64,000 bases of DNA from positions 842-64,841 of the forward strand of contig JBAZSL010000003.1 in the NCBI GenBank assembly GCA_041662445.1, in the 5' to 3' direction. The position numbers were made by a program, and so were the translations under genes. Origin of the DNA: Candidatus Babeliales bacterium (GTDB lineage Bacteria; Babelota; Babeliae; Babelales; RVW-14). The notes beneath the pieces are model-generated. The model worked only from the letters and a program-made list of their open reading frames with translations. It had not been told where the DNA came from and did not search any database. Of this stretch, positions 1 to 64,000 are shown in pieces; positions within the stretch are counted from its first letter, which is position 1; every line of letters begins with the position of its first letter.

Positions 1-382
1 AGTGTAGTACTTTGCCAGCAGGAATCCTGAAATCGCCGTTGAGAATGAGCGTATGTCCACGACCATCGATATTGCCACCGGTGGTGAGTGTTACCTCTGA
101 ATCGAATTCCAGATCTTTCAATAATCGGATGGTGCTTGTTTCACGTAGATCAATGTCACCGGAAACAGAAAATACCACATCCATGGTTACACATGAGTGT
201 GGCATAACGGTAAAACCTTCGTTGAGGCGTACAAAGCCTTGCGCCATTTCGTCGTTATAAAAAATGTGGTTTGTCGTAACGTAGGCTGTTCGATTGTTGT
301 AGGCGGTAATGCTGCTAGCTGCAAGTGATGTGCTTATGATAGTGATCCATGCGCAGGTGAATAGGCTGCGTAGATATTTCAT
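1..382 (-). CDS. Partial CDS (N-terminal ~127 codons, runs off the window start): secreted hypothetical protein
   Basis: Minus-strand ATG at 382-380 preceded by GGAGAGAGGG (rc of 385-394). Translation MKYLRSLFTCAWITIISTSLAASSITAYNN... has a signal-peptide-like N-terminus and stays open to base 1. It is absent from the ORF track because it has no stop inside the window. Confidence 0.5.
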   Translation of the reverse strand, partial: MKYLRSLFTCAWITIISTSLAASSITAYNNRTAYVTTNHIFYNDEMAQGFVRLNEGFTVMPHSCVTMDVVFSVSGDIDLRETSTIRLLKDLEFDSEVTLTTGGNIDGRGHTLILNGDFRIPAGKVLH

Positions 383-425
383 ATCCCTCTCTCCTTTTTT
401 ACTACTTCTTTTCCGATTTATTTTT

Positions 426-2054
426 TTATTGGTTCCTCTTCCACAGCCATCTTAGCAGATGAAATAAAGAAATATTAAGTGTCATACCCAAACTCAGAGC
501 CATAATCGCACTTATATATGAGTTATGATTTTGAATCAATACTCCTAGTAGTCCAAAGGCGCATGCTGCTGAAAATACCGTTGGTAGCGATAAGCTTAGC
601 TGACTTTTAACCACGTCAATATGATAAGCTCCTGAGCTTGTTGCGGTCATGAGCATGACGTCAGCTATAGGCGATACGTGATTACCAACGACAGCACCAG
701 ATACAATGGCGCCAATCAACGCAAAAAGGAGAGGGGTACTTGCCATGGTGAGCGGTGTTTGTACCCCTATGAGTGTAGGCAACATGCTGAGTCCGAGAGG
801 GATAAGCATCGTCATGGTTCCCCATGCGGTGCCCATGAGTGTTGCAATTAAGGCTGCCATCAGGAAGAAGATGAGAGGGAGGAGCCGCAAGCTCATATAG
901 CTTGCCATTATGCCCGCCAGATAACTTCCTGTTTGCAGGTCTTTGGAAAGCATCGAACTTAATGTCCAAATAAAAAGCAGCGTCATAGCAGAACCGGTCA
1001 TTGATCGAGCGCCATCGATAATAAGCTGGGGAACAACACGTAATAAAATTTTAGAACGTGCAACAAAAAAGATAAGCGTTGCAATAACCGTGATCAGTCC
1101 ACCACTGCAAAAAGCAGCAGGAATGTTGGCTGCGCCAAGCGTATCAAGCAGGGTATTGGTACCACCAAAAAAGTGCCAGTTGCCAAGATAAAGGATGGAT
1201 CCAATGATTGAGACAAACAGGAGAATGATAGGGAAAAGAAAATCAAACAAGCTTCCTGCTTGTGGCGTTTCGGTAGATTGTTTGACTAACGGTGTTTTAC
1301 CACCAAAGAGATTGCCCGTTGTTTGTGCAAGATGTTCCTGTTGCGCAATGATGCCGTAGGATAAACGACGTGAAACTATGTACCACAATGAGAAAATGAC
1401 AATAGGAACATAGAGCATGAAGGGGATGCTGTGCAGGTAGACGTTGAATGGTTCAGCTGTCACAAGTGTCGAGGCGGTGGCATGAGTAGAGATTCCCGAG
1501 CTGCGTAGCTGGGTCAGGATAAAAGCAACCCAAGTTGAAAGTGGGGCAATGATGGCAAGTGGGGCAGCTATAAAGCTTACAAGCACCGCAAGCTTGGCTC
1601 GTGGCACTTTGAAAAGATCAGTTACCGGTTGCATGACGGCGCCGATGGTGAGGCAGGGAAAGTAATCGTCGATGAAGAGAAGTGTTGATAACAGAAGCGA
1701 AGCGCGTTCTGCTCCGGCGGCAGTGGTAATTCGTTTCATCACAAAATTACCATAGGCATATGCTGCTCCAGACCGTTGGATAATGGTGATAAGAATTCCC
1801 ATGATAAATAGGAATATGAGAATAAACAGATAGTAGCAGGATTCTATGCCGCCCCAAGAGGTGAGTTGAGTGATTTCGGTTTTTTCTATAAATCGTGTTG
1901 CTATCAGGCGCATTGATGAAATTATATTGAAGTCGCAGACGATGAGTGCGGCGCTGATGATTCCCGTGATAAGCGCCGGAAGTACGCGACGCGTTACTGC
2001 CGCTAATGCGATGACGATGAGCGGTGGTAAAATAACGAGCCATGAATTTGTCAT
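426..2054 (-). CDS. nhaC: NhaC-family Na+/H+ antiporter (polytopic membrane transporter)
   Basis: 542-aa multi-TM ORF. The C-terminal GNHVSPIADVMLMTATSSG resembles the GDHxSPISDTT signature of NhaC-type antiporters. ATGA start/stop overlap with the upstream GT4 gene (2051-2054). Confidence 0.65.
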   Translation of the reverse strand: MTNSWLVILPPLIVIALAAVTRRVLPALITGIISAALIVCDFNIISSMRLIATRFIEKTEITQLTSWGGIESCYYLFILIFLFIMGILITIIQRSGAAYAYGNFVMKRITTAAGAERASLLLSTLLFIDDYFPCLTIGAVMQPVTDLFKVPRAKLAVLVSFIAAPLAIIAPLSTWVAFILTQLRSSGISTHATASTLVTAEPFNVYLHSIPFMLYVPIVIFSLWYIVSRRLSYGIIAQQEHLAQTTGNLFGGKTPLVKQSTETPQAGSLFDFLFPIILLFVSIIGSILYLGNWHFFGGTNTLLDTLGAANIPAAFCSGGLITVIATLIFFVARSKILLRVVPQLIIDGARSMTGSAMTLLFIWTLSSMLSKDLQTGSYLAGIMASYMSLRLLPLIFFLMAALIATLMGTAWGTMTMLIPLGLSMLPTLIGVQTPLTMASTPLLFALIGAIVSGAVVGNHVSPIADVMLMTATSSGAYHIDVVKSQLSLSLPTVFSAACAFGLLGVLIQNHNSYISAIMALSLGMTLNISLFHLLRWLWKRNQ

Positions 2055-3139
2055 AAGAGATCCCTTTGCATAAAATTTTTATATGCTGTTTTGAAAAGAT
2101 CACGATACTGTTCAACTACGCGTTCGATAGTAAATTTTTCATCAATGAGCTGCCGGGCAGCAGTACCCATGGTGATAGCTTTTTCTGGGTGATTATAAAG
2201 TTCTTCAAGCGCTCGCGCGAGCGCGCGGATGTCTCCTGGCGGGACTAAAAAGCCGTGAACTTTGTCAGTGATAACGTCGTGGCGCTCATATGCATGAGTT
2301 GTTGCTACCGGAATGCCGCAACATAGAGCTTCGAGCAACGCAAGAGAGATACCCTCGCTTTGTGATGAAAGTGCAAAGCAATCAAAAAGTTGATAAAAAC
2401 GCCATGCGTCAGGCTGTTCACCCGTAAAAAGAACATGTGCAGCGATATCAAGTGATTGTGCAAGATTCTTGAGCGTTTGCATTTGTGATCCACCGCCAAC
2501 GAGCACAAGTGTTAGTGGACGTGTGAGTGATATTGATGAACACAATAATGCGAATGCTCTGATAAGTATGTCATATGATTTGATCGGCTCTAAGCGCCCC
2601 ACCGAGCCGATAACAAACGCATCTTCGGCAATAGCACATTTACGTCGAGTCAATGGTCGTGCGACAATTTGAGCTCGTAGCTTATGCGCATTGATACCAT
2701 TTTTAATGACAATCACTCGACCGTCTGTAAGTTTTTTCCGCTCAATGTTTTTGATTTTTGCAACGATATGACAGCGATATGAATTTTCTACGGTAGTTGC
2801 AACTGCTATTGTACGTTGTGAAAGATGTGCGGTACGTCGATCTATGCTGTTGCGTAGCCATCCTTCATGTTCACAATTGCCATGCAAATCACTGACGACG
2901 GGAATACCACAACGAGTGCCTATTATTCTGCCCAAAATATTTGCTGACCATAGCGATGTGTGTATAACGTCAGGATTGATTTTTTTCACCAGCCGATAAA
3001 GACGGTAGTAAAGCAAGGGATCATAACGGTGTATGAGCCCACCTACAGGGTATGTTGGTATACCTAATGATGCCATTATTGCAACGCACGGCCCTGCATG
3101 AAAATAGGCAACATGATGCTGAATTGCACTGTCGCGCAT
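2051..3139 (-). CDS. GT4-family (GT-B fold) glycosyltransferase; true N-terminus probably upstream of 3139
   Basis: C-terminal EGISLALLEALCCGIPVATT plus FLVPPGD resemble the GT4 E-x7-E region. The in-frame upstream codons encode KVLHIITSLKIGGAERAL, a typical GT4 N-terminus, but no canonical start codon precedes them (see findings). Confidence 0.8.
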   Translation of the reverse strand: MRDSAIQHHVAYFHAGPCVAIMASLGIPTYPVGGLIHRYDPLLYYRLYRLVKKINPDVIHTSLWSANILGRIIGTRCGIPVVSDLHGNCEHEGWLRNSIDRRTAHLSQRTIAVATTVENSYRCHIVAKIKNIERKKLTDGRVIVIKNGINAHKLRAQIVARPLTRRKCAIAEDAFVIGSVGRLEPIKSYDILIRAFALLCSSISLTRPLTLVLVGGGSQMQTLKNLAQSLDIAAHVLFTGEQPDAWRFYQLFDCFALSSQSEGISLALLEALCCGIPVATTHAYERHDVITDKVHGFLVPPGDIRALARALEELYNHPEKAITMGTAARQLIDEKFTIERVVEQYRDLFKTAYKNFMQRDLL

Positions 3140-3261
3140 GTTCTCAAGCAGTGCACATAAGGCACGTTCAGCGCCGCCAATTTTGAGACTCGTAATGATA
3201 TGAAGAACTTTTAAAGGTGGTGTTGCCGCATCATTTGGGACGGGGAAACCTCGCGGAGTTG

Positions 3262-5523
3262 TTACTCATTCCCAGAATCCTCAGGTGGTGTTGGTGATCC
3301 ATCTGGCTCTTTATCAATAAATGCCATGAGCCGTTGACTACGTGATGGGTGACGAAGCTTGCGCAATGCTTTAACTTCTATCTGACGAATACGTTCACGA
3401 GTGACAGAGAAGTCTTTGCCAACTTCTTCAAGGGTATGCTCTGAGGCGACATCGATACCGAAACGCATCTTGAGAACTTTCTCTTCGCGCGGTGTAAGTG
3501 TCTTGAGCACCTCTCGAACTTTTTCTTTAAGATCCTCATTAATGACGGCATCAACAGGAGAATATTCATTCTCATCTTCGATGAAGTCCTTAAGATAGGT
3601 ATCATCGCTATCACCGACCGGGGTTTCAAGTGAAACCGGTTCTTTAGATATTTTGATGATGTTTTTAATTTTTTTCTCATCAAGATTGAGCTCTTTTGCA
3701 AGCTCTGCATACGACGGATCATGGCCTTTTTCTTGAACGTATGTTCTGGTGATTTTGTTAATTTTACTTAATGTTTCGACCATGTGTACCGGGACGCGAA
3801 TAGTACGTGATTGATCGGCAATGGCGCGCGTTATTGCTTGACGAATCCACCACGTCGCATACGTAGAAAACTTAAAGCCTCGTTCAAATTCAAATTTTTC
3901 GACAGCTTTCAAAAGACCAATGTTGCCTTCTTGAATAAGGTCCAAGAAATGCAAGCCACGATTGATGTATTTTTTTGCAATATTGACGACAAGCCGCAAA
4001 TTAGCACGGGCAAGATCATCTTTAGCAGATTTATCTTTGGCCTGGGCAACTACGAATTTTTTGAAAAGTTTGAGGATCTTTTCTTTGGGGAGGCCCGCTT
4101 CGCCTTCAACCTTTTTGATCATTTTGTTGCCGCTACGGATAGTGGTATCCAATAACGTTAGTTGCTCTTGATCTTCCTGCGTTGGCTTTTTGATGCTCTG
4201 GTAAAATTTAAACTTAACTTCAGCGGCTTTTATTTCGTCTTCTTTTTCCTGAATTTTATTAAGAACTTTTTCAATTTTTTTACCGAACTTTCGGATCTGC
4301 TTATTGGAAATCTTAATAGCTCGGATTCCCTGTACGATCTGACTTCGGTTTTCTTCTACCGTTGCCAACATTTCTTTTTTCTTTTCTTCAGAATCAAGTT
4401 GGCTACGATAAGAACGATAAATCTTGTCTTCATTAGAGACAAGATCTTTAATGTGCTGAATCGCTTTTAGAAGTTTTTGTTTTTCTTCTTCAAACTTCGG
4501 CGAATTATCTTCATCAAAATCAGAAAATTGAATCAGGTCTTTGAGAAATAGAGGATCTTTGGTGATGCGTTCTTCAAACCCCATCATGTCTTTTGCGACA
4601 AAGGGGAATTGCGAAATTGCTTCGATAGACTCTCGCTTGCCACTGGCGATTTTATCAGCAATGACTCTCTCTGTTTCTTTATTAAGCAAAGGAATTTTGC
4701 CGATCTCTTTAAGATACAATTTTACAGGGTCGTTAAGCTGACTTGGTTCAAGAAGCCCTTTGAGCCGCTCAAGATCCTTTTCAACGTATTCTTCTTCAGA
4801 AAGCTCGGTTGAAAGCTCTGCGCTTTCCAAGGTGTTTTCGATGTCTGGAGAGATGGCTTCAGCTGTCGGCGTTGAAATTTCACCGGCGATAAGGCCTTCA
4901 AGCTCCTTGGGGCTGGACTCAAGCTCATCTTGCAATATGAGATCGATATTTTCGCGCTCTAGTATGCGGACAAGATCATTGGCGTCTTCTTCACTCAGTT
5001 TATGACGCTGATTGAATCCCACCAATTCTTCGTAAGTGATAACCCCCTCGCTACGACCTTTGTCAATGAGAGCGGCAACTTGTTTTTCGATGCTCTTAAG
5101 GCTTTGGGTTACGATTTCTCCCTCAGGAAGTAAAATAGTGTGATCACTAGCTTCGTCGAGGGCAGATGCTTTTTCGATCCGGTGCTTTTTTATAAGAACT
5201 TTGGCTTTTGGTACTCGTGGAAATGCCGCTGCTGGTTTGCTCATGACCGGGGCGACTTTGACCGGAGGCTTGGTTGCCAGAACAGGGGCTTTTTTGACCA
5301 AAGATGGTGCGGGTGGAGTCAAAATTTTCTTTGGTGGAACCGGCGCCTTTTTTGGGGTTGGTTTAATAACTTTTTTGACGGCATTTTTTATAGAAGTTAC
5401 CGCTTTTGAAAACAGGCCACTTTTTGGAGCTGGTTTGGATACTGCTGGCTTTTTGCCATTGGCCTTATTTGTCGTTTTTACTGCATGAGAACTTGTTTTA
5501 TTTTTGTTTTTGTTATTCTTCAT
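3262..5523 (-). CDS. rpoD: Primary RNA polymerase sigma factor (sigma-70) with a long Lys/Pro/Ala-rich N-terminal extension
   Basis: Region 2: [54 protein letters not shown]. Region 4.2: [29 protein letters not shown]. 753 aa. 11-nt overlap with dnaG. Confidence 0.95.
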
Positions 5524-7327
5524 TAGTTTTGCCCCTGCCTTGTAAAATTTCCAGTTTCAATTGTCCGAAATGTGTCAACAGTTCCTGAACTTTGTGCTGA
5601 TCGCCGGTTCGCTGTGCTCTGAGTATTTCTTCCTTAGATACTTTAACAACCCGCTGCCAATGAAGCTTATAAAGCCGAGCAATAATATGCTTAATTGCAT
5701 CCTGGCACTGCTGGCCATCGTGATGCATGAGAGCTTGTACGGCCCATTGGCGAAGAGGTTGATCAAGCGTTTCAAGGAACAGCGCTATGTCGTTGATCTG
5801 GTCGGTGTTATGCATCACTTTATCGTATACCGCACGTGCCGATGCCGAAAAGTAGGGATAAAGGTCGGACGGTATGTGTATAATTGCCTTTGTATTCAAA
5901 CTATTCATTATAGCAGCGAAAATTTTTTCCTCTAGTACATTGTGTTCAGAATGTTGAGGTAAGGGGTAGTTGTCAGATTGAGGTCCGACGGGCTGCGCTG
6001 GCGTTGTTTCAGCTTGAAACGAATTATCCGACGTTGTACGGTTGGCCCGTTCGATAAGGTCTTTTAATGAATCCATAGGCAACATCGTTATTTGTGCTGC
6101 TTGTTGGATAAGGATACCCTGTTTGAAGGGGTCTTGAACCCTGGCAAGAATATGCGCTATTTTTTCAGCAGCAGCAAGTTTAAGGGCTAATGGTTTTTGG
6201 GTAAACCCTGTACCTGAAGAGGCAATAAAAAAGGTAAATATGTCTTGTGCCTGGGCGATGAAGGGTTCGATTGGTTCTTCGGCCGCCAAAAGTGACGCGG
6301 GGTCATGCGCTGCAGGCAGTGTAATAACCTTCAGTTCCACGTTAACCTGCCAGCAAAGTTCGGAAAGGCGTACAACTGCTTTTTGTCCAGCGGCGTCACC
6401 GTCATACAGTACATAGATTGTATGAACAAGGCGCGCAAGCATTTTGAGGTGTTCCATGGTGCATGCCGTTCCGAGCGTGGCAACGGTATTGGGGTACCCA
6501 TGTTGTGCCATGGCGATGCAGTCCATGTAACCTTCAACCAAAAAGCAGTGTTGTCGTTCTTGGAGTGCTTTTTTGGCGAGGTCAAGCCCAAAAAGGAGCT
6601 TGCCTTTTTCAAACCCATGCGATTCTTTGCTGTTGTAATATTTGGGGCGTTGGTCACCAGGTTTGAAGATTCTTCCTCCAAAGCCGCAATGCTTGCCGAG
6701 GGCATTTTTAATAGGGAAAATAATGCGTTCTTCAAACGGTGAAAAAAAACCTGGATGAGCTTCAATGAGAATGCCATAGCTCAGAAGATCTTGGATCAGG
6801 AAGCTTTCATTTTTCATATCTTTAATGAATTTATTTACTACTGCAATGCCGCTGCCAAAGTACCCAATGCCAAATAAGTTTATAGTGGCGGCATTGACAG
6901 AGCGGCTGTCAAGGTATGCAAGCGCCGATTTGTCAGCATGGAGCGTTGCCTGCATCCATTCACTTACGGTTTTACAGAGCAAAAAATATCGTTCACGTTC
7001 ATCACGTTGTTGTGAGGTGAGTGTGCTTCCATGCGCATGGGTTATGTTTGCTGGAATAACGAGATTGTATCGTTCGATGAGCAGTTGGGCGGCTTCGATT
7101 TGAGGAAGATTCTCTTTGCGTGCAACAAAACCAATGACGTCACCTGAGACGTGACAACCAAAGCAGTAAAAAATACCTTTGTCGGGGCTAACCGTAAACG
7201 AAGCGTCTTTTTCGGCGTGAAAGGGGCATGGTCCTTTAAGATAGTTGCCGGCAGGTTTGAGATGAACAGATTCCGCGACAACATCGACAATTGAAAGATG
7301 CTCTTTGATATAGGCAAACAACGACAT
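5513..7327 (-). CDS. dnaG: DNA primase
   Basis: CHC2 zinc finger [36 protein letters not shown] region [13 protein letters not shown]...[12 protein letters not shown]. Classic dnaG-rpoD adjacency. Confidence 0.95.
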
Positions 7328-7346
7328 AATTTTCTGCGGACAAGGC

Positions 7347-8192
7347 TTACGTGGAGGCTTGAATTTTTTGTTTACGTTTTAGTATGAGCAACAATATGCC
7401 AGTTATTGCCAATCCGGCAAGAGAAAAACATTGTACTTGGGAAATGGTGAATTTTCCCTCAAAAAATGATGCGATGATAGGATCGCGGTCTCCTCGCCAA
7501 AAATCAGTTACAAAGCGTGCTGTGTTTTCGAGCGTGAGATATGCACACAACATGGCGCCCGAATGTTTAAGGAGATATTTTGAAAATCCCATGAGCACAA
7601 AAAATATCATGAGCGATGCAATGCTGGTATACAGCTGTGCGGGATGAAGCGGGGTGTTGAGCGGTGCTTCGCCATAAGGATTGGTGAAGGTTATTGCCCA
7701 CCATAATGTTGGTGCGGGGGCTCCATAGCAACAGCCGGCGCCAAGGCATCCAAGCCGCGAAATTGCTTGCATCAGTGGAGCATACAGGGTGGCAATATCA
7801 AGGATGGGGAGTATGGGTGCGCCAAGAGCGTAAAGTTTAAAGGGGACGATGATAAGTACACCCAAAATTGCCCCAATGACCGTAAAACCTCCAACCCATG
7901 GATAAAAAACTTGAAGCCAATTGTCGGCAAAAAGATTGAGGTTGGTGAGCACATATAAAAGCCGTCCGCCAATGACACCACTTGCGAGTCCTATCGAAAC
8001 AATATTGAGATACGCTTCGGTGCCGATGAGCTTTTTGCGCAACGGATTACGGGTTGTTAGAACCAAAAAAGTTAAAAAACCGATAGCAATCATGACCCCA
8101 TATGTATGAATCCATAAAGGGCCGTAGATGTGTACAAGTCTTGGGTGCATGAATTTCTTCCTAAAAATGGTTAAAAAAGCTCGTTGAAGCAA
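7347..8192 (-). CDS. lgt: Prolipoprotein diacylglyceryl transferase
   Basis: IHTYGVMIAIGFL, GGRLLYV, HPAQLY and RFVTDFWRGD segments are typical of Lgt. A more likely start is the ATG at 8150 (MHPRLVHIYGP...). Confidence 0.85.
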   Translation of the reverse strand: MLQRAFLTIFRKKFMHPRLVHIYGPLWIHTYGVMIAIGFLTFLVLTTRNPLRKKLIGTEAYLNIVSIGLASGVIGGRLLYVLTNLNLFADNWLQVFYPWVGGFTVIGAILGVLIIVPFKLYALGAPILPILDIATLYAPLMQAISRLGCLGAGCCYGAPAPTLWWAITFTNPYGEAPLNTPLHPAQLYTSIASLMIFFVLMGFSKYLLKHSGAMLCAYLTLENTARFVTDFWRGDRDPIIASFFEGKFTISQVQCFSLAGLAITGILLLILKRKQKIQAST

Positions 8193-8304
8193 TGTGAAGC
8201 CAGTCTACCATGAAGCGACGCGCCATAAAACATTCTTTTTTGGTGATATTTGGGGAAGGTTGTTACAGGTAGAAATGTTTTATTGTGCGGTACGGGTGTT
8301 GCGA

Positions 8305-8332
8305 TTGACAAAAAGAAATTATTGACTACTAT
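8305..8332 (+). promoter_or_regulatory. Candidate sigma-70 promoter for the first M48-like gene
   Basis: TTGACA (8305-8310), 16-nt spacer, TACTAT (8327-8332), about 25 nt upstream of the ORF start. Confidence 0.3.
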
Positions 8333-8354
8333 AAAACAATAGAAAGCAAGTTAA

Positions 8355-9308
8355 ATGAACTATTTTATGGGGGTTATCATGAATAGATTACGTAATTTTT
8401 TTATGGTCTTTTTGTTTTGTGCAGGTGTAAGTGGTCTTCATGCTGCCCAGGCTGAACTGCCTCATGATGTGGAAATTGAGCAGGAAGGGTTGAAAAGCGA
8501 TGATTGGACTATTGTACATGAGCTTGCAGCTGTTGTTGATGAGATAAAGAATGTTTTTTCAACTTACATAAGTGAGCATGAAAAACAATTATATGCAATG
8601 AAAGCATTAGAGAATGCTCTTTCGTGTTCGCCGGCGTTTATTATAAATGCTGGCCTGAATCCGCAACAAATGCGGGAACGTTTTAATAACTATGTTATGG
8701 CGGAGACACTGGCTGGATGGAACTGCCCCATGCCGATTCCCATTTCAAAAGATAAGGCTCCGATTGTTTATGGAATCGTATGCGAGCTTGCTCAGTTATT
8801 ACGATGCCCAATGCCGCTTATTTGTATTGGTTCTTATAAGGGCGATATAGAAAATTTTTCAGAGACAGCAATGGACTATTTTCCCGGAGTTGGGATGGGC
8901 GTCCTCTACCTTGGATGTGGGATGTTTAAACGTTTGAATGATCGTAGTGCCAAGGCTGTGCTTGCACATGAACTTGGACATCTTAAATGTTATGATTGTA
9001 AAAAAAATAATGGATTTTTTGAAAAGAACGTTATCACTGATTCAATCGTCAGCATGATGGAAATGGAAGCCGATCGATTGGCATTGAAATCGACCATTGA
9101 TCCGGATGCCTTTATTGATTCGATGCATAAATTGAAAAGAATGAATATGGAAGCAGGATTTGATGGAACTGGTAGTGACCAAACCCACCTGTCATATGCC
9201 TCTCGTATTACGCTGGCAGAAAAAATGAAAAAAATACTGTCGAAGGATTCAAGAATCGTGGCCAGTCTTTGTGTGCAGCATGCCAATAGTCGCACTTCGA
9301 TGTTCTGA
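8355..9308 (+). CDS. Secreted zinc metalloprotease, M48-like (HExxH)
   Basis: Signal-peptide-like N-terminus (MNRLRNFFMVFLFCAGVSGLHA). HELGH zinc motif in AVLAHELGHLKCYD. Downstream EMEADRLAL. Paralogous to the next gene. Confidence 0.6.
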   Translation: MNYFMGVIMNRLRNFFMVFLFCAGVSGLHAAQAELPHDVEIEQEGLKSDDWTIVHELAAVVDEIKNVFSTYISEHEKQLYAMKALENALSCSPAFIINAGLNPQQMRERFNNYVMAETLAGWNCPMPIPISKDKAPIVYGIVCELAQLLRCPMPLICIGSYKGDIENFSETAMDYFPGVGMGVLYLGCGMFKRLNDRSAKAVLAHELGHLKCYDCKKNNGFFEKNVITDSIVSMMEMEADRLALKSTIDPDAFIDSMHKLKRMNMEAGFDGTGSDQTHLSYASRITLAEKMKKILSKDSRIVASLCVQHANSRTSMF

Positions 9309-9478
9309 TACGGCATCTCGCTCAATAACAGTAATTAATTCTTGATGGCGCTCTATCATTGCGCGCGCAGTATAAATGTGCGTAGTATTCAAATACACGT
9401 TTTAGTTGAATGGTTTTGAAAAGCGAGTATTTTATGGTGCGCGAACCAAACAAAAAAATATACAAGATGGGGCAAACC

Positions 9479-10534
9479 ATGAATAAGGCGATTGTTGGTG
9501 TTGTTACGACGATACTGATTATTTTTGGGGGTTTTATTAACGCTGCCAATCCTGCGTTGGTAGCTGAGCGGGCAATTGCGCGTGAACTTGGACGTGTTGT
9601 GTCCGTGTTCCAACGTAAGCGTTTTCAGCTTGCCGATGAGCACGAGATGCGTGTGTACGACATGTTGGCATTTGACGCAGCCTTGGCATCAATTCCGGAA
9701 ATTGCCGAAGATGGCATAGATTGTGTGCGTCAAAGATTTACTCAAATGTATGATGTGCAAGGTGCGATGATTCCCCTGTCTCAAGAACAGGCGCCAACGC
9801 TTTATGCAACGGTGGTCGATATGGCGAAACGATTGCAGTGTTCAATTCCGCTTATATGTATAGATACTGAATTGAATTTTGGCGAAACAGAAGCGATACA
9901 CAATCCTGCGTGGTATGGTCCCGCTACAGATATCATTCGCATTGGATACGGTACCTTCAAACGTTTGGATGATCGTATGGTACGATGCTTACTTGCTCAT
10001 GAATTTGGGCATTTTAAAATTTTTATGAAATTGCCGACATGGCGACTGTTAGGTCTTGGGATATTGTTACTCATGGTTATTCGCGCTGGGATTATGCGTG
10101 CTTGCGAGACAGGAGAATTTGGCGTGTTGCGTTTTGTGGTGCAATTTTTGGCGGTAAGTTTTGGATACGGTTGGTTCTGTAGAAACATTTTGCCTTCGAA
10201 AGCTCCCGATCAGCATGAAGTGGAAAAAGAGGCTGACCGGTTTGCTCTAGAACTAGTTGGGCCTGCAGTGTTTATCGAAACGATGCAAAGATTGCGCTCT
10301 ATAGTGTCTGAAGCTTTTGAGGAACAGTATGATCCAACTTCAGGTACCATCGCTCAAAAATTACGTGAACTAGCGGACTCTGATCCGGATGCGGCGGAAC
10401 GCTATCGCATGAATCTTAGCGGCAGTGTGTCTTCATTTAGAGAAGCATTTGAACAATTGGATGGCGGTAGTGACACACATCCTACGTTTGCCTCACGCAT
10501 TGCAATGGCAGAGAAATGGAAGAAGAAAAATTAG
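9479..10534 (+). CDS. M48-like zinc metalloprotease paralog with two extra TM segments after HExxH
   Basis: CLLAHEFGHFKIF (HExxH), EKEADRFALE and THPTFASRIAMAEKWKK parallel the upstream gene (HELGH, EMEADRLAL, THLSYASRITLAEKMKK). The ORF opens at 9410; the ATG at 9479 (MNKAIVGVV...) gives a signal anchor. Confidence 0.6.
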   Translation: MNKAIVGVVTTILIIFGGFINAANPALVAERAIARELGRVVSVFQRKRFQLADEHEMRVYDMLAFDAALASIPEIAEDGIDCVRQRFTQMYDVQGAMIPLSQEQAPTLYATVVDMAKRLQCSIPLICIDTELNFGETEAIHNPAWYGPATDIIRIGYGTFKRLDDRMVRCLLAHEFGHFKIFMKLPTWRLLGLGILLLMVIRAGIMRACETGEFGVLRFVVQFLAVSFGYGWFCRNILPSKAPDQHEVEKEADRFALELVGPAVFIETMQRLRSIVSEAFEEQYDPTSGTIAQKLRELADSDPDAAERYRMNLSGSVSSFREAFEQLDGGSDTHPTFASRIAMAEKWKKKN

Positions 10535-11619
10535 ATTTCGCAGGCGCAAGAGAGTTTTGCTTGCAGCGCTTGCAGAACGATATTCTGATCACCCGATGCA
10601 ACCCCTTGTTCAATAATCGTAAATAACTCCGGATAGAGCTCCGCCATAGCCTGCGCATTATAAATTTGATGATCCGTTGTTGATGCAACGAGGGGAATGA
10701 CAATGCACGGCTTCTTGAAAAACGCGATCTCAAAAAGCGTTCCTGCGCCCGCACGACACAAGATAACATCTGCCACTGCATAATACTCATGTACGCGTTC
10801 ATCATAGCCGAAGGTGAATGCGGGAATCTCGTGGGTGGCATAAAATTGGTTCCATGCATGTTCTTGAAATGCGCCTGTTTGATGAATGATCTGATATTTC
10901 TGATTCTTTGAGTTTTGTTCTACAAAATTTTTTATTACCTCATTCAGTAACATCGAGCCTTGCGATCCACCAAGTACAAAAACAGTCTTTCGCGAAGCAT
11001 CAAAATGTTGTACTCCTGACTGCTGGCCAAGCAACGTATTAATACGCTCGATTACCTGCGTAGCCGAGACATTGCGATGACTTTCATTGAAGCGTAAGGG
11101 ATAAGCGGCGGGCACGCATTTATACGAAAAGTCCTTGTTATAGAAACAGAGTTTTTTATGCGCCTGCCAAAATGTGCTATGTACGACATGCGCAAATGGA
11201 AGAAGCGCGCGGACCGCTTTTCCGGGTAGTGCATCAAGACTGTAAATCTCAACGTGACGGCGGCAGCATCGTGTGGCAATGCAGAGGGGAATTGAAAGTA
11301 ACCCGCCGGTACTGATGATTTTTTCTGGGCGGTGGCGCAGGTTATAGGCGATGCCGATACCCACAAGGAGCACGCTGCGGAGTGCCACCCAGGGAATAAG
11401 CCACCAGCGACGCAAAGAAAATTGTGGCATGGACAGGCGTACAATATGCGTTATGAAGGGATAATTCCTAAAAATCTTTTTTTCAAGTTCACTGGTACCC
11501 GTAAAAAATACCACCGATCCTGACGGATTATTTTCTAACCATTGCCGGGTGCATTGAATTGCGGGGAGGATATGGCCTCCCGAGCCAGCGGCAACTACAA
11601 AAAGTTTTTTGTTGGTCAT
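10531..11619 (-). CDS. murG: Undecaprenyl-PP-MurNAc-pentapeptide GlcNAc transferase (GT28)
   Basis: N-terminal G-loop VVAAGSGGHILPA and C-terminal CRAGAGTLFEIAFFKKPCIVIPL match MurG signatures. 362 aa. Confidence 0.8.
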   Translation of the reverse strand: MTNKKLFVVAAGSGGHILPAIQCTRQWLENNPSGSVVFFTGTSELEKKIFRNYPFITHIVRLSMPQFSLRRWWLIPWVALRSVLLVGIGIAYNLRHRPEKIISTGGLLSIPLCIATRCCRRHVEIYSLDALPGKAVRALLPFAHVVHSTFWQAHKKLCFYNKDFSYKCVPAAYPLRFNESHRNVSATQVIERINTLLGQQSGVQHFDASRKTVFVLGGSQGSMLLNEVIKNFVEQNSKNQKYQIIHQTGAFQEHAWNQFYATHEIPAFTFGYDERVHEYYAVADVILCRAGAGTLFEIAFFKKPCIVIPLVASTTDHQIYNAQAMAELYPELFTIIEQGVASGDQNIVLQALQAKLSCACEI

Positions 11620-13241
11620 TGTGACAAGCCCCCTTGTGCTTGTTTAAGATGTTCAAGAATTGTTGCGTCGTTGGGCGCTTGTTGCAATGCTTGTTTAAAC
11701 ATTTCTGCTGCGGCTTTATGATGGCCGCTCTTAAGCAATACATACCCTTTAGTGTCGAGATAATATGCACATTGTGGTACTTGTTCAAGTGCTTGCTCAC
11801 TCAGCAAAAGCGCTTCGTTAAGATGTTGATTGGTGAGCGCATAATGGTAGGCCAGAAGATTAAAAGCCGAAGGATATGCTGGCGAATACTTGATCGCTGC
11901 ACGTAGGGCATGCTCAAGTTTGTCGTTTTCTTTGCGTTTAAAATGAATGTATCCAATATGAAAAAACGCTTTTGATTTAAGTTCGGGATCCTTGGTTATC
12001 GTGATCACTTTATTGTAGTAACGAATTGCCATGGCAGCGTCGTTATTTTCAGCGGCCAGATCTGCAAGCGCGCTCAAGACGGTTACATTGTTATGCTGTT
12101 TGTTTTTTTCGATTTCTTGCAGCGTCTGAATAAGTCGAGGCACTGCGACATTGGCCTTGCGGAGTAATAAAAGACTGTGAATCGCCGCCTGTTCCTCAGG
12201 GTATGCATCTATCCATTCACGTATAAAGCACATGAGATCATCGATGCGTTTGTTATTGAGAAGAATTTCTATTTTCAATAAGCGAGCTTTGGTAAATGTT
12301 GGTGAGAGCTCCAATGATTTATCAAGGCATGTAAGCGCTTTGCCGGTATTGCCTGTTTTAACTTCGAGCAATGCCCGGTCAAAGAAATAGCCGGGAGTAT
12401 GCGTTTTTATGCGTTTGAGGTAGGTTAACGCTTCATCAAATCTTTGTTGTGTAAAAAGAAGCTGAACTAGCTGCTTTTCGATTTCTTCATCATCGCCGAC
12501 AAGGTCAAGAAATTTTTTGTACCCGTTGATGGCATCGCTTACGCGTCCCATTTGTTCCAAAAGCATAGACCTAAAAAGCCAGCCATGGTCGAAGCGTGGA
12601 AAAAGCTCCAAGCTTTTTTCTACACAGGCAAGCGCTTGTGACAGTTTATTTTGATGAATTAAAATTTTTGATCGCAAAAAATAAAAGAGAAAATGTTTTT
12701 GTTTGAGTGTTGGGTTTGCTAGGCACGTATCAATGAGCTTGTGGGCCTTGTCGAACTGGTTGCTTTTGATATAAGCAAGTGTTGAAAAGTAGGCAACATG
12801 TTCGTTGTCAGGATATTTGGTTGCAAGGTGGGTAAAAATATTTTCTGATGCAGCATTTTTGCCGGTATTAAGATACGCTTGCGCAAGATTGAGTTGTACC
12901 TGAATATCGGTGCTGAGTGCAGTGTTAAACAACATGGCCTTTGATTCATAAAGTGCGGTAATCGTTTTGAACTGGCCGGTATCAGAAAGAAGTTGAAAGA
13001 GATCGCCATATGCATGAGGAGAGGGGTTGCTTTTAATGAGTTGCCTGTATGTTTTAAGCGAAGATCCTGCATCTCCATGTGCGTGTTGATAGGTTGCGAG
13101 AAGATAATAAAAGTAGAGATCCTTTTTTTCTGTATTTTCTTTGACGAGCTCGATGGTGCGATCGTCAGGAACTTGAACGGCTGATCTAACGGTTCCTAAA
13201 AACAATATCATGATTGATAGGGTACATGCGCGCAGGTTCAT
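11616..13241 (-). CDS. Secreted tetratricopeptide-repeat (TPR) protein
   Basis: Repeated A/Y/L-spaced 34-aa helical pattern throughout. Start reassigned to the ATG at 13241 (MNLRACTLSIMILFLGTVRSA, signal peptide), preceded by GGAGAGAAG and forming an ATGA overlap with the upstream gene's stop. 4-nt overlap with murG. Confidence 0.75.
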   Translation of the reverse strand: MNLRACTLSIMILFLGTVRSAVQVPDDRTIELVKENTEKKDLYFYYLLATYQHAHGDAGSSLKTYRQLIKSNPSPHAYGDLFQLLSDTGQFKTITALYESKAMLFNTALSTDIQVQLNLAQAYLNTGKNAASENIFTHLATKYPDNEHVAYFSTLAYIKSNQFDKAHKLIDTCLANPTLKQKHFLFYFLRSKILIHQNKLSQALACVEKSLELFPRFDHGWLFRSMLLEQMGRVSDAINGYKKFLDLVGDDEEIEKQLVQLLFTQQRFDEALTYLKRIKTHTPGYFFDRALLEVKTGNTGKALTCLDKSLELSPTFTKARLLKIEILLNNKRIDDLMCFIREWIDAYPEEQAAIHSLLLLRKANVAVPRLIQTLQEIEKNKQHNNVTVLSALADLAAENNDAAMAIRYYNKVITITKDPELKSKAFFHIGYIHFKRKENDKLEHALRAAIKYSPAYPSAFNLLAYHYALTNQHLNEALLLSEQALEQVPQCAYYLDTKGYVLLKSGHHKAAAEMFKQALQQAPNDATILEHLKQAQGGLSQ

Positions 13242-13750
13242 CTTCTCTCCTTTTGTATCATTTTGCAGCGAATAAAATACGCAGCGATTGCTGATTGTAG
13301 CTCGGGTGACCGGAGTGATGCAAGTAGCGCATGTTCCTGAGAATTTAATTTTTGCGGTATCAGTGATTGAGGCTTTGGCGTAATTGTTTTTTGGGGCTGT
13401 TGAACTGGCTGGTGTGTTCTTGATGGTGAAGCACAAAACTTTATAGCCGTAACTCTTTTTTCAGAAAATTGTGCGTTGATGTGTTCTTTAATAAGTGGCG
13501 AAAGGAGTAAAAGCTCTTGAGCCCATACTGGATGAGATGCCGTAAGATACAGTACTCCCTTATCAATTTTTTCAATGAATATTTTATCTTTAAGATGTTT
13601 TCCCACGATACTTTCCCATTTTTTAAATAGCTCAAGTTTCCACAAGTGGTGCTCAGGGATAAGTGCAGTGAGAAAATGTTTAAGTGGTTTTATCATGAGG
13701 GGATAAAATATACGCCCAGAATGATAATCAACCATTCTGGGCGTATCCAA
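13238..13750 (-). CDS. DUF721 / DciA-like protein
   Basis: WESIVGKHLKDKIFIEKIDKGVLYLTASHPVWAQELLLLSPLIKEHIN fits the DUF721 pattern (W..IVG...A......G.L.V...S..W..EL). Start ambiguous: TTG 13750, ATG 13735 or ATG 13696. Confidence 0.55.
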   Translation of the reverse strand: MDTPRMVDYHSGRIFYPLMIKPLKHFLTALIPEHHLWKLELFKKWESIVGKHLKDKIFIEKIDKGVLYLTASHPVWAQELLLLSPLIKEHINAQFSEKRVTAIKFCASPSRTHQPVQQPQKTITPKPQSLIPQKLNSQEHALLASLRSPELQSAIAAYFIRCKMIQKERR

Positions 13751-13772
13751 TTTTATGGTGTTCTATTAAACA

Positions 13773-14057
13773 CTACATCTGCATTGCGCAAAATGGTAAC
13801 AGCGCCATAGAGCGAGCTGTTTTGATCTCTCTTGCGAGTTTGCGTTGATGGAATGAGCAGTTTCCCGAAACGCGTGAAGGAAGGATTTTGCTGCGTTCGG
13901 TTAAAAAGCTGCGCAACAGATTGGTGTTCTTGTAGTCGAGCGATGATTCGAGCTCTTTATTCCAACAAAAACGGCAGTGCTTAGGATTTAAATATGCTTG
14001 TTTCCGTACCTTTTTTTTCAAAAGACGGGAGCTAATTTTAAGTTTGGTTCTCGACAT
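13773..14057 (-). CDS. rpsR: 30S ribosomal protein S18
   Basis: CRFC...LDYKNTNLLRSFLTERSKILPSRVSGNCSFHQRKLAREIKTARSMALLPF is the canonical S18 core. Confidence 0.95.
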   Translation of the reverse strand: MSRTKLKISSRLLKKKVRKQAYLNPKHCRFCWNKELESSLDYKNTNLLRSFLTERSKILPSRVSGNCSFHQRKLAREIKTARSMALLPFCAMQM

Positions 14058-14066
14058 AATTTACCC

Positions 14067-14558
14067 TTATTCCTGATCGTCGTTATGTGCAGAATCTTCA
14101 GCAATGTTTTCTGTGGTGCTGGTACGCGGAGTTCTTGCGGTATCGACACTGTTCAACAGGTTCTCAATTTTCCCGCCTTCTTTGAGGTAGGAATCAAAGG
14201 AGCTGCTGCGTGCGACATCAATAGGATCAGGTTTGGCATAACTTAGTGGCGCATCAGCTTCCAAAACAGCAGTAACGTGACGCATAATGAGTTCGTTGCA
14301 TTTGATCTTGAAAAATTGATCAATGTCACGAATTATGCGGGTTGCTTGTGCTGAAGGAAGTTTATAGCGTGTGAGAATGTAGATGCCGTGGGTGTTTTTC
14401 TTGACCGGATAGGCAAGTCTATATTTTCCCCACTTATCAAATGTTTCCATCACGCCTTGCGCGGAGGAAACTATCTGGTCGATTTGTCTTTCAAGCATCG
14501 ACAAATCATCTTCTGAGATTTCTGTTTTGGCCAGAAGTAACGTTTCATAACGCTGCAT
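14067..14558 (-). CDS. rpsF: 30S ribosomal protein S6 with an acidic C-terminal tail
   Basis: MQRYETLLLAK...FDKWGKYRLAYPVKKNTHGIYILTRY is the canonical S6 N-domain. It lies directly upstream of rpsR with a 9-nt gap and no ssb between them. Confidence 0.95.
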   Translation of the reverse strand: MQRYETLLLAKTEISEDDLSMLERQIDQIVSSAQGVMETFDKWGKYRLAYPVKKNTHGIYILTRYKLPSAQATRIIRDIDQFFKIKCNELIMRHVTAVLEADAPLSYAKPDPIDVARSSSFDSYLKEGGKIENLLNSVDTARTPRTSTTENIAEDSAHNDDQE

Positions 14559-14640
14559 GTATCGGTTCTCCCGTTGCTAAATGGTGTCCTGTGTGAGTGG
14601 ACTACGAAGGGAGATAGCAACTACGTCGTTGCTAACGGAA
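14559..14640 (-). promoter_or_regulatory. Structured 5' leader of rpsF-rpsR with mutually exclusive helices, one sequestering the SD
   Basis: On the mRNA strand: TAGCAAC-GACGTA-GTTGCTA hairpin (14634-14615), then TCTCCC (14614-14609) complementary to the SD GGGAGA (14572-14567). A second TAGCAAC (14579-14573) can also pair with GTTGCTA. Confidence 0.4.
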
Positions 14641-14658
14641 CCCTTAAAAACGCCTATT

Positions 14659-14686
14659 ATCCTAGCATAAAGCCGGATTTTTTCAA
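14659..14686 (-). promoter_or_regulatory. Candidate sigma-70 promoter of rpsF-rpsR
   Basis: Minus strand: TTGAAA (14686-14681), 16-nt spacer ending in TGC (extended -10-like), TAGGAT (14664-14659). Confidence 0.3.
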
Positions 14687-14694
14687 TCTTTAGA

Positions 14695-15378
14695 CTAAGG
14701 GAGGCGTTGATAGCGGAAAATTACCTTGCCGATGATGCGGAATTGATCTTTGCCACGAACGAGGGTAAGTGGTGCGGATTGATTGTTGACCGTTTCCAGG
14801 ACGACAAGATCATCTTTAAAATTAATGCGCATAATGGCAAGTTGCGGGTTGTCATTGCCGTATTCAATGGCGACAATATCGCCAGAATTGGTCCAAAGGC
14901 TTGGACTGACAATGAGGTAATCATTCTTAACAAAGGTTGGCGCCATTGAGTTGCCATCCAGGCACAGGGCAAACATTGATTTGTCCTCGTTGGTACTGAG
15001 GACTGAAACAAAGTGTCCATTGTAGCCAGTGCTATTTTGAGTTAAGCGATTGTTGTCCTCGGATGGTTGCATTGGGATGCTCCCAACAACCGGAACTATA
15101 TTAAGTTTGAGCGTAAGGTTCTTAGCACATTGAGCAGCATCAGCTGTCATTGCTACTGGTCCATTATCGCTTGATTCTTGAGGCATATCGAGTAATTGGG
15201 TTGGAAGGAGCTCAAACGCTTCAGCGAGCTTTTTAAGCGCGTCTTCATTCCAACGACGAGTACCATTTTTTATGTGAGTCAGATAACTTTCTGACATGCC
15301 GGTTTTTTCTGCGAGAACTTTAGTTGTCCAACGGCGCTCTTTGAGCAATTCTTTAACGCGTAAACGAGTGCTAATCAT
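14695..15378 (-). CDS. XRE-family HTH plus S24 peptidase (LexA/CI-like autocleaving repressor)
   Basis: N-terminal HTH LKERRWTTKVLAEKTGMSESYLTHIKNG. C-terminal S24 domain with LDGNSMAPTF (catalytic Ser) and GDIVAI...RIIGKVIFRY. The ORF opens at GTG 15402; the ATG at 15378 has an AAGGGA SD. Confidence 0.8.
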   Translation of the reverse strand: MISTRLRVKELLKERRWTTKVLAEKTGMSESYLTHIKNGTRRWNEDALKKLAEAFELLPTQLLDMPQESSDNGPVAMTADAAQCAKNLTLKLNIVPVVGSIPMQPSEDNNRLTQNSTGYNGHFVSVLSTNEDKSMFALCLDGNSMAPTFVKNDYLIVSPSLWTNSGDIVAIEYGNDNPQLAIMRINFKDDLVVLETVNNQSAPLTLVRGKDQFRIIGKVIFRYQRLP

Positions 15379-15474
15379 AATAAGTCCCTTCTGGTTGTAC
15401 ACCCAGTTCCCACCCCTAAATGTTTGTACTTCTTAATTAACCACGAATAAAATATTGACAAATCAGCTTATTTG

Positions 15475-15502
15475 ATTTTATTCAAAACTGACAACTTGTC
15501 AA
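15475..15502 (-). promoter_or_regulatory. Candidate promoter of the LexA-like gene with an overlapping perfect palindrome (putative operator)
   Basis: Minus strand: TTGACA (15502-15497), 16 nt, TAAAAT (15480-15475). Perfect inverted repeat TGACAA-C-TTGTCA at 15489-15501 overlaps the -35 and spacer. An extra TTGACAA half-site sits at 15455-15461. Confidence 0.45.
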
Positions 15503-15551
15503 CTAATTTCAAAAAATCAGTTAAAACAGTAAATGAACAAAAAAGCGGTTT

Positions 15552-17174
15552 TTAGAGCGTTTTTGTTGCAATAGTAAGCAAGGTCCAGATGGATTCAACT
15601 GCGAGAATTCCTGCGCAGAAAGGTTGTGCATTTTCAGGATTTTTGACCAATTTTGTTGCTAATCCGCCCAAAATAAGACCGATGGAGATGCTATTGGGCA
15701 TGATGAGCCCACCAAACACCATCGTTGGGCTCAATTTTGCATATTTGAGTACCCATCCAAACAAAACGCCCAAAAAAACAATATATTTATCAAAATGGAG
15801 GGATTGCAAGAGGAGAGCCTTTGCTTTACCTCTTTGAGCAAAAAGAGCTTCGGAGCCAAGTTGAAAATGAGTAAAAAGAAGCCATAAAATTACCCCAATG
15901 CTGAGCGCCGTTACGACAAGTCCAATCCATTGATAACGATATATCTTTTTGCGGTCGATAGTGCATAAATCACCGATTTTATAATCAAAAAGCAGGTCCG
16001 ATGCTGTAGCGGCACAAATATCGAAAAATACACAAACAATAGTAGCTTGAAGGGCATTCAGTTTGAATATCAGGAGCAGCGGTATGACAATAAACGTTGA
16101 AAATCGGCCGAAGGGAAGCATGCCGATTTTTCCAGCAATCTGACAGATGGCTCTTGTTGCTACTAAGGTAAAAATGACGAGTCCAACCTGTGCTAAAAGG
16201 GACATCGAAAAGTAAGAGAGGAGCAGGACCGCGCTGAAGCATATAATGCCGAGCTCGATAAGATGAGATTTCTTACCAGCTATGGTCAGTGGTAAAAAAT
16301 GTTGGGTAGATGTTTGAGGAAATGCGCGCAGCCACAGCCCCAATTTTTTTGCATACCCGGGAAGACTTACCAAGAGTTCGCTCAGGATAAGCCCGCTGCA
16401 AAAAGCCACAGAAAATGTGTCAACTGACATTGGCGGGAAAAGGCTGAAATTCGCCCAGAGAGCGTGATGTGCCAGCGGGTAGGCAACAACGTATTTGGCA
16501 ATAAGCCCGACAAAAAGTGGAAGCGCAACTGATGTGCCCACGCTGAATCCAATTGCCCATAGAGTCGGCCAGATGCTTATGGCAATACTTGTGCCAAAGA
16601 GTGATGGTAGTGCATGATATGTCTTTGAAATGAGTCCGCCACAACGCCAAAACCCATCGCGGAAAAAACACATTACAATAGTTCCCAAACTTCCCCACAT
16701 AAATTTTTTTGCCAAGAGTGGCTGTGTGTGGGCGGTAATTGTTCGATAGGTGAGGGCACTGACGGGAAATTGATAAGACTGGGTATCAAGGAATGATGGA
16801 CCGACCCAGCGCCCAAACCACAGCCCCAATCCGCCGGCAACAAGGCATAAAATGGCAAGAAAGCCACAAAAATACCATGGTTGTGCAAGTAATTCGGTAA
16901 ATGCCTTTTCGTCAAGAAAATAGAGCATAGGAAGGGCAAACCCTATTCCGGTGGCAATGATGCCACCTCCAGCTCCTATGGCCTGCATGAGCGCTATTTC
17001 TTCGGTCTGCTGGGCGGCGTTTTTTGCCGGACGTAGTCTATAAAAGCAATTGCCTAAAAGGACAAGCGTTGGGGCAATCCAGGGCCCTACCATGGTTGCC
17101 ATAGAGACATAACTGAGGGTAATTACTGAAAAAAGAGTGAAAACAATACCTAAAATCAAAACAAGGGGGGACAT
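15552..17174 (-). CDS. Polytopic membrane transporter, probably OPT (oligopeptide transporter) superfamily
   Basis: About 14-16 predicted TM helices. QFPVSALTYRTI and FGGLIMPNSISIGLILGGL resemble OPT-family segments. The ORF opens at TTG 17246; the ATG at 17174 (MSPLVLILG...) has a GAAAGG SD. Confidence 0.5.
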   Translation of the reverse strand: MSPLVLILGIVFTLFSVITLSYVSMATMVGPWIAPTLVLLGNCFYRLRPAKNAAQQTEEIALMQAIGAGGGIIATGIGFALPMLYFLDEKAFTELLAQPWYFCGFLAILCLVAGGLGLWFGRWVGPSFLDTQSYQFPVSALTYRTITAHTQPLLAKKFMWGSLGTIVMCFFRDGFWRCGGLISKTYHALPSLFGTSIAISIWPTLWAIGFSVGTSVALPLFVGLIAKYVVAYPLAHHALWANFSLFPPMSVDTFSVAFCSGLILSELLVSLPGYAKKLGLWLRAFPQTSTQHFLPLTIAGKKSHLIELGIICFSAVLLLSYFSMSLLAQVGLVIFTLVATRAICQIAGKIGMLPFGRFSTFIVIPLLLIFKLNALQATIVCVFFDICAATASDLLFDYKIGDLCTIDRKKIYRYQWIGLVVTALSIGVILWLLFTHFQLGSEALFAQRGKAKALLLQSLHFDKYIVFLGVLFGWVLKYAKLSPTMVFGGLIMPNSISIGLILGGLATKLVKNPENAQPFCAGILAVESIWTLLTIATKTL

Positions 17175-17447
17175 AAAACCTTTCGCAGTGGTTAAGAAAA
17201 TTGGAAAAATGAAGAAAAGATGGCAGAATATTCCAGCATTTTTCAAAAAACCCCATTAGGTTGTTCAAATAAGCTCTAACTGTCAAACGCCCCTAGTCTC
17301 GACAGGTGGAGGCTCTCCCGGGGGCGTTTTCAGTTTGAAAACTTTGGCGAAAGGCCTATTGAAATCACTAAAATCTTGTATTGTGTATGGATAAAAATTT
17401 ACAATTAGTAATAGATAGGGTGACGCAGTGAGAAGGTTAGGCAGATT

Positions 17448-17912
17448 ATGAAGAACATTCGAAGAGTCATACTCTTCATTCTTGGTGTCGCATGCGTATA
17501 CGCATTGTGGCATACTCATTGCATTTCCCGGCTATTTGTGAACACTGCCTTGCCAGATCAACTATCGGGGACCCCTGAGGAAAGTACACTCGGAGGCTCA
17601 TTGCGACCATACGACTATACGCGTATGCTCACCATCATTGAACAGGCGCAAAAAATTAAGCGCATGTTTTATGCACAATTTGATGAAGAGCGCAAAAAAT
17701 CAGTCGATCGGCGCTACCTTGATCTTAAATTCATACAATCGGTGCTGTCTGACCTTTATCGTGAACGTATGCGACTTGGGAAGCATATGAGCGAAATCAA
17801 AACACGGAGCAATAGTACTTTGCCTTATAAAAAACTTCGTACGCTGCGTTACTATCAAAAAACTATTGAAGAGTATGCGCAAAACCTTGAAGAGATTTTG
17901 CGTCAATGGTAG
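17448..17912 (+). CDS. Hypothetical membrane-anchored or secreted protein
   Basis: 154-aa ORF with an N-terminal hydrophobic helix (VILFILGVACVYALW) followed by a charged helical region. No motif recognised. Confidence 0.45.
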   Translation: MKNIRRVILFILGVACVYALWHTHCISRLFVNTALPDQLSGTPEESTLGGSLRPYDYTRMLTIIEQAQKIKRMFYAQFDEERKKSVDRRYLDLKFIQSVLSDLYRERMRLGKHMSEIKTRSNSTLPYKKLRTLRYYQKTIEEYAQNLEEILRQW

Positions 17913-18336
17913 CCAGTGGGGTGTGATTTGTGTCGCACATTCACAATATTATGTCTAAAGTTTCAAAGGCGCCTCTCCGTGCCCATTTCTTTGTGTGCCA
18001 AAATGAGACAATTTGTTGGTTGCCCAGCTGAGTGCCGGGTGCCATTTTTTCAAAATTAACTTACTAACAATTTTGTTGGTAAGTTGCATCAAATCATTCA
18101 TAAAGCACGATCCATTACCTGTTTTAAGTTATTTAAAAGTAGGGATATTGATTTCAAACTGAACAGAATACAAAAATATATTTTTCTGTGAAGAGATTTC
18201 GAATTTTGTGATGTCTGGCTCATGATATTACGAGCAGATTGATTACTGTTTGGTGAGAAAGTTTTTCTAATGAGAATTTTTTTGTGAACATAATATGCCG
18301 TCGTGATAACGTCGAACACGATGCCGCAATTTATGG

Positions 18337-19323
18337 ATGGCGCGATCAATTCATGATAGAATTGGCGCACTTGTTCCACATAGCCAGGATTTTTACAATG
18401 AGGTATTCATGCTTGCCCCTGCAGATGGTGTTTTGGCAGGATATAAAATTCGTTTATATAATTTTGTCCTCGAAAAAATGAAACAACATCTGGTACGCCA
18501 CAACTTTTGTGAAGTGGCGATGCCTGTACATGCGTTGGTAGGTAGGCAGCAGGGCATACATAAAATTTTTATGCATGGTCCCCTGGTGAATGAACAAATC
18601 CCTGCGGATGGCGATTGGTTGCAGGTAAGTAGCTGTGTTATTGAGCAGACGTGTTCTGATTCTTTGGTTGCATATGCACATTTTCTTAAAATTTTAGACA
18701 GCTTTTTTCATAAAATGGGTGCCGAGGATTATCTCTTGATGCTCTGGTTTTCTCCGTCAGTGCCAGAAAGTGATAAGGTCGCGGTGTGTGATCTTTTGGC
18801 GATAGTATCGATTAACCATGTTCTCGGACGTTCTGATTCCCGCTCACTGGGTGTTGCTGCTCTCGTTTTTGAATTCGTTTCGTGCCGTAGCTCTCGTGAG
18901 CGATTGTGTCACGGAACTGTTTGTGTCACCAACGGCTGTGCCGTGTTGCATGCATCTATAGCCATGATGAGTGTGGTGAATTTTATAGGACACACAGCTC
19001 ACAAACTATTGGTTGATGTGGATCGTCTTGTGCATCTGGTGGTTCCCATGACCAATCATCAGGTTCCCGAGGCATTGTTGTTGGTGCATGAATTACATGG
19101 CCACAACCTTGCTGCCGATATTTTTCTTGCTGACGGTAGTCAGATCGATCATCTAGTGCATGCTCGCTCGTGCGGCGCACGTTACGTGGTGATGATCGGT
19201 CCAGACGAACAGTTAGCTGGGACAGCGCGTATCCAAGACGTGCTCAAGGGCACATCGCACGTAATTGTGCAGCGTGAAGTCGTTCATTTTTTAGGTTGTC
19301 TGTCGACTACTTCAAACGATTAA
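18337..19323 (+). CDS. Degenerate class-II aminoacyl-tRNA synthetase-like protein (HisRS/HisZ-like core plus HGTP anticodon-binding-like domain)
   Basis: The N-terminal segment GYKIRLYNFVLEKMKQHLVRHNFCEVAMPVHA resembles HisRS motif 1. The C-terminal HLVVPMTNHQVPEALLLVHELHGHNLAADIFLADGSQIDHLVHARSCGARYVVMIGPDEQLAGTARIQDV fits the HGTP_anticodon pattern. I could not find motif 2 or motif 3 arginines. Alternative start ATG 18409. Confidence 0.5.
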   Translation: MARSIHDRIGALVPHSQDFYNEVFMLAPADGVLAGYKIRLYNFVLEKMKQHLVRHNFCEVAMPVHALVGRQQGIHKIFMHGPLVNEQIPADGDWLQVSSCVIEQTCSDSLVAYAHFLKILDSFFHKMGAEDYLLMLWFSPSVPESDKVAVCDLLAIVSINHVLGRSDSRSLGVAALVFEFVSCRSSRERLCHGTVCVTNGCAVLHASIAMMSVVNFIGHTAHKLLVDVDRLVHLVVPMTNHQVPEALLLVHELHGHNLAADIFLADGSQIDHLVHARSCGARYVVMIGPDEQLAGTARIQDVLKGTSHVIVQREVVHFLGCLSTTSND

Positions 19324-19921
19324 CATACGCGGCGAGTGCGTCAAATTGTCTGAGCTGATGATCCAATCCCACAAAGTAACGGGATGAACCGACGGCAAGG
19401 TCACGCTGAGTTTTTTTAATGTGCTTTTTGATGGAGCTGATGCGCGCGATGATGAATTGTTCAAAATCATCTGGTTCAAAAAGCATAATGGACACCTGCT
19501 CGTCGCCATTGCCTTCAAGGATTGGCGTATAAAAAGCGATATCACGCTCGGTTTCTTGGGCAATTTTGTCGAGTATCTGGGCAAATTGTGCACATTTTGC
19601 GAATAGCGGATCGAATTCTTGCACGTGAATTTTGACCTTGCCAAGTGTGTTAAGGTGGCTGATTTTATTTTTCAAACTCTCTGCTTTGTCACGAAGTTCA
19701 TTCTGCTTGAGTGCAATTTCTTGCCCAAGATTTTTGATCGTGCCGATGGCCTGTCCGAGTGCTTCTTTGGTCGTGTCAGAAAGGGGCGTTACCGTAATCT
19801 TTTTGAGAAAACGGCGAGCAAATTCTTCTTGTTGTTGCGCTTCGGTGAGTTCTGGTTTTGCACTATCTGGTTGGTTGGTAAGTTCCGGTTGGATAGTTTC
19901 GGGATTTTTTTGATCAGTCAT
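19307..19921 (-). CDS. Hypothetical acidic, coiled-coil-like protein
   Basis: 204-aa ORF with no recognised motif. Its 3' end overlaps the convergent gene by 17 nt. Confidence 0.4.
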   Translation of the reverse strand: MTDQKNPETIQPELTNQPDSAKPELTEAQQQEEFARRFLKKITVTPLSDTTKEALGQAIGTIKNLGQEIALKQNELRDKAESLKNKISHLNTLGKVKIHVQEFDPLFAKCAQFAQILDKIAQETERDIAFYTPILEGNGDEQVSIMLFEPDDFEQFIIARISSIKKHIKKTQRDLAVGSSRYFVGLDHQLRQFDALAAYVNRLK

Positions 19922-20094
19922 GGTCTCAAGTATATGGTTACAAAATTATACAAATAACGATGCAGCCTGATTATTTTACTTTATTGAGAAAAAATGGCAA
20001 AGGGCCCCACGTGTTCGGAGCCTCCATAGGGGTTGAAATAATATATACTTGGACAAGTTATGAATGTTCAATCCTCAATAAAGGAGAATCGCCC

Positions 20095-20862
20095 ATGTAC
20101 TGTAAGATAAACAGCGTGGCATTGATGTTAGTGGTATGCCCACTTTTCAACATGTTTGCTATGAATACGGAGTCTGATGCTTTTAAGTGGGAACTTGAGT
20201 TTGCCGAGAAATATGGTGCCTCAGCAGGGATGCAAAGTAGCCTTGGGGATCGTTATATGGATGGTAATGGCGTTGAAAAGAATCCGGCCAAGGCTCTTGA
20301 GTGGCATTTAAAGGCTGCAATCGGTGGCAATATAAGGTCACAGATAATCGTGAGTACTTTTTATGCAGATGGGGTTGGGACAGAAAAGAATCCAATAGAG
20401 GCTTTTGAATGGATGCTCAAGGCTGCCAACGGTGGCTTTCATGTTGCGCAACGCAAAGTTGGTGATTTTTATGCAAAAGGTTTTGGCGTTGAGCAGGATG
20501 TAATGCAGGCTCTTGAGTGGTATATAAAATCTATACGCAACGAGGATCCTATTTCAGCGTATGCCATAGGCGAATTATACAGAGATGAAATTGGTGATCC
20601 TTGGAAGGCTTTCTCATGGTTTTTAAAGGCCGCAGAACGAGATTATTATAAAGCGCGACAAGAAGTTGCTCTCTGCTATGAAAATGGTATTGGCGTCGAG
20701 AAGAATCATGAAAACGCAATATCGTGGTCATATCCTCGATCGGTTGAATTCGATTTCGAGCTCTTTGATCGTTTGGAAACGAATAATGAATATTTAAAAA
20801 TGCAAATTGAAGAAGCTCACGCTATGGGACTTGGCGTTTATGATGAGAAGCAAGGGCTATAG
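20095..20862 (+). CDS. Secreted Sel1-like repeat (SLR) protein
   Basis: At least four or five repeats of the form G.GVEKN...A.EW..KAA..G. Start set at ATG 20095 (MYCKINSVALMLVVCPLFNMFA) behind an AAAGGAGAA SD; the ORF opens at 19960. Confidence 0.8.
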   Translation: MYCKINSVALMLVVCPLFNMFAMNTESDAFKWELEFAEKYGASAGMQSSLGDRYMDGNGVEKNPAKALEWHLKAAIGGNIRSQIIVSTFYADGVGTEKNPIEAFEWMLKAANGGFHVAQRKVGDFYAKGFGVEQDVMQALEWYIKSIRNEDPISAYAIGELYRDEIGDPWKAFSWFLKAAERDYYKARQEVALCYENGIGVEKNHENAISWSYPRSVEFDFELFDRLETNNEYLKMQIEEAHAMGLGVYDEKQGL

Positions 20863-20916
20863 TTTTCTTGCGACAAACTGTCTATCGAATCTTATCTGAC
20901 GAGTAAATTGCGGTTG

Positions 20917-20983
20917 TTATTCAAGTAGATTTGAATAAGAACCCCATACACTCCCCTCTTATTCAAGTAAAGTAGAATAAGAG
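20917..20983. terminator. Two adjacent hairpins between convergent genes (candidate bidirectional terminators)
   Basis: TTATTCAA-gtagat-TTGAATAA (20917-20938) and CTCTTATTC-aagtaaagta-GAATAAGAG (20956-20983). Both share the core TTATTCAAGTA. Confidence 0.45.
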
Positions 20984-21029
20984 ACGATAACTTTGGCCTT
21001 TCGGCCTATTTGCCATTACTGAATTGGAT

Positions 21030-21722
21030 TTAATCCGCTTTGTCGACACCAGCATGTTGTGCTGGATCAAACTTAGGATAAAGTTCCGGATGATAATTTT
21101 CTAGCGAGCAATTACTTTGTGCCCAGATATCTTTAACAAAAAAATCAAAGGCATTGCTGCCCCATAGTGGCGAATAAAAATATTTTAACGAAAGCTGTTG
21201 GGCCGCCTCTTTAAGCGCGGTGCCAATGCTGGCTAGATAAAGAAAAGAAGCAAAACCGGCTCGATGAATACCATGTTGGCAGTGAACAAGAAGAGGAAAG
21301 TTCTTTTCGTTCTTATAGATTGCCAGCAAGATTTCGAGCGTTTCTTTGCTTGGCAAGACCTCCGTCCTCATGGGGATGTTGACGAGCGTAACATTACAGG
21401 CTTGGGCAACTGCCTGTTCATCCAACCACCACTGGGGGATGCGGCCGTGAGGCATAGTGCGTAGATTGATAATGGTTTTTATGCCGAATTTTTTAATGCA
21501 TTCTTCCAACTTACGTTGTGGTAGTTGAGACGAACGGTAAAATTTGCCTTTGTGTACTTCACGAATCCGGTAGTAAAGAAGATCAGAAATATCCATGGGT
21601 ATGTTAGTTATTCTTTCGTAAAAAGAAGCTTTTGATTGGTGGTCCTGCTCATGAGGAATGGATGTCCAGCCACATGAAAACGCAGTGTAAACGAGAACGC
21701 ATAATGTTAGAACTATTTTCAT
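21030..21722 (-). CDS. Secreted Cys-based (CX5R) protein-tyrosine/dual-specificity phosphatase, PFA-DSP/Siw14-like
   Basis: Active-site loop VHCQHGIHRAG (HCx5R), preceded by GIKTIINLR. Signal peptide MKIVLTLCVLVYTAFS from ATG 21722 (GGAAGGA SD). Confidence 0.65.
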   Translation of the reverse strand: MKIVLTLCVLVYTAFSCGWTSIPHEQDHQSKASFYERITNIPMDISDLLYYRIREVHKGKFYRSSQLPQRKLEECIKKFGIKTIINLRTMPHGRIPQWWLDEQAVAQACNVTLVNIPMRTEVLPSKETLEILLAIYKNEKNFPLLVHCQHGIHRAGFASFLYLASIGTALKEAAQQLSLKYFYSPLWGSNAFDFFVKDIWAQSNCSLENYHPELYPKFDPAQHAGVDKAD

Positions 21723-21978
21723 ACGTGTTCCTTCCAAAAACGCTTTGGCAGGCGAAAACTTTTATTATTCAATCTGGAGTTAAGATTATAGCGTAAGGAT
21801 GAAAAGGCTCAAATTGTGCGGAGAAAGCAGCGTTTTTGCCATCTTCGCTTCTGCATTCCACAATTGTATCGATCGAGAGAACCATCCAGGGTGACGGCGT
21901 ATACTCTACAAGATTGAAATTCTTGTTTTATACCGTGTAGGTGGTAGCCTAGCATAAATTACGGAGGCAGTGGTGAAG

Positions 21979-22998
21979 ATGAAAAAGATGATCTTGCTGA
22001 CGGGGGGATTAGGTTTCATCGGCTCGGTTACCGCGCATGTTCTGAGGAGCTTGGGTTACCAGATTGTCATCATCGATAAATTGCTACATCGTCAGACCTG
22101 TACTGCTCCTTGGGCGCATGTCATTAAGGGCGATATTACCAATCGAGCTCTCCTTCAGAGTATTTTTGATGAATATGATTTTGCAGCAGTAATGCACTTT
22201 GCAGGACTGATTGAGGTTGGTGAATCGGTGATACACCCTGATCTGTTCTACAGCAACAACGTTATCGGCTCGCTGACACTTCTTGATGTAATGCGTGCGC
22301 ATGGTGTTTCAAATTTTGTATTTTCCTCAAGTTGTGCGGTTTATGGAACGCCTCAGTATGTTCCTCTTGATGAAAAGCATGCGTGTGCGCCCGTGAGCCC
22401 CTATGGTAAAACTAAACATGCGGTTGAATATGCGCTCCAGGATTATGCCGCAGCATTTGATATGCGTTTTGTTATATTGCGCTACTTTAATGCGGCCGGC
22501 GCATTGCCAGCAGAAAATCTTGGCGAATGTCATGATCCAGAAACGCATGCTATTCCCTTGTTGCTTCGTGCAGCGCGAGAAGGTAAGTCGTTTTCAATTT
22601 TTGGTACCGATTATGATACTCCAGATGGTACCTGTATTCGTGATTATGTACATGTTCATGATATTGCACAGGCGCATGCCAATGCAGTGAACTATTTAAT
22701 GCAGGGTGGCGTATCAGAGATTTGTAATCTTGGTACGGGTAATGGTTATAGTGTTCGTGAATTGATTACAACAGCACAACGCATATGTGGCTGGAAAATT
22801 TTAACCACGGCATGTGCCCGACGATCGGGCGACGTTGCCATCTTAGTAGCAAATGCAACCAAAGCGTCGACCCTCTTGGGATGGAAGCCGGTGCGATCTG
22901 ACCTTGACACCATCATGCGTGATGCGTGGGCATGGGAACAAAAACTTCTTGTGGCGCGAACAACTCCTCAACCAATAACGTCATCGGATAATGATTGA
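21979..22998 (+). CDS. galE: UDP-glucose 4-epimerase
   Basis: Rossmann motif LLTGGLGFIGS, catalytic YGKTKHAVE (YxxxK), and CIRDYVHVHDIAQAH. The ORF opens at GTG 21970; ATG 21979 follows the ACGGAGG SD. Confidence 0.9.
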   Translation: MKKMILLTGGLGFIGSVTAHVLRSLGYQIVIIDKLLHRQTCTAPWAHVIKGDITNRALLQSIFDEYDFAAVMHFAGLIEVGESVIHPDLFYSNNVIGSLTLLDVMRAHGVSNFVFSSSCAVYGTPQYVPLDEKHACAPVSPYGKTKHAVEYALQDYAAAFDMRFVILRYFNAAGALPAENLGECHDPETHAIPLLLRAAREGKSFSIFGTDYDTPDGTCIRDYVHVHDIAQAHANAVNYLMQGGVSEICNLGTGNGYSVRELITTAQRICGWKILTTACARRSGDVAILVANATKASTLLGWKPVRSDLDTIMRDAWAWEQKLLVARTTPQPITSSDND

Positions 22999-24523
22999 GG
23001 GCATCGTGGTATCCCTGAGCAAAAATGATAAAATTTTTCTGGGCGTTCTTTTTGTTGTCTCGTTTCTTATCCGCGCATTTGTTTATCAGATGTATATACG
23101 GCAGGATCAGCGCTATTGGCAAGTTGATTCAGCAACCTATCATCGCGTTGCAACCAGTATTGCGCAAGGCCATGGAATTTCTCTCCCCAATGGACAGCCG
23201 AATTTTTACCGTTTGCCTGGTTACCCCGTTTTTATCGCCTTTTTTTATAAGCTGTGGGGCAATGATCCTGAAAAAGCCTTATGGGCTCAGGTTGTGCTTG
23301 CATCATGTATTCCATTGCTTATCTTTTTACTTGCCGGTGTTATTTTCCCGCGCCGGCGTTGGCTTGCATATGGTGCGGGTGTTTTAAGCGCGCTGCATCT
23401 TGGGCTTGTACTCTACAGCAGTTTTTTTATGACCGAGTCGCTCTTCATTTTTCTCTTCCTCTGCTTTTGTCTTTATTTCTTTGCGGCGGTGCATCTATGG
23501 TTTTGTGACGAAAAAGAACTTGCGCCCATTGTTCAGTGCCACGGGACCGCTCCTGTGTGGCGATGGATGCCGGAAGGTGCTGCCGCTGTTCCATCATATG
23601 AAAAATTTTATGAACGTTTGCAGTACGGCAAAGAAATGAGCTGTGCCCCGTGCCGTGGTAATCCGCAGACGCAGTATCTTTTTATAGCAGGTATTTTTCT
23701 TGGGCTGTCTTCATTGGTTCGTCCCGTTGGCCATTATATGCTGGCAGTTGCCCTTTGTATGCTCCTTTGTTCGCGGGGTACATGGACAGCGCGTATTCGA
23801 GGTTCATGCGCAGTGAGTAGCGCATGGTTGTTGATGGTGGCTGCGTGGCTGATACGTAACTATATGCTGTTGGGCCACCTCTTTTTTCATACGCTTCCGG
23901 GCGGACACTTTCTTTATTTATCTGCGGCACGCGTTGCAATGCATCCTCAGCAGTGTTCGTATCAACAGGCGCGGAATAATCTTGCGCGTGAGGTGCACGA
24001 TCTTATTGCTCATCAAGAACACGACGAGGGGCATACTCTTAACGAGATTGAGCGGTGTTATGCGCACGAAGCAGTTGCGCGCCATTATTTTATTTCCTAT
24101 CCGTTCATTACACTCAAGACGTGGTTAACTGATATGACTCGGACGAGCCTCTCGCTGTATTCTTCAGAGCTTGTCTTTCTGGAATCTGGCCGTGTCGAAT
24201 ATGATTATTTTGCAAAGAATCGTACATGGTGGGACATGTTTAAACGCTACCTGATGTCCAACACCACGAACATGTGCCTGAGGGCAATTGTGTATGGCGA
24301 AATTATCATTTTTTTCCTGATACTTCTTGGCTTTATGATAGGATTTTTGTCGATGTTATGCGGAAGGTATTCACGTGCGGCTACCTGTTCATGCTTGCGT
24401 ATGCTTCCCTTTATGACATTGTTTATCATCGTTGCGCTTTCGGGCGGGTATGCACGTATGCGTTTGCCGATCGAGCCCTTGCTCTTGATTTGTTCTTTGT
24501 ACGGTTGGCTGATTCATGATTGA
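22991..24523 (+). CDS. Polytopic GT-C-like glycosyltransferase, family A paralog 1 (ArnT/PMT_2-like)
   Basis: About 12 TM helices. First-loop motif DSATYHRVATSIAQGHGISLPNGQPNFYRLPGYPVFIA. Mid motifs SLVRPVGHY and WLIRNYMLLGHLFFHTLPGGHFL. C-terminal ARMRLPIEP. 8-nt overlap with galE. Confidence 0.65.
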   Translation: MIEGIVVSLSKNDKIFLGVLFVVSFLIRAFVYQMYIRQDQRYWQVDSATYHRVATSIAQGHGISLPNGQPNFYRLPGYPVFIAFFYKLWGNDPEKALWAQVVLASCIPLLIFLLAGVIFPRRRWLAYGAGVLSALHLGLVLYSSFFMTESLFIFLFLCFCLYFFAAVHLWFCDEKELAPIVQCHGTAPVWRWMPEGAAAVPSYEKFYERLQYGKEMSCAPCRGNPQTQYLFIAGIFLGLSSLVRPVGHYMLAVALCMLLCSRGTWTARIRGSCAVSSAWLLMVAAWLIRNYMLLGHLFFHTLPGGHFLYLSAARVAMHPQQCSYQQARNNLAREVHDLIAHQEHDEGHTLNEIERCYAHEAVARHYFISYPFITLKTWLTDMTRTSLSLYSSELVFLESGRVEYDYFAKNRTWWDMFKRYLMSNTTNMCLRAIVYGEIIIFFLILLGFMIGFLSMLCGRYSRAATCSCLRMLPFMTLFIIVALSGGYARMRLPIEPLLLICSLYGWLIHD

Positions 24524-26312
24524 GTTAGTGAAAAAATGTGTACATCCTCTGAGTAGTTTTTTTGCGCAACATCCACGGCTGACCATTGGTTTTGTGGCAT
24601 TGAGTGTAAGAATTATCGTTGCGTATATTTTTTATGGAAGTTGTGACATCGATGCCTTCACCGAAATTATCGGCTGTATTGTGCTTGATGGTCCGATATC
24701 ATATGGCATCAAAAATTGGAACATGTTGCCTTCGATATCATTTTACCTCTGGTTTGCAGGCTTTTTGGCGGCCAAAACACCGCTGCTCCTTGCGCTATGT
24801 ATTAAATTAATTCCAATTTTCTGTGATGCGGCATTGGCGCTCTTACTGTATGAAATTGTGTTTGTGCAAAGATCTGCGCAGGCGTTTGGCGTTGGCCTTT
24901 TGTATGCACTTTGTCCTGTGTGCGTTGTAATAAATGCAATCCACGGACAATGGGAATCGGTCTTTTTGCTCCCGCTGCTCTTAAGCTTTTATGTGAGAGA
25001 ATACGGAGCCCCATCGTACACAACATCAGTAATTTTTGGAGCACTCTTCGGATTATCAGTTCTCATAAAGCCCGTAAGTTTACTTTTTTTACCATTCTTT
25101 TTCACACCATGTCCTGGAGTGGCGCATGCCCTTGGTCGGTGGTGGCATTATTTAAAAATTATGGGGATTGTGGGTGTTGGTATTGCTAGTGGAATAGGGG
25201 CTTTTCTTGGGTGTACAAAGTATCGGCTCATGGAGGGTTATCCCTTTATCCTGCACTATCGATTAACGTTGAGCGTTTTAGCTTTCTGTGTACTCATGGT
25301 GCTTGTAGGTATGATTAAAAAAATTATTACACTTTCGCCGCAGTTTAAACGGTATGCCGTGCTCCAGCTTGCGGCAATGGCAAGTTTTATGGTGGTAATG
25401 GGTGGCGCATTCTTAGCGTTTACGCTTTTAAAATTTAACCTTTTGGGATTACTTGATACGTGCCTTCGTTATGCCAATAAGGGTCCTCAAGGCTTTGGCC
25501 TCCGTTTAGTTGTTTCATCTATCTGGCCATTGTTGGGAAGCATAATGGAAAATCGCTTGGTCCTGTTGCTCTGGGTTGCCGCGAGTGCGTGGGCCTATTA
25601 TCGACAGAAAATTGATGTGTTTGATGCCATGGTAGTGGTTTTTGCTGGAATTTTTGGCTTCTCAGGCTTGTGTCCGCACTACCTCATATGGCTTGTTCCC
25701 TGTGCTCTTCTTGTTGGTATGTATTGCAGTATTGGCCTCTATGGTTTTCTTACCACGCTCTTGTACGCCATGTACTACAACCCACCACAGCAATGCGATT
25801 GGGCGTTTTTGTATCGCCTGAGTTTTGCACCGCTATCATCATATTCATGGCTTGCACCGCATGAATGGTTAAAAACGAATGACATTGTTGTGCCGTTAAT
25901 GGCATTAGTGGGTAATTGGCTCATTCCGTTAAGTTGTTGGCTTATGGTGTGGCAGATAGCGATAAAAAATCGTCATGAAAGAAGCACCTCATGCGATGCA
26001 AAAAAACATAACGGCATTCCTGGTAGGTGGTTTATTACGCTGATCATTGGCGTTTCAGGCATGATATTGTTGTTAATGTGCGTGACCGATCACCAAACTT
26101 TAGCGGTTACGTTTAATCAGAAAGCTCTTGCCCGCTATGCGCCTTATGCCATTGTGTGTAACGGTGCTTACGTCCTGCGATCAATGGATATTATGCGCGC
26201 AGCGGCATTGCCCTATTGTAATGCCGTGACCCTCTTGTTGCTGTGGGGCGTGTTGTGGTCGCTGGGTATTGTGTGGTTTGGGTTCACACAGCGGCACAAG
26301 GTACTAACGTGA
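24516..26312 (+). CDS. Polytopic GT-C-like membrane protein, family B paralog 1
   Basis: 598 aa with more than 12 TM helices. AYIFYGSCDIDAF, IHGQWESV, CLRYANKGPQGFGL and CPHYLIWLVP are shared with the next gene. 8-nt overlap (ATGATTGA) with the upstream gene. Confidence 0.55.
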   Translation: MIELVKKCVHPLSSFFAQHPRLTIGFVALSVRIIVAYIFYGSCDIDAFTEIIGCIVLDGPISYGIKNWNMLPSISFYLWFAGFLAAKTPLLLALCIKLIPIFCDAALALLLYEIVFVQRSAQAFGVGLLYALCPVCVVINAIHGQWESVFLLPLLLSFYVREYGAPSYTTSVIFGALFGLSVLIKPVSLLFLPFFFTPCPGVAHALGRWWHYLKIMGIVGVGIASGIGAFLGCTKYRLMEGYPFILHYRLTLSVLAFCVLMVLVGMIKKIITLSPQFKRYAVLQLAAMASFMVVMGGAFLAFTLLKFNLLGLLDTCLRYANKGPQGFGLRLVVSSIWPLLGSIMENRLVLLLWVAASAWAYYRQKIDVFDAMVVVFAGIFGFSGLCPHYLIWLVPCALLVGMYCSIGLYGFLTTLLYAMYYNPPQQCDWAFLYRLSFAPLSSYSWLAPHEWLKTNDIVVPLMALVGNWLIPLSCWLMVWQIAIKNRHERSTSCDAKKHNGIPGRWFITLIIGVSGMILLLMCVTDHQTLAVTFNQKALARYAPYAIVCNGAYVLRSMDIMRAAALPYCNAVTLLLLWGVLWSLGIVWFGFTQRHKVLT

Positions 26313-28045
26313 AAAATGCGCTACACCGGATACTCATCTTTTTTCTTGCCATAGTTGTTCGTGTTCTTCCGGCATACATTTTTTATGGAAGTATCGACGT
26401 ATCAGCTTTTATCGGTATACACGCGCATACGCTCAACCATACATTGGAACTTTATCCAGCAGCGATATGGTGTTCTTTCCCGGTCATTCCATTTTATTTA
26501 TGGTTGTGTGGCTTAATAAGCATACTCACCAGTTTGCCGCTCGCATTCTGTTTTAAAACAATACCAATTTTTTTTGATGCTCTGCTTGCCGTGCTTCTGT
26601 TCGACCTCGTGCGTCACGTGCGGCCACAGCATGCTCTGCGTGTTGGTGTGCTCTACGCGCTTTCTCCCGTTGCCATTATTATTACCTGCATTCATGGCCA
26701 ATGGGAGGCGTTGCCCATATTTTTCTTTGTGCTTGCACTGTATGTACGTACCTGTTTTCAGGATTCATACAAAAAATATTTTATGTACGGTGCGCTGTTT
26801 GCTTTTTCGTTTCTCCTTAAACCACTGCCCATGGTATTTGGGTTATTCTTCTTTGTGCCGTGGCCATTCCTGCGACAGCATCTTGGTCGATTGTATTCCA
26901 TCATGTGTGTTCTCGGTTCGGTGGCGATAGCGCTTATCGGAGTCGTTTTTGTTGCATGTAAAATAAATCGTTCATTATCTCTGAGCGCGTGCATGCGACA
27001 TGTTGCAGTATCCCCTTATCTGCTCGGCAGTGTTGGTGCATTAGTTGTGCTTGGTGTTGTTCTTGTTGTATCTGTAAAGCCATGGTTAACATGGCCGCCT
27101 GATTTTAAAAAATATCTTGCATATCAGCTGAGTGGGATTGTCGGCGCGCTTGTGATGATCGGGATATGTTTTATAGCGCTTACAGCATATGGCTTTAATG
27201 TGATCTGTATGATTGATAAAGTGTTGCGTTACTTCAATCAAGGAATTCAGACGTGTGGGTTGCCCTTCGGCTATCCCTTTAATCAGGGCGTTTTTGCGCT
27301 CGTGCTCAAAAATCGCGTGTGGCTTATGATGGTAATAGCATTTTTTGCGGTGCTTTATTATTACGAGAAATTTGATATTTTCCATGCGGTTCTTGCAAGC
27401 CTCATGCTCATTTTTGGCGCCTCTGGTATTTCGCCGCAGTACCTGCTATGGATTCCGCCTTTTTTATTGATTACCGGTTTTTATCGTGTTGCAGCTCTGT
27501 TTACGATTGCTGGCACTGCTTTTTTTTCTGTTTACTACATGCATCCGATGACCAATCCTGTGGTTCCTTATCAAAGTATGCTGAGTTTTGCAGCGCTTAA
27601 GCCTTGTGCCTGGTTAATGCCGCCCTCATTTCTGATGCAAGAGTGGAGTCTTATGTGTGTAAAAGCTCTTGGTAATTATAGTGTGCCGCTGGTGTGTTTG
27701 GGAACCGTTGCTGCAGTGCTGTGGTATGTTCGCAGCGGAACATTAAGGCTTAATTTTTCTGACCAGCAACCATTGTGCATCATAAAAAACGGATATCTCA
27801 TGGCAAGTTTTTGCCTTACGGCAGGTATCGCATTGCTTATGGCAGTAGTTACGCAAACGGGCCATGCTGAAATTTTTAGATGCCGTTATGCCCAGGCGTT
27901 AGATGCCTACAACGTTGTGTATATCGGCTCGTATGTGACAGGGAATTACGGACCGATAAAAATATACAATATAATTTTTTTGCTGAGTCTTCTTACTCTT
28001 GTGTGGAGTGTGAGTGTATGGCACATGCGCGAGAAAAAAACATAA
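26309..28045 (+). CDS. Polytopic GT-C-like membrane protein, family B paralog 2
   Basis: AYIFYGSIDVSAF, IHGQWEAL, VLRYFNQGIQTCGL and SPQYLLWIPP parallel the upstream paralog. The ORF opens at 26243; GTG 26309 gives a GTGA overlap with the upstream stop. Confidence 0.55.
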   Translation: MKNALHRILIFFLAIVVRVLPAYIFYGSIDVSAFIGIHAHTLNHTLELYPAAIWCSFPVIPFYLWLCGLISILTSLPLAFCFKTIPIFFDALLAVLLFDLVRHVRPQHALRVGVLYALSPVAIIITCIHGQWEALPIFFFVLALYVRTCFQDSYKKYFMYGALFAFSFLLKPLPMVFGLFFFVPWPFLRQHLGRLYSIMCVLGSVAIALIGVVFVACKINRSLSLSACMRHVAVSPYLLGSVGALVVLGVVLVVSVKPWLTWPPDFKKYLAYQLSGIVGALVMIGICFIALTAYGFNVICMIDKVLRYFNQGIQTCGLPFGYPFNQGVFALVLKNRVWLMMVIAFFAVLYYYEKFDIFHAVLASLMLIFGASGISPQYLLWIPPFLLITGFYRVAALFTIAGTAFFSVYYMHPMTNPVVPYQSMLSFAALKPCAWLMPPSFLMQEWSLMCVKALGNYSVPLVCLGTVAAVLWYVRSGTLRLNFSDQQPLCIIKNGYLMASFCLTAGIALLMAVVTQTGHAEIFRCRYAQALDAYNVVYIGSYVTGNYGPIKIYNIIFLLSLLTLVWSVSVWHMREKKT

Positions 28046-29415
28046 TAATAGGGCAGCGTCGCTTTCTGCTGGCGATATTTGTGTTTGCTTTGATCATAAG
28101 GCTAGCCTTATTTTTCGCTTTTTTGCGGCAGGGAACTAATGCATGGTTGCCATTTGATTCTGATCAGTACTATCGTATTGCGCACAACATTGCCGCAGGC
28201 AACGGTATGTGTTTGGTGCCCGGCGAGCCGCAAATGTACCGTCTTCCTGGGTATCCGTTATTTTTGGCGCTGGCGTTACCATTGGGTGGAATTGAACGTG
28301 CGTTACTTTTTCAACTAGTGCTTTCATGTCTCATTCCTATACTCATTTTCTTCCTTGCATTGCAGCTCAAGTTTTCGCTTTCATGTGCGCGCCTGGCTGC
28401 GGTGTTGAGTTGTGTGCATGCCGGTTTGATTACCTATGCTGGTATGGTAGCAACAGAAACATTGTTTCTTGTTTTTTTACTTCTGTTCTTTATTATTTTT
28501 TTACCCTATGTGCGCATGCAGTGGTGTGTGATACCAGTTCATAACTCGATTTATCGTATGATAGGGGCCGGAGTACTTCTTGGCATCGTTTCACTTATTC
28601 GTCCTGTTGGCCATTACCTGGTGATTCTTTCAGTAATCATGCTTATGGTGGGAGCATCAATGCGCGAATGGTTGAGGAACGCCGGTGCGCTTGTTCTTGG
28701 ATGGGGATTATTAGTTGCTCCTTGGGTTGTACGAAATTTTTTTCTTACAGGAGCTTTGCTTTTTCATTCATTGCCCGGGTTGCATTTTCTTCAATATACT
28801 GCCGCATACATCGTTATGGAGCGTGATCATTGTTCGTATGGCGATGCACGTCCGTTGCTTATGCACCAACGTGATGAGGCTATTGCTCAACGCATAGCAC
28901 ACCAGCGGCGGCCACTTACCGAATATGAGGCATGCTGTTGCGCACAAAAGATTGCGACATCATATGTGTATGCATATCCCTGGCTTTTTATAAAAACAGC
29001 ATGCGTGCAAATGCTTAAAACGTGTTGCGGCCTTTATGCCGCACAGCCCTTGATGACTGATGCCTACCGCTGGCCGTCGTATACCTATGCCACAACAACA
29101 TGGACCAAAATAAAACGGTTTCTTTTTCCTGCCGTGCGTCATTGTTGCCTTATTTTTTTTATTTACTACGAACTATTTTTGTGGCTCATGATGATCATTG
29201 GGTTGTGCGGTGCGTGTTTGAGCGCTTTTTACGATAAGACGTTGAGCTGTGCTTTGGCAAAAGCAGCGCCGTATGTGGTGCTGTTGGTTGGTGTTACGTT
29301 GGCGTATGGTTGTGCGCGCTTACGATTACCGGTTGAACCATTTATTATTATTTTTTCAGGAGCTGGGTGGTTATGGTTACGTGGTCGGTGGTTAAAAAAG
29401 AAAAATATTTTCTGA
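28018..29415 (+). CDS. Polytopic GT-C-like glycosyltransferase, family A paralog 2
   Basis: FDSDQYYRIAHNIAAGNGMCLVPGEPQMYRLPGYPLFLA, SLIRPVGHY, WVVRNFFLTGALLFHSLPGLHFL, and C-terminal YGCARLRLPVEP. ATG 28018 overlaps the upstream gene by 28 nt. Confidence 0.65.
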   Translation: MAHAREKNIIIGQRRFLLAIFVFALIIRLALFFAFLRQGTNAWLPFDSDQYYRIAHNIAAGNGMCLVPGEPQMYRLPGYPLFLALALPLGGIERALLFQLVLSCLIPILIFFLALQLKFSLSCARLAAVLSCVHAGLITYAGMVATETLFLVFLLLFFIIFLPYVRMQWCVIPVHNSIYRMIGAGVLLGIVSLIRPVGHYLVILSVIMLMVGASMREWLRNAGALVLGWGLLVAPWVVRNFFLTGALLFHSLPGLHFLQYTAAYIVMERDHCSYGDARPLLMHQRDEAIAQRIAHQRRPLTEYEACCCAQKIATSYVYAYPWLFIKTACVQMLKTCCGLYAAQPLMTDAYRWPSYTYATTTWTKIKRFLFPAVRHCCLIFFIYYELFLWLMMIIGLCGACLSAFYDKTLSCALAKAAPYVVLLVGVTLAYGCARLRLPVEPFIIIFSGAGWLWLRGRWLKKKNIF

Positions 29416-30725
29416 TCCTGTTATTTCTTGCATCGCTTGTTGTTCGTCTTGCTTTTTTCAGCGCGTACACGCGTCATCATATTACCGAAAATCTTGTTTT
29501 TGATGCCGAACAATATCATCATGTTGCCTTACAAATTGCGCATGGTAACGGCATTACCACCAAAGAGGGTACGCCAAATTTTTATCGTCTTCCCGGATAT
29601 CCACTTTTTTTAGGCGCCTGTTATGCCGCCACCAATGATACTGTTGAAACGACCTTATGGGTACAAGTGATACTTGCAAGCATTATTCCCCTTTTGATCT
29701 GGGTGCTGGGCATGGTGATGTTCCCTTCCGTGCCGCTGGTTGCTTGGTTGGCTTCACTCCTTTCGGTGTTTCATCTAGGGTTAGTAATCTATGCGGGCAT
29801 GCTATTGAGCGAATCACTTTTTCTCATTTTTTTTCTTCTCTTTCTCATACTTTTTTTTACGGCGTTGGCAGGTGGTCGATCGTCCATGTGGCTTATGGCA
29901 AGCTCCGGAGTGATCTTGGGTTTTGCGTCACTGATTAGGGCGATAGGCCCTTACGTTATTGCACTATCGTTTATGTTGATTGTTATATGTTGTGCAACAT
30001 GGCGCCTGCGTCTACGTATGATGGCAATACTTGGAAGTAGTTGGCTTCTTGTTGTTGGCATGTGGCTTGTACGTAATTTTCTTTTGACCGGGGCTTTTTT
30101 CTTTCACACGTTGCCCGGCCTTCATTTTTTACAATATTCTGCCGTGTATGTAGTCATGGACCAGGATGATCTCGATTATTTTCAGGCCAAAAAGAAAGTG
30201 TTGTCTGCCTGGGAAAAGATGGTTGAAGATGAAGAACATGCGTTAGGAAAAAAACTTTCTGAGTATGAGCGCTACGCCCGTGCAGAGCGTTTGGCGTTTC
30301 GTATTCTTGCCGCGCATCCACTCAATGCGCTTAAGCATGCCTTCACGCATATTGTGCGTACGTGTGGAACATTAAACTCTACCCTCTTGCTCTATGTGCC
30401 GCGTGGTACTGTTTATGGAAAAGATGCTTCACTGTGGTTCAAAATAAAACTCTATCTTACGCCACGAGTTCTAGACCCGTGGCTGATACCAATTATTTAC
30501 TGGGAACTTGTGTTGTCGTTGTTTATTGTTGTGGGAATGATGGTGGTACTGTTGCGTGCCCTCTGGGATCGCTGTGCGCGCCGCATAGTAGTGATGATTC
30601 TGCCTTTTGTCATACTTTTTGTTGGCATAACGCTTGCGTATGGATGTGCGCGCTTGCGCCTACCCGTCGAACCACTTTTGTTGTTGGGTGCTGTGTATGG
30701 TTGGTTGGGCCTGTTCCAAACGTGA
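29367..30725 (+). CDS. Polytopic GT-C-like glycosyltransferase, family A paralog 3
   Basis: FDAEQYHHVALQIAHGNGITTKEGTPNFYRLPGYPLFLG, WLVRNFLLTGAFFFHTLPGLHFL, and YGCARLRLPVEP. The start overlaps the upstream gene (ATG 29367 or 29373, or GTG 29388). Confidence 0.65.
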   Translation: MVMVTWSVVKKEKYFLILLFLASLVVRLAFFSAYTRHHITENLVFDAEQYHHVALQIAHGNGITTKEGTPNFYRLPGYPLFLGACYAATNDTVETTLWVQVILASIIPLLIWVLGMVMFPSVPLVAWLASLLSVFHLGLVIYAGMLLSESLFLIFFLLFLILFFTALAGGRSSMWLMASSGVILGFASLIRAIGPYVIALSFMLIVICCATWRLRLRMMAILGSSWLLVVGMWLVRNFLLTGAFFFHTLPGLHFLQYSAVYVVMDQDDLDYFQAKKKVLSAWEKMVEDEEHALGKKLSEYERYARAERLAFRILAAHPLNALKHAFTHIVRTCGTLNSTLLLYVPRGTVYGKDASLWFKIKLYLTPRVLDPWLIPIIYWELVLSLFIVVGMMVVLLRALWDRCARRIVVMILPFVILFVGITLAYGCARLRLPVEPLLLLGAVYGWLGLFQT

Positions 30726-32043
30726 CATATTTTTTTTACTCCTGATTTTTGTTGGCGCTTTTTGTGTGCGATTTCTTTTTTTTAAGGCATTTCTTCAGCA
30801 CAATCCTATTCAACTTGCTTACGATTCAGGCCACTATCACACAATTGCCTGTTCGATGGTCCAGGGCAATGGAATAAGCAATCCGGATGGGTCACCGCAT
30901 TTCTATCGCCTTCCGGGATATCCATTGTTTTTGGCTGCATGTTATTGGCTGTGTGGTGGGAGTGTTGAGCGTATGTTGGTGATGCAACAGATACTTGCAA
31001 GTTGCATTCCCCTCCTTGTCTTTGTGCTTTTTCTACAGCTTTTTCCCGGCGCATATGTTGGTGCCTGGGCTGCAGCATGTGTTGCTGCTGTGCATCCAGG
31101 ATTTTTAATTCTTTCGGGTCTTGTTATGTCAGAGACATTATTTGTTTTTTTGTTACTCGCATTTCTGATACTTTTTTTTATCTCATGGAGTCGCCCATAT
31201 GTCGTATCGTATGTCTGCGGTGCTGGTTTCTTACTTGGTATAACATCGCTTGTCCGTCCCGTTGGCGTATGGTTACTGGCACTTTGTATGATGGTACTTT
31301 TATGCCGTCCATTGTGTTGGCGCATGCGATTTTTCCAAGAGCTCTGTTTTTTAGGCATATGGCTTATTCCCGTTGGAGGGTGGGTATTACGTAATTTTTT
31401 GCACACGGGAGTTTTTTTCTTACATACCTTTTCTGGTCCACATCTACTCAACCATGGTGCTGTGCGTGTTACTGCATCTGCTTATCATATTCCCTACGCG
31501 CAGGCACAACGCCGAGTATACGATGATCTACGGGCCAAAAAATCTTTGTCGCGCGAATGGGAATGGTCATCGGCGGTAGAACGTTATGCTCTTATTTGTT
31601 TGATTGAGCATCCCTGGCATGCGTGCAAACTTTGTGGCGTAAATATTTTCAAAACTATTTTTTCCCTGTATGCCTCAGAGCTGTTATGCATTGATTCTGG
31701 CGGAGCATTGCCATCATATGATGCACCGCATAGTTATCAAGAAAAGATACTACGCTTTGTAGCTCCTTCTGTTCACAATAAATGGATTATACCGATGATT
31801 TACGGTGAAATAATACTTCAGGTATTGATACTTCTTGGAGCGTTTGGGTGGTGCGTGATGTCAGTTGTGAATTCGCGTCGCATGACATCGCAACTCTGGA
31901 GCATGTTTGCACTATCATGTATTTTAATTCTTCTCTCTTGTGTGTGCGGCTTTGCTCGATTGCGATTGCCAGTTGAACCGTTTTTCATTATGTTGGCAAT
32001 GTCGTTTTGGAGTGAGCGTATGCATGGGAAGAGAGTAGTATGA
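30697..32043 (+). CDS. Polytopic GT-C-like glycosyltransferase, family A paralog 4
   Basis: YDSGHYHTIACSMVQGNGISNPDGSPHFYRLPGYPLFLA, SLVRPVGVW, WVLRNFLHTGVFFLHTFSGPHLL, and GFARLRLPVEP. The ORF opens at TTG 30634; ATG 30697 overlaps the upstream gene by 29 nt. Confidence 0.65.
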   Translation: MVGWACSKRDIFFLLLIFVGAFCVRFLFFKAFLQHNPIQLAYDSGHYHTIACSMVQGNGISNPDGSPHFYRLPGYPLFLAACYWLCGGSVERMLVMQQILASCIPLLVFVLFLQLFPGAYVGAWAAACVAAVHPGFLILSGLVMSETLFVFLLLAFLILFFISWSRPYVVSYVCGAGFLLGITSLVRPVGVWLLALCMMVLLCRPLCWRMRFFQELCFLGIWLIPVGGWVLRNFLHTGVFFLHTFSGPHLLNHGAVRVTASAYHIPYAQAQRRVYDDLRAKKSLSREWEWSSAVERYALICLIEHPWHACKLCGVNIFKTIFSLYASELLCIDSGGALPSYDAPHSYQEKILRFVAPSVHNKWIIPMIYGEIILQVLILLGAFGWCVMSVVNSRRMTSQLWSMFALSCILILLSCVCGFARLRLPVEPFFIMLAMSFWSERMHGKRVV

Positions 32044-33479
32044 AAACTAACGCAAAAAAGGAAGCGCTTATCATTGGCTCAGGGCCGGCAGGGCTTACCG
32101 CTGCACTTGAACTTGCACGATCTGAAAAGCTCAGAGTGCTTGTTGTTGAAAAAGAAAATGTGGTTGGTGGGCTTGCTAAAACTATCGAATACAAAAGATG
32201 CCGTTTCGATATTGGTCCGCATCATTACCTTACTGAATCAGCTAAAGTATTGCAGTGGTGGCGTGAGCGTATGAAAGATGACTTTCATATGTATAAGCGC
32301 TTTACGCGCATCTACTATAAGAAAAAATTTTTTAACTACCCGCTCGAACCGCTCAACGTTATCAAAGGACTCAGCTTTGCCGAATGTCTGCGTTGTGTTG
32401 CCAGTTATCTTAAGGTGCGCATTTTTCCGATTCGTCGTGTAAAATCGTTTCAAGATTGGGTAACCAATAAATTTGGCCGTCGTCTTTATTCAATGTTTTT
32501 TAAAACGTATACAGAAAAATTATGGGGTATTCCTTGTACCACACTTTCAGCAGATTGGGCATCCCAACGCATCAAAGGATTTTCTCTTTTCCATGCAATT
32601 TTTTATGCCTTTTTTGGTCGTTGGTTTATCAATAAGCCGCGTACCATTCGTGATACGTTTTACTATCCATCACGTGGTTCTGGTACCTTGTGGGAACATG
32701 CTGCCCTTGAGCTCCAAAATTATGATAAGGCACGAGTTCTTTTGCGGACCGAGGTTGTTGCAATAGAACATGCCGAGCATGAAATCACTGCGGTATGGGT
32801 ACGTACTATTTCCTCCGCTAAGGGTGCAGCGTCAACTCTTAAACATCATGGAATTGATTATCTTATCTCGTCTATGCCCTTACGGCATTTTGTTTTATCA
32901 ATGGATCCGCTTCCACCTGAAGCAGTTGTCAACGCTGCGCAAGCTCTTCGTTATCGCGGATTGATTATCATTAATCTTATCGTCAACAAAGTTTCGATAT
33001 GTCCTGATCATTGGTTGTATATACATGACAAGGATGTTGCGATGGTGCGTTTGGATAACATGAATAATTTTTCCCTGCGTCTTGTCGATGATGCAACAAC
33101 ACACACAACATTATGTCTTGAATATTTTGCATGGCCCGATGATAGCGAATGGAAAATGGCTGACAAGGATCTTGTTAAACGTGGCGCTGAAGAGCTGGAA
33201 AAAATTGGTCTTGCTCATGCATCCGATGTTATTGATGGTACGGTGGTGCGTGTTGGTGAGGCATATCCGGTTTACGATGAGGGATATGATCAGCACGTTC
33301 AGGTAGTGCGTTCGTATTTAGCACAATTTCGTAATCTTCATCTTGTAGGGCGTAATGCATTGCACCAATACAATAATATGGATACAGCAATGCTTACCGC
33401 GTTTGATGCTGTTGACAAAATTCTTGCTGAACAACCACAGCCGGTAGCGCAACCATCCTCATTATCATCTCTCACGTAA
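32040..33479 (+). CDS. FAD/NAD(P)-binding oxidoreductase of the HemY/amine-oxidase/UDP-galactopyranose-mutase-like superfamily
   Basis: N-terminal dinucleotide fold ALIIGSGPAGLTAALELAR...VVEKENVVGGLAKT. The C-terminal VGRNALHQYNNMDTAMLTAF resembles the GR..Y.Y.NMD tail of Glf-like enzymes. ATGA overlap with the upstream gene. Confidence 0.7.
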   Translation: MKTNAKKEALIIGSGPAGLTAALELARSEKLRVLVVEKENVVGGLAKTIEYKRCRFDIGPHHYLTESAKVLQWWRERMKDDFHMYKRFTRIYYKKKFFNYPLEPLNVIKGLSFAECLRCVASYLKVRIFPIRRVKSFQDWVTNKFGRRLYSMFFKTYTEKLWGIPCTTLSADWASQRIKGFSLFHAIFYAFFGRWFINKPRTIRDTFYYPSRGSGTLWEHAALELQNYDKARVLLRTEVVAIEHAEHEITAVWVRTISSAKGAASTLKHHGIDYLISSMPLRHFVLSMDPLPPEAVVNAAQALRYRGLIIINLIVNKVSICPDHWLYIHDKDVAMVRLDNMNNFSLRLVDDATTHTTLCLEYFAWPDDSEWKMADKDLVKRGAEELEKIGLAHASDVIDGTVVRVGEAYPVYDEGYDQHVQVVRSYLAQFRNLHLVGRNALHQYNNMDTAMLTAFDAVDKILAEQPQPVAQPSSLSSLT

Positions 33480-33488
33480 CGGGTAATT

Positions 33489-35444
33489 ATGTGTGGAATT
33501 GCAGGATTTTATAATCTTGGTCGCAGCAATTTTTTTGTACATGAGTTGTTGCTTATGCGTATGCAACAGCGTCTTGTTCATCGTGGGCCTGATGCTGGTG
33601 GTATATGGAAATCCCAAGAGCACGGACTCGGTCTTACTTCACGCCGGCTCAAAATTATTGATCTATCTGACGCCGGCAATCAGCCGTTTTATCACAAAGA
33701 TCACAATATTGTGCTGTGTTATAACGGTGAAATTTATAACTATCAAGTGTTGCGTACGCAACTAGAGCAACTGGGCTATCGATTCACATCAACTTCTGAT
33801 ACCGAGGTAATTGTAAACGCCTACCACGCGTGGGGAATCGACTGCTTATCGCGCTTTGAAGGCATGTTCGCCATTGCGCTCTTTGATTGCGCACGCAAAA
33901 AGAGTTATCTCGTGCGTGATCGTATGGGCGTCAAACCGCTCTATTTTTCACTTCAGGGCGGGGTGCTGAGTTTTGCATCTGAGATTAAAGCCTTATGGGA
34001 ACTGCCGTGGATTGAAAAAAAGTTTAGTAACAACGCCCTGTATCACTATCTCACGTTTATGGTTGCGCCAGCACCCTGGACCATTTTTGACGGTATCTAT
34101 AAACTGCCCGCCGGATTTTATCTTGCTGTTGACGACCAGCGACGTGTATCATTTCACGAATGGTATAATCCGCTTACGTCATTAAGCGTGTCAGAAAAAA
34201 AAGAATATAATTCAGAGCCTTTCTGCCGTGAACGCATTAGAAATTTGTTAGTTGATTCAGTTAATAAACGCATGGTGGCCGATGTTCCGGTTGCCGCGTA
34301 TCTTTCAGGTGGGCTTGATTCAAGTTTGATTGTTGCATTAATGGCGCGATCTTCGTCAAACATTGCCACGTTTACCGTTGCTTTTGATGATGATGAGAAT
34401 GATGAGCGTTCCTGGGCGCGACGCGTTGCGTCTCGTTACGGAACCGATCATCATGAAATTGTTATTACTGAGCGAGATGCCTTTGATTATTACCATCGTA
34501 TGGTGCCAGCACTTGATGAGCCGCTTGCCGATTGCGTGTGCATTCCCTTTTATTATGTTTCTCAGCTTGCTCATGACCATGGTATTAAAGTGGCACAAGT
34601 TGGGGAGGGGGCTGATGAACTTTTCTTTGGGTATGCATCATACCTACGTTATGCACGTATGATGCAACGCATGGATCGCCTAGTGCCGCCATTGCCAATG
34701 ATGATGCGTTTGGGTATTGCTCGGTCGCTTTCCCCCTTGATGCGTGGCCGGCCGTTGCGGTCTGAATTTGTCGATAATTGGCGACATGGGCGCGTGCAAT
34801 TTTGGGGCGGTGCTCTTGCCTTTGGTGAAATGCAAAAGCATAAGATTCGTGATTTTTTTGCCGACCGTTCTCCTGTGTATGATCCAATTATTGAACAAAT
34901 ATATCCCGGTATGCGACAAGATTTTGATAGCTATGCGATTGTTGATTATCACCGTTCGCGTCTTATGCAGCTTGATCCAGAAGCTGATATGGGAAAGCAG
35001 ATGCTTTATCTTGAGCTCAAACAGCGTCTTCCCGAGTTGTTGCTGATGCGTGCGGATAAAATGTCGATGGCAGCAAGCGTAGAAGCTCGTGAGCCGTATC
35101 TTGATCACAAATTAGTTGAGTGCATGCTCAATATTCCATGGCACATTCGTTGCCGTGAGGAGCAGCCAAAATATCTTCTGAAAAAAGTTGCCGAAGAGTT
35201 TCTTCCCAATGACATTGTGTATCGTCCTAAGGTCGGTTTTGCAGCTCCTACATACCGCTGGATTGAGAAGGGAACCTTCTTTAAACCATATTTTGAAAAT
35301 CTTGCGCATGATGTCGATAGTATTACCGGTCACCATGGTTGGTTGGGTGCGGTTCTGGCAGAGGATAATAAAAATGTCATGCACCGTGCGGTGCAGAATT
35401 GGACGTTGCAACAGATGTGGGCTTTTATGCGGACAATGGCGTGA
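33489..35444 (+). CDS. asnB: Asparagine synthase (glutamine-hydrolysing)-type amidotransferase
   Basis: Ntn Cys at position 2 (MCGIAGFY). PP-loop AAYLSGGLDSS. 651 aa. Sits in a glycan-locus context. Confidence 0.9.
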   Translation: MCGIAGFYNLGRSNFFVHELLLMRMQQRLVHRGPDAGGIWKSQEHGLGLTSRRLKIIDLSDAGNQPFYHKDHNIVLCYNGEIYNYQVLRTQLEQLGYRFTSTSDTEVIVNAYHAWGIDCLSRFEGMFAIALFDCARKKSYLVRDRMGVKPLYFSLQGGVLSFASEIKALWELPWIEKKFSNNALYHYLTFMVAPAPWTIFDGIYKLPAGFYLAVDDQRRVSFHEWYNPLTSLSVSEKKEYNSEPFCRERIRNLLVDSVNKRMVADVPVAAYLSGGLDSSLIVALMARSSSNIATFTVAFDDDENDERSWARRVASRYGTDHHEIVITERDAFDYYHRMVPALDEPLADCVCIPFYYVSQLAHDHGIKVAQVGEGADELFFGYASYLRYARMMQRMDRLVPPLPMMMRLGIARSLSPLMRGRPLRSEFVDNWRHGRVQFWGGALAFGEMQKHKIRDFFADRSPVYDPIIEQIYPGMRQDFDSYAIVDYHRSRLMQLDPEADMGKQMLYLELKQRLPELLLMRADKMSMAASVEAREPYLDHKLVECMLNIPWHIRCREEQPKYLLKKVAEEFLPNDIVYRPKVGFAAPTYRWIEKGTFFKPYFENLAHDVDSITGHHGWLGAVLAEDNKNVMHRAVQNWTLQQMWAFMRTMA

Positions 35445-35446
35445 CC

Positions 35447-36775
35447 ATGGACTGCTTCAATCGCAATTTCTACGCTTGCCTGCTTGCCTGCGTCGTATTT
35501 TCTCTTTTCTCGTGGTTCCTGTATTGCCAGGTATCCCCCACGCATCCACATTGTGATATTGATTCCAAAGCCTATCTTGAACGCGGATTTTTATGTGCGC
35601 AAACAGGAAGGTTTGTTACGGCAACAAGTCCAGAGCAGCCTTATTATGCTCTTGGGTATGCGGGCATCATCGGCCTTCTCTATCATATTTTTTGGCCATC
35701 CCCTGTGCTTATTATTCTCTTGCAGCTTCTTCTTGCCTGTATGTCATGCTTCATTATGATGCGCTGTGCGCGACTGCTTTTTGGCATGCGTGCCGCAGGA
35801 TGGGTGGCGTTCTTTTTTGCCGTGAGTCTTGGGTATCTTGTTTTTGTGCAATTTGTGTTGACCGAAATTGTGTTGTCGTTTTTTCTTTTACTTTCTTTTG
35901 AGCGGCTTGTGACGTGGATAACATTTCATGGTGCGTCGTTATGTCCACTTGCAACTGCCGCACTGGCTCTTGGCCTTTCAATTGCCATTAAACCAGCAGC
36001 TCTTTATAGCGTCTTTATACTTGCACCACTTATTGGATATGTTGCCGGTACATGGCGACAACGTTTAATCCGTAGTGTGGTATTTGCCCTCTGCTTTTAT
36101 ATTCCCGTTGTGGGGTACATGACCTACAACTATCATGCATTTGGTAATTTTTGCGTGAGTACACTTGATCGCGTTAATGTGTATTACTGGTTTTTTCCCA
36201 ATGTGCTTGCACATCTTCATGGCACGACATCAGATGCTGAGCGGTTGTCGCTTCTTGCGCGTTCGCAGGGTACACATAATTTTGCCGCGGTTGAAAATCT
36301 TTTTTGGCAAAGCCTGCGTGATAATCCATGGATTTTTATATATGTGTGGATCAAAAATGTTCTCAAAACATTTGCCGGCCTTTATACCACCAATCTTAAA
36401 GTGCTCATTGCGCCATCGGTGCATGGCATAGGTGTTTCGTTTTTTAAAACGTCGGGCACACTGATCACGCGTGTGTGGTCATACATTGCTGCAGGAGCTC
36501 CCGCCCCATGGGTAATCATCATAGGGTGTTGTGAGGCAGTGTTGTCATTGTTGCGCTATTTCTTGTGTCTTATAGCACTTGTAGGTCTTATACGATGTAA
36601 AAAAATAGTGCCGGTGGCGTTGTGCTGTGCATACATTGTCTATTTTTCGCTCATTACCGGGCATGATGGTTGTGCTCGATTCCGTATGATGTTTGAATTT
36701 TTGCTCATCATTCTTGCCGCTGGCGGATGGTCAATGATGATGAACCCGGCGGGGGACGTATGCAACGAAAGGTGA
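35447..36775 (+). CDS. Polytopic GT-C-like membrane protein, family C
   Basis: About 12 TM helices. First-loop acidic motif HCDIDSKAYLERGFLCAQTGRF...PEQPYYALGY. The ORF opens at 35399 inside asnB; ATG 35447 lies 2 nt after the asnB stop. Confidence 0.5.
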   Translation: MDCFNRNFYACLLACVVFSLFSWFLYCQVSPTHPHCDIDSKAYLERGFLCAQTGRFVTATSPEQPYYALGYAGIIGLLYHIFWPSPVLIILLQLLLACMSCFIMMRCARLLFGMRAAGWVAFFFAVSLGYLVFVQFVLTEIVLSFFLLLSFERLVTWITFHGASLCPLATAALALGLSIAIKPAALYSVFILAPLIGYVAGTWRQRLIRSVVFALCFYIPVVGYMTYNYHAFGNFCVSTLDRVNVYYWFFPNVLAHLHGTTSDAERLSLLARSQGTHNFAAVENLFWQSLRDNPWIFIYVWIKNVLKTFAGLYTTNLKVLIAPSVHGIGVSFFKTSGTLITRVWSYIAAGAPAPWVIIIGCCEAVLSLLRYFLCLIALVGLIRCKKIVPVALCCAYIVYFSLITGHDGCARFRMMFEFLLIILAAGGWSMMMNPAGDVCNER

Positions 36776-36779
36776 TGGT

Positions 36780-37853
36780 ATGAAAGATATTTATTGTGTC
36801 ATTCTTGCAGGCGGAGCAGGAGAGCGATTGTGGCCTCTCAGCTCATATGTGCGCCCCAAACAACTTATTCCTTTCATTAATGGCTCATCGCTGCTTGAAC
36901 AAACAGTGCAACGTGTTCAAGCGGTTGTAAAAAATAAAAATCATCTTATGGTGATGACCCATGCTGAATTGCAGGAACCTATCAAAAAAATGGTTGGTAA
37001 GCAGGCTACTGTTTTTACTGAGCCGGTAGGGCGCAACACTGGTTCAGCAATACTTTTAAGTTGTCTTGAAATTTACGACAAAAACGAAGATGCAGTTGTC
37101 GTTGTTATGCCATCCGATCATTTTATTCCCGAGTACGAGAAATTTTCCTCATTACTCTTAGCGGCTGCTGCGTTTGCTTCATGTTACGATCAACTTGTGT
37201 TGTTAGGTATCAAGCCGACAACGCCAGCAACTGGTTATGGATATGTGCGCTACAAAACTGAGCTTATGCCGGGATGGGCATGTTTTCCCGTACAAAAGTT
37301 CCACGAAAAGCCTGATAAAGAGCAGGCGCAACGGTATCTTGAACAGGGCGACATGCTGTGGAACAGCGGCATCTTTGTTGGGCGGGTTAAAGTTTTTCTT
37401 GATCAATTTCAGCTATGGGCGCCCGAGCTTTGGAGCGCCGTTGCCGCCTATCGCGCTAACCAATGCGCCTATGATCAGGTGCCCTCTATTTCCATTGATC
37501 ACGCGGTACTTGAAAAAAGCGATAAGATCGTGATTTTTCCTGCGCATTTTGAATGGCACGATGTTGGCACCTTGCCAACATTTTTGATGCTCAAAGCACA
37601 ACATGAGAAAGAATCTACTGCAACTAAGGTTATCAATGTTGATGCGACCAATAACATGGCATGCGCTATAAAAAAGGTTGTCGCATTTGTTGGCGTTGAT
37701 AATCTGTGCGTAGTCGAAACCGATGAAGCGCTCTTGGTTGTTGCGCATGATCGTGTTGAGTCTGTGCGCGATGTGTCATCAATTTTAAAGACCAAGGAGA
37801 GCAAAGATGCTGGTCGTTCAAAGAGCTCGCTGGCGACGGAGGATTCTTTGTAG
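36780..37853 (+). CDS. manC: Mannose-1-phosphate guanylyltransferase (nucleotidyltransferase domain only)
   Basis: VILAGGAGERLWPLSSYVRPKQLIPF matches the ManC/CpsB N-terminal signature. Also GYGYV and WNSGIFV. Confidence 0.85.
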   Translation: MKDIYCVILAGGAGERLWPLSSYVRPKQLIPFINGSSLLEQTVQRVQAVVKNKNHLMVMTHAELQEPIKKMVGKQATVFTEPVGRNTGSAILLSCLEIYDKNEDAVVVVMPSDHFIPEYEKFSSLLLAAAAFASCYDQLVLLGIKPTTPATGYGYVRYKTELMPGWACFPVQKFHEKPDKEQAQRYLEQGDMLWNSGIFVGRVKVFLDQFQLWAPELWSAVAAYRANQCAYDQVPSISIDHAVLEKSDKIVIFPAHFEWHDVGTLPTFLMLKAQHEKESTATKVINVDATNNMACAIKKVVAFVGVDNLCVVETDEALLVVAHDRVESVRDVSSILKTKESKDAGRSKSSLATEDSL

Positions 37854-39699
37854 CCTAATCCTTTTTGCGCTTGTTGTCGGCGTATTCGCCTATGCTGTTG
37901 ATACATTATGGTTTCGCGAAGATGATTTAGGCCTCATCATTAATGGTTTTATGGATAGTTGGCGCAATTTTTTTCGCGTTCTCTTTTCTGACTGTCGCTC
38001 CTTTATTACGCCATGCAATTATCAGCGCACTATCCCCAATGTAGTCTCTGGCTTTTTACGTCCCATACAGCATATTTTTCTTTCACTTGTCTATGCTATC
38101 TGGGGCGTTGATCCCGTGCCTTACTACTATGCAAATGTTCTCTGCCATGCGGCAAATGCTGCTTCATTGGTGGTGGTGAGTAGTATCTGGCTTCCGCTGA
38201 CACTTGCCTGGAGTATCGGTTTTATTTTCGCCTTTTATCCTGACATGACCTGGCTGGTGTGGATAACAACGTTGCAAAATAGCTTGGCAACCTTTTTTTT
38301 ATTGCTGACGATACTTGCCTGTTGTGCCTATATCTGGGCTTCAACGCCTTCGCGGCGTATATGGTGGTGGTGGACATCAGGATTCTTATTTCTTTGCTCA
38401 CTTCTTTCACGCGAAACGGGTATATTTTTGCCGGTGTGGTTTTTTATGGGAGCCTATATCTTTATGACTGCGGCTGATATGCCGTGGTGGCAGAGAACCA
38501 AACAGGCGGCAATGCATGCCAGTATTTTCTTTCTGAGCACCGCTGTTTATTTTTTGATGCGTCTTTGTGCTTTTGGGGTCCATACATTGCCTCGCACGAT
38601 GCATAATCTGACGCTTCGTTATCCTTGCTTGCAATCATGTGCCCAACATGATCAAGTGATAGCGGCGGTGGCGCGACGTGTCCAAGCAGTTGCTCGATCG
38701 GTACAACAAGGAGATGTTGTAGCTTCGTTGTGGAATACACTGTGTGATCATTGCTGTGTCTGGTTAAGTGTAGCGGCAAATGTTGCACTCAAGACTATGT
38801 GGCACAAATGGCTAGCCGTCTGCATTGCGGGCGCATTAATTATTTTCCTCGTGCGTGCATTTAAAGGGCATGGCGCGATTCTTGGTTGGTTGGTGATTGG
38901 ATTAGGTTGTACGCTATGGCCAGGATTGCTAGCTTATCCGAGCCAACGGTATTTGAACCTGATGTACCCCTTCATTATTTTTATTATCATCTACGGAGTG
39001 TATGCGGCGCACAAATATGGTGACAGTATCTGGATGCGTTTTGTTTCACTTATTATTCTTATGTCGATGTGGGGAATGGGTATACGAGGGATGTATACTA
39101 ATATGTGTGGGCTTGAAAGTGCTGCGCATGGTTGTTACGCGTACAAGCAACGGTTTGAGGATTTTTTCGCACGATATCATTTTGATCCCGCTACAAACTT
39201 TGTCATCGTATCAACGCCTTTTGTCTCTGATATACAGAGTATTTTTCAGGCCTTTCTTAACAATCGAACGACACGTGTTGTATGTGATCCTTTTTCCACC
39301 ATTGCCCAACAGGGCATCATGGGATGTCGTAAAGATTATCGCATTACCGGCGTACCGAGTACCATGGTGTTTATTCCTGGCGGTATACGGTTAATCTCAC
39401 AAGATTCGCTCCATTGTGGATGGTGGCTACGTTTTTCAGATTTTCCCCTCGCCTGGTCAGAGGAACAGCGGGCATACGCGTGGACCAATGAGCCTTATCG
39501 CGAGGGCATATGGTATCGCTGTTCAATAGGTAAATTTATGATTAACAAACAAATTGATGAGAATTGTGCTGCCGATATTTCATTTGTCTTTGATGCTCGC
39601 TGGATTGATGATAAAACCATTTTTGTGGCGTGGGATACCGTTGAAGGCCGCTATGTTGTGTGCTCGTCATCACGAGGGTCATACATTAAGCTAAAATGA
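37807..39699 (+). CDS. Polytopic GT-C-like membrane protein, family D, with a ~190-aa soluble C-terminal domain
   Basis: The first-loop motif WFREDDLGLIING resembles the DD/DE motif of PMT/TMTC-type GT-C enzymes. About 11-13 TM helices, then a hydrophilic tail. Strong SD AAGGAGAG 6 nt before ATG 37807. 47-nt overlap with manC. Confidence 0.5.
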   Translation: MLVVQRARWRRRILCSLILFALVVGVFAYAVDTLWFREDDLGLIINGFMDSWRNFFRVLFSDCRSFITPCNYQRTIPNVVSGFLRPIQHIFLSLVYAIWGVDPVPYYYANVLCHAANAASLVVVSSIWLPLTLAWSIGFIFAFYPDMTWLVWITTLQNSLATFFLLLTILACCAYIWASTPSRRIWWWWTSGFLFLCSLLSRETGIFLPVWFFMGAYIFMTAADMPWWQRTKQAAMHASIFFLSTAVYFLMRLCAFGVHTLPRTMHNLTLRYPCLQSCAQHDQVIAAVARRVQAVARSVQQGDVVASLWNTLCDHCCVWLSVAANVALKTMWHKWLAVCIAGALIIFLVRAFKGHGAILGWLVIGLGCTLWPGLLAYPSQRYLNLMYPFIIFIIIYGVYAAHKYGDSIWMRFVSLIILMSMWGMGIRGMYTNMCGLESAAHGCYAYKQRFEDFFARYHFDPATNFVIVSTPFVSDIQSIFQAFLNNRTTRVVCDPFSTIAQQGIMGCRKDYRITGVPSTMVFIPGGIRLISQDSLHCGWWLRFSDFPLAWSEEQRAYAWTNEPYREGIWYRCSIGKFMINKQIDENCAADISFVFDARWIDDKTIFVAWDTVEGRYVVCSSSRGSYIKLK

Positions 39700-39794
39700 C
39701 CTTATTCACAGAATTCTTCCCTTTTCTGCATGTAGTTGGATACGATCTACGATAGAGATTGTGGGTACCGGGTTTTTTAGGAAGGGGGACGTCC

Positions 39795-40523
39795 ATGAAT
39801 AAGATCGATAGATTTCTGGACAGCATCGACTGCATCATCGAAAAAAAAATTTCGCCGCTGTGGAAGTTTGTACAAAAATATTTTGTTATATTTAGCAGCA
39901 CGCTCTTAGCATTTTTACTGCTTATCTTCTTTCTCAAGATCTATCAAGATACATCTTCGGTGCGCGTTTCGGTCATGCGAGAGGATCTTGAAGTTTTGCA
40001 GCAACTGCTCAATCGCATTGATAAAGAGTGCAACATTCTCAGCATACGTTCCAAGGGTGCCGACCTTGATTTTTTTACCGTCGAAAAGTTTGTTGGTTCC
40101 ACGGTCGGCTGTCTCAATCTTGCTTACCCCAAAAACTGGCACGGGCCTTATGTGCAGCAAGATCCAACTATGGATGGAAAATTTTATGAGATAATCCATG
40201 CGCGTGATGGATATTTCATCGTTCCTGGCCAGGGAGTTCGGCTTCCCAATGACATGGTGATGGGTAAAGATGTGAAGGTTTCAGATAAAGTACACATTGG
40301 CGATTTGATCAAAGCAGGGGGTGCTCTTAATTACAAGGGACGAGCGCTTGGGATAAAGTTGGATTTTAAAATTGGCGATTGGGATTCCCGTCCTCCAAAA
40401 GTTGATACAACCAAAGTTCCCGTCGAAAAGTTTGAAAAGACCAGCAAGATTATTCAAGAATTCCAAGCTGCGTTGCCATATACCCAACGGCATGCGGCGC
40501 AGAGTGAGACAAAAGCGGGATAA
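39795..40523 (+). CDS. Hypothetical membrane-anchored protein (weak pseudopilin-like segment)
   Basis: ATG 39795 follows an AGGGGGA SD. One N-terminal TM (FVIFSSTLLAFLLLIFFL). NWHGPYVQQDPTMDGKFYEI faintly recalls the GspG-type W.GPY...DPWG..Y, but there is no prepilin G-F-T-L-x-E site. Confidence 0.4.
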   Translation: MNKIDRFLDSIDCIIEKKISPLWKFVQKYFVIFSSTLLAFLLLIFFLKIYQDTSSVRVSVMREDLEVLQQLLNRIDKECNILSIRSKGADLDFFTVEKFVGSTVGCLNLAYPKNWHGPYVQQDPTMDGKFYEIIHARDGYFIVPGQGVRLPNDMVMGKDVKVSDKVHIGDLIKAGGALNYKGRALGIKLDFKIGDWDSRPPKVDTTKVPVEKFEKTSKIIQEFQAALPYTQRHAAQSETKAG

Positions 40524-40551
40524 GTTCTAAAAAAAGTTTCTTGGTGCAAAC

Positions 40552-40581
40552 GGCCGGCCACTTCTGACCGGCCACATTTTT
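40552..40581 (+). terminator. Candidate rho-independent terminator
   Basis: GGCCGG (40552-40557), 10-nt loop, CCGGCC (40568-40573), then ACATTTTT. Confidence 0.4.
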
Positions 40582-40668
40582 GTCTGAAAATTGTTGAGTT
40601 TGCTCTTTTATCAATCTGGGGTACAATAACCCGTTCTTGCCATACTAAAAAACAAACACAGGTGCCGT

Positions 40669-41205
40669 ATGAATGAGCAGAAACAATTTGTTATTCCGTC
40701 ATCACTTCGTCGTAGCCCAAAAAACATTTGGTCGGGGTTTGCTTTTTCGACTATTGCACAGGTGATGGTGTTTGGCTGGTTCTCGCTTTTTAGTACGTAT
40801 CCAGTTTTTCGTGGTGCTGGGTGTTGGTATGTCCTTGCGATCATGGTTGGGGTTTCATTGGTAAACAATATTCTACTGCTACGCAAAGCTGCACCGACTG
40901 CAATTTTTGATGCGACGGGCATTACCGTAAAAGATTTTGGGCTTATTCCCTGGGAAAATATCGAAAAAGTTGCGCTCTATGCACTACCGTTTATGAAGAG
41001 CTTTAAGTTCGTGGGCATACGATGTAAAGATGTTGCTACGGTACGTGCTCAGGCATCATGGGCAGGCAAGCTCAATCTCTTGCGCCCCAAACTTTTTGGC
41101 GATTATCACCTTGCGCTTGCGCATACTCATGCCGTGAGTAATACAGAAATCGTGCTTTTTGCTCAGCACTATCAAGAAGTGCATGCACAATCTAAACTCG
41201 CGTAA
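40669..41205 (+). CDS. Two-TM membrane protein with a C-terminal bacterial-PH-like domain (P-family member 1, most divergent)
   Basis: Two N-terminal TM helices, then IFDATGITVKDFGLIPWENIEKV ... SNTEIVLFAQHYQEVH. The pattern is shared with the next three genes. Confidence 0.5.
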   Translation: MNEQKQFVIPSSLRRSPKNIWSGFAFSTIAQVMVFGWFSLFSTYPVFRGAGCWYVLAIMVGVSLVNNILLLRKAAPTAIFDATGITVKDFGLIPWENIEKVALYALPFMKSFKFVGIRCKDVATVRAQASWAGKLNLLRPKLFGDYHLALAHTHAVSNTEIVLFAQHYQEVHAQSKLA

Positions 41206-41310
41206 AAAAAATCAGTAAATTCAGTGATTATTACATATCGTTCTTGTTTCTGTTCCCAAAACGTAGTACCCTTTGCGCGTTGTTTTAAAACAAACCGTGA
41301 AAGGTTTTTT

Positions 41311-42045
41311 ATGGAATACTCGTCGGCGTTGCTGAAAAAAATTATTGCATTATCGCTTTTATGCGCCACCAGCGCACCAGCCGTTTCTGCAACCACAGTG
41401 ACTGCAGGCGGTGATCCGTATGTGTTGGAATTTGCGCGCACGTATAGCGATCACGTTGAATTTGTGAGTGACGCTAATGGTTGCGGCAAGCTTACGTTGT
41501 ATGCCAATCCAATTACACTAAAAATAATTTTAAAGATACTTGTAGGATTGGGAGCTTGTGCTGCTGGAGGCGTTAGAATTTCTCGTGGTTGGAGCGGATT
41601 AGACAGGCATGGTGGGAATTTGGGGCTTATTGATAGAGTAGTACATGGCGCGCTTGGCGCAGCTGGTTGTGGTCTTGGCCTTTGGTCCCTTCTTGATGGC
41701 ATAGGTGATTTGTCTCTTAAGAAAAATAAAGTTCCTTATATTACCTTGGATGCCGATGGTCTGACACGTTGGAATAGTGCGCATATGAAATGGTCTGATG
41801 CTGATCATAGCGATATTACGACACGTCAGGAGACAACGAGCACTACGAATCATTGGACTGAGGATATATCGACAACAACTGGGACGACGAAAACGATACG
41901 AACATTTCACCTCTATGACAAATATAATAGTGATCTTTTTTCGATCTCTGATAATGATTTCTATTTGTCCGTATCATTTGACCAGCTCCGTGCGCTTATC
42001 GAACATTATATGGCGTGCCATGGCCGACAAGCGTTGCATCACTAA
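41311..42045 (+). CDS. P-family member 2: signal peptide, Gly-rich TM pair, conserved C-terminal domain
   Basis: MEYSSALLKKIIALSLLCATSAPAVSA; LTLYANP; VPYITLDADGLTRWNSAHMKWSDADH; YLSVSFDQLRALIEHYMACHGR. The ORF opens at GTG 41224. Confidence 0.5.
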   Translation: MEYSSALLKKIIALSLLCATSAPAVSATTVTAGGDPYVLEFARTYSDHVEFVSDANGCGKLTLYANPITLKIILKILVGLGACAAGGVRISRGWSGLDRHGGNLGLIDRVVHGALGAAGCGLGLWSLLDGIGDLSLKKNKVPYITLDADGLTRWNSAHMKWSDADHSDITTRQETTSTTNHWTEDISTTTGTTKTIRTFHLYDKYNSDLFSISDNDFYLSVSFDQLRALIEHYMACHGRQALHH

Positions 42046-42075
42046 ACAAAACTTTTAATAAAGAAAGTGAGTTTC

Positions 42076-42720
42076 ATGATATCAAAATCACGTGTGTTAC
42101 TGCGATTGGTGAGTGGTTTTTTACTGCTCCAGGGGATTGGCGAGAGTGCATCTGCACATTCTTGTGCCATCGCCGGCGACGCCTTTATCCAAGACTTTTG
42201 TTCTCATAATGAGAGCGTTGCATCCTCCACAAATGGTGCGCTTACGCTTTATGCACATCCAAACAAGATGGTGGCAGCAGCCATCAAGGCAGTTGTCGCG
42301 GCAGCCGCTGTTGGAGGGGTAGTAGCGACTACGTGCTATTGTCTTTCGGATGGGCAAGAAGCTGGTTCTCCTGCGGGAGATGCGAATTCATCAGCGGGAA
42401 AAAAAATTGTGGGACTTGTGCTTGCTGGTATTGCGAGCGGATGGCTCAGCGCAGGTCTGCTCGTATCGGCGTGGGATGATTATGTGGCAAAAAACGATAA
42501 AAAGCCGTACGTGATTTTGGATTCTGTAGGCATTACTCATTGTTCCAATGGGACGCATTTCAAATGGAGTGATTTTGATTACATTGAGGGTTCGCCGCTC
42601 TACATCAAGGGGAGCAACATTTCCCTTGAGTCTGTCTATGGCGATGATCCTGATTTGCCAGTACCATTGAATCAACTTTGCGACCTTGCCAGGCACTACA
42701 TAGCGGTTTATGGAAAATAA
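42076..42720 (+). CDS. P-family member 3
   Basis: Signal peptide MISKSRVLLRLVSGFLLLQGIGESASA; LTLYAHP; KPYVILDSVGITHCSNGTHFKWSDFDY; LPVPLNQLCDLARHYIAVYGK. The ORF opens at GTG 42067. Confidence 0.5.
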   Translation: MISKSRVLLRLVSGFLLLQGIGESASAHSCAIAGDAFIQDFCSHNESVASSTNGALTLYAHPNKMVAAAIKAVVAAAAVGGVVATTCYCLSDGQEAGSPAGDANSSAGKKIVGLVLAGIASGWLSAGLLVSAWDDYVAKNDKKPYVILDSVGITHCSNGTHFKWSDFDYIEGSPLYIKGSNISLESVYGDDPDLPVPLNQLCDLARHYIAVYGK

Positions 42721-42745
42721 AGAAAGTAAAAACGAGGGAGTAGCA

Positions 42746-45700
42746 ATGATGCTGCATACACATAAGAAATTTACCCACACATTATTATTTGTTACAGCGC
42801 TTCTATTTTCGGGAGCGCCACATCTTTTTGGCGATACTGCTGCCAGTCAACCAGCTCGGGCTGATGCCCAGATCGAAAGTTTTTCGCGCGCTGCGTGGAG
42901 TAATTATGTTGCATATAAAGATGGCAAACTCATTTTGTATGCACGGTTATGTAATGAGTGCATTAACGACAAAGGGTTATTAGCGGGCGTCTCCTTTGCA
43001 GGGGGAATTGCCTGTGCCTCTTGTGCTCTTATGTCTCATGATCACCCGGCCCAGATTTGGGGGGGGATTTTTGGTACAGCTTTATGTGCTCTTGGTGCCT
43101 ATGAAGCGCGGGAATTTTTTAGAAGTCTTGCTCAGGGTGCTGCCAAGGTTCCCTATATCACATTCGATAAAGATGGCTTGACGTTGTATACCAAACGTTG
43201 TTGTGCATGGAAGGACGTCCATACAAACTCGGTATCCTATGTATGTCGAAGCGCAGACGGCACATTGAAATCGACTAAAAAATTAATGTTTGTTGGTACG
43301 CACAAAGATGTTGTTTGTGAAATTTGTAGCGACGATATATATCTACCCATATCATTCAACGAGTTGGAAGCGATTATTCAGTACTATATGGATACCTACG
43401 GTAGAGATATAACGCTGATCGAAGCGTGCAAAAAGAATGATGTGGAGGCTGTCAAAAAACTTATTGCTGCCAAAGCTGATGTCAATCAAAAAGATCCTGC
43501 TGGAGAAACGCCACTTACATGGGCTGCGTATCGTGGTTACGAAGAGATAGTCAGATTGCTTCTTGATGCACATGCTGATGTCAATCAAAAAGATCCTGTG
43601 GGAGAAACACCGCTTACATGGGCTGCATACTATGGTTACGATGGGATAGTCCGACTACTTCTTGATGCACGTGCTGATGTAAACGCACCAAATAAAAGGG
43701 GCGCTACGCCACTGCGGCTTGCAGCAGGGAACTGCCATGATGATTGTGTACACACGTTGCTCCACGCCAACGCGAAAGTTGATATCTGCGATCAAGAAGG
43801 CAATACAGCTCTAAATTTTGCAGCATGGAAGGGGCATGTACGTGTCGTGCGGATGCTTCTTGATGCACATGCTAACATTGAAATACGTAATAACGATGGC
43901 TTTACCGCACTAATGTCGGCTGCAGATGCTGAGCATGCCGAGGTTGTTAGGTTGTTGCTGGCAGCACATGCTGATGTAAATGTAAAAGACCAAAATGGAA
44001 GAACAGCGCTTAGTCTTGCTGCATGGCGTGGATATGCCGATATCGTTACTCTTTTATTGAGTGCACATCCACAGATAGATGCGCAAAATAAATGGGGCGA
44101 GACAGCGCTTCTTCGCGCTACGGCTCAGAGCCATACCGAAGTTGTTAAGGCGCTTCTTGCCGCGCATGCAAATCCGGATATACAAAATCAGTACGGGGAA
44201 ACAGTGCTGACTCTTGCGGCAGGCCGAGATTATCGTAATATTGTCGAATTTCTTCTTGATGCACATGCGGATGTCAACGTGCAGGCAGAAAATGGAAATA
44301 CACCATTGTTGCTGGCGGCTAGCTGGGGATATACAGATGTTGTTAAGCTTCTTCTTGCAGCAGATGCTGATTGTTCATTGGTGAATAAAGAGGGAAAAAC
44401 AGCCCTCGATTATGCTGCCAATGATGAAATCAGAGAACTTATTCGTCAGCATGTTGCACAAAATACTACGGCTGCCGAACATGCTCCAACTCTAACACCA
44501 CTGATAATCGCATGCTACCTGGGTAATATCACCGAAGTGAAAAAGCTTCTCGCGACCACCATCGATGTGAATCAAAAGAATGCTGACGGTAATACAGCGC
44601 TTATAGCGGCGACCGGCCAGGGCTATGCCGAAATCGTCAAATTACTTCTTGCGGCTGGTGCGAATCCGGATATACAGAATAATGAAGGCAAAGACACCGC
44701 TCTTACGATAGCTGCAAAGCTTGGGTACACAACTATTGTTCAGTTGCTTCTTGCGGCGAAGGCTGACGTTACTATTAAAAACAAGAATGGGCAGACAGCA
44801 AAAGATTGTGCGTCAACCGACCACAGCAGAGCGCTTATTCGTCAGTATACTGTGCACAATGCTACGAATATCAAAACAAATGATGAGGTTTCTCCCAGCC
44901 AAACATCTTCCGGAATGGACACAACGCCCCTAATTGATGCCTGCGAGAAGGGCAATATTACAGAGGTTCAACGGCTTCTTGCTACAGGCGTTAATCTTGA
45001 CCAGAAAGATTCTATAGATGAAACGGCACTTATGGGTGCTGTGCAAAAAGGGCATGCTGAAGTTGTTAAACTACTTCTTGCTGCACACGCAGATCTAAAT
45101 ATACAGAACTCTGAAGGAAACACCGCGCTCATGCTAGCCGTTCATATGCGGTGTTCTACGATTGTTGGCCTGCTACTTGCGGCGCATGCAAATTCAAATA
45201 TACGCAATAAAAAAGGGGAGTGGCTTACTGAAGCATTCGGGACACGGGTAAGGATTCAGAATGAGGATACGCCACTTATTGCCGCTGCATGCTTGGGATA
45301 TGCCGATATCGTTGAGCTTCTTCTTGCCTCAAATTCCGATATTAATGCAAAAAACAATAACGAGATGACGGCGCTTATGTGTGCTTCTCAAGCGGGGAAA
45401 AGCGACGTAGTTAAGCTTTTGTTAGCTGCCCATTCACCAATTGATGATCAAAATAAATGGGGATACACAGCATTGTATTATGCAACTGTTGCTGGTCGCG
45501 CGGAGATTGTAAAATTGCTTCTTGGCGCAGGCGCAAACCCCAATATACAGGATGTGTATGGAGATACGGCTCTCAAAAAAGCTGCGGGACTTGGGCATAT
45601 TGATATTGTTAAGCTTTTTCTTGCTGCACATGCCGACGGATCACTGAAGAATAAAATTGGTGCTACTGCAGCACGGTGCGCGGCAACCGATGAGATTGCA

Positions 45701-46330
45701 AATCTTATTCTCCAACATAATGCAAAAAATGATTCCACAATATCACCCCAAGAGCAACGCTCTGATAATCAACCAGAGAAGATTGCTTCATTTTTTGAAG
45801 CGTGCCAAAAAGGTGATGCTGTTGCAGTTAAACAGTTTCTTGCTGCCGGTGCTAATGTTAATCAGCAAGGTCCTTTTGGGCTCACCGCGCTTATGATGGC
45901 TGCTTTTCAAGGACATACCGAAATCGTTCAACTACTTCTTGCAGCGGGGGCAAATCATGACATTTTGGCTCCGAATGGAGTATCTGCGCTTATGGCTGCT
46001 GCGTGCTGTGGGTACGGCGACATTGTTAAATTACTTATTGATGCTCATGCAGACGTTAATATACAGGCAAAGAATGGTGCGACGGCACTCTCGCTTGCTG
46101 CTGGTTATGGATACATTACCGTTGTTAAACAGCTTCTCGCGGCAAATGCCAGTTATGAAATGTATAATGGAGATGACGACCTAATGATAGTACAACCAGC
46201 TAATAGAGAAATTGCCGAACTTATTTGTAAACATGGGTTCAAAGATTCGAGTTATCGGTGGTATGTCGATGACAACGATCATCTCCAATGGACGCTTGTC
46301 ATCCCATTCCCCGAAAGCCCAACGACATAA
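42746..46330 (+). CDS. P-family N-terminal module fused to ~28 ankyrin repeats in four capped blocks
   Basis: N-terminus: LILYARL, two Gly/Cys-rich TM helices, VPYITFDKDGLTLYTKRCCAWKDV, YLPISFNELEAIIQYYMDTYGRD. Then canonical ANK units (G.TALxxAAxxGHxxVVKLLLxAGAxxN). ATG 42746 follows a GAGGGAG SD; the ORF opens at 42710. Confidence 0.9.
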   Translation: MMLHTHKKFTHTLLFVTALLFSGAPHLFGDTAASQPARADAQIESFSRAAWSNYVAYKDGKLILYARLCNECINDKGLLAGVSFAGGIACASCALMSHDHPAQIWGGIFGTALCALGAYEAREFFRSLAQGAAKVPYITFDKDGLTLYTKRCCAWKDVHTNSVSYVCRSADGTLKSTKKLMFVGTHKDVVCEICSDDIYLPISFNELEAIIQYYMDTYGRDITLIEACKKNDVEAVKKLIAAKADVNQKDPAGETPLTWAAYRGYEEIVRLLLDAHADVNQKDPVGETPLTWAAYYGYDGIVRLLLDARADVNAPNKRGATPLRLAAGNCHDDCVHTLLHANAKVDICDQEGNTALNFAAWKGHVRVVRMLLDAHANIEIRNNDGFTALMSAADAEHAEVVRLLLAAHADVNVKDQNGRTALSLAAWRGYADIVTLLLSAHPQIDAQNKWGETALLRATAQSHTEVVKALLAAHANPDIQNQYGETVLTLAAGRDYRNIVEFLLDAHADVNVQAENGNTPLLLAASWGYTDVVKLLLAADADCSLVNKEGKTALDYAANDEIRELIRQHVAQNTTAAEHAPTLTPLIIACYLGNITEVKKLLATTIDVNQKNADGNTALIAATGQGYAEIVKLLLAAGANPDIQNNEGKDTALTIAAKLGYTTIVQLLLAAKADVTIKNKNGQTAKDCASTDHSRALIRQYTVHNATNIKTNDEVSPSQTSSGMDTTPLIDACEKGNITEVQRLLATGVNLDQKDSIDETALMGAVQKGHAEVVKLLLAAHADLNIQNSEGNTALMLAVHMRCSTIVGLLLAAHANSNIRNKKGEWLTEAFGTRVRIQNEDTPLIAAACLGYADIVELLLASNSDINAKNNNEMTALMCASQAGKSDVVKLLLAAHSPIDDQNKWGYTALYYATVAGRAEIVKLLLGAGANPNIQDVYGDTALKKAAGLGHIDIVKLFLAAHADGSLKNKIGATAARCAATDEIANLILQHNAKNDSTISPQEQRSDNQPEKIASFFEACQKGDAVAVKQFLAAGANVNQQGPFGLTALMMAAFQGHTEIVQLLLAAGANHDILAPNGVSALMAAACCGYGDIVKLLIDAHADVNIQAKNGATALSLAAGYGYITVVKQLLAANASYEMYNGDDDLMIVQPANREIAELICKHGFKDSSYRWYVDDNDHLQWTLVIPFPESPTT
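43475..43672 (+). repeat. Tandem 99-nt (one ANK unit) duplication with high nucleotide identity
   Basis: 43475-43573 and 43574-43672 both read GCTGATGTCAATCAAAAAGATCCTG.GGAGAAAC.CC.CTTACATGGGCTGC.TA... They are far more similar to each other than to the other ANK units. Confidence 0.8.
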
Positions 46331-46553
46331 CTGAACTCTTGCCCCCCACCATCCCCTGGCGACGCATAGATAAACATTGGCGTGCACATGCTTACCCATT
46401 TCGGTTGTAGTAACACCATATATCGCTTTTCTATACCCTTGTTTGTTAAAATCATAATCACATGCTTTATCGCCAACGCATCATGAGCTCATTGTTTTGT
46501 GGGGTGACGGTGAAAAAAGATTAGTGAACATTCAGGGGGGCGGCACATTATCG

Positions 46554-62948: not shown

Positions 62949-63857
62949 CTAGACCTCTCCCATAATTACCGCATAGAGCCAGCGGCAACTTGCGTTACGG
63001 AGAGCAGCGAGCGTTTCGTCTCGCTCGCGAAATTCATAGTGAGTTGATATAAGCGTTACATGTTTATCGCTATTGCGGATGACAATTGGTTCTTTTTGCC
63101 GTGTGGACTCAAAATATGCCCAGTCTAATTCTTCCCAGTTCTCTACAGCGCTAAAAGGTGCTGCGGATAACTCTTCCCATGATTTGAAAGATGCTGAATC
63201 TAGTTCTTCACAACGCGTGTTTATATCGGGACCACCAAATACAGGACTAGAAAAATATTTGGTAAGTAATCCGTTTGCTGTTTTCAATGAAATTTGGTCT
63301 GTTGTCCAATCTTTGCCCGGCCATTCTGGAATCTTCATTTCGTAGGGATACAAAGAATATTGATCCCAATCATAATTGAATGACACGTATTCCCGCTTTT
63401 TGTGAGAGAAGTACGTTAGGCGAGGCGCTACCAAAAGTGCACCAGCGCAAACGCCAACATAATAGCCGCCACTTTCAACAAAATCGTAAAATAATTTGCG
63501 CATCGCATGCAGCTTCTCGATGTCGTTTTCATACTGCCTATACATATTGCCGCCGGGCTGTATATGAATGCGCTTAGCGTATGTTGCTATATCCGATTGG
63601 GTGGGGAGCCCCTCTCGTATTTCAATATTTGCTGTTCCATATTTCTCAATGAGATCTTTAATTCCTAAGAACGATCCGTTAGAAACGGCACGTTCTTTTG
63701 GTTTAAGGGCTTGCTCGAATTCAAAGCCTTTAGGACCTCCGTAAATGGTGATGAGAATAGTTTTTGGTGTTTCGGGCTGATTCATTGCAGATGAGATAGT
63801 TGGAGCAAAAAAACAGCCTGTTATTGCCAATAATAAAACCGCTCTAAATGCTTTCAT
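62949..63857 (-). CDS. Lipoprotein with a class-I glutamine-amidotransferase-like (BPL_N-like) domain
   Basis: Lipobox-like LLAITGC. IHIQPGGNMY...FVESGGYYVGVCAGALLVAP resembles the PGG...GG.Y.G.CAG nucleophile elbow of GATase1/BPL_N proteins. Confidence 0.4.
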   Translation of the reverse strand: MKAFRAVLLLAITGCFFAPTISSAMNQPETPKTILITIYGGPKGFEFEQALKPKERAVSNGSFLGIKDLIEKYGTANIEIREGLPTQSDIATYAKRIHIQPGGNMYRQYENDIEKLHAMRKLFYDFVESGGYYVGVCAGALLVAPRLTYFSHKKREYVSFNYDWDQYSLYPYEMKIPEWPGKDWTTDQISLKTANGLLTKYFSSPVFGGPDINTRCEELDSASFKSWEELSAAPFSAVENWEELDWAYFESTRQKEPIVIRNSDKHVTLISTHYEFRERDETLAALRNASCRWLYAVIMGEV

Positions 63858-63881
63858 ATGATCCTTTCTCTTATCAGATAT

Positions 63882-64000
63882 TTAGTCTTTTGGGGCGTTA
63901 GCTTCCATAAGTTGTTCGATAAGACTTGCTCTATCGTCATCATCCATGTCATCTTCTGAGAGCCCTTCCCTGCAGTAATAATCATCACCGTCATCAGAAG
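63882..64000 (-). CDS. Partial CDS (C-terminal 39 codons; the gene starts beyond the window end): acidic tail
   Basis: The minus-strand frame reads ...SDDGDDYYCREGLSEDDMDDDDRASLIEQLMEANAPKD and stops at TAA (63884-63882). Open to base 64000. Confidence 0.35.
   Translation of the reverse strand, partial: SDDGDDYYCREGLSEDDMDDDDRASLIEQLMEANAPKD

Follow-up and report, generated by a model that had tools for sequence, protein, structure and literature searches.

A 17.7-kb operon on the plus strand (positions 21979-39699) of a Candidatus Babeliales MAG, lying in the 64,000-nucleotide stretch analysed here (the window), comprises twelve tightly packed genes for GalE, eight polytopic membrane proteins, a flavoprotein, an AsnB-type amidotransferase and ManC (Table 1). 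Fold and profile evidence, which differs in strength between families, assigns all eight membrane proteins to the GT-C-type glycosyltransferases. The operon probably serves to assemble a glycan at the periplasmic side of the inner membrane, via a relay of GT-C enzymes and tailored precursors, and was probably inherited vertically in the Dependentiae (order Babeliales).

Between 21970 and 39699 lie exactly twelve open reading frames of at least 300 aa, all on the plus strand, and their order is that given by an earlier sequence-only reading of this DNA. That reading had also put no junction at more than 9 nt of overlap or gap. Several overlaps are larger, however, when the genes start where the public assemblies place them (28 nt for B2/A2, 43 nt for A2/A3, 29 nt for A3/A4 and 47 nt for manC/D), and the twelve genes are still tightly packed on a single strand. 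The eight membrane proteins, 450-630 aa in length, are strongly hydrophobic, and models of A3 and B1 are nearly all-helical with about 11-16 membrane-length helices, in agreement with the polytopic architecture proposed before. Just downstream of the operon, a Thr-rich secreted protein is encoded at 41224-42045.

Table 1. Genes of the operon and its downstream neighbour
Gene	Product	Position	Strand	Remark
galE	UDP-glucose 4-epimerase	21979..22998	+	start 21970/21979/21988 ambiguous
A1	PMT_2/ArnT-like GT-C glycosyltransferase, 'core' paralogue	22991..24523	+	
B1	GT-C-fold protein, second unannotated family	24516..26312	+	
B2	paralogue of B1	26255..28045	+	start 26243/26255/26309 ambiguous
A2	PMT_2/ArnT-like GT-C	28018..29415	+	start per public assemblies
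A3	PMT_2/ArnT-like GT-C, modelled member of family A	29373..30725	+	
A4	PMT_2/ArnT-like GT-C	30697..32043	+	
flavoprotein	cytoplasmic flavoprotein, uncharacterised family NF005548 (PRK07208)	32040..33479	+	
AsnB-type	glutamine-dependent amidotransferase	33489..35444	+	
C	divergent A-type GT-C (PMT/PMT_2 clan)	35447..36775	+	start 35399 or 35447
manC	mannose-1-phosphate guanylyltransferase without isomerase domain	36780..37853	+	
D	GT-C membrane domain and C-terminal soluble domain	37807..39699	+	
242-aa protein	one N-terminal membrane anchor	39795..40523	+	possible accessory or mere syntenic neighbour

Checking synteny in related MAGs, as the sequence-only reading had proposed, located the cluster in at least 14 genomes with the same gene order recurring, indicating that the arrangement is more than chance and, given the single strand and overlapping genes, that it forms one functional unit. 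The conserved core is A1-flavoprotein-(AsnB)-C-ManC(-D), while the A and B expansions vary. Its most constant member is the flavoprotein; galE is the first cluster gene in many relatives and is adjoined by A1 in most, and the AsnB-type gene keeps its position in most relatives but is missing from two clusters (L013 and L021). Across genomes, orthologues of the A1 type separate clearly from the remaining paralogues (594 versus 198 bits in one example), and in closer relatives the paralogues keep position-specific orthologues, indicating old, distinct specificities. Uniform G+C content and conserved synteny of the flanks (OPT, LexA-like, S6, HisRS) indicate that the operon is not a recent island. 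The 242-aa protein found no family match in profile searches; its homologues, 42-45% identical, directly follow manC or D in L006, L008, L012, L016 and L035. Full-text literature searches found no earlier description of the locus.

The four A proteins are mutually 31-39% identical over their full length (A1 versus A2-A4, 31-36%; A2 versus A3, 39%, E 7e-88; A4 versus A3, 36%, E 7e-71). PMT_2 matches occur in 20 of 43 family A members, A1 itself matching weakly (Pfam, E 0.0027). When a confident model of A3 (pLDDT 89.7, pTM 0.91) was compared with the PDB by Foldseek, ArnT (5ezm) came out on top, followed by PglB, STT3, Pmt1/2, Pmt4, PIG-U, ALG3, AftA/B and DPY19, and the top solved-structure matches at Foldseek probability 1.0 were all GT-C enzymes. 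In BLAST comparisons, C shows a weak relationship to A, and D remains on its own. By hhalign, the C family aligns with the A family over its full length (probability 100%, E 1.4e-42), and 9 of 12 C orthologues match PMT_2 (best 9.3e-14) and 5 of 12 match PMT. The D family aligns with a merged A+C profile along the entire membrane domain (probability 94.3% in local and 96.9% in global mode; E 1e-7 to 3e-10), with four invariant positions coinciding (D46/D39, R74/R85, R191/R202 and R429/R381 in A+C/D), the loop-1 Asp among them; 3 of 40 D homologues match PMT_2. In D the membrane domain (residues ~1-430) precedes a soluble domain of ~190 residues, and D39, D40, C507 and C537 are invariant across relatives; one distant relative, P0184, carries a fusion to TPR repeats. 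These results place six proteins, A1-A4, C and D, in the PMT_2/ArnT-like clan, with strong support for A and C and good support for D.

B1 and B2, 32% identical over 573 aa (E 2e-75), share the invariant residues of a second family. The best solved matches of a B1 AlphaFold2 model (pLDDT 78.3, pTM 0.84) were ALG6, ALG3, PIG-U, STT3, ArnT and ALG9, with TM-scores to target of 0.49-0.58 for ALG6, ALG3 and PIG-U, and distant family B relatives carry GT87 or PMT_2. Foldseek E-values are modest for both models, at 7.5e-4 for A3 and a weak 0.028 for B1. The fold model suggests that B1 and B2 belong to an ALG/PIG/GT87-like GT-C family. The lumenal steps of the eukaryotic N-glycan and GPI pathways (ALG3/9/12/6/8/10, PIG-M/V/B/Z) likewise employ a GT-C relay in which each enzyme transfers one particular sugar from a polyprenol-phosphate donor. 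By contrast, the similarity is at the level of fold only (10-13% identity), family B has about 14-16 helices in about 600 aa, and the present genes form a bacterial operon.

The acidic motif that had been noticed in the first extracytoplasmic loop is present in all four families, where the residues after TM1 are invariant across relatives (D46 and Y50 in A; D44 in B; D55, S56 and Y59 in C; D39 and D40 in D). The position of the loop-1 Asp is that of the active-site residues D55/E56 of ArnT and D77/E78 of Pmt1 (PMC7801869). Basic N-termini of the membrane proteins, and the soluble domain of D with its invariant cysteines, were counted toward a periplasmic orientation. It is highly improbable that the membrane proteins are instead transporters, polymerases, ligases or dead scaffolds like PIG-U. 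None of the eight reaches a Pfam or NCBIfam threshold, searches with the family profiles (A, B, C and D) retrieved no solved structure, and both models match, among others, PIG-U, which has the GT-C fold but is not catalytic. However, structure and profile searches returned transporters and respiratory-complex subunits at Foldseek probability of at most 0.13 and no Wzy/ligase-type family, and the invariance of the loop-1 Asp and of conserved basic residues in all four families would be unexpected for dead scaffolds. The GT-C class first suggested for all eight proteins is thus retained.

Membership of the PMT_2/PMT clan bears on a different and rather unlikely possibility, a protein glycosylation system of PMT/TMTC-like O-mannosyltransferases or TfpW-like pilin glycosyltransferases, whose paralogues would each serve their own secreted or envelope targets or lengthen a protein-bound glycan. 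PMT and TMTC paralogue families with differing protein targets are known. The likeness to PMT (GT39) and TMTC (GT105) enzymes includes PMT/PMT_2 matches in relatives of A, C and D, Pmt1/2 and Pmt4 among the matches of A3, multiple paralogues, and a loop-1 acidic pair, which in D is an invariant DD of the TMTC/PMT type. The TPR fusion of P0184 resembles TMTC proteins, ManC suits a mannose donor, and the Thr-rich secreted protein directly downstream would fit as well. By contrast, the window proteins carry no MIR or TPR domain by Pfam and fall below its thresholds, and their genes share a cluster with sugar-nucleotide enzymes. The presence of GalE, the flavoprotein and the amidotransferase implies a hetero-glycan and not mannosylation alone, family B is closer to glycan- and lipid-elongating enzymes (ALG, PIG, GT87) than to protein transferases, and no acceptor protein was identified.

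Of the cytoplasmic enzymes, GalE matches TIGR01179 (383.8 bits, cut-off 262.3) and Pfam Epimerase (1.4e-55), while ManC contains NTP_transferase (3.3e-35) and ManC_GMP_beta-helix and matches TIGR01479 over model positions 1-352 of 467. The AsnB-type protein, with GATase_7 and Asn_synthase domains, scores 479.7 bits against TIGR01536 (cut-off 267.1), and its N-terminus, MCGIAG, bears the catalytic Cys. The flavoprotein has an amine-oxidase/NAD_binding_8 fold and matches NF005548 (515 bits, cut-off 389). All of its nearest solved structures are UDP-galactopyranose mutases (best 3ute, E 2e-16, residues 8-244), and its N-terminal 240 residues can be aligned with mutases from fungi, protozoa and bacteria across the FAD-binding region and a Y-x-x-K-x-W segment; GalE is encoded in the same operon. 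However, only this half is mutase-like, the C-terminal half giving no PDB match and no mutase. The protein also falls short of the mutase models TIGR00031 (61.9 bits versus a cut-off of 303.75) and Pfam GLF (14.8 versus 26.3). The flavoprotein is best described as a distant, uncharacterised relative of UDP-galactopyranose mutase. In other phyla, too, orthologues are neighbours of GT-C genes: those from Reyranella, PVC-group, Binatia and other MAGs adjoin PMT_2/PMT/PIG-V-like proteins.

For the proposed periplasmic relay, we suggest the following donors, order of action, acceptor and product. Each GT-C would expose its invariant Asp in the first periplasmic loop, with a conserved basic residue holding the phosphate of the polyprenyl-phosphate sugar, by analogy with solved GT-C enzymes. 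The enzymes would work in sequence, each adding one sugar or linkage to a lipid- or protein-bound glycan. The four cytoplasmic enzymes would supply and tailor precursors: ManC would provide GDP-mannose and GalE UDP-galactose, pointing, as the only two indications, to a mannose- and galactose-containing product. The flavoprotein may remodel a sugar donor, possibly from pyranose to furanose, and the AsnB-type enzyme may amidate a carboxyl group on the glycan or a precursor, or could instead act on peptidoglycan or free aspartate. GT2 enzyme(s) loading sugars on polyprenyl phosphate, and a flippase, would be encoded elsewhere in the genome.

As the sequence-only reading had noted, the locus itself contains no soluble GT-A/GT-B enzyme, Wzx/Wzy, ABC exporter, initiating phosphoglycosyltransferase or GT2 polyprenyl-phosphate-sugar synthase. 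Neither the window, the 8.7 kb beyond its end nor the related clusters yielded a lipid-sugar synthase, flippase, initiating transferase or exporter, and Wzx/Wzy was likewise not found in the window or in those clusters, which leaves us to infer the supply of sugar donors; the other glycosyltransferases in the window are a MurG-like GT28 and, 19 kb upstream, a GT4. Decoration of an existing peptidoglycan, lipid or polysaccharide made elsewhere (Gtr/ArnT-type), with every GT-C attaching one side-branch sugar and peptidoglycan precursors being amidated by the AsnB-type enzyme, seems quite improbable. AsnB homologues of similar size amidate peptidoglycan diaminopimelate in some bacteria, the window contains lgt besides the MurG-like gene, and A3 finds its best structural match in ArnT. 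To our knowledge, however, no decoration system has near eight transferases, a number that, with their old and distinct orthologues, far exceeds any such system, and no GtrA/GtrB-type partner genes lie beside any cluster. Lipid A, the acceptor of ArnT, is reportedly absent from Babeliales. Bacteria employ the GT-C fold most often to add side chains from lipid-linked monosaccharides, and three-component systems (GtrA/GtrB/Gtr*, ArnC/ArnE-F/ArnT, CsbB/GtcA/YfhO, GT136 pentofuranose systems) share the periplasmic GT-C and lipid-linked monosaccharide (PMC11127046). By contrast, theirs is one GT-C with an adjacent GT2 synthase and flippase, whereas the present cluster has eight GT-C genes and neither partner.

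Mycobacterial arabinogalactan and LAM are assembled by GT-C enzymes (EmbA/B/C, AftA-D, PimE, MptA/B/C) acting in sequence at the outer face of the membrane with polyprenyl-phosphate monosaccharides, their genes being partly contiguous (aftA-embCAB) and the redox enzymes DprE1/E2 tailoring the donor. The analogy with this emb/aft machinery, drawn in the sequence-only reading, holds for the logic, in that many GT-C enzymes are proposed to act in sequence on the outer face, with AftA and AftB among the weaker A3 matches and distant B relatives matching GT87, the PimE family. It does not hold for the families, which are here the PMT_2/ArnT-like clan (A, C and D) and an ALG/PIG/GT87-type family (B). 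The window yielded neither a UbiA-type phosphoribosyl transferase nor DprE1/E2, the fold of the flavoprotein is of the amine-oxidase/mutase type rather than that of DprE1, and the host is a reduced, diderm, reportedly LPS-less parasite.

Given that Babeliales are diderm and reportedly lack LPS genes (PMC4776705, PMC6561590), the likeliest product is a surface lipoglycan or an envelope glycan standing in partly for LPS. A parasitic bacterium of the Dependentiae (TM6) probably makes a surface glycan, so far undescribed, at the external side of its cell membrane.

Exactly twelve long plus-strand open reading frames occupied 21970-39699 of the window, in the order that a sequence-only reading had assigned to them: galE, the polytopic proteins A1, B1, B2, A2, A3 and A4, a flavoprotein, an AsnB-type amidotransferase, the polytopic protein C, manC and the polytopic protein D. 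The junctions of at most 9 nt claimed by that reading were inexact, given that four of them overlap by 28-47 nt in the public annotation of this DNA, which also supplied the gene starts in the table; the remaining junctions are overlaps or gaps of a few bases. Simple promoter and terminator scans showed no enrichment compared with shuffled sequence and did not delimit an operon, and Rfam and tRNA scans of the window returned nothing. Strongly negative AT skew over the GT-C genes (-0.20 to -0.30 in window 22001-32000) is most simply explained by the T-rich codons of very hydrophobic proteins. The G+C content is uniform throughout the window, and a horizontal-transfer island was ruled out because of this uniform composition and the conserved flanking synteny.

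Positions of locus genes (starts), of nearby window genes and of genes in loci fetched from other genomes (L numbers)
Feature	Position	Strand	Remark
Sel1 protein	window 19960-20862	+	eukaryote-like effector
dual-specificity phosphatase	window 21030-21737	-	eukaryote-like effector
galE	start 21979/21988	+	
A1	start 22991	+	
B1	start 24516	+	
B2	start 26255/26309	+	
A2	start 28018	+	
A3	start 29373	+	100% identical to Candidatus Babeliales MAG protein WCW33_04690
A4	start 30697	+	
flavoprotein	start 32040	+	
asnB-like	start 33489	+	
C	start 35399/35447	+	
manC	start 36780	+	
D	start 37807	+	
242-aa protein, one N-terminal membrane anchor	window 39795-40523	+	no family match
1206-aa ankyrin protein	window 42710-46330	+	eukaryote-like effector
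NF005548 orthologue/GT-C-like pairing	L024 1839-3077		outside Dependentiae
NF005548 orthologue/GT-C-like pairing	L027 1531-3603		outside Dependentiae
NF005548 orthologue/GT-C-like pairing	L029 12823-14859		outside Dependentiae
NF005548 orthologue/GT-C-like pairing	L031 8156-9460		outside Dependentiae
ankyrin/LRR/WD40 gene	L007 7659-8549		interrupts cluster of a relative
ankyrin/LRR/WD40 gene	L007 14681-15829		interrupts cluster of a relative
ankyrin/LRR/WD40 gene	L011 7570-8499		interrupts cluster of a relative

BLAST grouped the eight membrane proteins into A1-A4 (31-39% identity) and B1-B2 (32%), with C weakly akin to A and D separate. Scanned directly against Pfam and NCBIfam, none of the eight exceeded a threshold, and sequence profiles of the four families produced chance matches only against the PDB. 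Because the direct family scans were empty, support for a GT-C assignment was drawn from relatives, profile-profile comparison and structural models. Hydropathy, together with models of A3 and B1 that are helical throughout, indicated a polytopic membrane domain with the 7-13 or more helices of this fold, and the basic N-termini pointed to a cytoplasmic location of that end. An acidic residue in loop 1 is invariant in every family (D46 in 43 A, D44 in 16 B, D55 in 12 C and D39/D40 in 40 D sequences), and profile alignments placed D46 of A on D39 of D and on D44 of B. The loop-1 acidic pair of TMTC has been aligned with the active-site residues D55/E56 of ArnT and D77/E78 of Pmt1 (PMC7801869).

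Family A has at least 227 relatives, nearly all of which, where they carry a name, belong to Dependentiae/TM6; 20 of the 43 aligned members matched PMT_2. The A3 model was confident (pLDDT 89.7, pTM 0.91), and its Foldseek matches among solved structures were ArnT (E 7.5e-4), PglB, STT3 and Pmt1/2, each with a probability of 1.0, followed by Pmt4, PIG-U, ALG3, AftA/B and DPY19. Transporters appeared among these matches with negligible probability only, and a non-enzymatic role of the membrane proteins, for which the empty family scans would leave room, is unlikely. Family C aligned with A over its full length (hhalign probability 100%, E 1.4e-42), with a PMT_2 match in 9 of its 12 orthologues and a PMT match in 5 of 12.

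Family B was represented by 16 relatives in a word-indexed search and by 1411 in an exhaustive profile search. Some distant relatives of about 400-420 aa matched GT87 (P0314 and P0322) or PMT_2, and B1 and B2 themselves had no Pfam match to GT87 (PimE-type, PF09594). The B1 model (pLDDT 78.3, pTM 0.84) was matched to solved ALG6, ALG3 and PIG-U at probabilities of 0.99-1.0, and also to STT3, ArnT and ALG9, with E values of only 0.03-0.2; the invariant D44 lies just past TM1. A total of 47 full-family relatives were found for D, in which D39/D40 is invariant within a WFREDD motif right after TM1, the C-terminal soluble domain carries two invariant cysteines and 3 of 40 members matched PMT_2. 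The first pairwise profile comparisons were weak (probabilities of 16% for A-D, 8% for A-B and 1% for B-D). A merged A+C profile reached 54% against B and 94-97% against D, in the latter case over the whole membrane domain (94.3% local and 96.9% global, E 1e-7 to 3e-10), with coinciding invariant residues D46/D39, R74/R85, R191/R202 and R429/R381 (A first, D second).

The combined evidence identifies all eight membrane proteins as GT-C-type, so that the earlier proposal of eight such enzymes is borne out by Foldseek on the A3 and B1 models and by the profile homology of C and D. Six of them (A1-A4, C and D) form one PMT_2/ArnT-like clan, while B1 and B2 are a separate ALG/PIG/GT87-like family, and we infer that all eight use polyprenyl-phosphate-linked sugars as donors. 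In contrast to the protein O-mannosyltransferases of PMT/GT39, which carry a MIR domain in their large lumenal loop, the window proteins have no Pfam PMT (PF02366) or MIR match. In contrast to ArnT/GT83, the arn genes (ArnA-D, ArnE/F) are absent from the window, the likeness of A3 is at the level of the fold (14% identity), and the acceptor of ArnT is lipid A, whereas Babeliales reportedly have no LPS genes.

Among the four soluble enzymes, GalE scored above the TIGR01179 equivalog cut-off, and ManC contains nucleotidyltransferase and beta-helix domains with the isomerase domain absent. The amidotransferase belongs to the glutamine-hydrolysing asparagine synthase family by score (TIGR01536, 479.7 bits versus a cut-off of 267.1) and by its N-terminal MCGIAG with the catalytic Cys; it fell below the PEP-CTERM-type TIGR03108 (468.7 versus 816.9), and among solved structures it is closest to a hydroxyamidotransferase and next closest to asparagine synthetases. 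The flavoprotein matched NCBIfam NF005548 (PRK07208.1-4, uncharacterised) with 515.4 bits versus a curated cut-off of 389. Every solved structure that it matched significantly is a UDP-galactopyranose mutase (best E 2e-16), with the likeness confined to residues 8-244. Neither mutase model was reached (TIGR00031, 61.9 versus 303.75 bits; Pfam GLF, 14.8 versus 26.3), and the C-terminal half, searched alone against the PDB, matched no mutase or anything else. An assignment as UDP-galactopyranose mutase was therefore dropped, and the flavoprotein is described as mutase-related; it is a clear member of the uncharacterised family NF005548.

The flavoprotein also has orthologues (35-42% identity) in MAGs that bear the labels Reyranella, PVC group, Binatia or 'uncultured bacterium', where they adjoin polytopic proteins matching PMT_2, PMT or PIG-V-type mannosyltransferase. 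This recurring adjacency in other phyla speaks for a joint function of the flavoprotein and GT-C enzymes, the simplest version being that the former prepares the donor of the latter, and suggests a widespread, unrecognised pairing of the two.

Partner genes were sought with Pfam among the remaining ORFs (150 aa or longer) of the window up to 54.6 kb; for its final 12 kb and for 8.7 kb past its end, the stored annotation was used. The only other glycosyltransferases in that range were a MurG-like GT28 and, 19 kb upstream, a GT4. Wzx, Wzy, ABC exporters, initiating transferases and GT2 polyprenyl-phosphate-sugar synthases, which the sequence-only reading had described as absent from the locus, were not found in the window, in the 8.7 kb past its end or in the gaps of related clusters, and neither was a GtrA. 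A Gtr-type three-component system has an adjacent GT2 synthase and a small flippase; by contrast, neither was seen at the locus or in the gaps of the related clusters examined. The MurG-like GT28 (10531-11619, minus strand) scored 133 bits, the murG cut-off being 250, and overlaps the start of a 606-aa TPR protein (11616-13436, minus strand); this pair may be something other than housekeeping MurG.

Conservation was then assessed in species-representative genomes with the flavoprotein as anchor, and the fetched loci were scanned with purpose-built profiles. Orthologues with at least 49% identity marked 18 loci, with at least one adjoining A gene in the 14 long enough to show it, confirming that the cluster recurs in related genomes. 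Clusters generally follow the scheme [galE]-A(1-6)-[B(0-2)]-flavoprotein-[AsnB]-C-ManC-[second SDR]-D, ranging from galE-A1-flavoprotein-AsnB-C-ManC in the smallest clusters (L035, L016 and L017) to that of the window, the most elaborate among the loci scanned. Given that the closer relatives (L003, L004, L005 and L034) possess a positional orthologue of their own for every paralogue, the paralogues are old and distinct. The gaps inside the clusters of relatives are occupied by ankyrin, LRR or WD40 proteins. Homologues of the 242-aa anchored protein (42-45% identical) lie directly past the cluster in L006, L008, L012, L016 and L035, and this protein is possibly a thirteenth component, or else its position is simply conserved synteny.

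Two flavoprotein copies were present in L011 (667-2178 and 9962-11470), L015 (542-2053 and 7105-8613) and L021 (1407-3023 and 9965-11467), the second copy in these Dependentiae clusters being more divergent and located at the head of the A-gene array. Sugar-nucleotide dehydrogenases precede the cluster in two genomes: in L013 (3764-7311) the A genes are directly preceded by genes for a UDP-sugar 6-dehydrogenase and for a fusion oxidoreductase of ADH/GFO-IDH-MocA type, and in L017 (5957-8221) by that for the same fusion oxidoreductase. They hint at uronic or diamino sugars as potential targets of AsnB-type amidation.

The flanks of the window, with ankyrin, Sel1, phosphatase and TLC ATP/ADP translocase genes, fit an intracellular parasite of the Dependentiae (TM6). 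Three close TLC-type translocase genes are located at window 60088-62754 (minus strand) and beyond it (L037 491-1825), and such clustering is typical of energy parasites. A paralogous pair at 41224-42045 and 42067-42720 (plus strand) combines signal-peptide-like with hydrophobic segments and matched no family; the first protein contains a Thr-rich tract, TTRQETTSTTNHWTEDISTTTGTTKT, that could be an O-glycosylation target. A histidyl-tRNA-synthetase-like ORF at 18337-19323 (plus strand) showed only a weak anticodon-binding-domain match (E 7e-4), its syntenic counterpart in L003 is a full HisRS, and it may be a degenerate or repurposed HisRS paralogue.

The best-supported reading of the locus is a glycan assembly line on the periplasmic face, whose donors, acceptor, order and product are putative. 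Lipid-linked monosaccharides would originate from GDP-mannose and UDP-galactose and be consumed sequentially by the eight GT-C enzymes; additional modification of those sugars would fall to the flavoprotein and the amidotransferase. Babeliales are diderm, with a 'degenerated' envelope reported to lack LPS genes (PMC4776705; Chromulinavorax in PMC6561590), and for this reason a surface lipoglycan is the most attractive product. The same enzymes might instead serve protein O-glycosylation or decorate another polymer. The boldest form of the lipoglycan reading, which we regard as rather improbable when taken whole, is that the operon makes the missing outer-leaflet glycolipid of LPS-less Dependentiae, a lipoglycan put together almost wholly on the periplasmic side in a relay of eight GT-C enzymes. 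At least one donor would then come from a new class of mutase-like flavoenzyme, which together with a GT-C enzyme would form a two-part module that is shared, so far unrecognised, by several other bacterial phyla.

Neither GT-C enzymes nor pathways with several of them are novel in themselves; the novelty lies in the operon. No earlier description of it was found in the searchable literature, nor were its family composition, its association with a flavoprotein of NF005548 and an amidotransferase of the AsnB type, or its Dependentiae-wide conservation. To our knowledge, it is among the longest runs of bacterial GT-C genes. Members of the widespread phylum Dependentiae live as obligate parasites of protists, and in their genomes of 1.0-1.5 Mb the 17.7 kb of this conserved operon, with its eight GT-C genes, take up a large share. 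A few isolates can be grown in amoebae or flagellates, which makes the prediction testable. The operon would bear on the question of what covers the outer membrane of Dependentiae. If it makes the main surface glycan, several unannotated GT-C families (A, B and D) would join the catalogue, the uncharacterised NF005548 family, a companion of GT-C genes in other phyla too, would gain a function, and the parasite-host interface would be defined by the operon.

Follow-up and report, generated by a model that had tools for sequence, protein, structure and literature searches.

Four plus-strand open reading frames in a row, here termed P1 to P4, occupy positions 40669 to 46330 of the window, that is, of the whole analysed stretch of 64,000 nucleotides, whose source is a Candidatus Babeliales metagenome-assembled genome (MAG) according to the identity of its P2 protein. 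The bacterium is uncultured and parasitises amoebae or other protists. These genes raise the question of whether they encode one common membrane module and, if so, what such a module would be doing at the start of a protein that continues into a long ankyrin (ANK) array. A first-pass annotation had described them as four tandem paralogs of shared layout. As set out below, three adjacent genes and a distantly related fourth encode a lineage-specific module composed of a membrane hairpin and a small domain. The family is real and largely undescribed, and its function is one that we infer.

Gene array and paralogy

P1 (40669..41205, 178 aa) is separated by 105 bp from P2 (41311..42045, 244 aa), which carries the full module. 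The open reading frame list places the P2 start at 41224, but the true start lies at 41311, since the 244-aa product is 100% identical to NCBI WC630_01340 (Candidatus Babeliales bacterium). P3 (42067..42720, 217 aa) follows after 21 bp and is likewise a full module, matching the family HMM with an E-value of 1.2e-39. P4 (42710..46330) overlaps P3 by 11 bp and encodes 1206 aa, or 1194 aa if counted from the Met at 42746; it consists of an N-terminal module (P4N; 42710..43420, aa 1-225 from that Met; family HMM E 6.5e-60) and an ankyrin array of ~970 aa (43421..46330).

Judged by sequence comparison, P2, P3 and P4N are clear paralogs. BLASTP over whole modules gives E 2e-18 for P2-P4N, 3e-9 for P2-P3 and 5e-4 for P3-P4N, and with the C-terminal domains only the corresponding values are 1e-16, 5e-10 and 7e-5. 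Because the non-membrane domains alone stay significant, the likeness is not one of transmembrane (TM) composition. An artefact of composition or annotation, in which unrelated small membrane ORFs look alike through their TM and low-complexity content, could draw on the weak whole-length match of P3 to P4N and on the pairwise BLAST of P1 against P2-P4, where no significant relationship was found (E 0.04-1.7). The domain-only values, the 94 clusters matched full-length with conserved non-TM motifs, the purifying selection and the syntenic orthologs in the related locus L001 reduce this explanation to a very slight chance; the comparison of domains alone, together with conservation across the family, already rules it out. 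The shared, duplicated membrane-associated module postulated in the first pass is thus borne out by the paralogy of P2-P4 and by the family-wide layout.

Module layout

The module is ordered as a signal-like segment, a ~40-aa N-element formed by a helix and a beta-hairpin, two TM helices rich in small residues (Gly/Ala/Ser/Cys) and a beta domain of 75-110 aa closed by a C-terminal helix, with exactly three hydrophobic segments preceding the domain in 65 of 70 members. The motifs singled out earlier were confirmed as genuine family signatures in the family alignment, where they read L.LYA.P, [VI]PY[IL]T[LF]D..G[LI]x9W.D and LP[IV]S[FY][DE]..L..HY...YG; the consensus of the N-element is D.[FY][IV]..F ... 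G.L.LYA.P. The LYA motif had been assigned to the signal or TM region, a placement that has to be corrected, as in the AF2 model of P2 it lies in the beta-hairpin immediately before the first TM helix.

In P2, the signal-like segment spans aa 1-26 (..APAVSA/TT, the slash marking the candidate cleavage site), the N-element aa 33-67 with GKLTLYANP, TM-A aa 70-95, TM-B aa 106-135, the beta domain aa 140-213 and the C-terminal helix aa 223-237. An AF2 model of this protein (pLDDT 70.7), a step already proposed in the first-pass annotation, agrees with the same order, predicting a helix at 36-44, strands at 49-53 and 59-64, helices at 70-95 and 106-135, six strands and a C-terminal helix at 223-237. 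P3 has the shortest domain (aa 144-217), lacking the long hairpin insertion, with TM-A at ~aa 68-93 and TM-B at ~aa 114-135. The N-element of P4 contains GKLILYAR and is followed by TM-A at aa 76-96, TM-B at aa 101-120 and the domain at aa 133-222 (from the Met at 42746).

P1 and kinship with bacterial PH-like proteins

By hydropathy, P1 comprises a K/R-rich N-terminus, TM1 (aa 23-41), TM2 (aa 53-71) and a C-terminal domain (aa 72-178), and it has neither a signal peptide nor the N-terminal LYA element, so the common layout holds for P2-P4 and not for P1. It appears to be a remote relative of the two-helix and domain part of the P2-P4 module only, a kinship that rests on three results. Aligned by hhalign with the 83-sequence family alignment, the P1 family gives a probability of 94.3% (E 1.1e-7), P1 residues 66-175 corresponding to module positions 135-237. 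The family HMM matches P1 with E 2.7e-5, the P1 family supplying its only non-member matches at E <0.01 (the next match has E 0.1). Finally, an NCBIfam model is common to both, as P1 matches STM3941_fam with 26.5 bits (E 4.9e-6; residues 25-130 to model 14-116). With a 92%-identical homolog bearing the JGI name 'YdbS with pleckstrin-like domain', the earlier impression of P1 as a two-TM bacterial-PH-like protein is well founded, and P1 is the more canonical, signal-less copy of the type with two TM helices and a small PH-like domain.

The STM3941 family (NF041635) is the only library family matched consistently, by P1 and by 32 of the 83 members, all of the latter below the curated cut-off of 40 bits, which no member reaches. 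The best match, from P0038 (38.3 bits, E 1.2e-9, residues 63-160), takes in both TM helices and the N-terminal half of the domain (model positions 2-100 of 157). P2, P3 and P4N gave no match to NF041635 at E<=10, and no other family collects more than one of the 83 members. P1, at 178 aa, has the architecture of this family (~160 aa, two TM helices, small C-terminal domain); P2-P4 contain it as well, but with the signal segment and ~40-aa N-element in front. A further difference of the Babeliales family is that its domain often contains a long inserted hairpin and that ANK or Sel1 repeats are sometimes attached as cargo. On these profile matches, the module domain is a divergent branch of a named family rather than a complete orphan. 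The earlier label of an uncharacterised domain holds in so far as the STM3941 proteins, small inner-membrane proteins, are themselves uncharacterised, and assignment to a well-characterised family did not result.

The closest known kin of the module are the STM3941 family and bacterial PH-like two-TM proteins, and from its first TM helix to its end the module is a divergent version of the latter. As in bPH_2/DUF304 proteins (YdbS/YdbT, COG3402), two TM helices stand directly before a beta domain of ~80-100 aa with a C-terminal helix. The domain may have a PH-like fold, the six strands and helix predicted in the AF2 model of P2 fitting the beta1-less PH-like (PHb) order described for DUF304/DUF1200/DUF2244 (Xu et al., 2010; PMC2817789). 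The YdbS/pleckstrin-like label of the P1 homolog points to kinship with these proteins. The comparison with bPH_2/YdbT-like families that the first pass had suggested gave a negative outcome, since neither P1-P4 and the P1 family nor any of the 83 members matched a Pfam bPH family (including bPH_2, PF03703), although E-values up to 1-10 were admitted. The module domain has no match in Pfam and no sequence match in the PDB, and Foldseek retrieved no PH-like structure. Known bPH members have no signal peptide and hence a cytoplasmic domain, whereas the predicted orientation of the module is inverted. Proteins of the bPH family are not known to us to occur fused to ANK or Sel1 repeats.

Distribution and locus evolution

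A search of the family profile, likewise foreseen in the first pass, against 1.84 billion (1.84e9) protein representatives returned 94 clusters at E<=1e-3, nearly all of 200-290 aa and matched full-length, and all named members belong to Babeliales. In the GTDB species genomes that were searched the sole true match was one Babeliales MAG, and no member was found in the viral contigs searched. The family is thus restricted to Babeliales. Tandem arrays also occur in L001, L002, L006/7, L008 and L009, and the window has syntenic orthologs in L001. A gene upstream of P1 (39759..40523, plus strand), encoding 242-254 aa with one N-terminal TM helix and without a match in Pfam or NCBIfam, is kept 5' of the array in L001, L002 (as a fragment), L006 and the P0007 contig, and may be part of one gene cluster with it.

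The modules have dN/dS values of 0.27-0.54, which indicate real genes; they evolve faster than their neighbours (0.07-0.21), though under purifying selection, and P1 has a value of 0.19 against its L001 ortholog. The signal segment of P4 is common to an ANK-only gene of 428 aa in L001, with the blastn breakpoint at window positions 42804-42834. As P4 uses the signal segment of this ANK-only gene, the two N-termini are interchangeable. The family diversifies through tandem duplication and unequal recombination, which reshapes the locus.

Ankyrin array and recurrent fusions

As had been noted, the remainder of P4 after the module consists of ankyrin repeats (Ank_2, 530 bits, E 5.7e-163; 23 PF00023 stretches), which lie in a 33-residue register above the Pfam thresholds for PF00023/PF12796 and begin straight after the C-terminal helix of the domain; P1-P3 contain none by Pfam. 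About four cassettes can be distinguished (aa 226-570, 580-700, 725-995 and 1010-1165), each closed by a conserved cap, (D/T)EI..LI..H, and ~1.66 kb of the array (44680-46342) has no counterpart in L001 by blastn. The first pass had noted a fusion to a eukaryote-type scaffold once, in P4. It exists, but it is not a one-off: three other cluster representatives, of 910, 715 and 522 aa, also join the module to ANK repeats (P0013, P0044 and P0056; two of the three are neighbours on contig L006), and one, P0096, joins it to Sel1. Several times, therefore, the module has come to anchor long repeat proteins of the ankyrin or Sel1 type, and ~90% of family members carry no cargo domain.

Export, topology and proposed role

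In the N-termini, K/R residues precede a hydrophobic core and AxA-like sites, with candidate cleavage at AVSA/T in P2, ASA/H in P3 and ARA/D in P4 (by eye and hydropathy), and 65 of the 70 members possess a hydrophobic segment at the N-terminus, so that the signal-like segment appears consistent with export. A signal segment ahead of TM helices that are even in number would place both the N-element and the C-terminal domain trans to the inner membrane, in the periplasm or cell envelope, and the P4 ankyrin array with them; the P1 domain, by contrast, would face the cytoplasm. This predicted topology follows from signal-peptide logic, the K/R counts being uninformative: the loop between the two helices (2.1) and the stretch directly behind TM-B (2.4) have similar values, so the positive-inside rule does not confirm a domain-outside topology.

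The reading that we favour, at a probability of about 0.5, is that of a display module for proteins of the envelope or host interface, which would be exported by Sec, anchored by its hairpin and probably oligomeric. The module would act as a hairpin membrane anchor, would probably oligomerise by analogy with ring-forming bacterial PH domains, and would tether itself or a C-terminal ANK/Sel1 protein-binding scaffold at the parasite envelope or host interface. A periplasmic ankyrin array without an obvious partner counts against display. Precedents come from the same phylum, where large ANK arrays with an N-terminal signal have been described in Chromulinavorax and Babela (PMC6561590, PMC4776705). 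Signal peptides are present on 78% of the ANK proteins of Chromulinavorax, with Sec as the proposed route (PMC6561590), while the TM6 core genome contains Sec and type II secretion components, and no type III or IV secretion has been reported in Dependentiae (PMC4776705). The 428-aa neighbour in L001, donor of the P4 signal segment, is exactly of this type. These proteins are described as signal and ANK only, whereas P4 has a TM hairpin and PH-like domain in between, for which reason anchoring rather than free secretion is predicted.

It is distinctly less probable that the proteins are cytoplasm-facing inner-membrane proteins of the YdbS/YdbT/STM3941 type, with a part in immunity, in envelope stress or in the export of small molecules or peptides. 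Their N-terminal segment would then be no working export signal, the PH-like domain and P4 array would be cytoplasmic, and the ANK/Sel1 fusions would be incidental recombination products in an ANK-rich genome. Such an orientation is predicted for P1, the nearest canonical relative, with its K/R-rich, signal-less N-terminus, and K/R residues cluster after TM-B in most members (columns 136-140), their counts not favouring an outside domain. Furthermore, bPH membrane proteins have been implicated in bacteriocin export and resistance (PMC8657885), immunity genes are typically tandem arrays of small membrane proteins, and a CdiI-like immunity gene lies a few kb from the L006 array. Against this, the K/R-preceded third hydrophobic segment is kept in those 65 of 70 members and is interchangeable with an ANK-only protein's signal segment, the fusions recur across several clusters, and no toxin or bacteriocin gene was found beside the array in the window.

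The strength of the hairpin bears on a further explanation. Its helices are marginally hydrophobic, with a summed dGapp of median +1.5 kcal/mol that is <0 in ~15% of members (a crude estimate), so stable inner-membrane anchoring is not certain. Slightly less likely again than a cytoplasmic orientation is a set of released effectors that, after Sec export, escape the inner membrane, exit through type II secretion or outer-membrane vesicles and insert the hairpin into a host membrane with ANK/Sel1 facing the host cytosol, in the manner of chlamydial Inc proteins or type IV TM effectors. The hairpin does form two lobes with a median 15-aa loop, and a functional analogy to Inc and type III/IV TM effectors lies in a bilobed hairpin of modest hydrophobicity combined with host-type domains in an obligate intracellular bacterium. 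Eukaryote-type cargo, faster evolution than that of the neighbours, confinement to an order of obligate intracellular parasites and the vesicles described in Chromulinavorax beside its signal-bearing ANK proteins (PMC6561590) point the same way. The prevalence of cargo-free members does not, nor does the nature of the STM3941/bPH-type relatives, which are ordinary bacterial inner-membrane proteins. Foldseek paired the hairpin with the membrane-inserting heads of the AhlB/SmhB pore-forming toxins at probability 0.8-0.9, yet with non-significant E>1. Inc and TM effectors are moreover unrelated in sequence and need type III/IV secretion, whereas the module proteins carry predicted Sec-type signals.

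A bolder version, which we consider improbable, would make the module a self-contained Sec-dependent delivery and anchoring device that carries ANK/Sel1 scaffolds into a host-facing membrane, by means of the weak hairpin together with a PH-like domain that would form rings and be completed by the N-terminal beta-hairpin acting in trans. If true, Dependentiae would possess a class of hairpin effectors that resembles the Inc proteins but follows a new logic of export. A neighbouring membrane AAA ATPase might then help to extract or hand over module proteins. This downstream gene (46497..48065, plus strand; Pfam AAA E 6.5e-25) encodes a membrane-anchored, single-domain classical AAA ATPase with a coiled coil, a TM helix and the AAA domain at aa 283-428; its nearest PDB sequences are Cdc48/p97 D1-type AAA domains, and it is a conserved neighbour, lying next to module arrays not only in the window but also in L001 and L006/L007.

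The P1-P4 gene array

The four genes follow one another on the plus strand of the window. P1 (40669-41205) encodes 178 aa, P2 (41311-42045, with an ORF listing that starts at 41224) 244 aa, P3 (42067-42720) 217 aa and P4 (42710-46330) 1206 aa, or 1194 aa when read from the Met at 42746. In its 244-aa form, P2 is 100% identical to an NCBI entry, [quoted passage not shown], which assigns the window to a Dependentiae (TM6) MAG. P1 and P2 are separated by 105 bp and P2 and P3 by 21 bp, while P3 and P4 overlap by 11 bp; the genes look co-transcribed, and a consensus scan for their promoters and terminators was uninformative.

The first-pass annotation had described these genes as four tandem copies of one membrane-anchored module. 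In full, this module consists of a signal-like segment, an N-element of about 40 aa with an LYA motif, a hairpin of two transmembrane helices (TM-A and TM-B) and a beta domain with a C-terminal helix. P2, P3 and the N-terminal module of P4 (P4N) are indeed clear paralogs. Whole-module BLASTP comparisons gave E values of 2e-18 (P2 and P4N), 3e-9 (P2 and P3) and 5e-4 (P3 and P4N), and the domain compared without its TM helices gave 1e-16, 5e-10 and 7e-5, respectively. Since the domain-only comparison stays significant, the similarity is not compositional, and the first-pass observation is confirmed. P1 is a more distant case, lacking both the signal segment and the LYA element. No significant likeness to P2-P4 was detected by pairwise BLAST (E 0.04-1.7), and a shallow 11-sequence family profile gave a profile-profile probability of only 37.8%; the relationship emerged only with an 83-sequence family alignment, against which hhalign placed P1 aa 66-175 in register with the module's domain (94.3%, E 1.1e-7). 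When all six-frame ORFs of the window and the compared loci were searched with the family HMM, the only non-member matches at E<0.01 were P1 and its two relatives in the related syntenic locus L001 (E 2.7e-5 to 1.7e-4). Together, the hhalign and HMM results identify P1 as a remote relative of the part of the module comprising the second TM helix and the domain. Within its C-terminal domain, P1 carries an LYA-P-like strand, KVALYALPF (aa 100-108; window 40966-40992), which resembles KLTLYANP of P2 (aa 60-67; window 41488-41511) at a BLAST E value of 0.19 that is not significant. The N-element might have arisen from a duplicated strand of the domain.

Relative to L001, dN/dS amounts to 0.54 for P2, 0.28 for P3, 0.27 for the P4 module and 0.19 for P1, with neighbouring genes at 0.07-0.21. 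These values indicate genes that are real and constrained but fast-evolving. That the similarity within the family is an artefact is extremely improbable. Pseudogene status has been ruled out by dN/dS values below 1, and a lipoprotein identity by the missing lipobox.

Extent and affinities of the module family

When 1.84 billion cluster representatives were screened with a profile of P2, P3, P4N and three of their near homologs, 94 proteins matched at E<=1e-3, including 45 at E<=1e-10. Nearly all of the matches have 200-290 aa and align end to end, and exactly three hydrophobic segments precede the domain in 65 of 70 members. Three signatures recur: D.[FY][IV]..F[VA] ... V.Y...G.L.LYA.PS, [VI]PY[IL]T[LF]D..G[LI]x9W.D[VI] and D..LP[IV]S[FY][DE]..[LF]..L..HY...YG[KN]. 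Every member with a named source comes from Candidatus Babeliales. A specific degenerate DNA motif of our own design was also scanned over one genome per GTDB species, with three matches where about 2.5 are expected by chance on our own estimate; the single genuine one is a Babeliales MAG (family HMM E 1.8e-62) and the other two are chance hits. The same motif gave five matches in metagenome contigs, two genuine and the rest due to chance. A search for related loci with the family alignment A2 yielded no match among contigs of genomes, viruses or metagenomes. Within the reach of these data, the family is restricted to Babeliales. Queried with the P4 module (window 42746-43420), a word-index search for homologs returned no match, not even P4 itself, in a collection where P2 of the same MAG is present; P4 may be absent from that collection or called differently there. 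In one 323-aa member (P0099), the ORF contains a whole module and, after it, the opening part of another (N-element and TM-A) that extends to the end of the sequence. Either the gene has undergone a tandem duplication or the contig is truncated.

In Pfam, no family was matched consistently by P1-P4, by P1-family proteins or by the 83 aligned members, and sequence-profile searches of the PDB gave no meaningful match, the best being a designed protein and the p85 SH2 domain at E>=0.02. In NCBIfam, 32 of the 83 members match NF041635 ("STM3941 family protein"), with no other family matched by more than one. The best of these matches (P0038) reaches 38.3 bits against a cut-off of 40 bits (E 1.2e-9), aligning aa 63-160 with positions 2-100 of the 157-position model and thereby covering both TM helices and half of the domain, from its start. 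That model is also matched by P1 (E 4.9e-6) and by the L001 paralog of P1 (3.7e-4), and a 92%-identical P1 homolog bears the JGI name "membrane protein YdbS with pleckstrin-like domain". For P1, the confidence of the AF2 model (pLDDT 44.7) is too low for use. The P2 model (pLDDT 70.7) comprises, in order, a signal helix, a helix at 36-44, strands at 49-53 and 59-64, two long helices (70-95 and 106-135), six strands and a C-terminal helix (223-237). This arrangement, in which two TM helices lead straight into six strands and a terminal helix, resembles DUF304, DUF1200 and DUF2244, which have been described as membrane-anchored bacterial PH-like families without beta1 and proposed to oligomerise into rings (Xu et al.; PMC2817789). 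The module family probably represents a divergent form of the bacterial two-TM and PH-like membrane proteins; no Pfam model covers it, and it would qualify as a new Pfam family.

Recombination and cargo fusions

Tandem arrays recur in related loci, with two P1-type and six module-type genes in L001, two module-type genes in L002, two plain module genes and two adjacent ankyrin (ANK) fusions in L006/L007, two genes in L008 and two in L009, which belongs to a distant lineage of low GC content. By blastn, the window and L001 are about 90% identical in their flanking sequence and 82-87% identical across the array. Absent from the window are the second P1 paralog of L001, two of its module genes and the body of its 428-aa ANK-only gene (11433-12719), which encodes a signal segment and ANK repeats. 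With a breakpoint at window 42804-42834, P4 is a recombinant: it opens with the signal segment of the ANK-only gene and continues as the counterpart of the 605-aa module and ANK gene (L001 12752-14569). It has further been enlarged by one 99-bp repeat and by ANK cassettes of about 1.66 kb that L001 lacks. From about residue 236 onwards, P4 is ankyrin (Ank_2 E 5.7e-163; 23 PF00023 stretches in Pfam), organised as about four cassettes that each close with the same cap, (D/T)EI..LI..H. Stand-alone ANK proteins also end in this cap, which suggests that neighbouring ANK genes were concatenated in frame. Among the 94 clusters, three further proteins join the module to ANK repeats (910, 715 and 522 aa) and one, of 402 aa and from a Babeliales MAG, joins it to Sel1 repeats. 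The first-pass interpretation is supported in part: the notion of an anchoring module recurrently fused to scaffolds stands, while the effector status and host targeting proposed with it are conjectural.

Predicted topology

With its K/R residues, hydrophobic core and AxA-like site, the N-terminal segment would engage Sec. A Sec-engaged segment followed by two TM helices would place the N-element on the trans side together with the C-terminal domain, and the ANK array of P4 would also lie there. For P1, with its basic, signal-less N-terminus, the usual cytoplasmic orientation would follow. Support for the trans-side reading comes from the signal segment of an ANK-only exported protein serving P4, and from Chromulinavorax, where 78% of ANK proteins bear signal peptides (PMC6561590). 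The trans-side reading is weakened by K/R counts, which do not discriminate between topologies in a positive-inside analysis, and by TM helices that are only marginally hydrophobic on a crude scale. A conventional cytoplasm-facing, YdbS-like role is an unlikely alternative, and release of the proteins with insertion into host membranes is a still less likely one. A Foldseek search of the PDB with the P2 model gave nothing significant, and its hairpin matches to AhlB/SmhB (E>1) are not relied on. We favour, with a probability of about 0.5, a Sec-exported, hairpin-anchored and probably oligomerising display module.

Ankyrin proteins bearing signal peptides take up a considerable part of the small genomes of Dependentiae. 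The family would constitute a lineage-specific module between signal peptide and repeat array that predicts membrane tethering, offering a testable handle on where these proteins go and how they act on the host. It also widens the poorly understood class of bacterial two-TM and PH-like membrane proteins, to which it adds a variant whose orientation is predicted to be inverted, an extra N-terminal element and fusions to cargo.

Genomic neighbourhood

Directly upstream of the array (window 39759-40523, plus strand) lies a gene for a 242-254-aa protein with one N-terminal TM helix, which is conserved in this position in L001, L002, L006 and the P0007 contig. A GspG-type pseudopilin likeness of the 254-aa protein, noticed by eye in its C-terminal YPKNW.GPY...D..G.FY, had no Pfam support at E<=10. 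A membrane-anchored, single-domain classical AAA ATPase is encoded downstream of the arrays in the window (46497-48065, plus strand) and L001 (14801-16312), and between plain and ANK-fused genes in L006/L007 (L006 3938-5476). It comprises a signal- or TM-like N-terminus, a long coiled coil, a TM helix and an AAA domain closest to those of Cdc48/p97 and FtsH; that it might handle the hairpin proteins is pure speculation. Linkage of either gene to the arrays is no proof of a functional tie, as it may just reflect relatedness of the genomes.

A second tandem paralog family follows on the plus strand (window 49114-49965, 50119-50922 and 50992-51882; L001 17245-18096), its three window copies sharing 46-52% identity. 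These proteins have a signal-like N-terminus, a soluble domain with the conserved motif ACYGPN..IEF..NE.F.PA.LG.L.LYKDG.GFHVI and a Gly/Ala-rich hydrophobic C-terminal region, and have no Pfam or NCBIfam match. From 39.7 to 52 kb, the window forms one island of lineage-specific ORFans of exported or membrane type. In L001, an IS200-type Y1 transposase (19426-19866) borders the island. In L006, the opposite strand after the ANK fusions (13181-19177) carries a CdiI_ImmP-like immunity gene, an 807-aa ORFan and two pentapeptide-repeat proteins. Upstream of the island in the window, a long run of large genes on the plus strand (21970-37853), ending with an asparagine synthase-like gene (33489-35444) and then a sugar nucleotidyltransferase (36780-37853), may be a glycan or envelope biosynthesis cluster.
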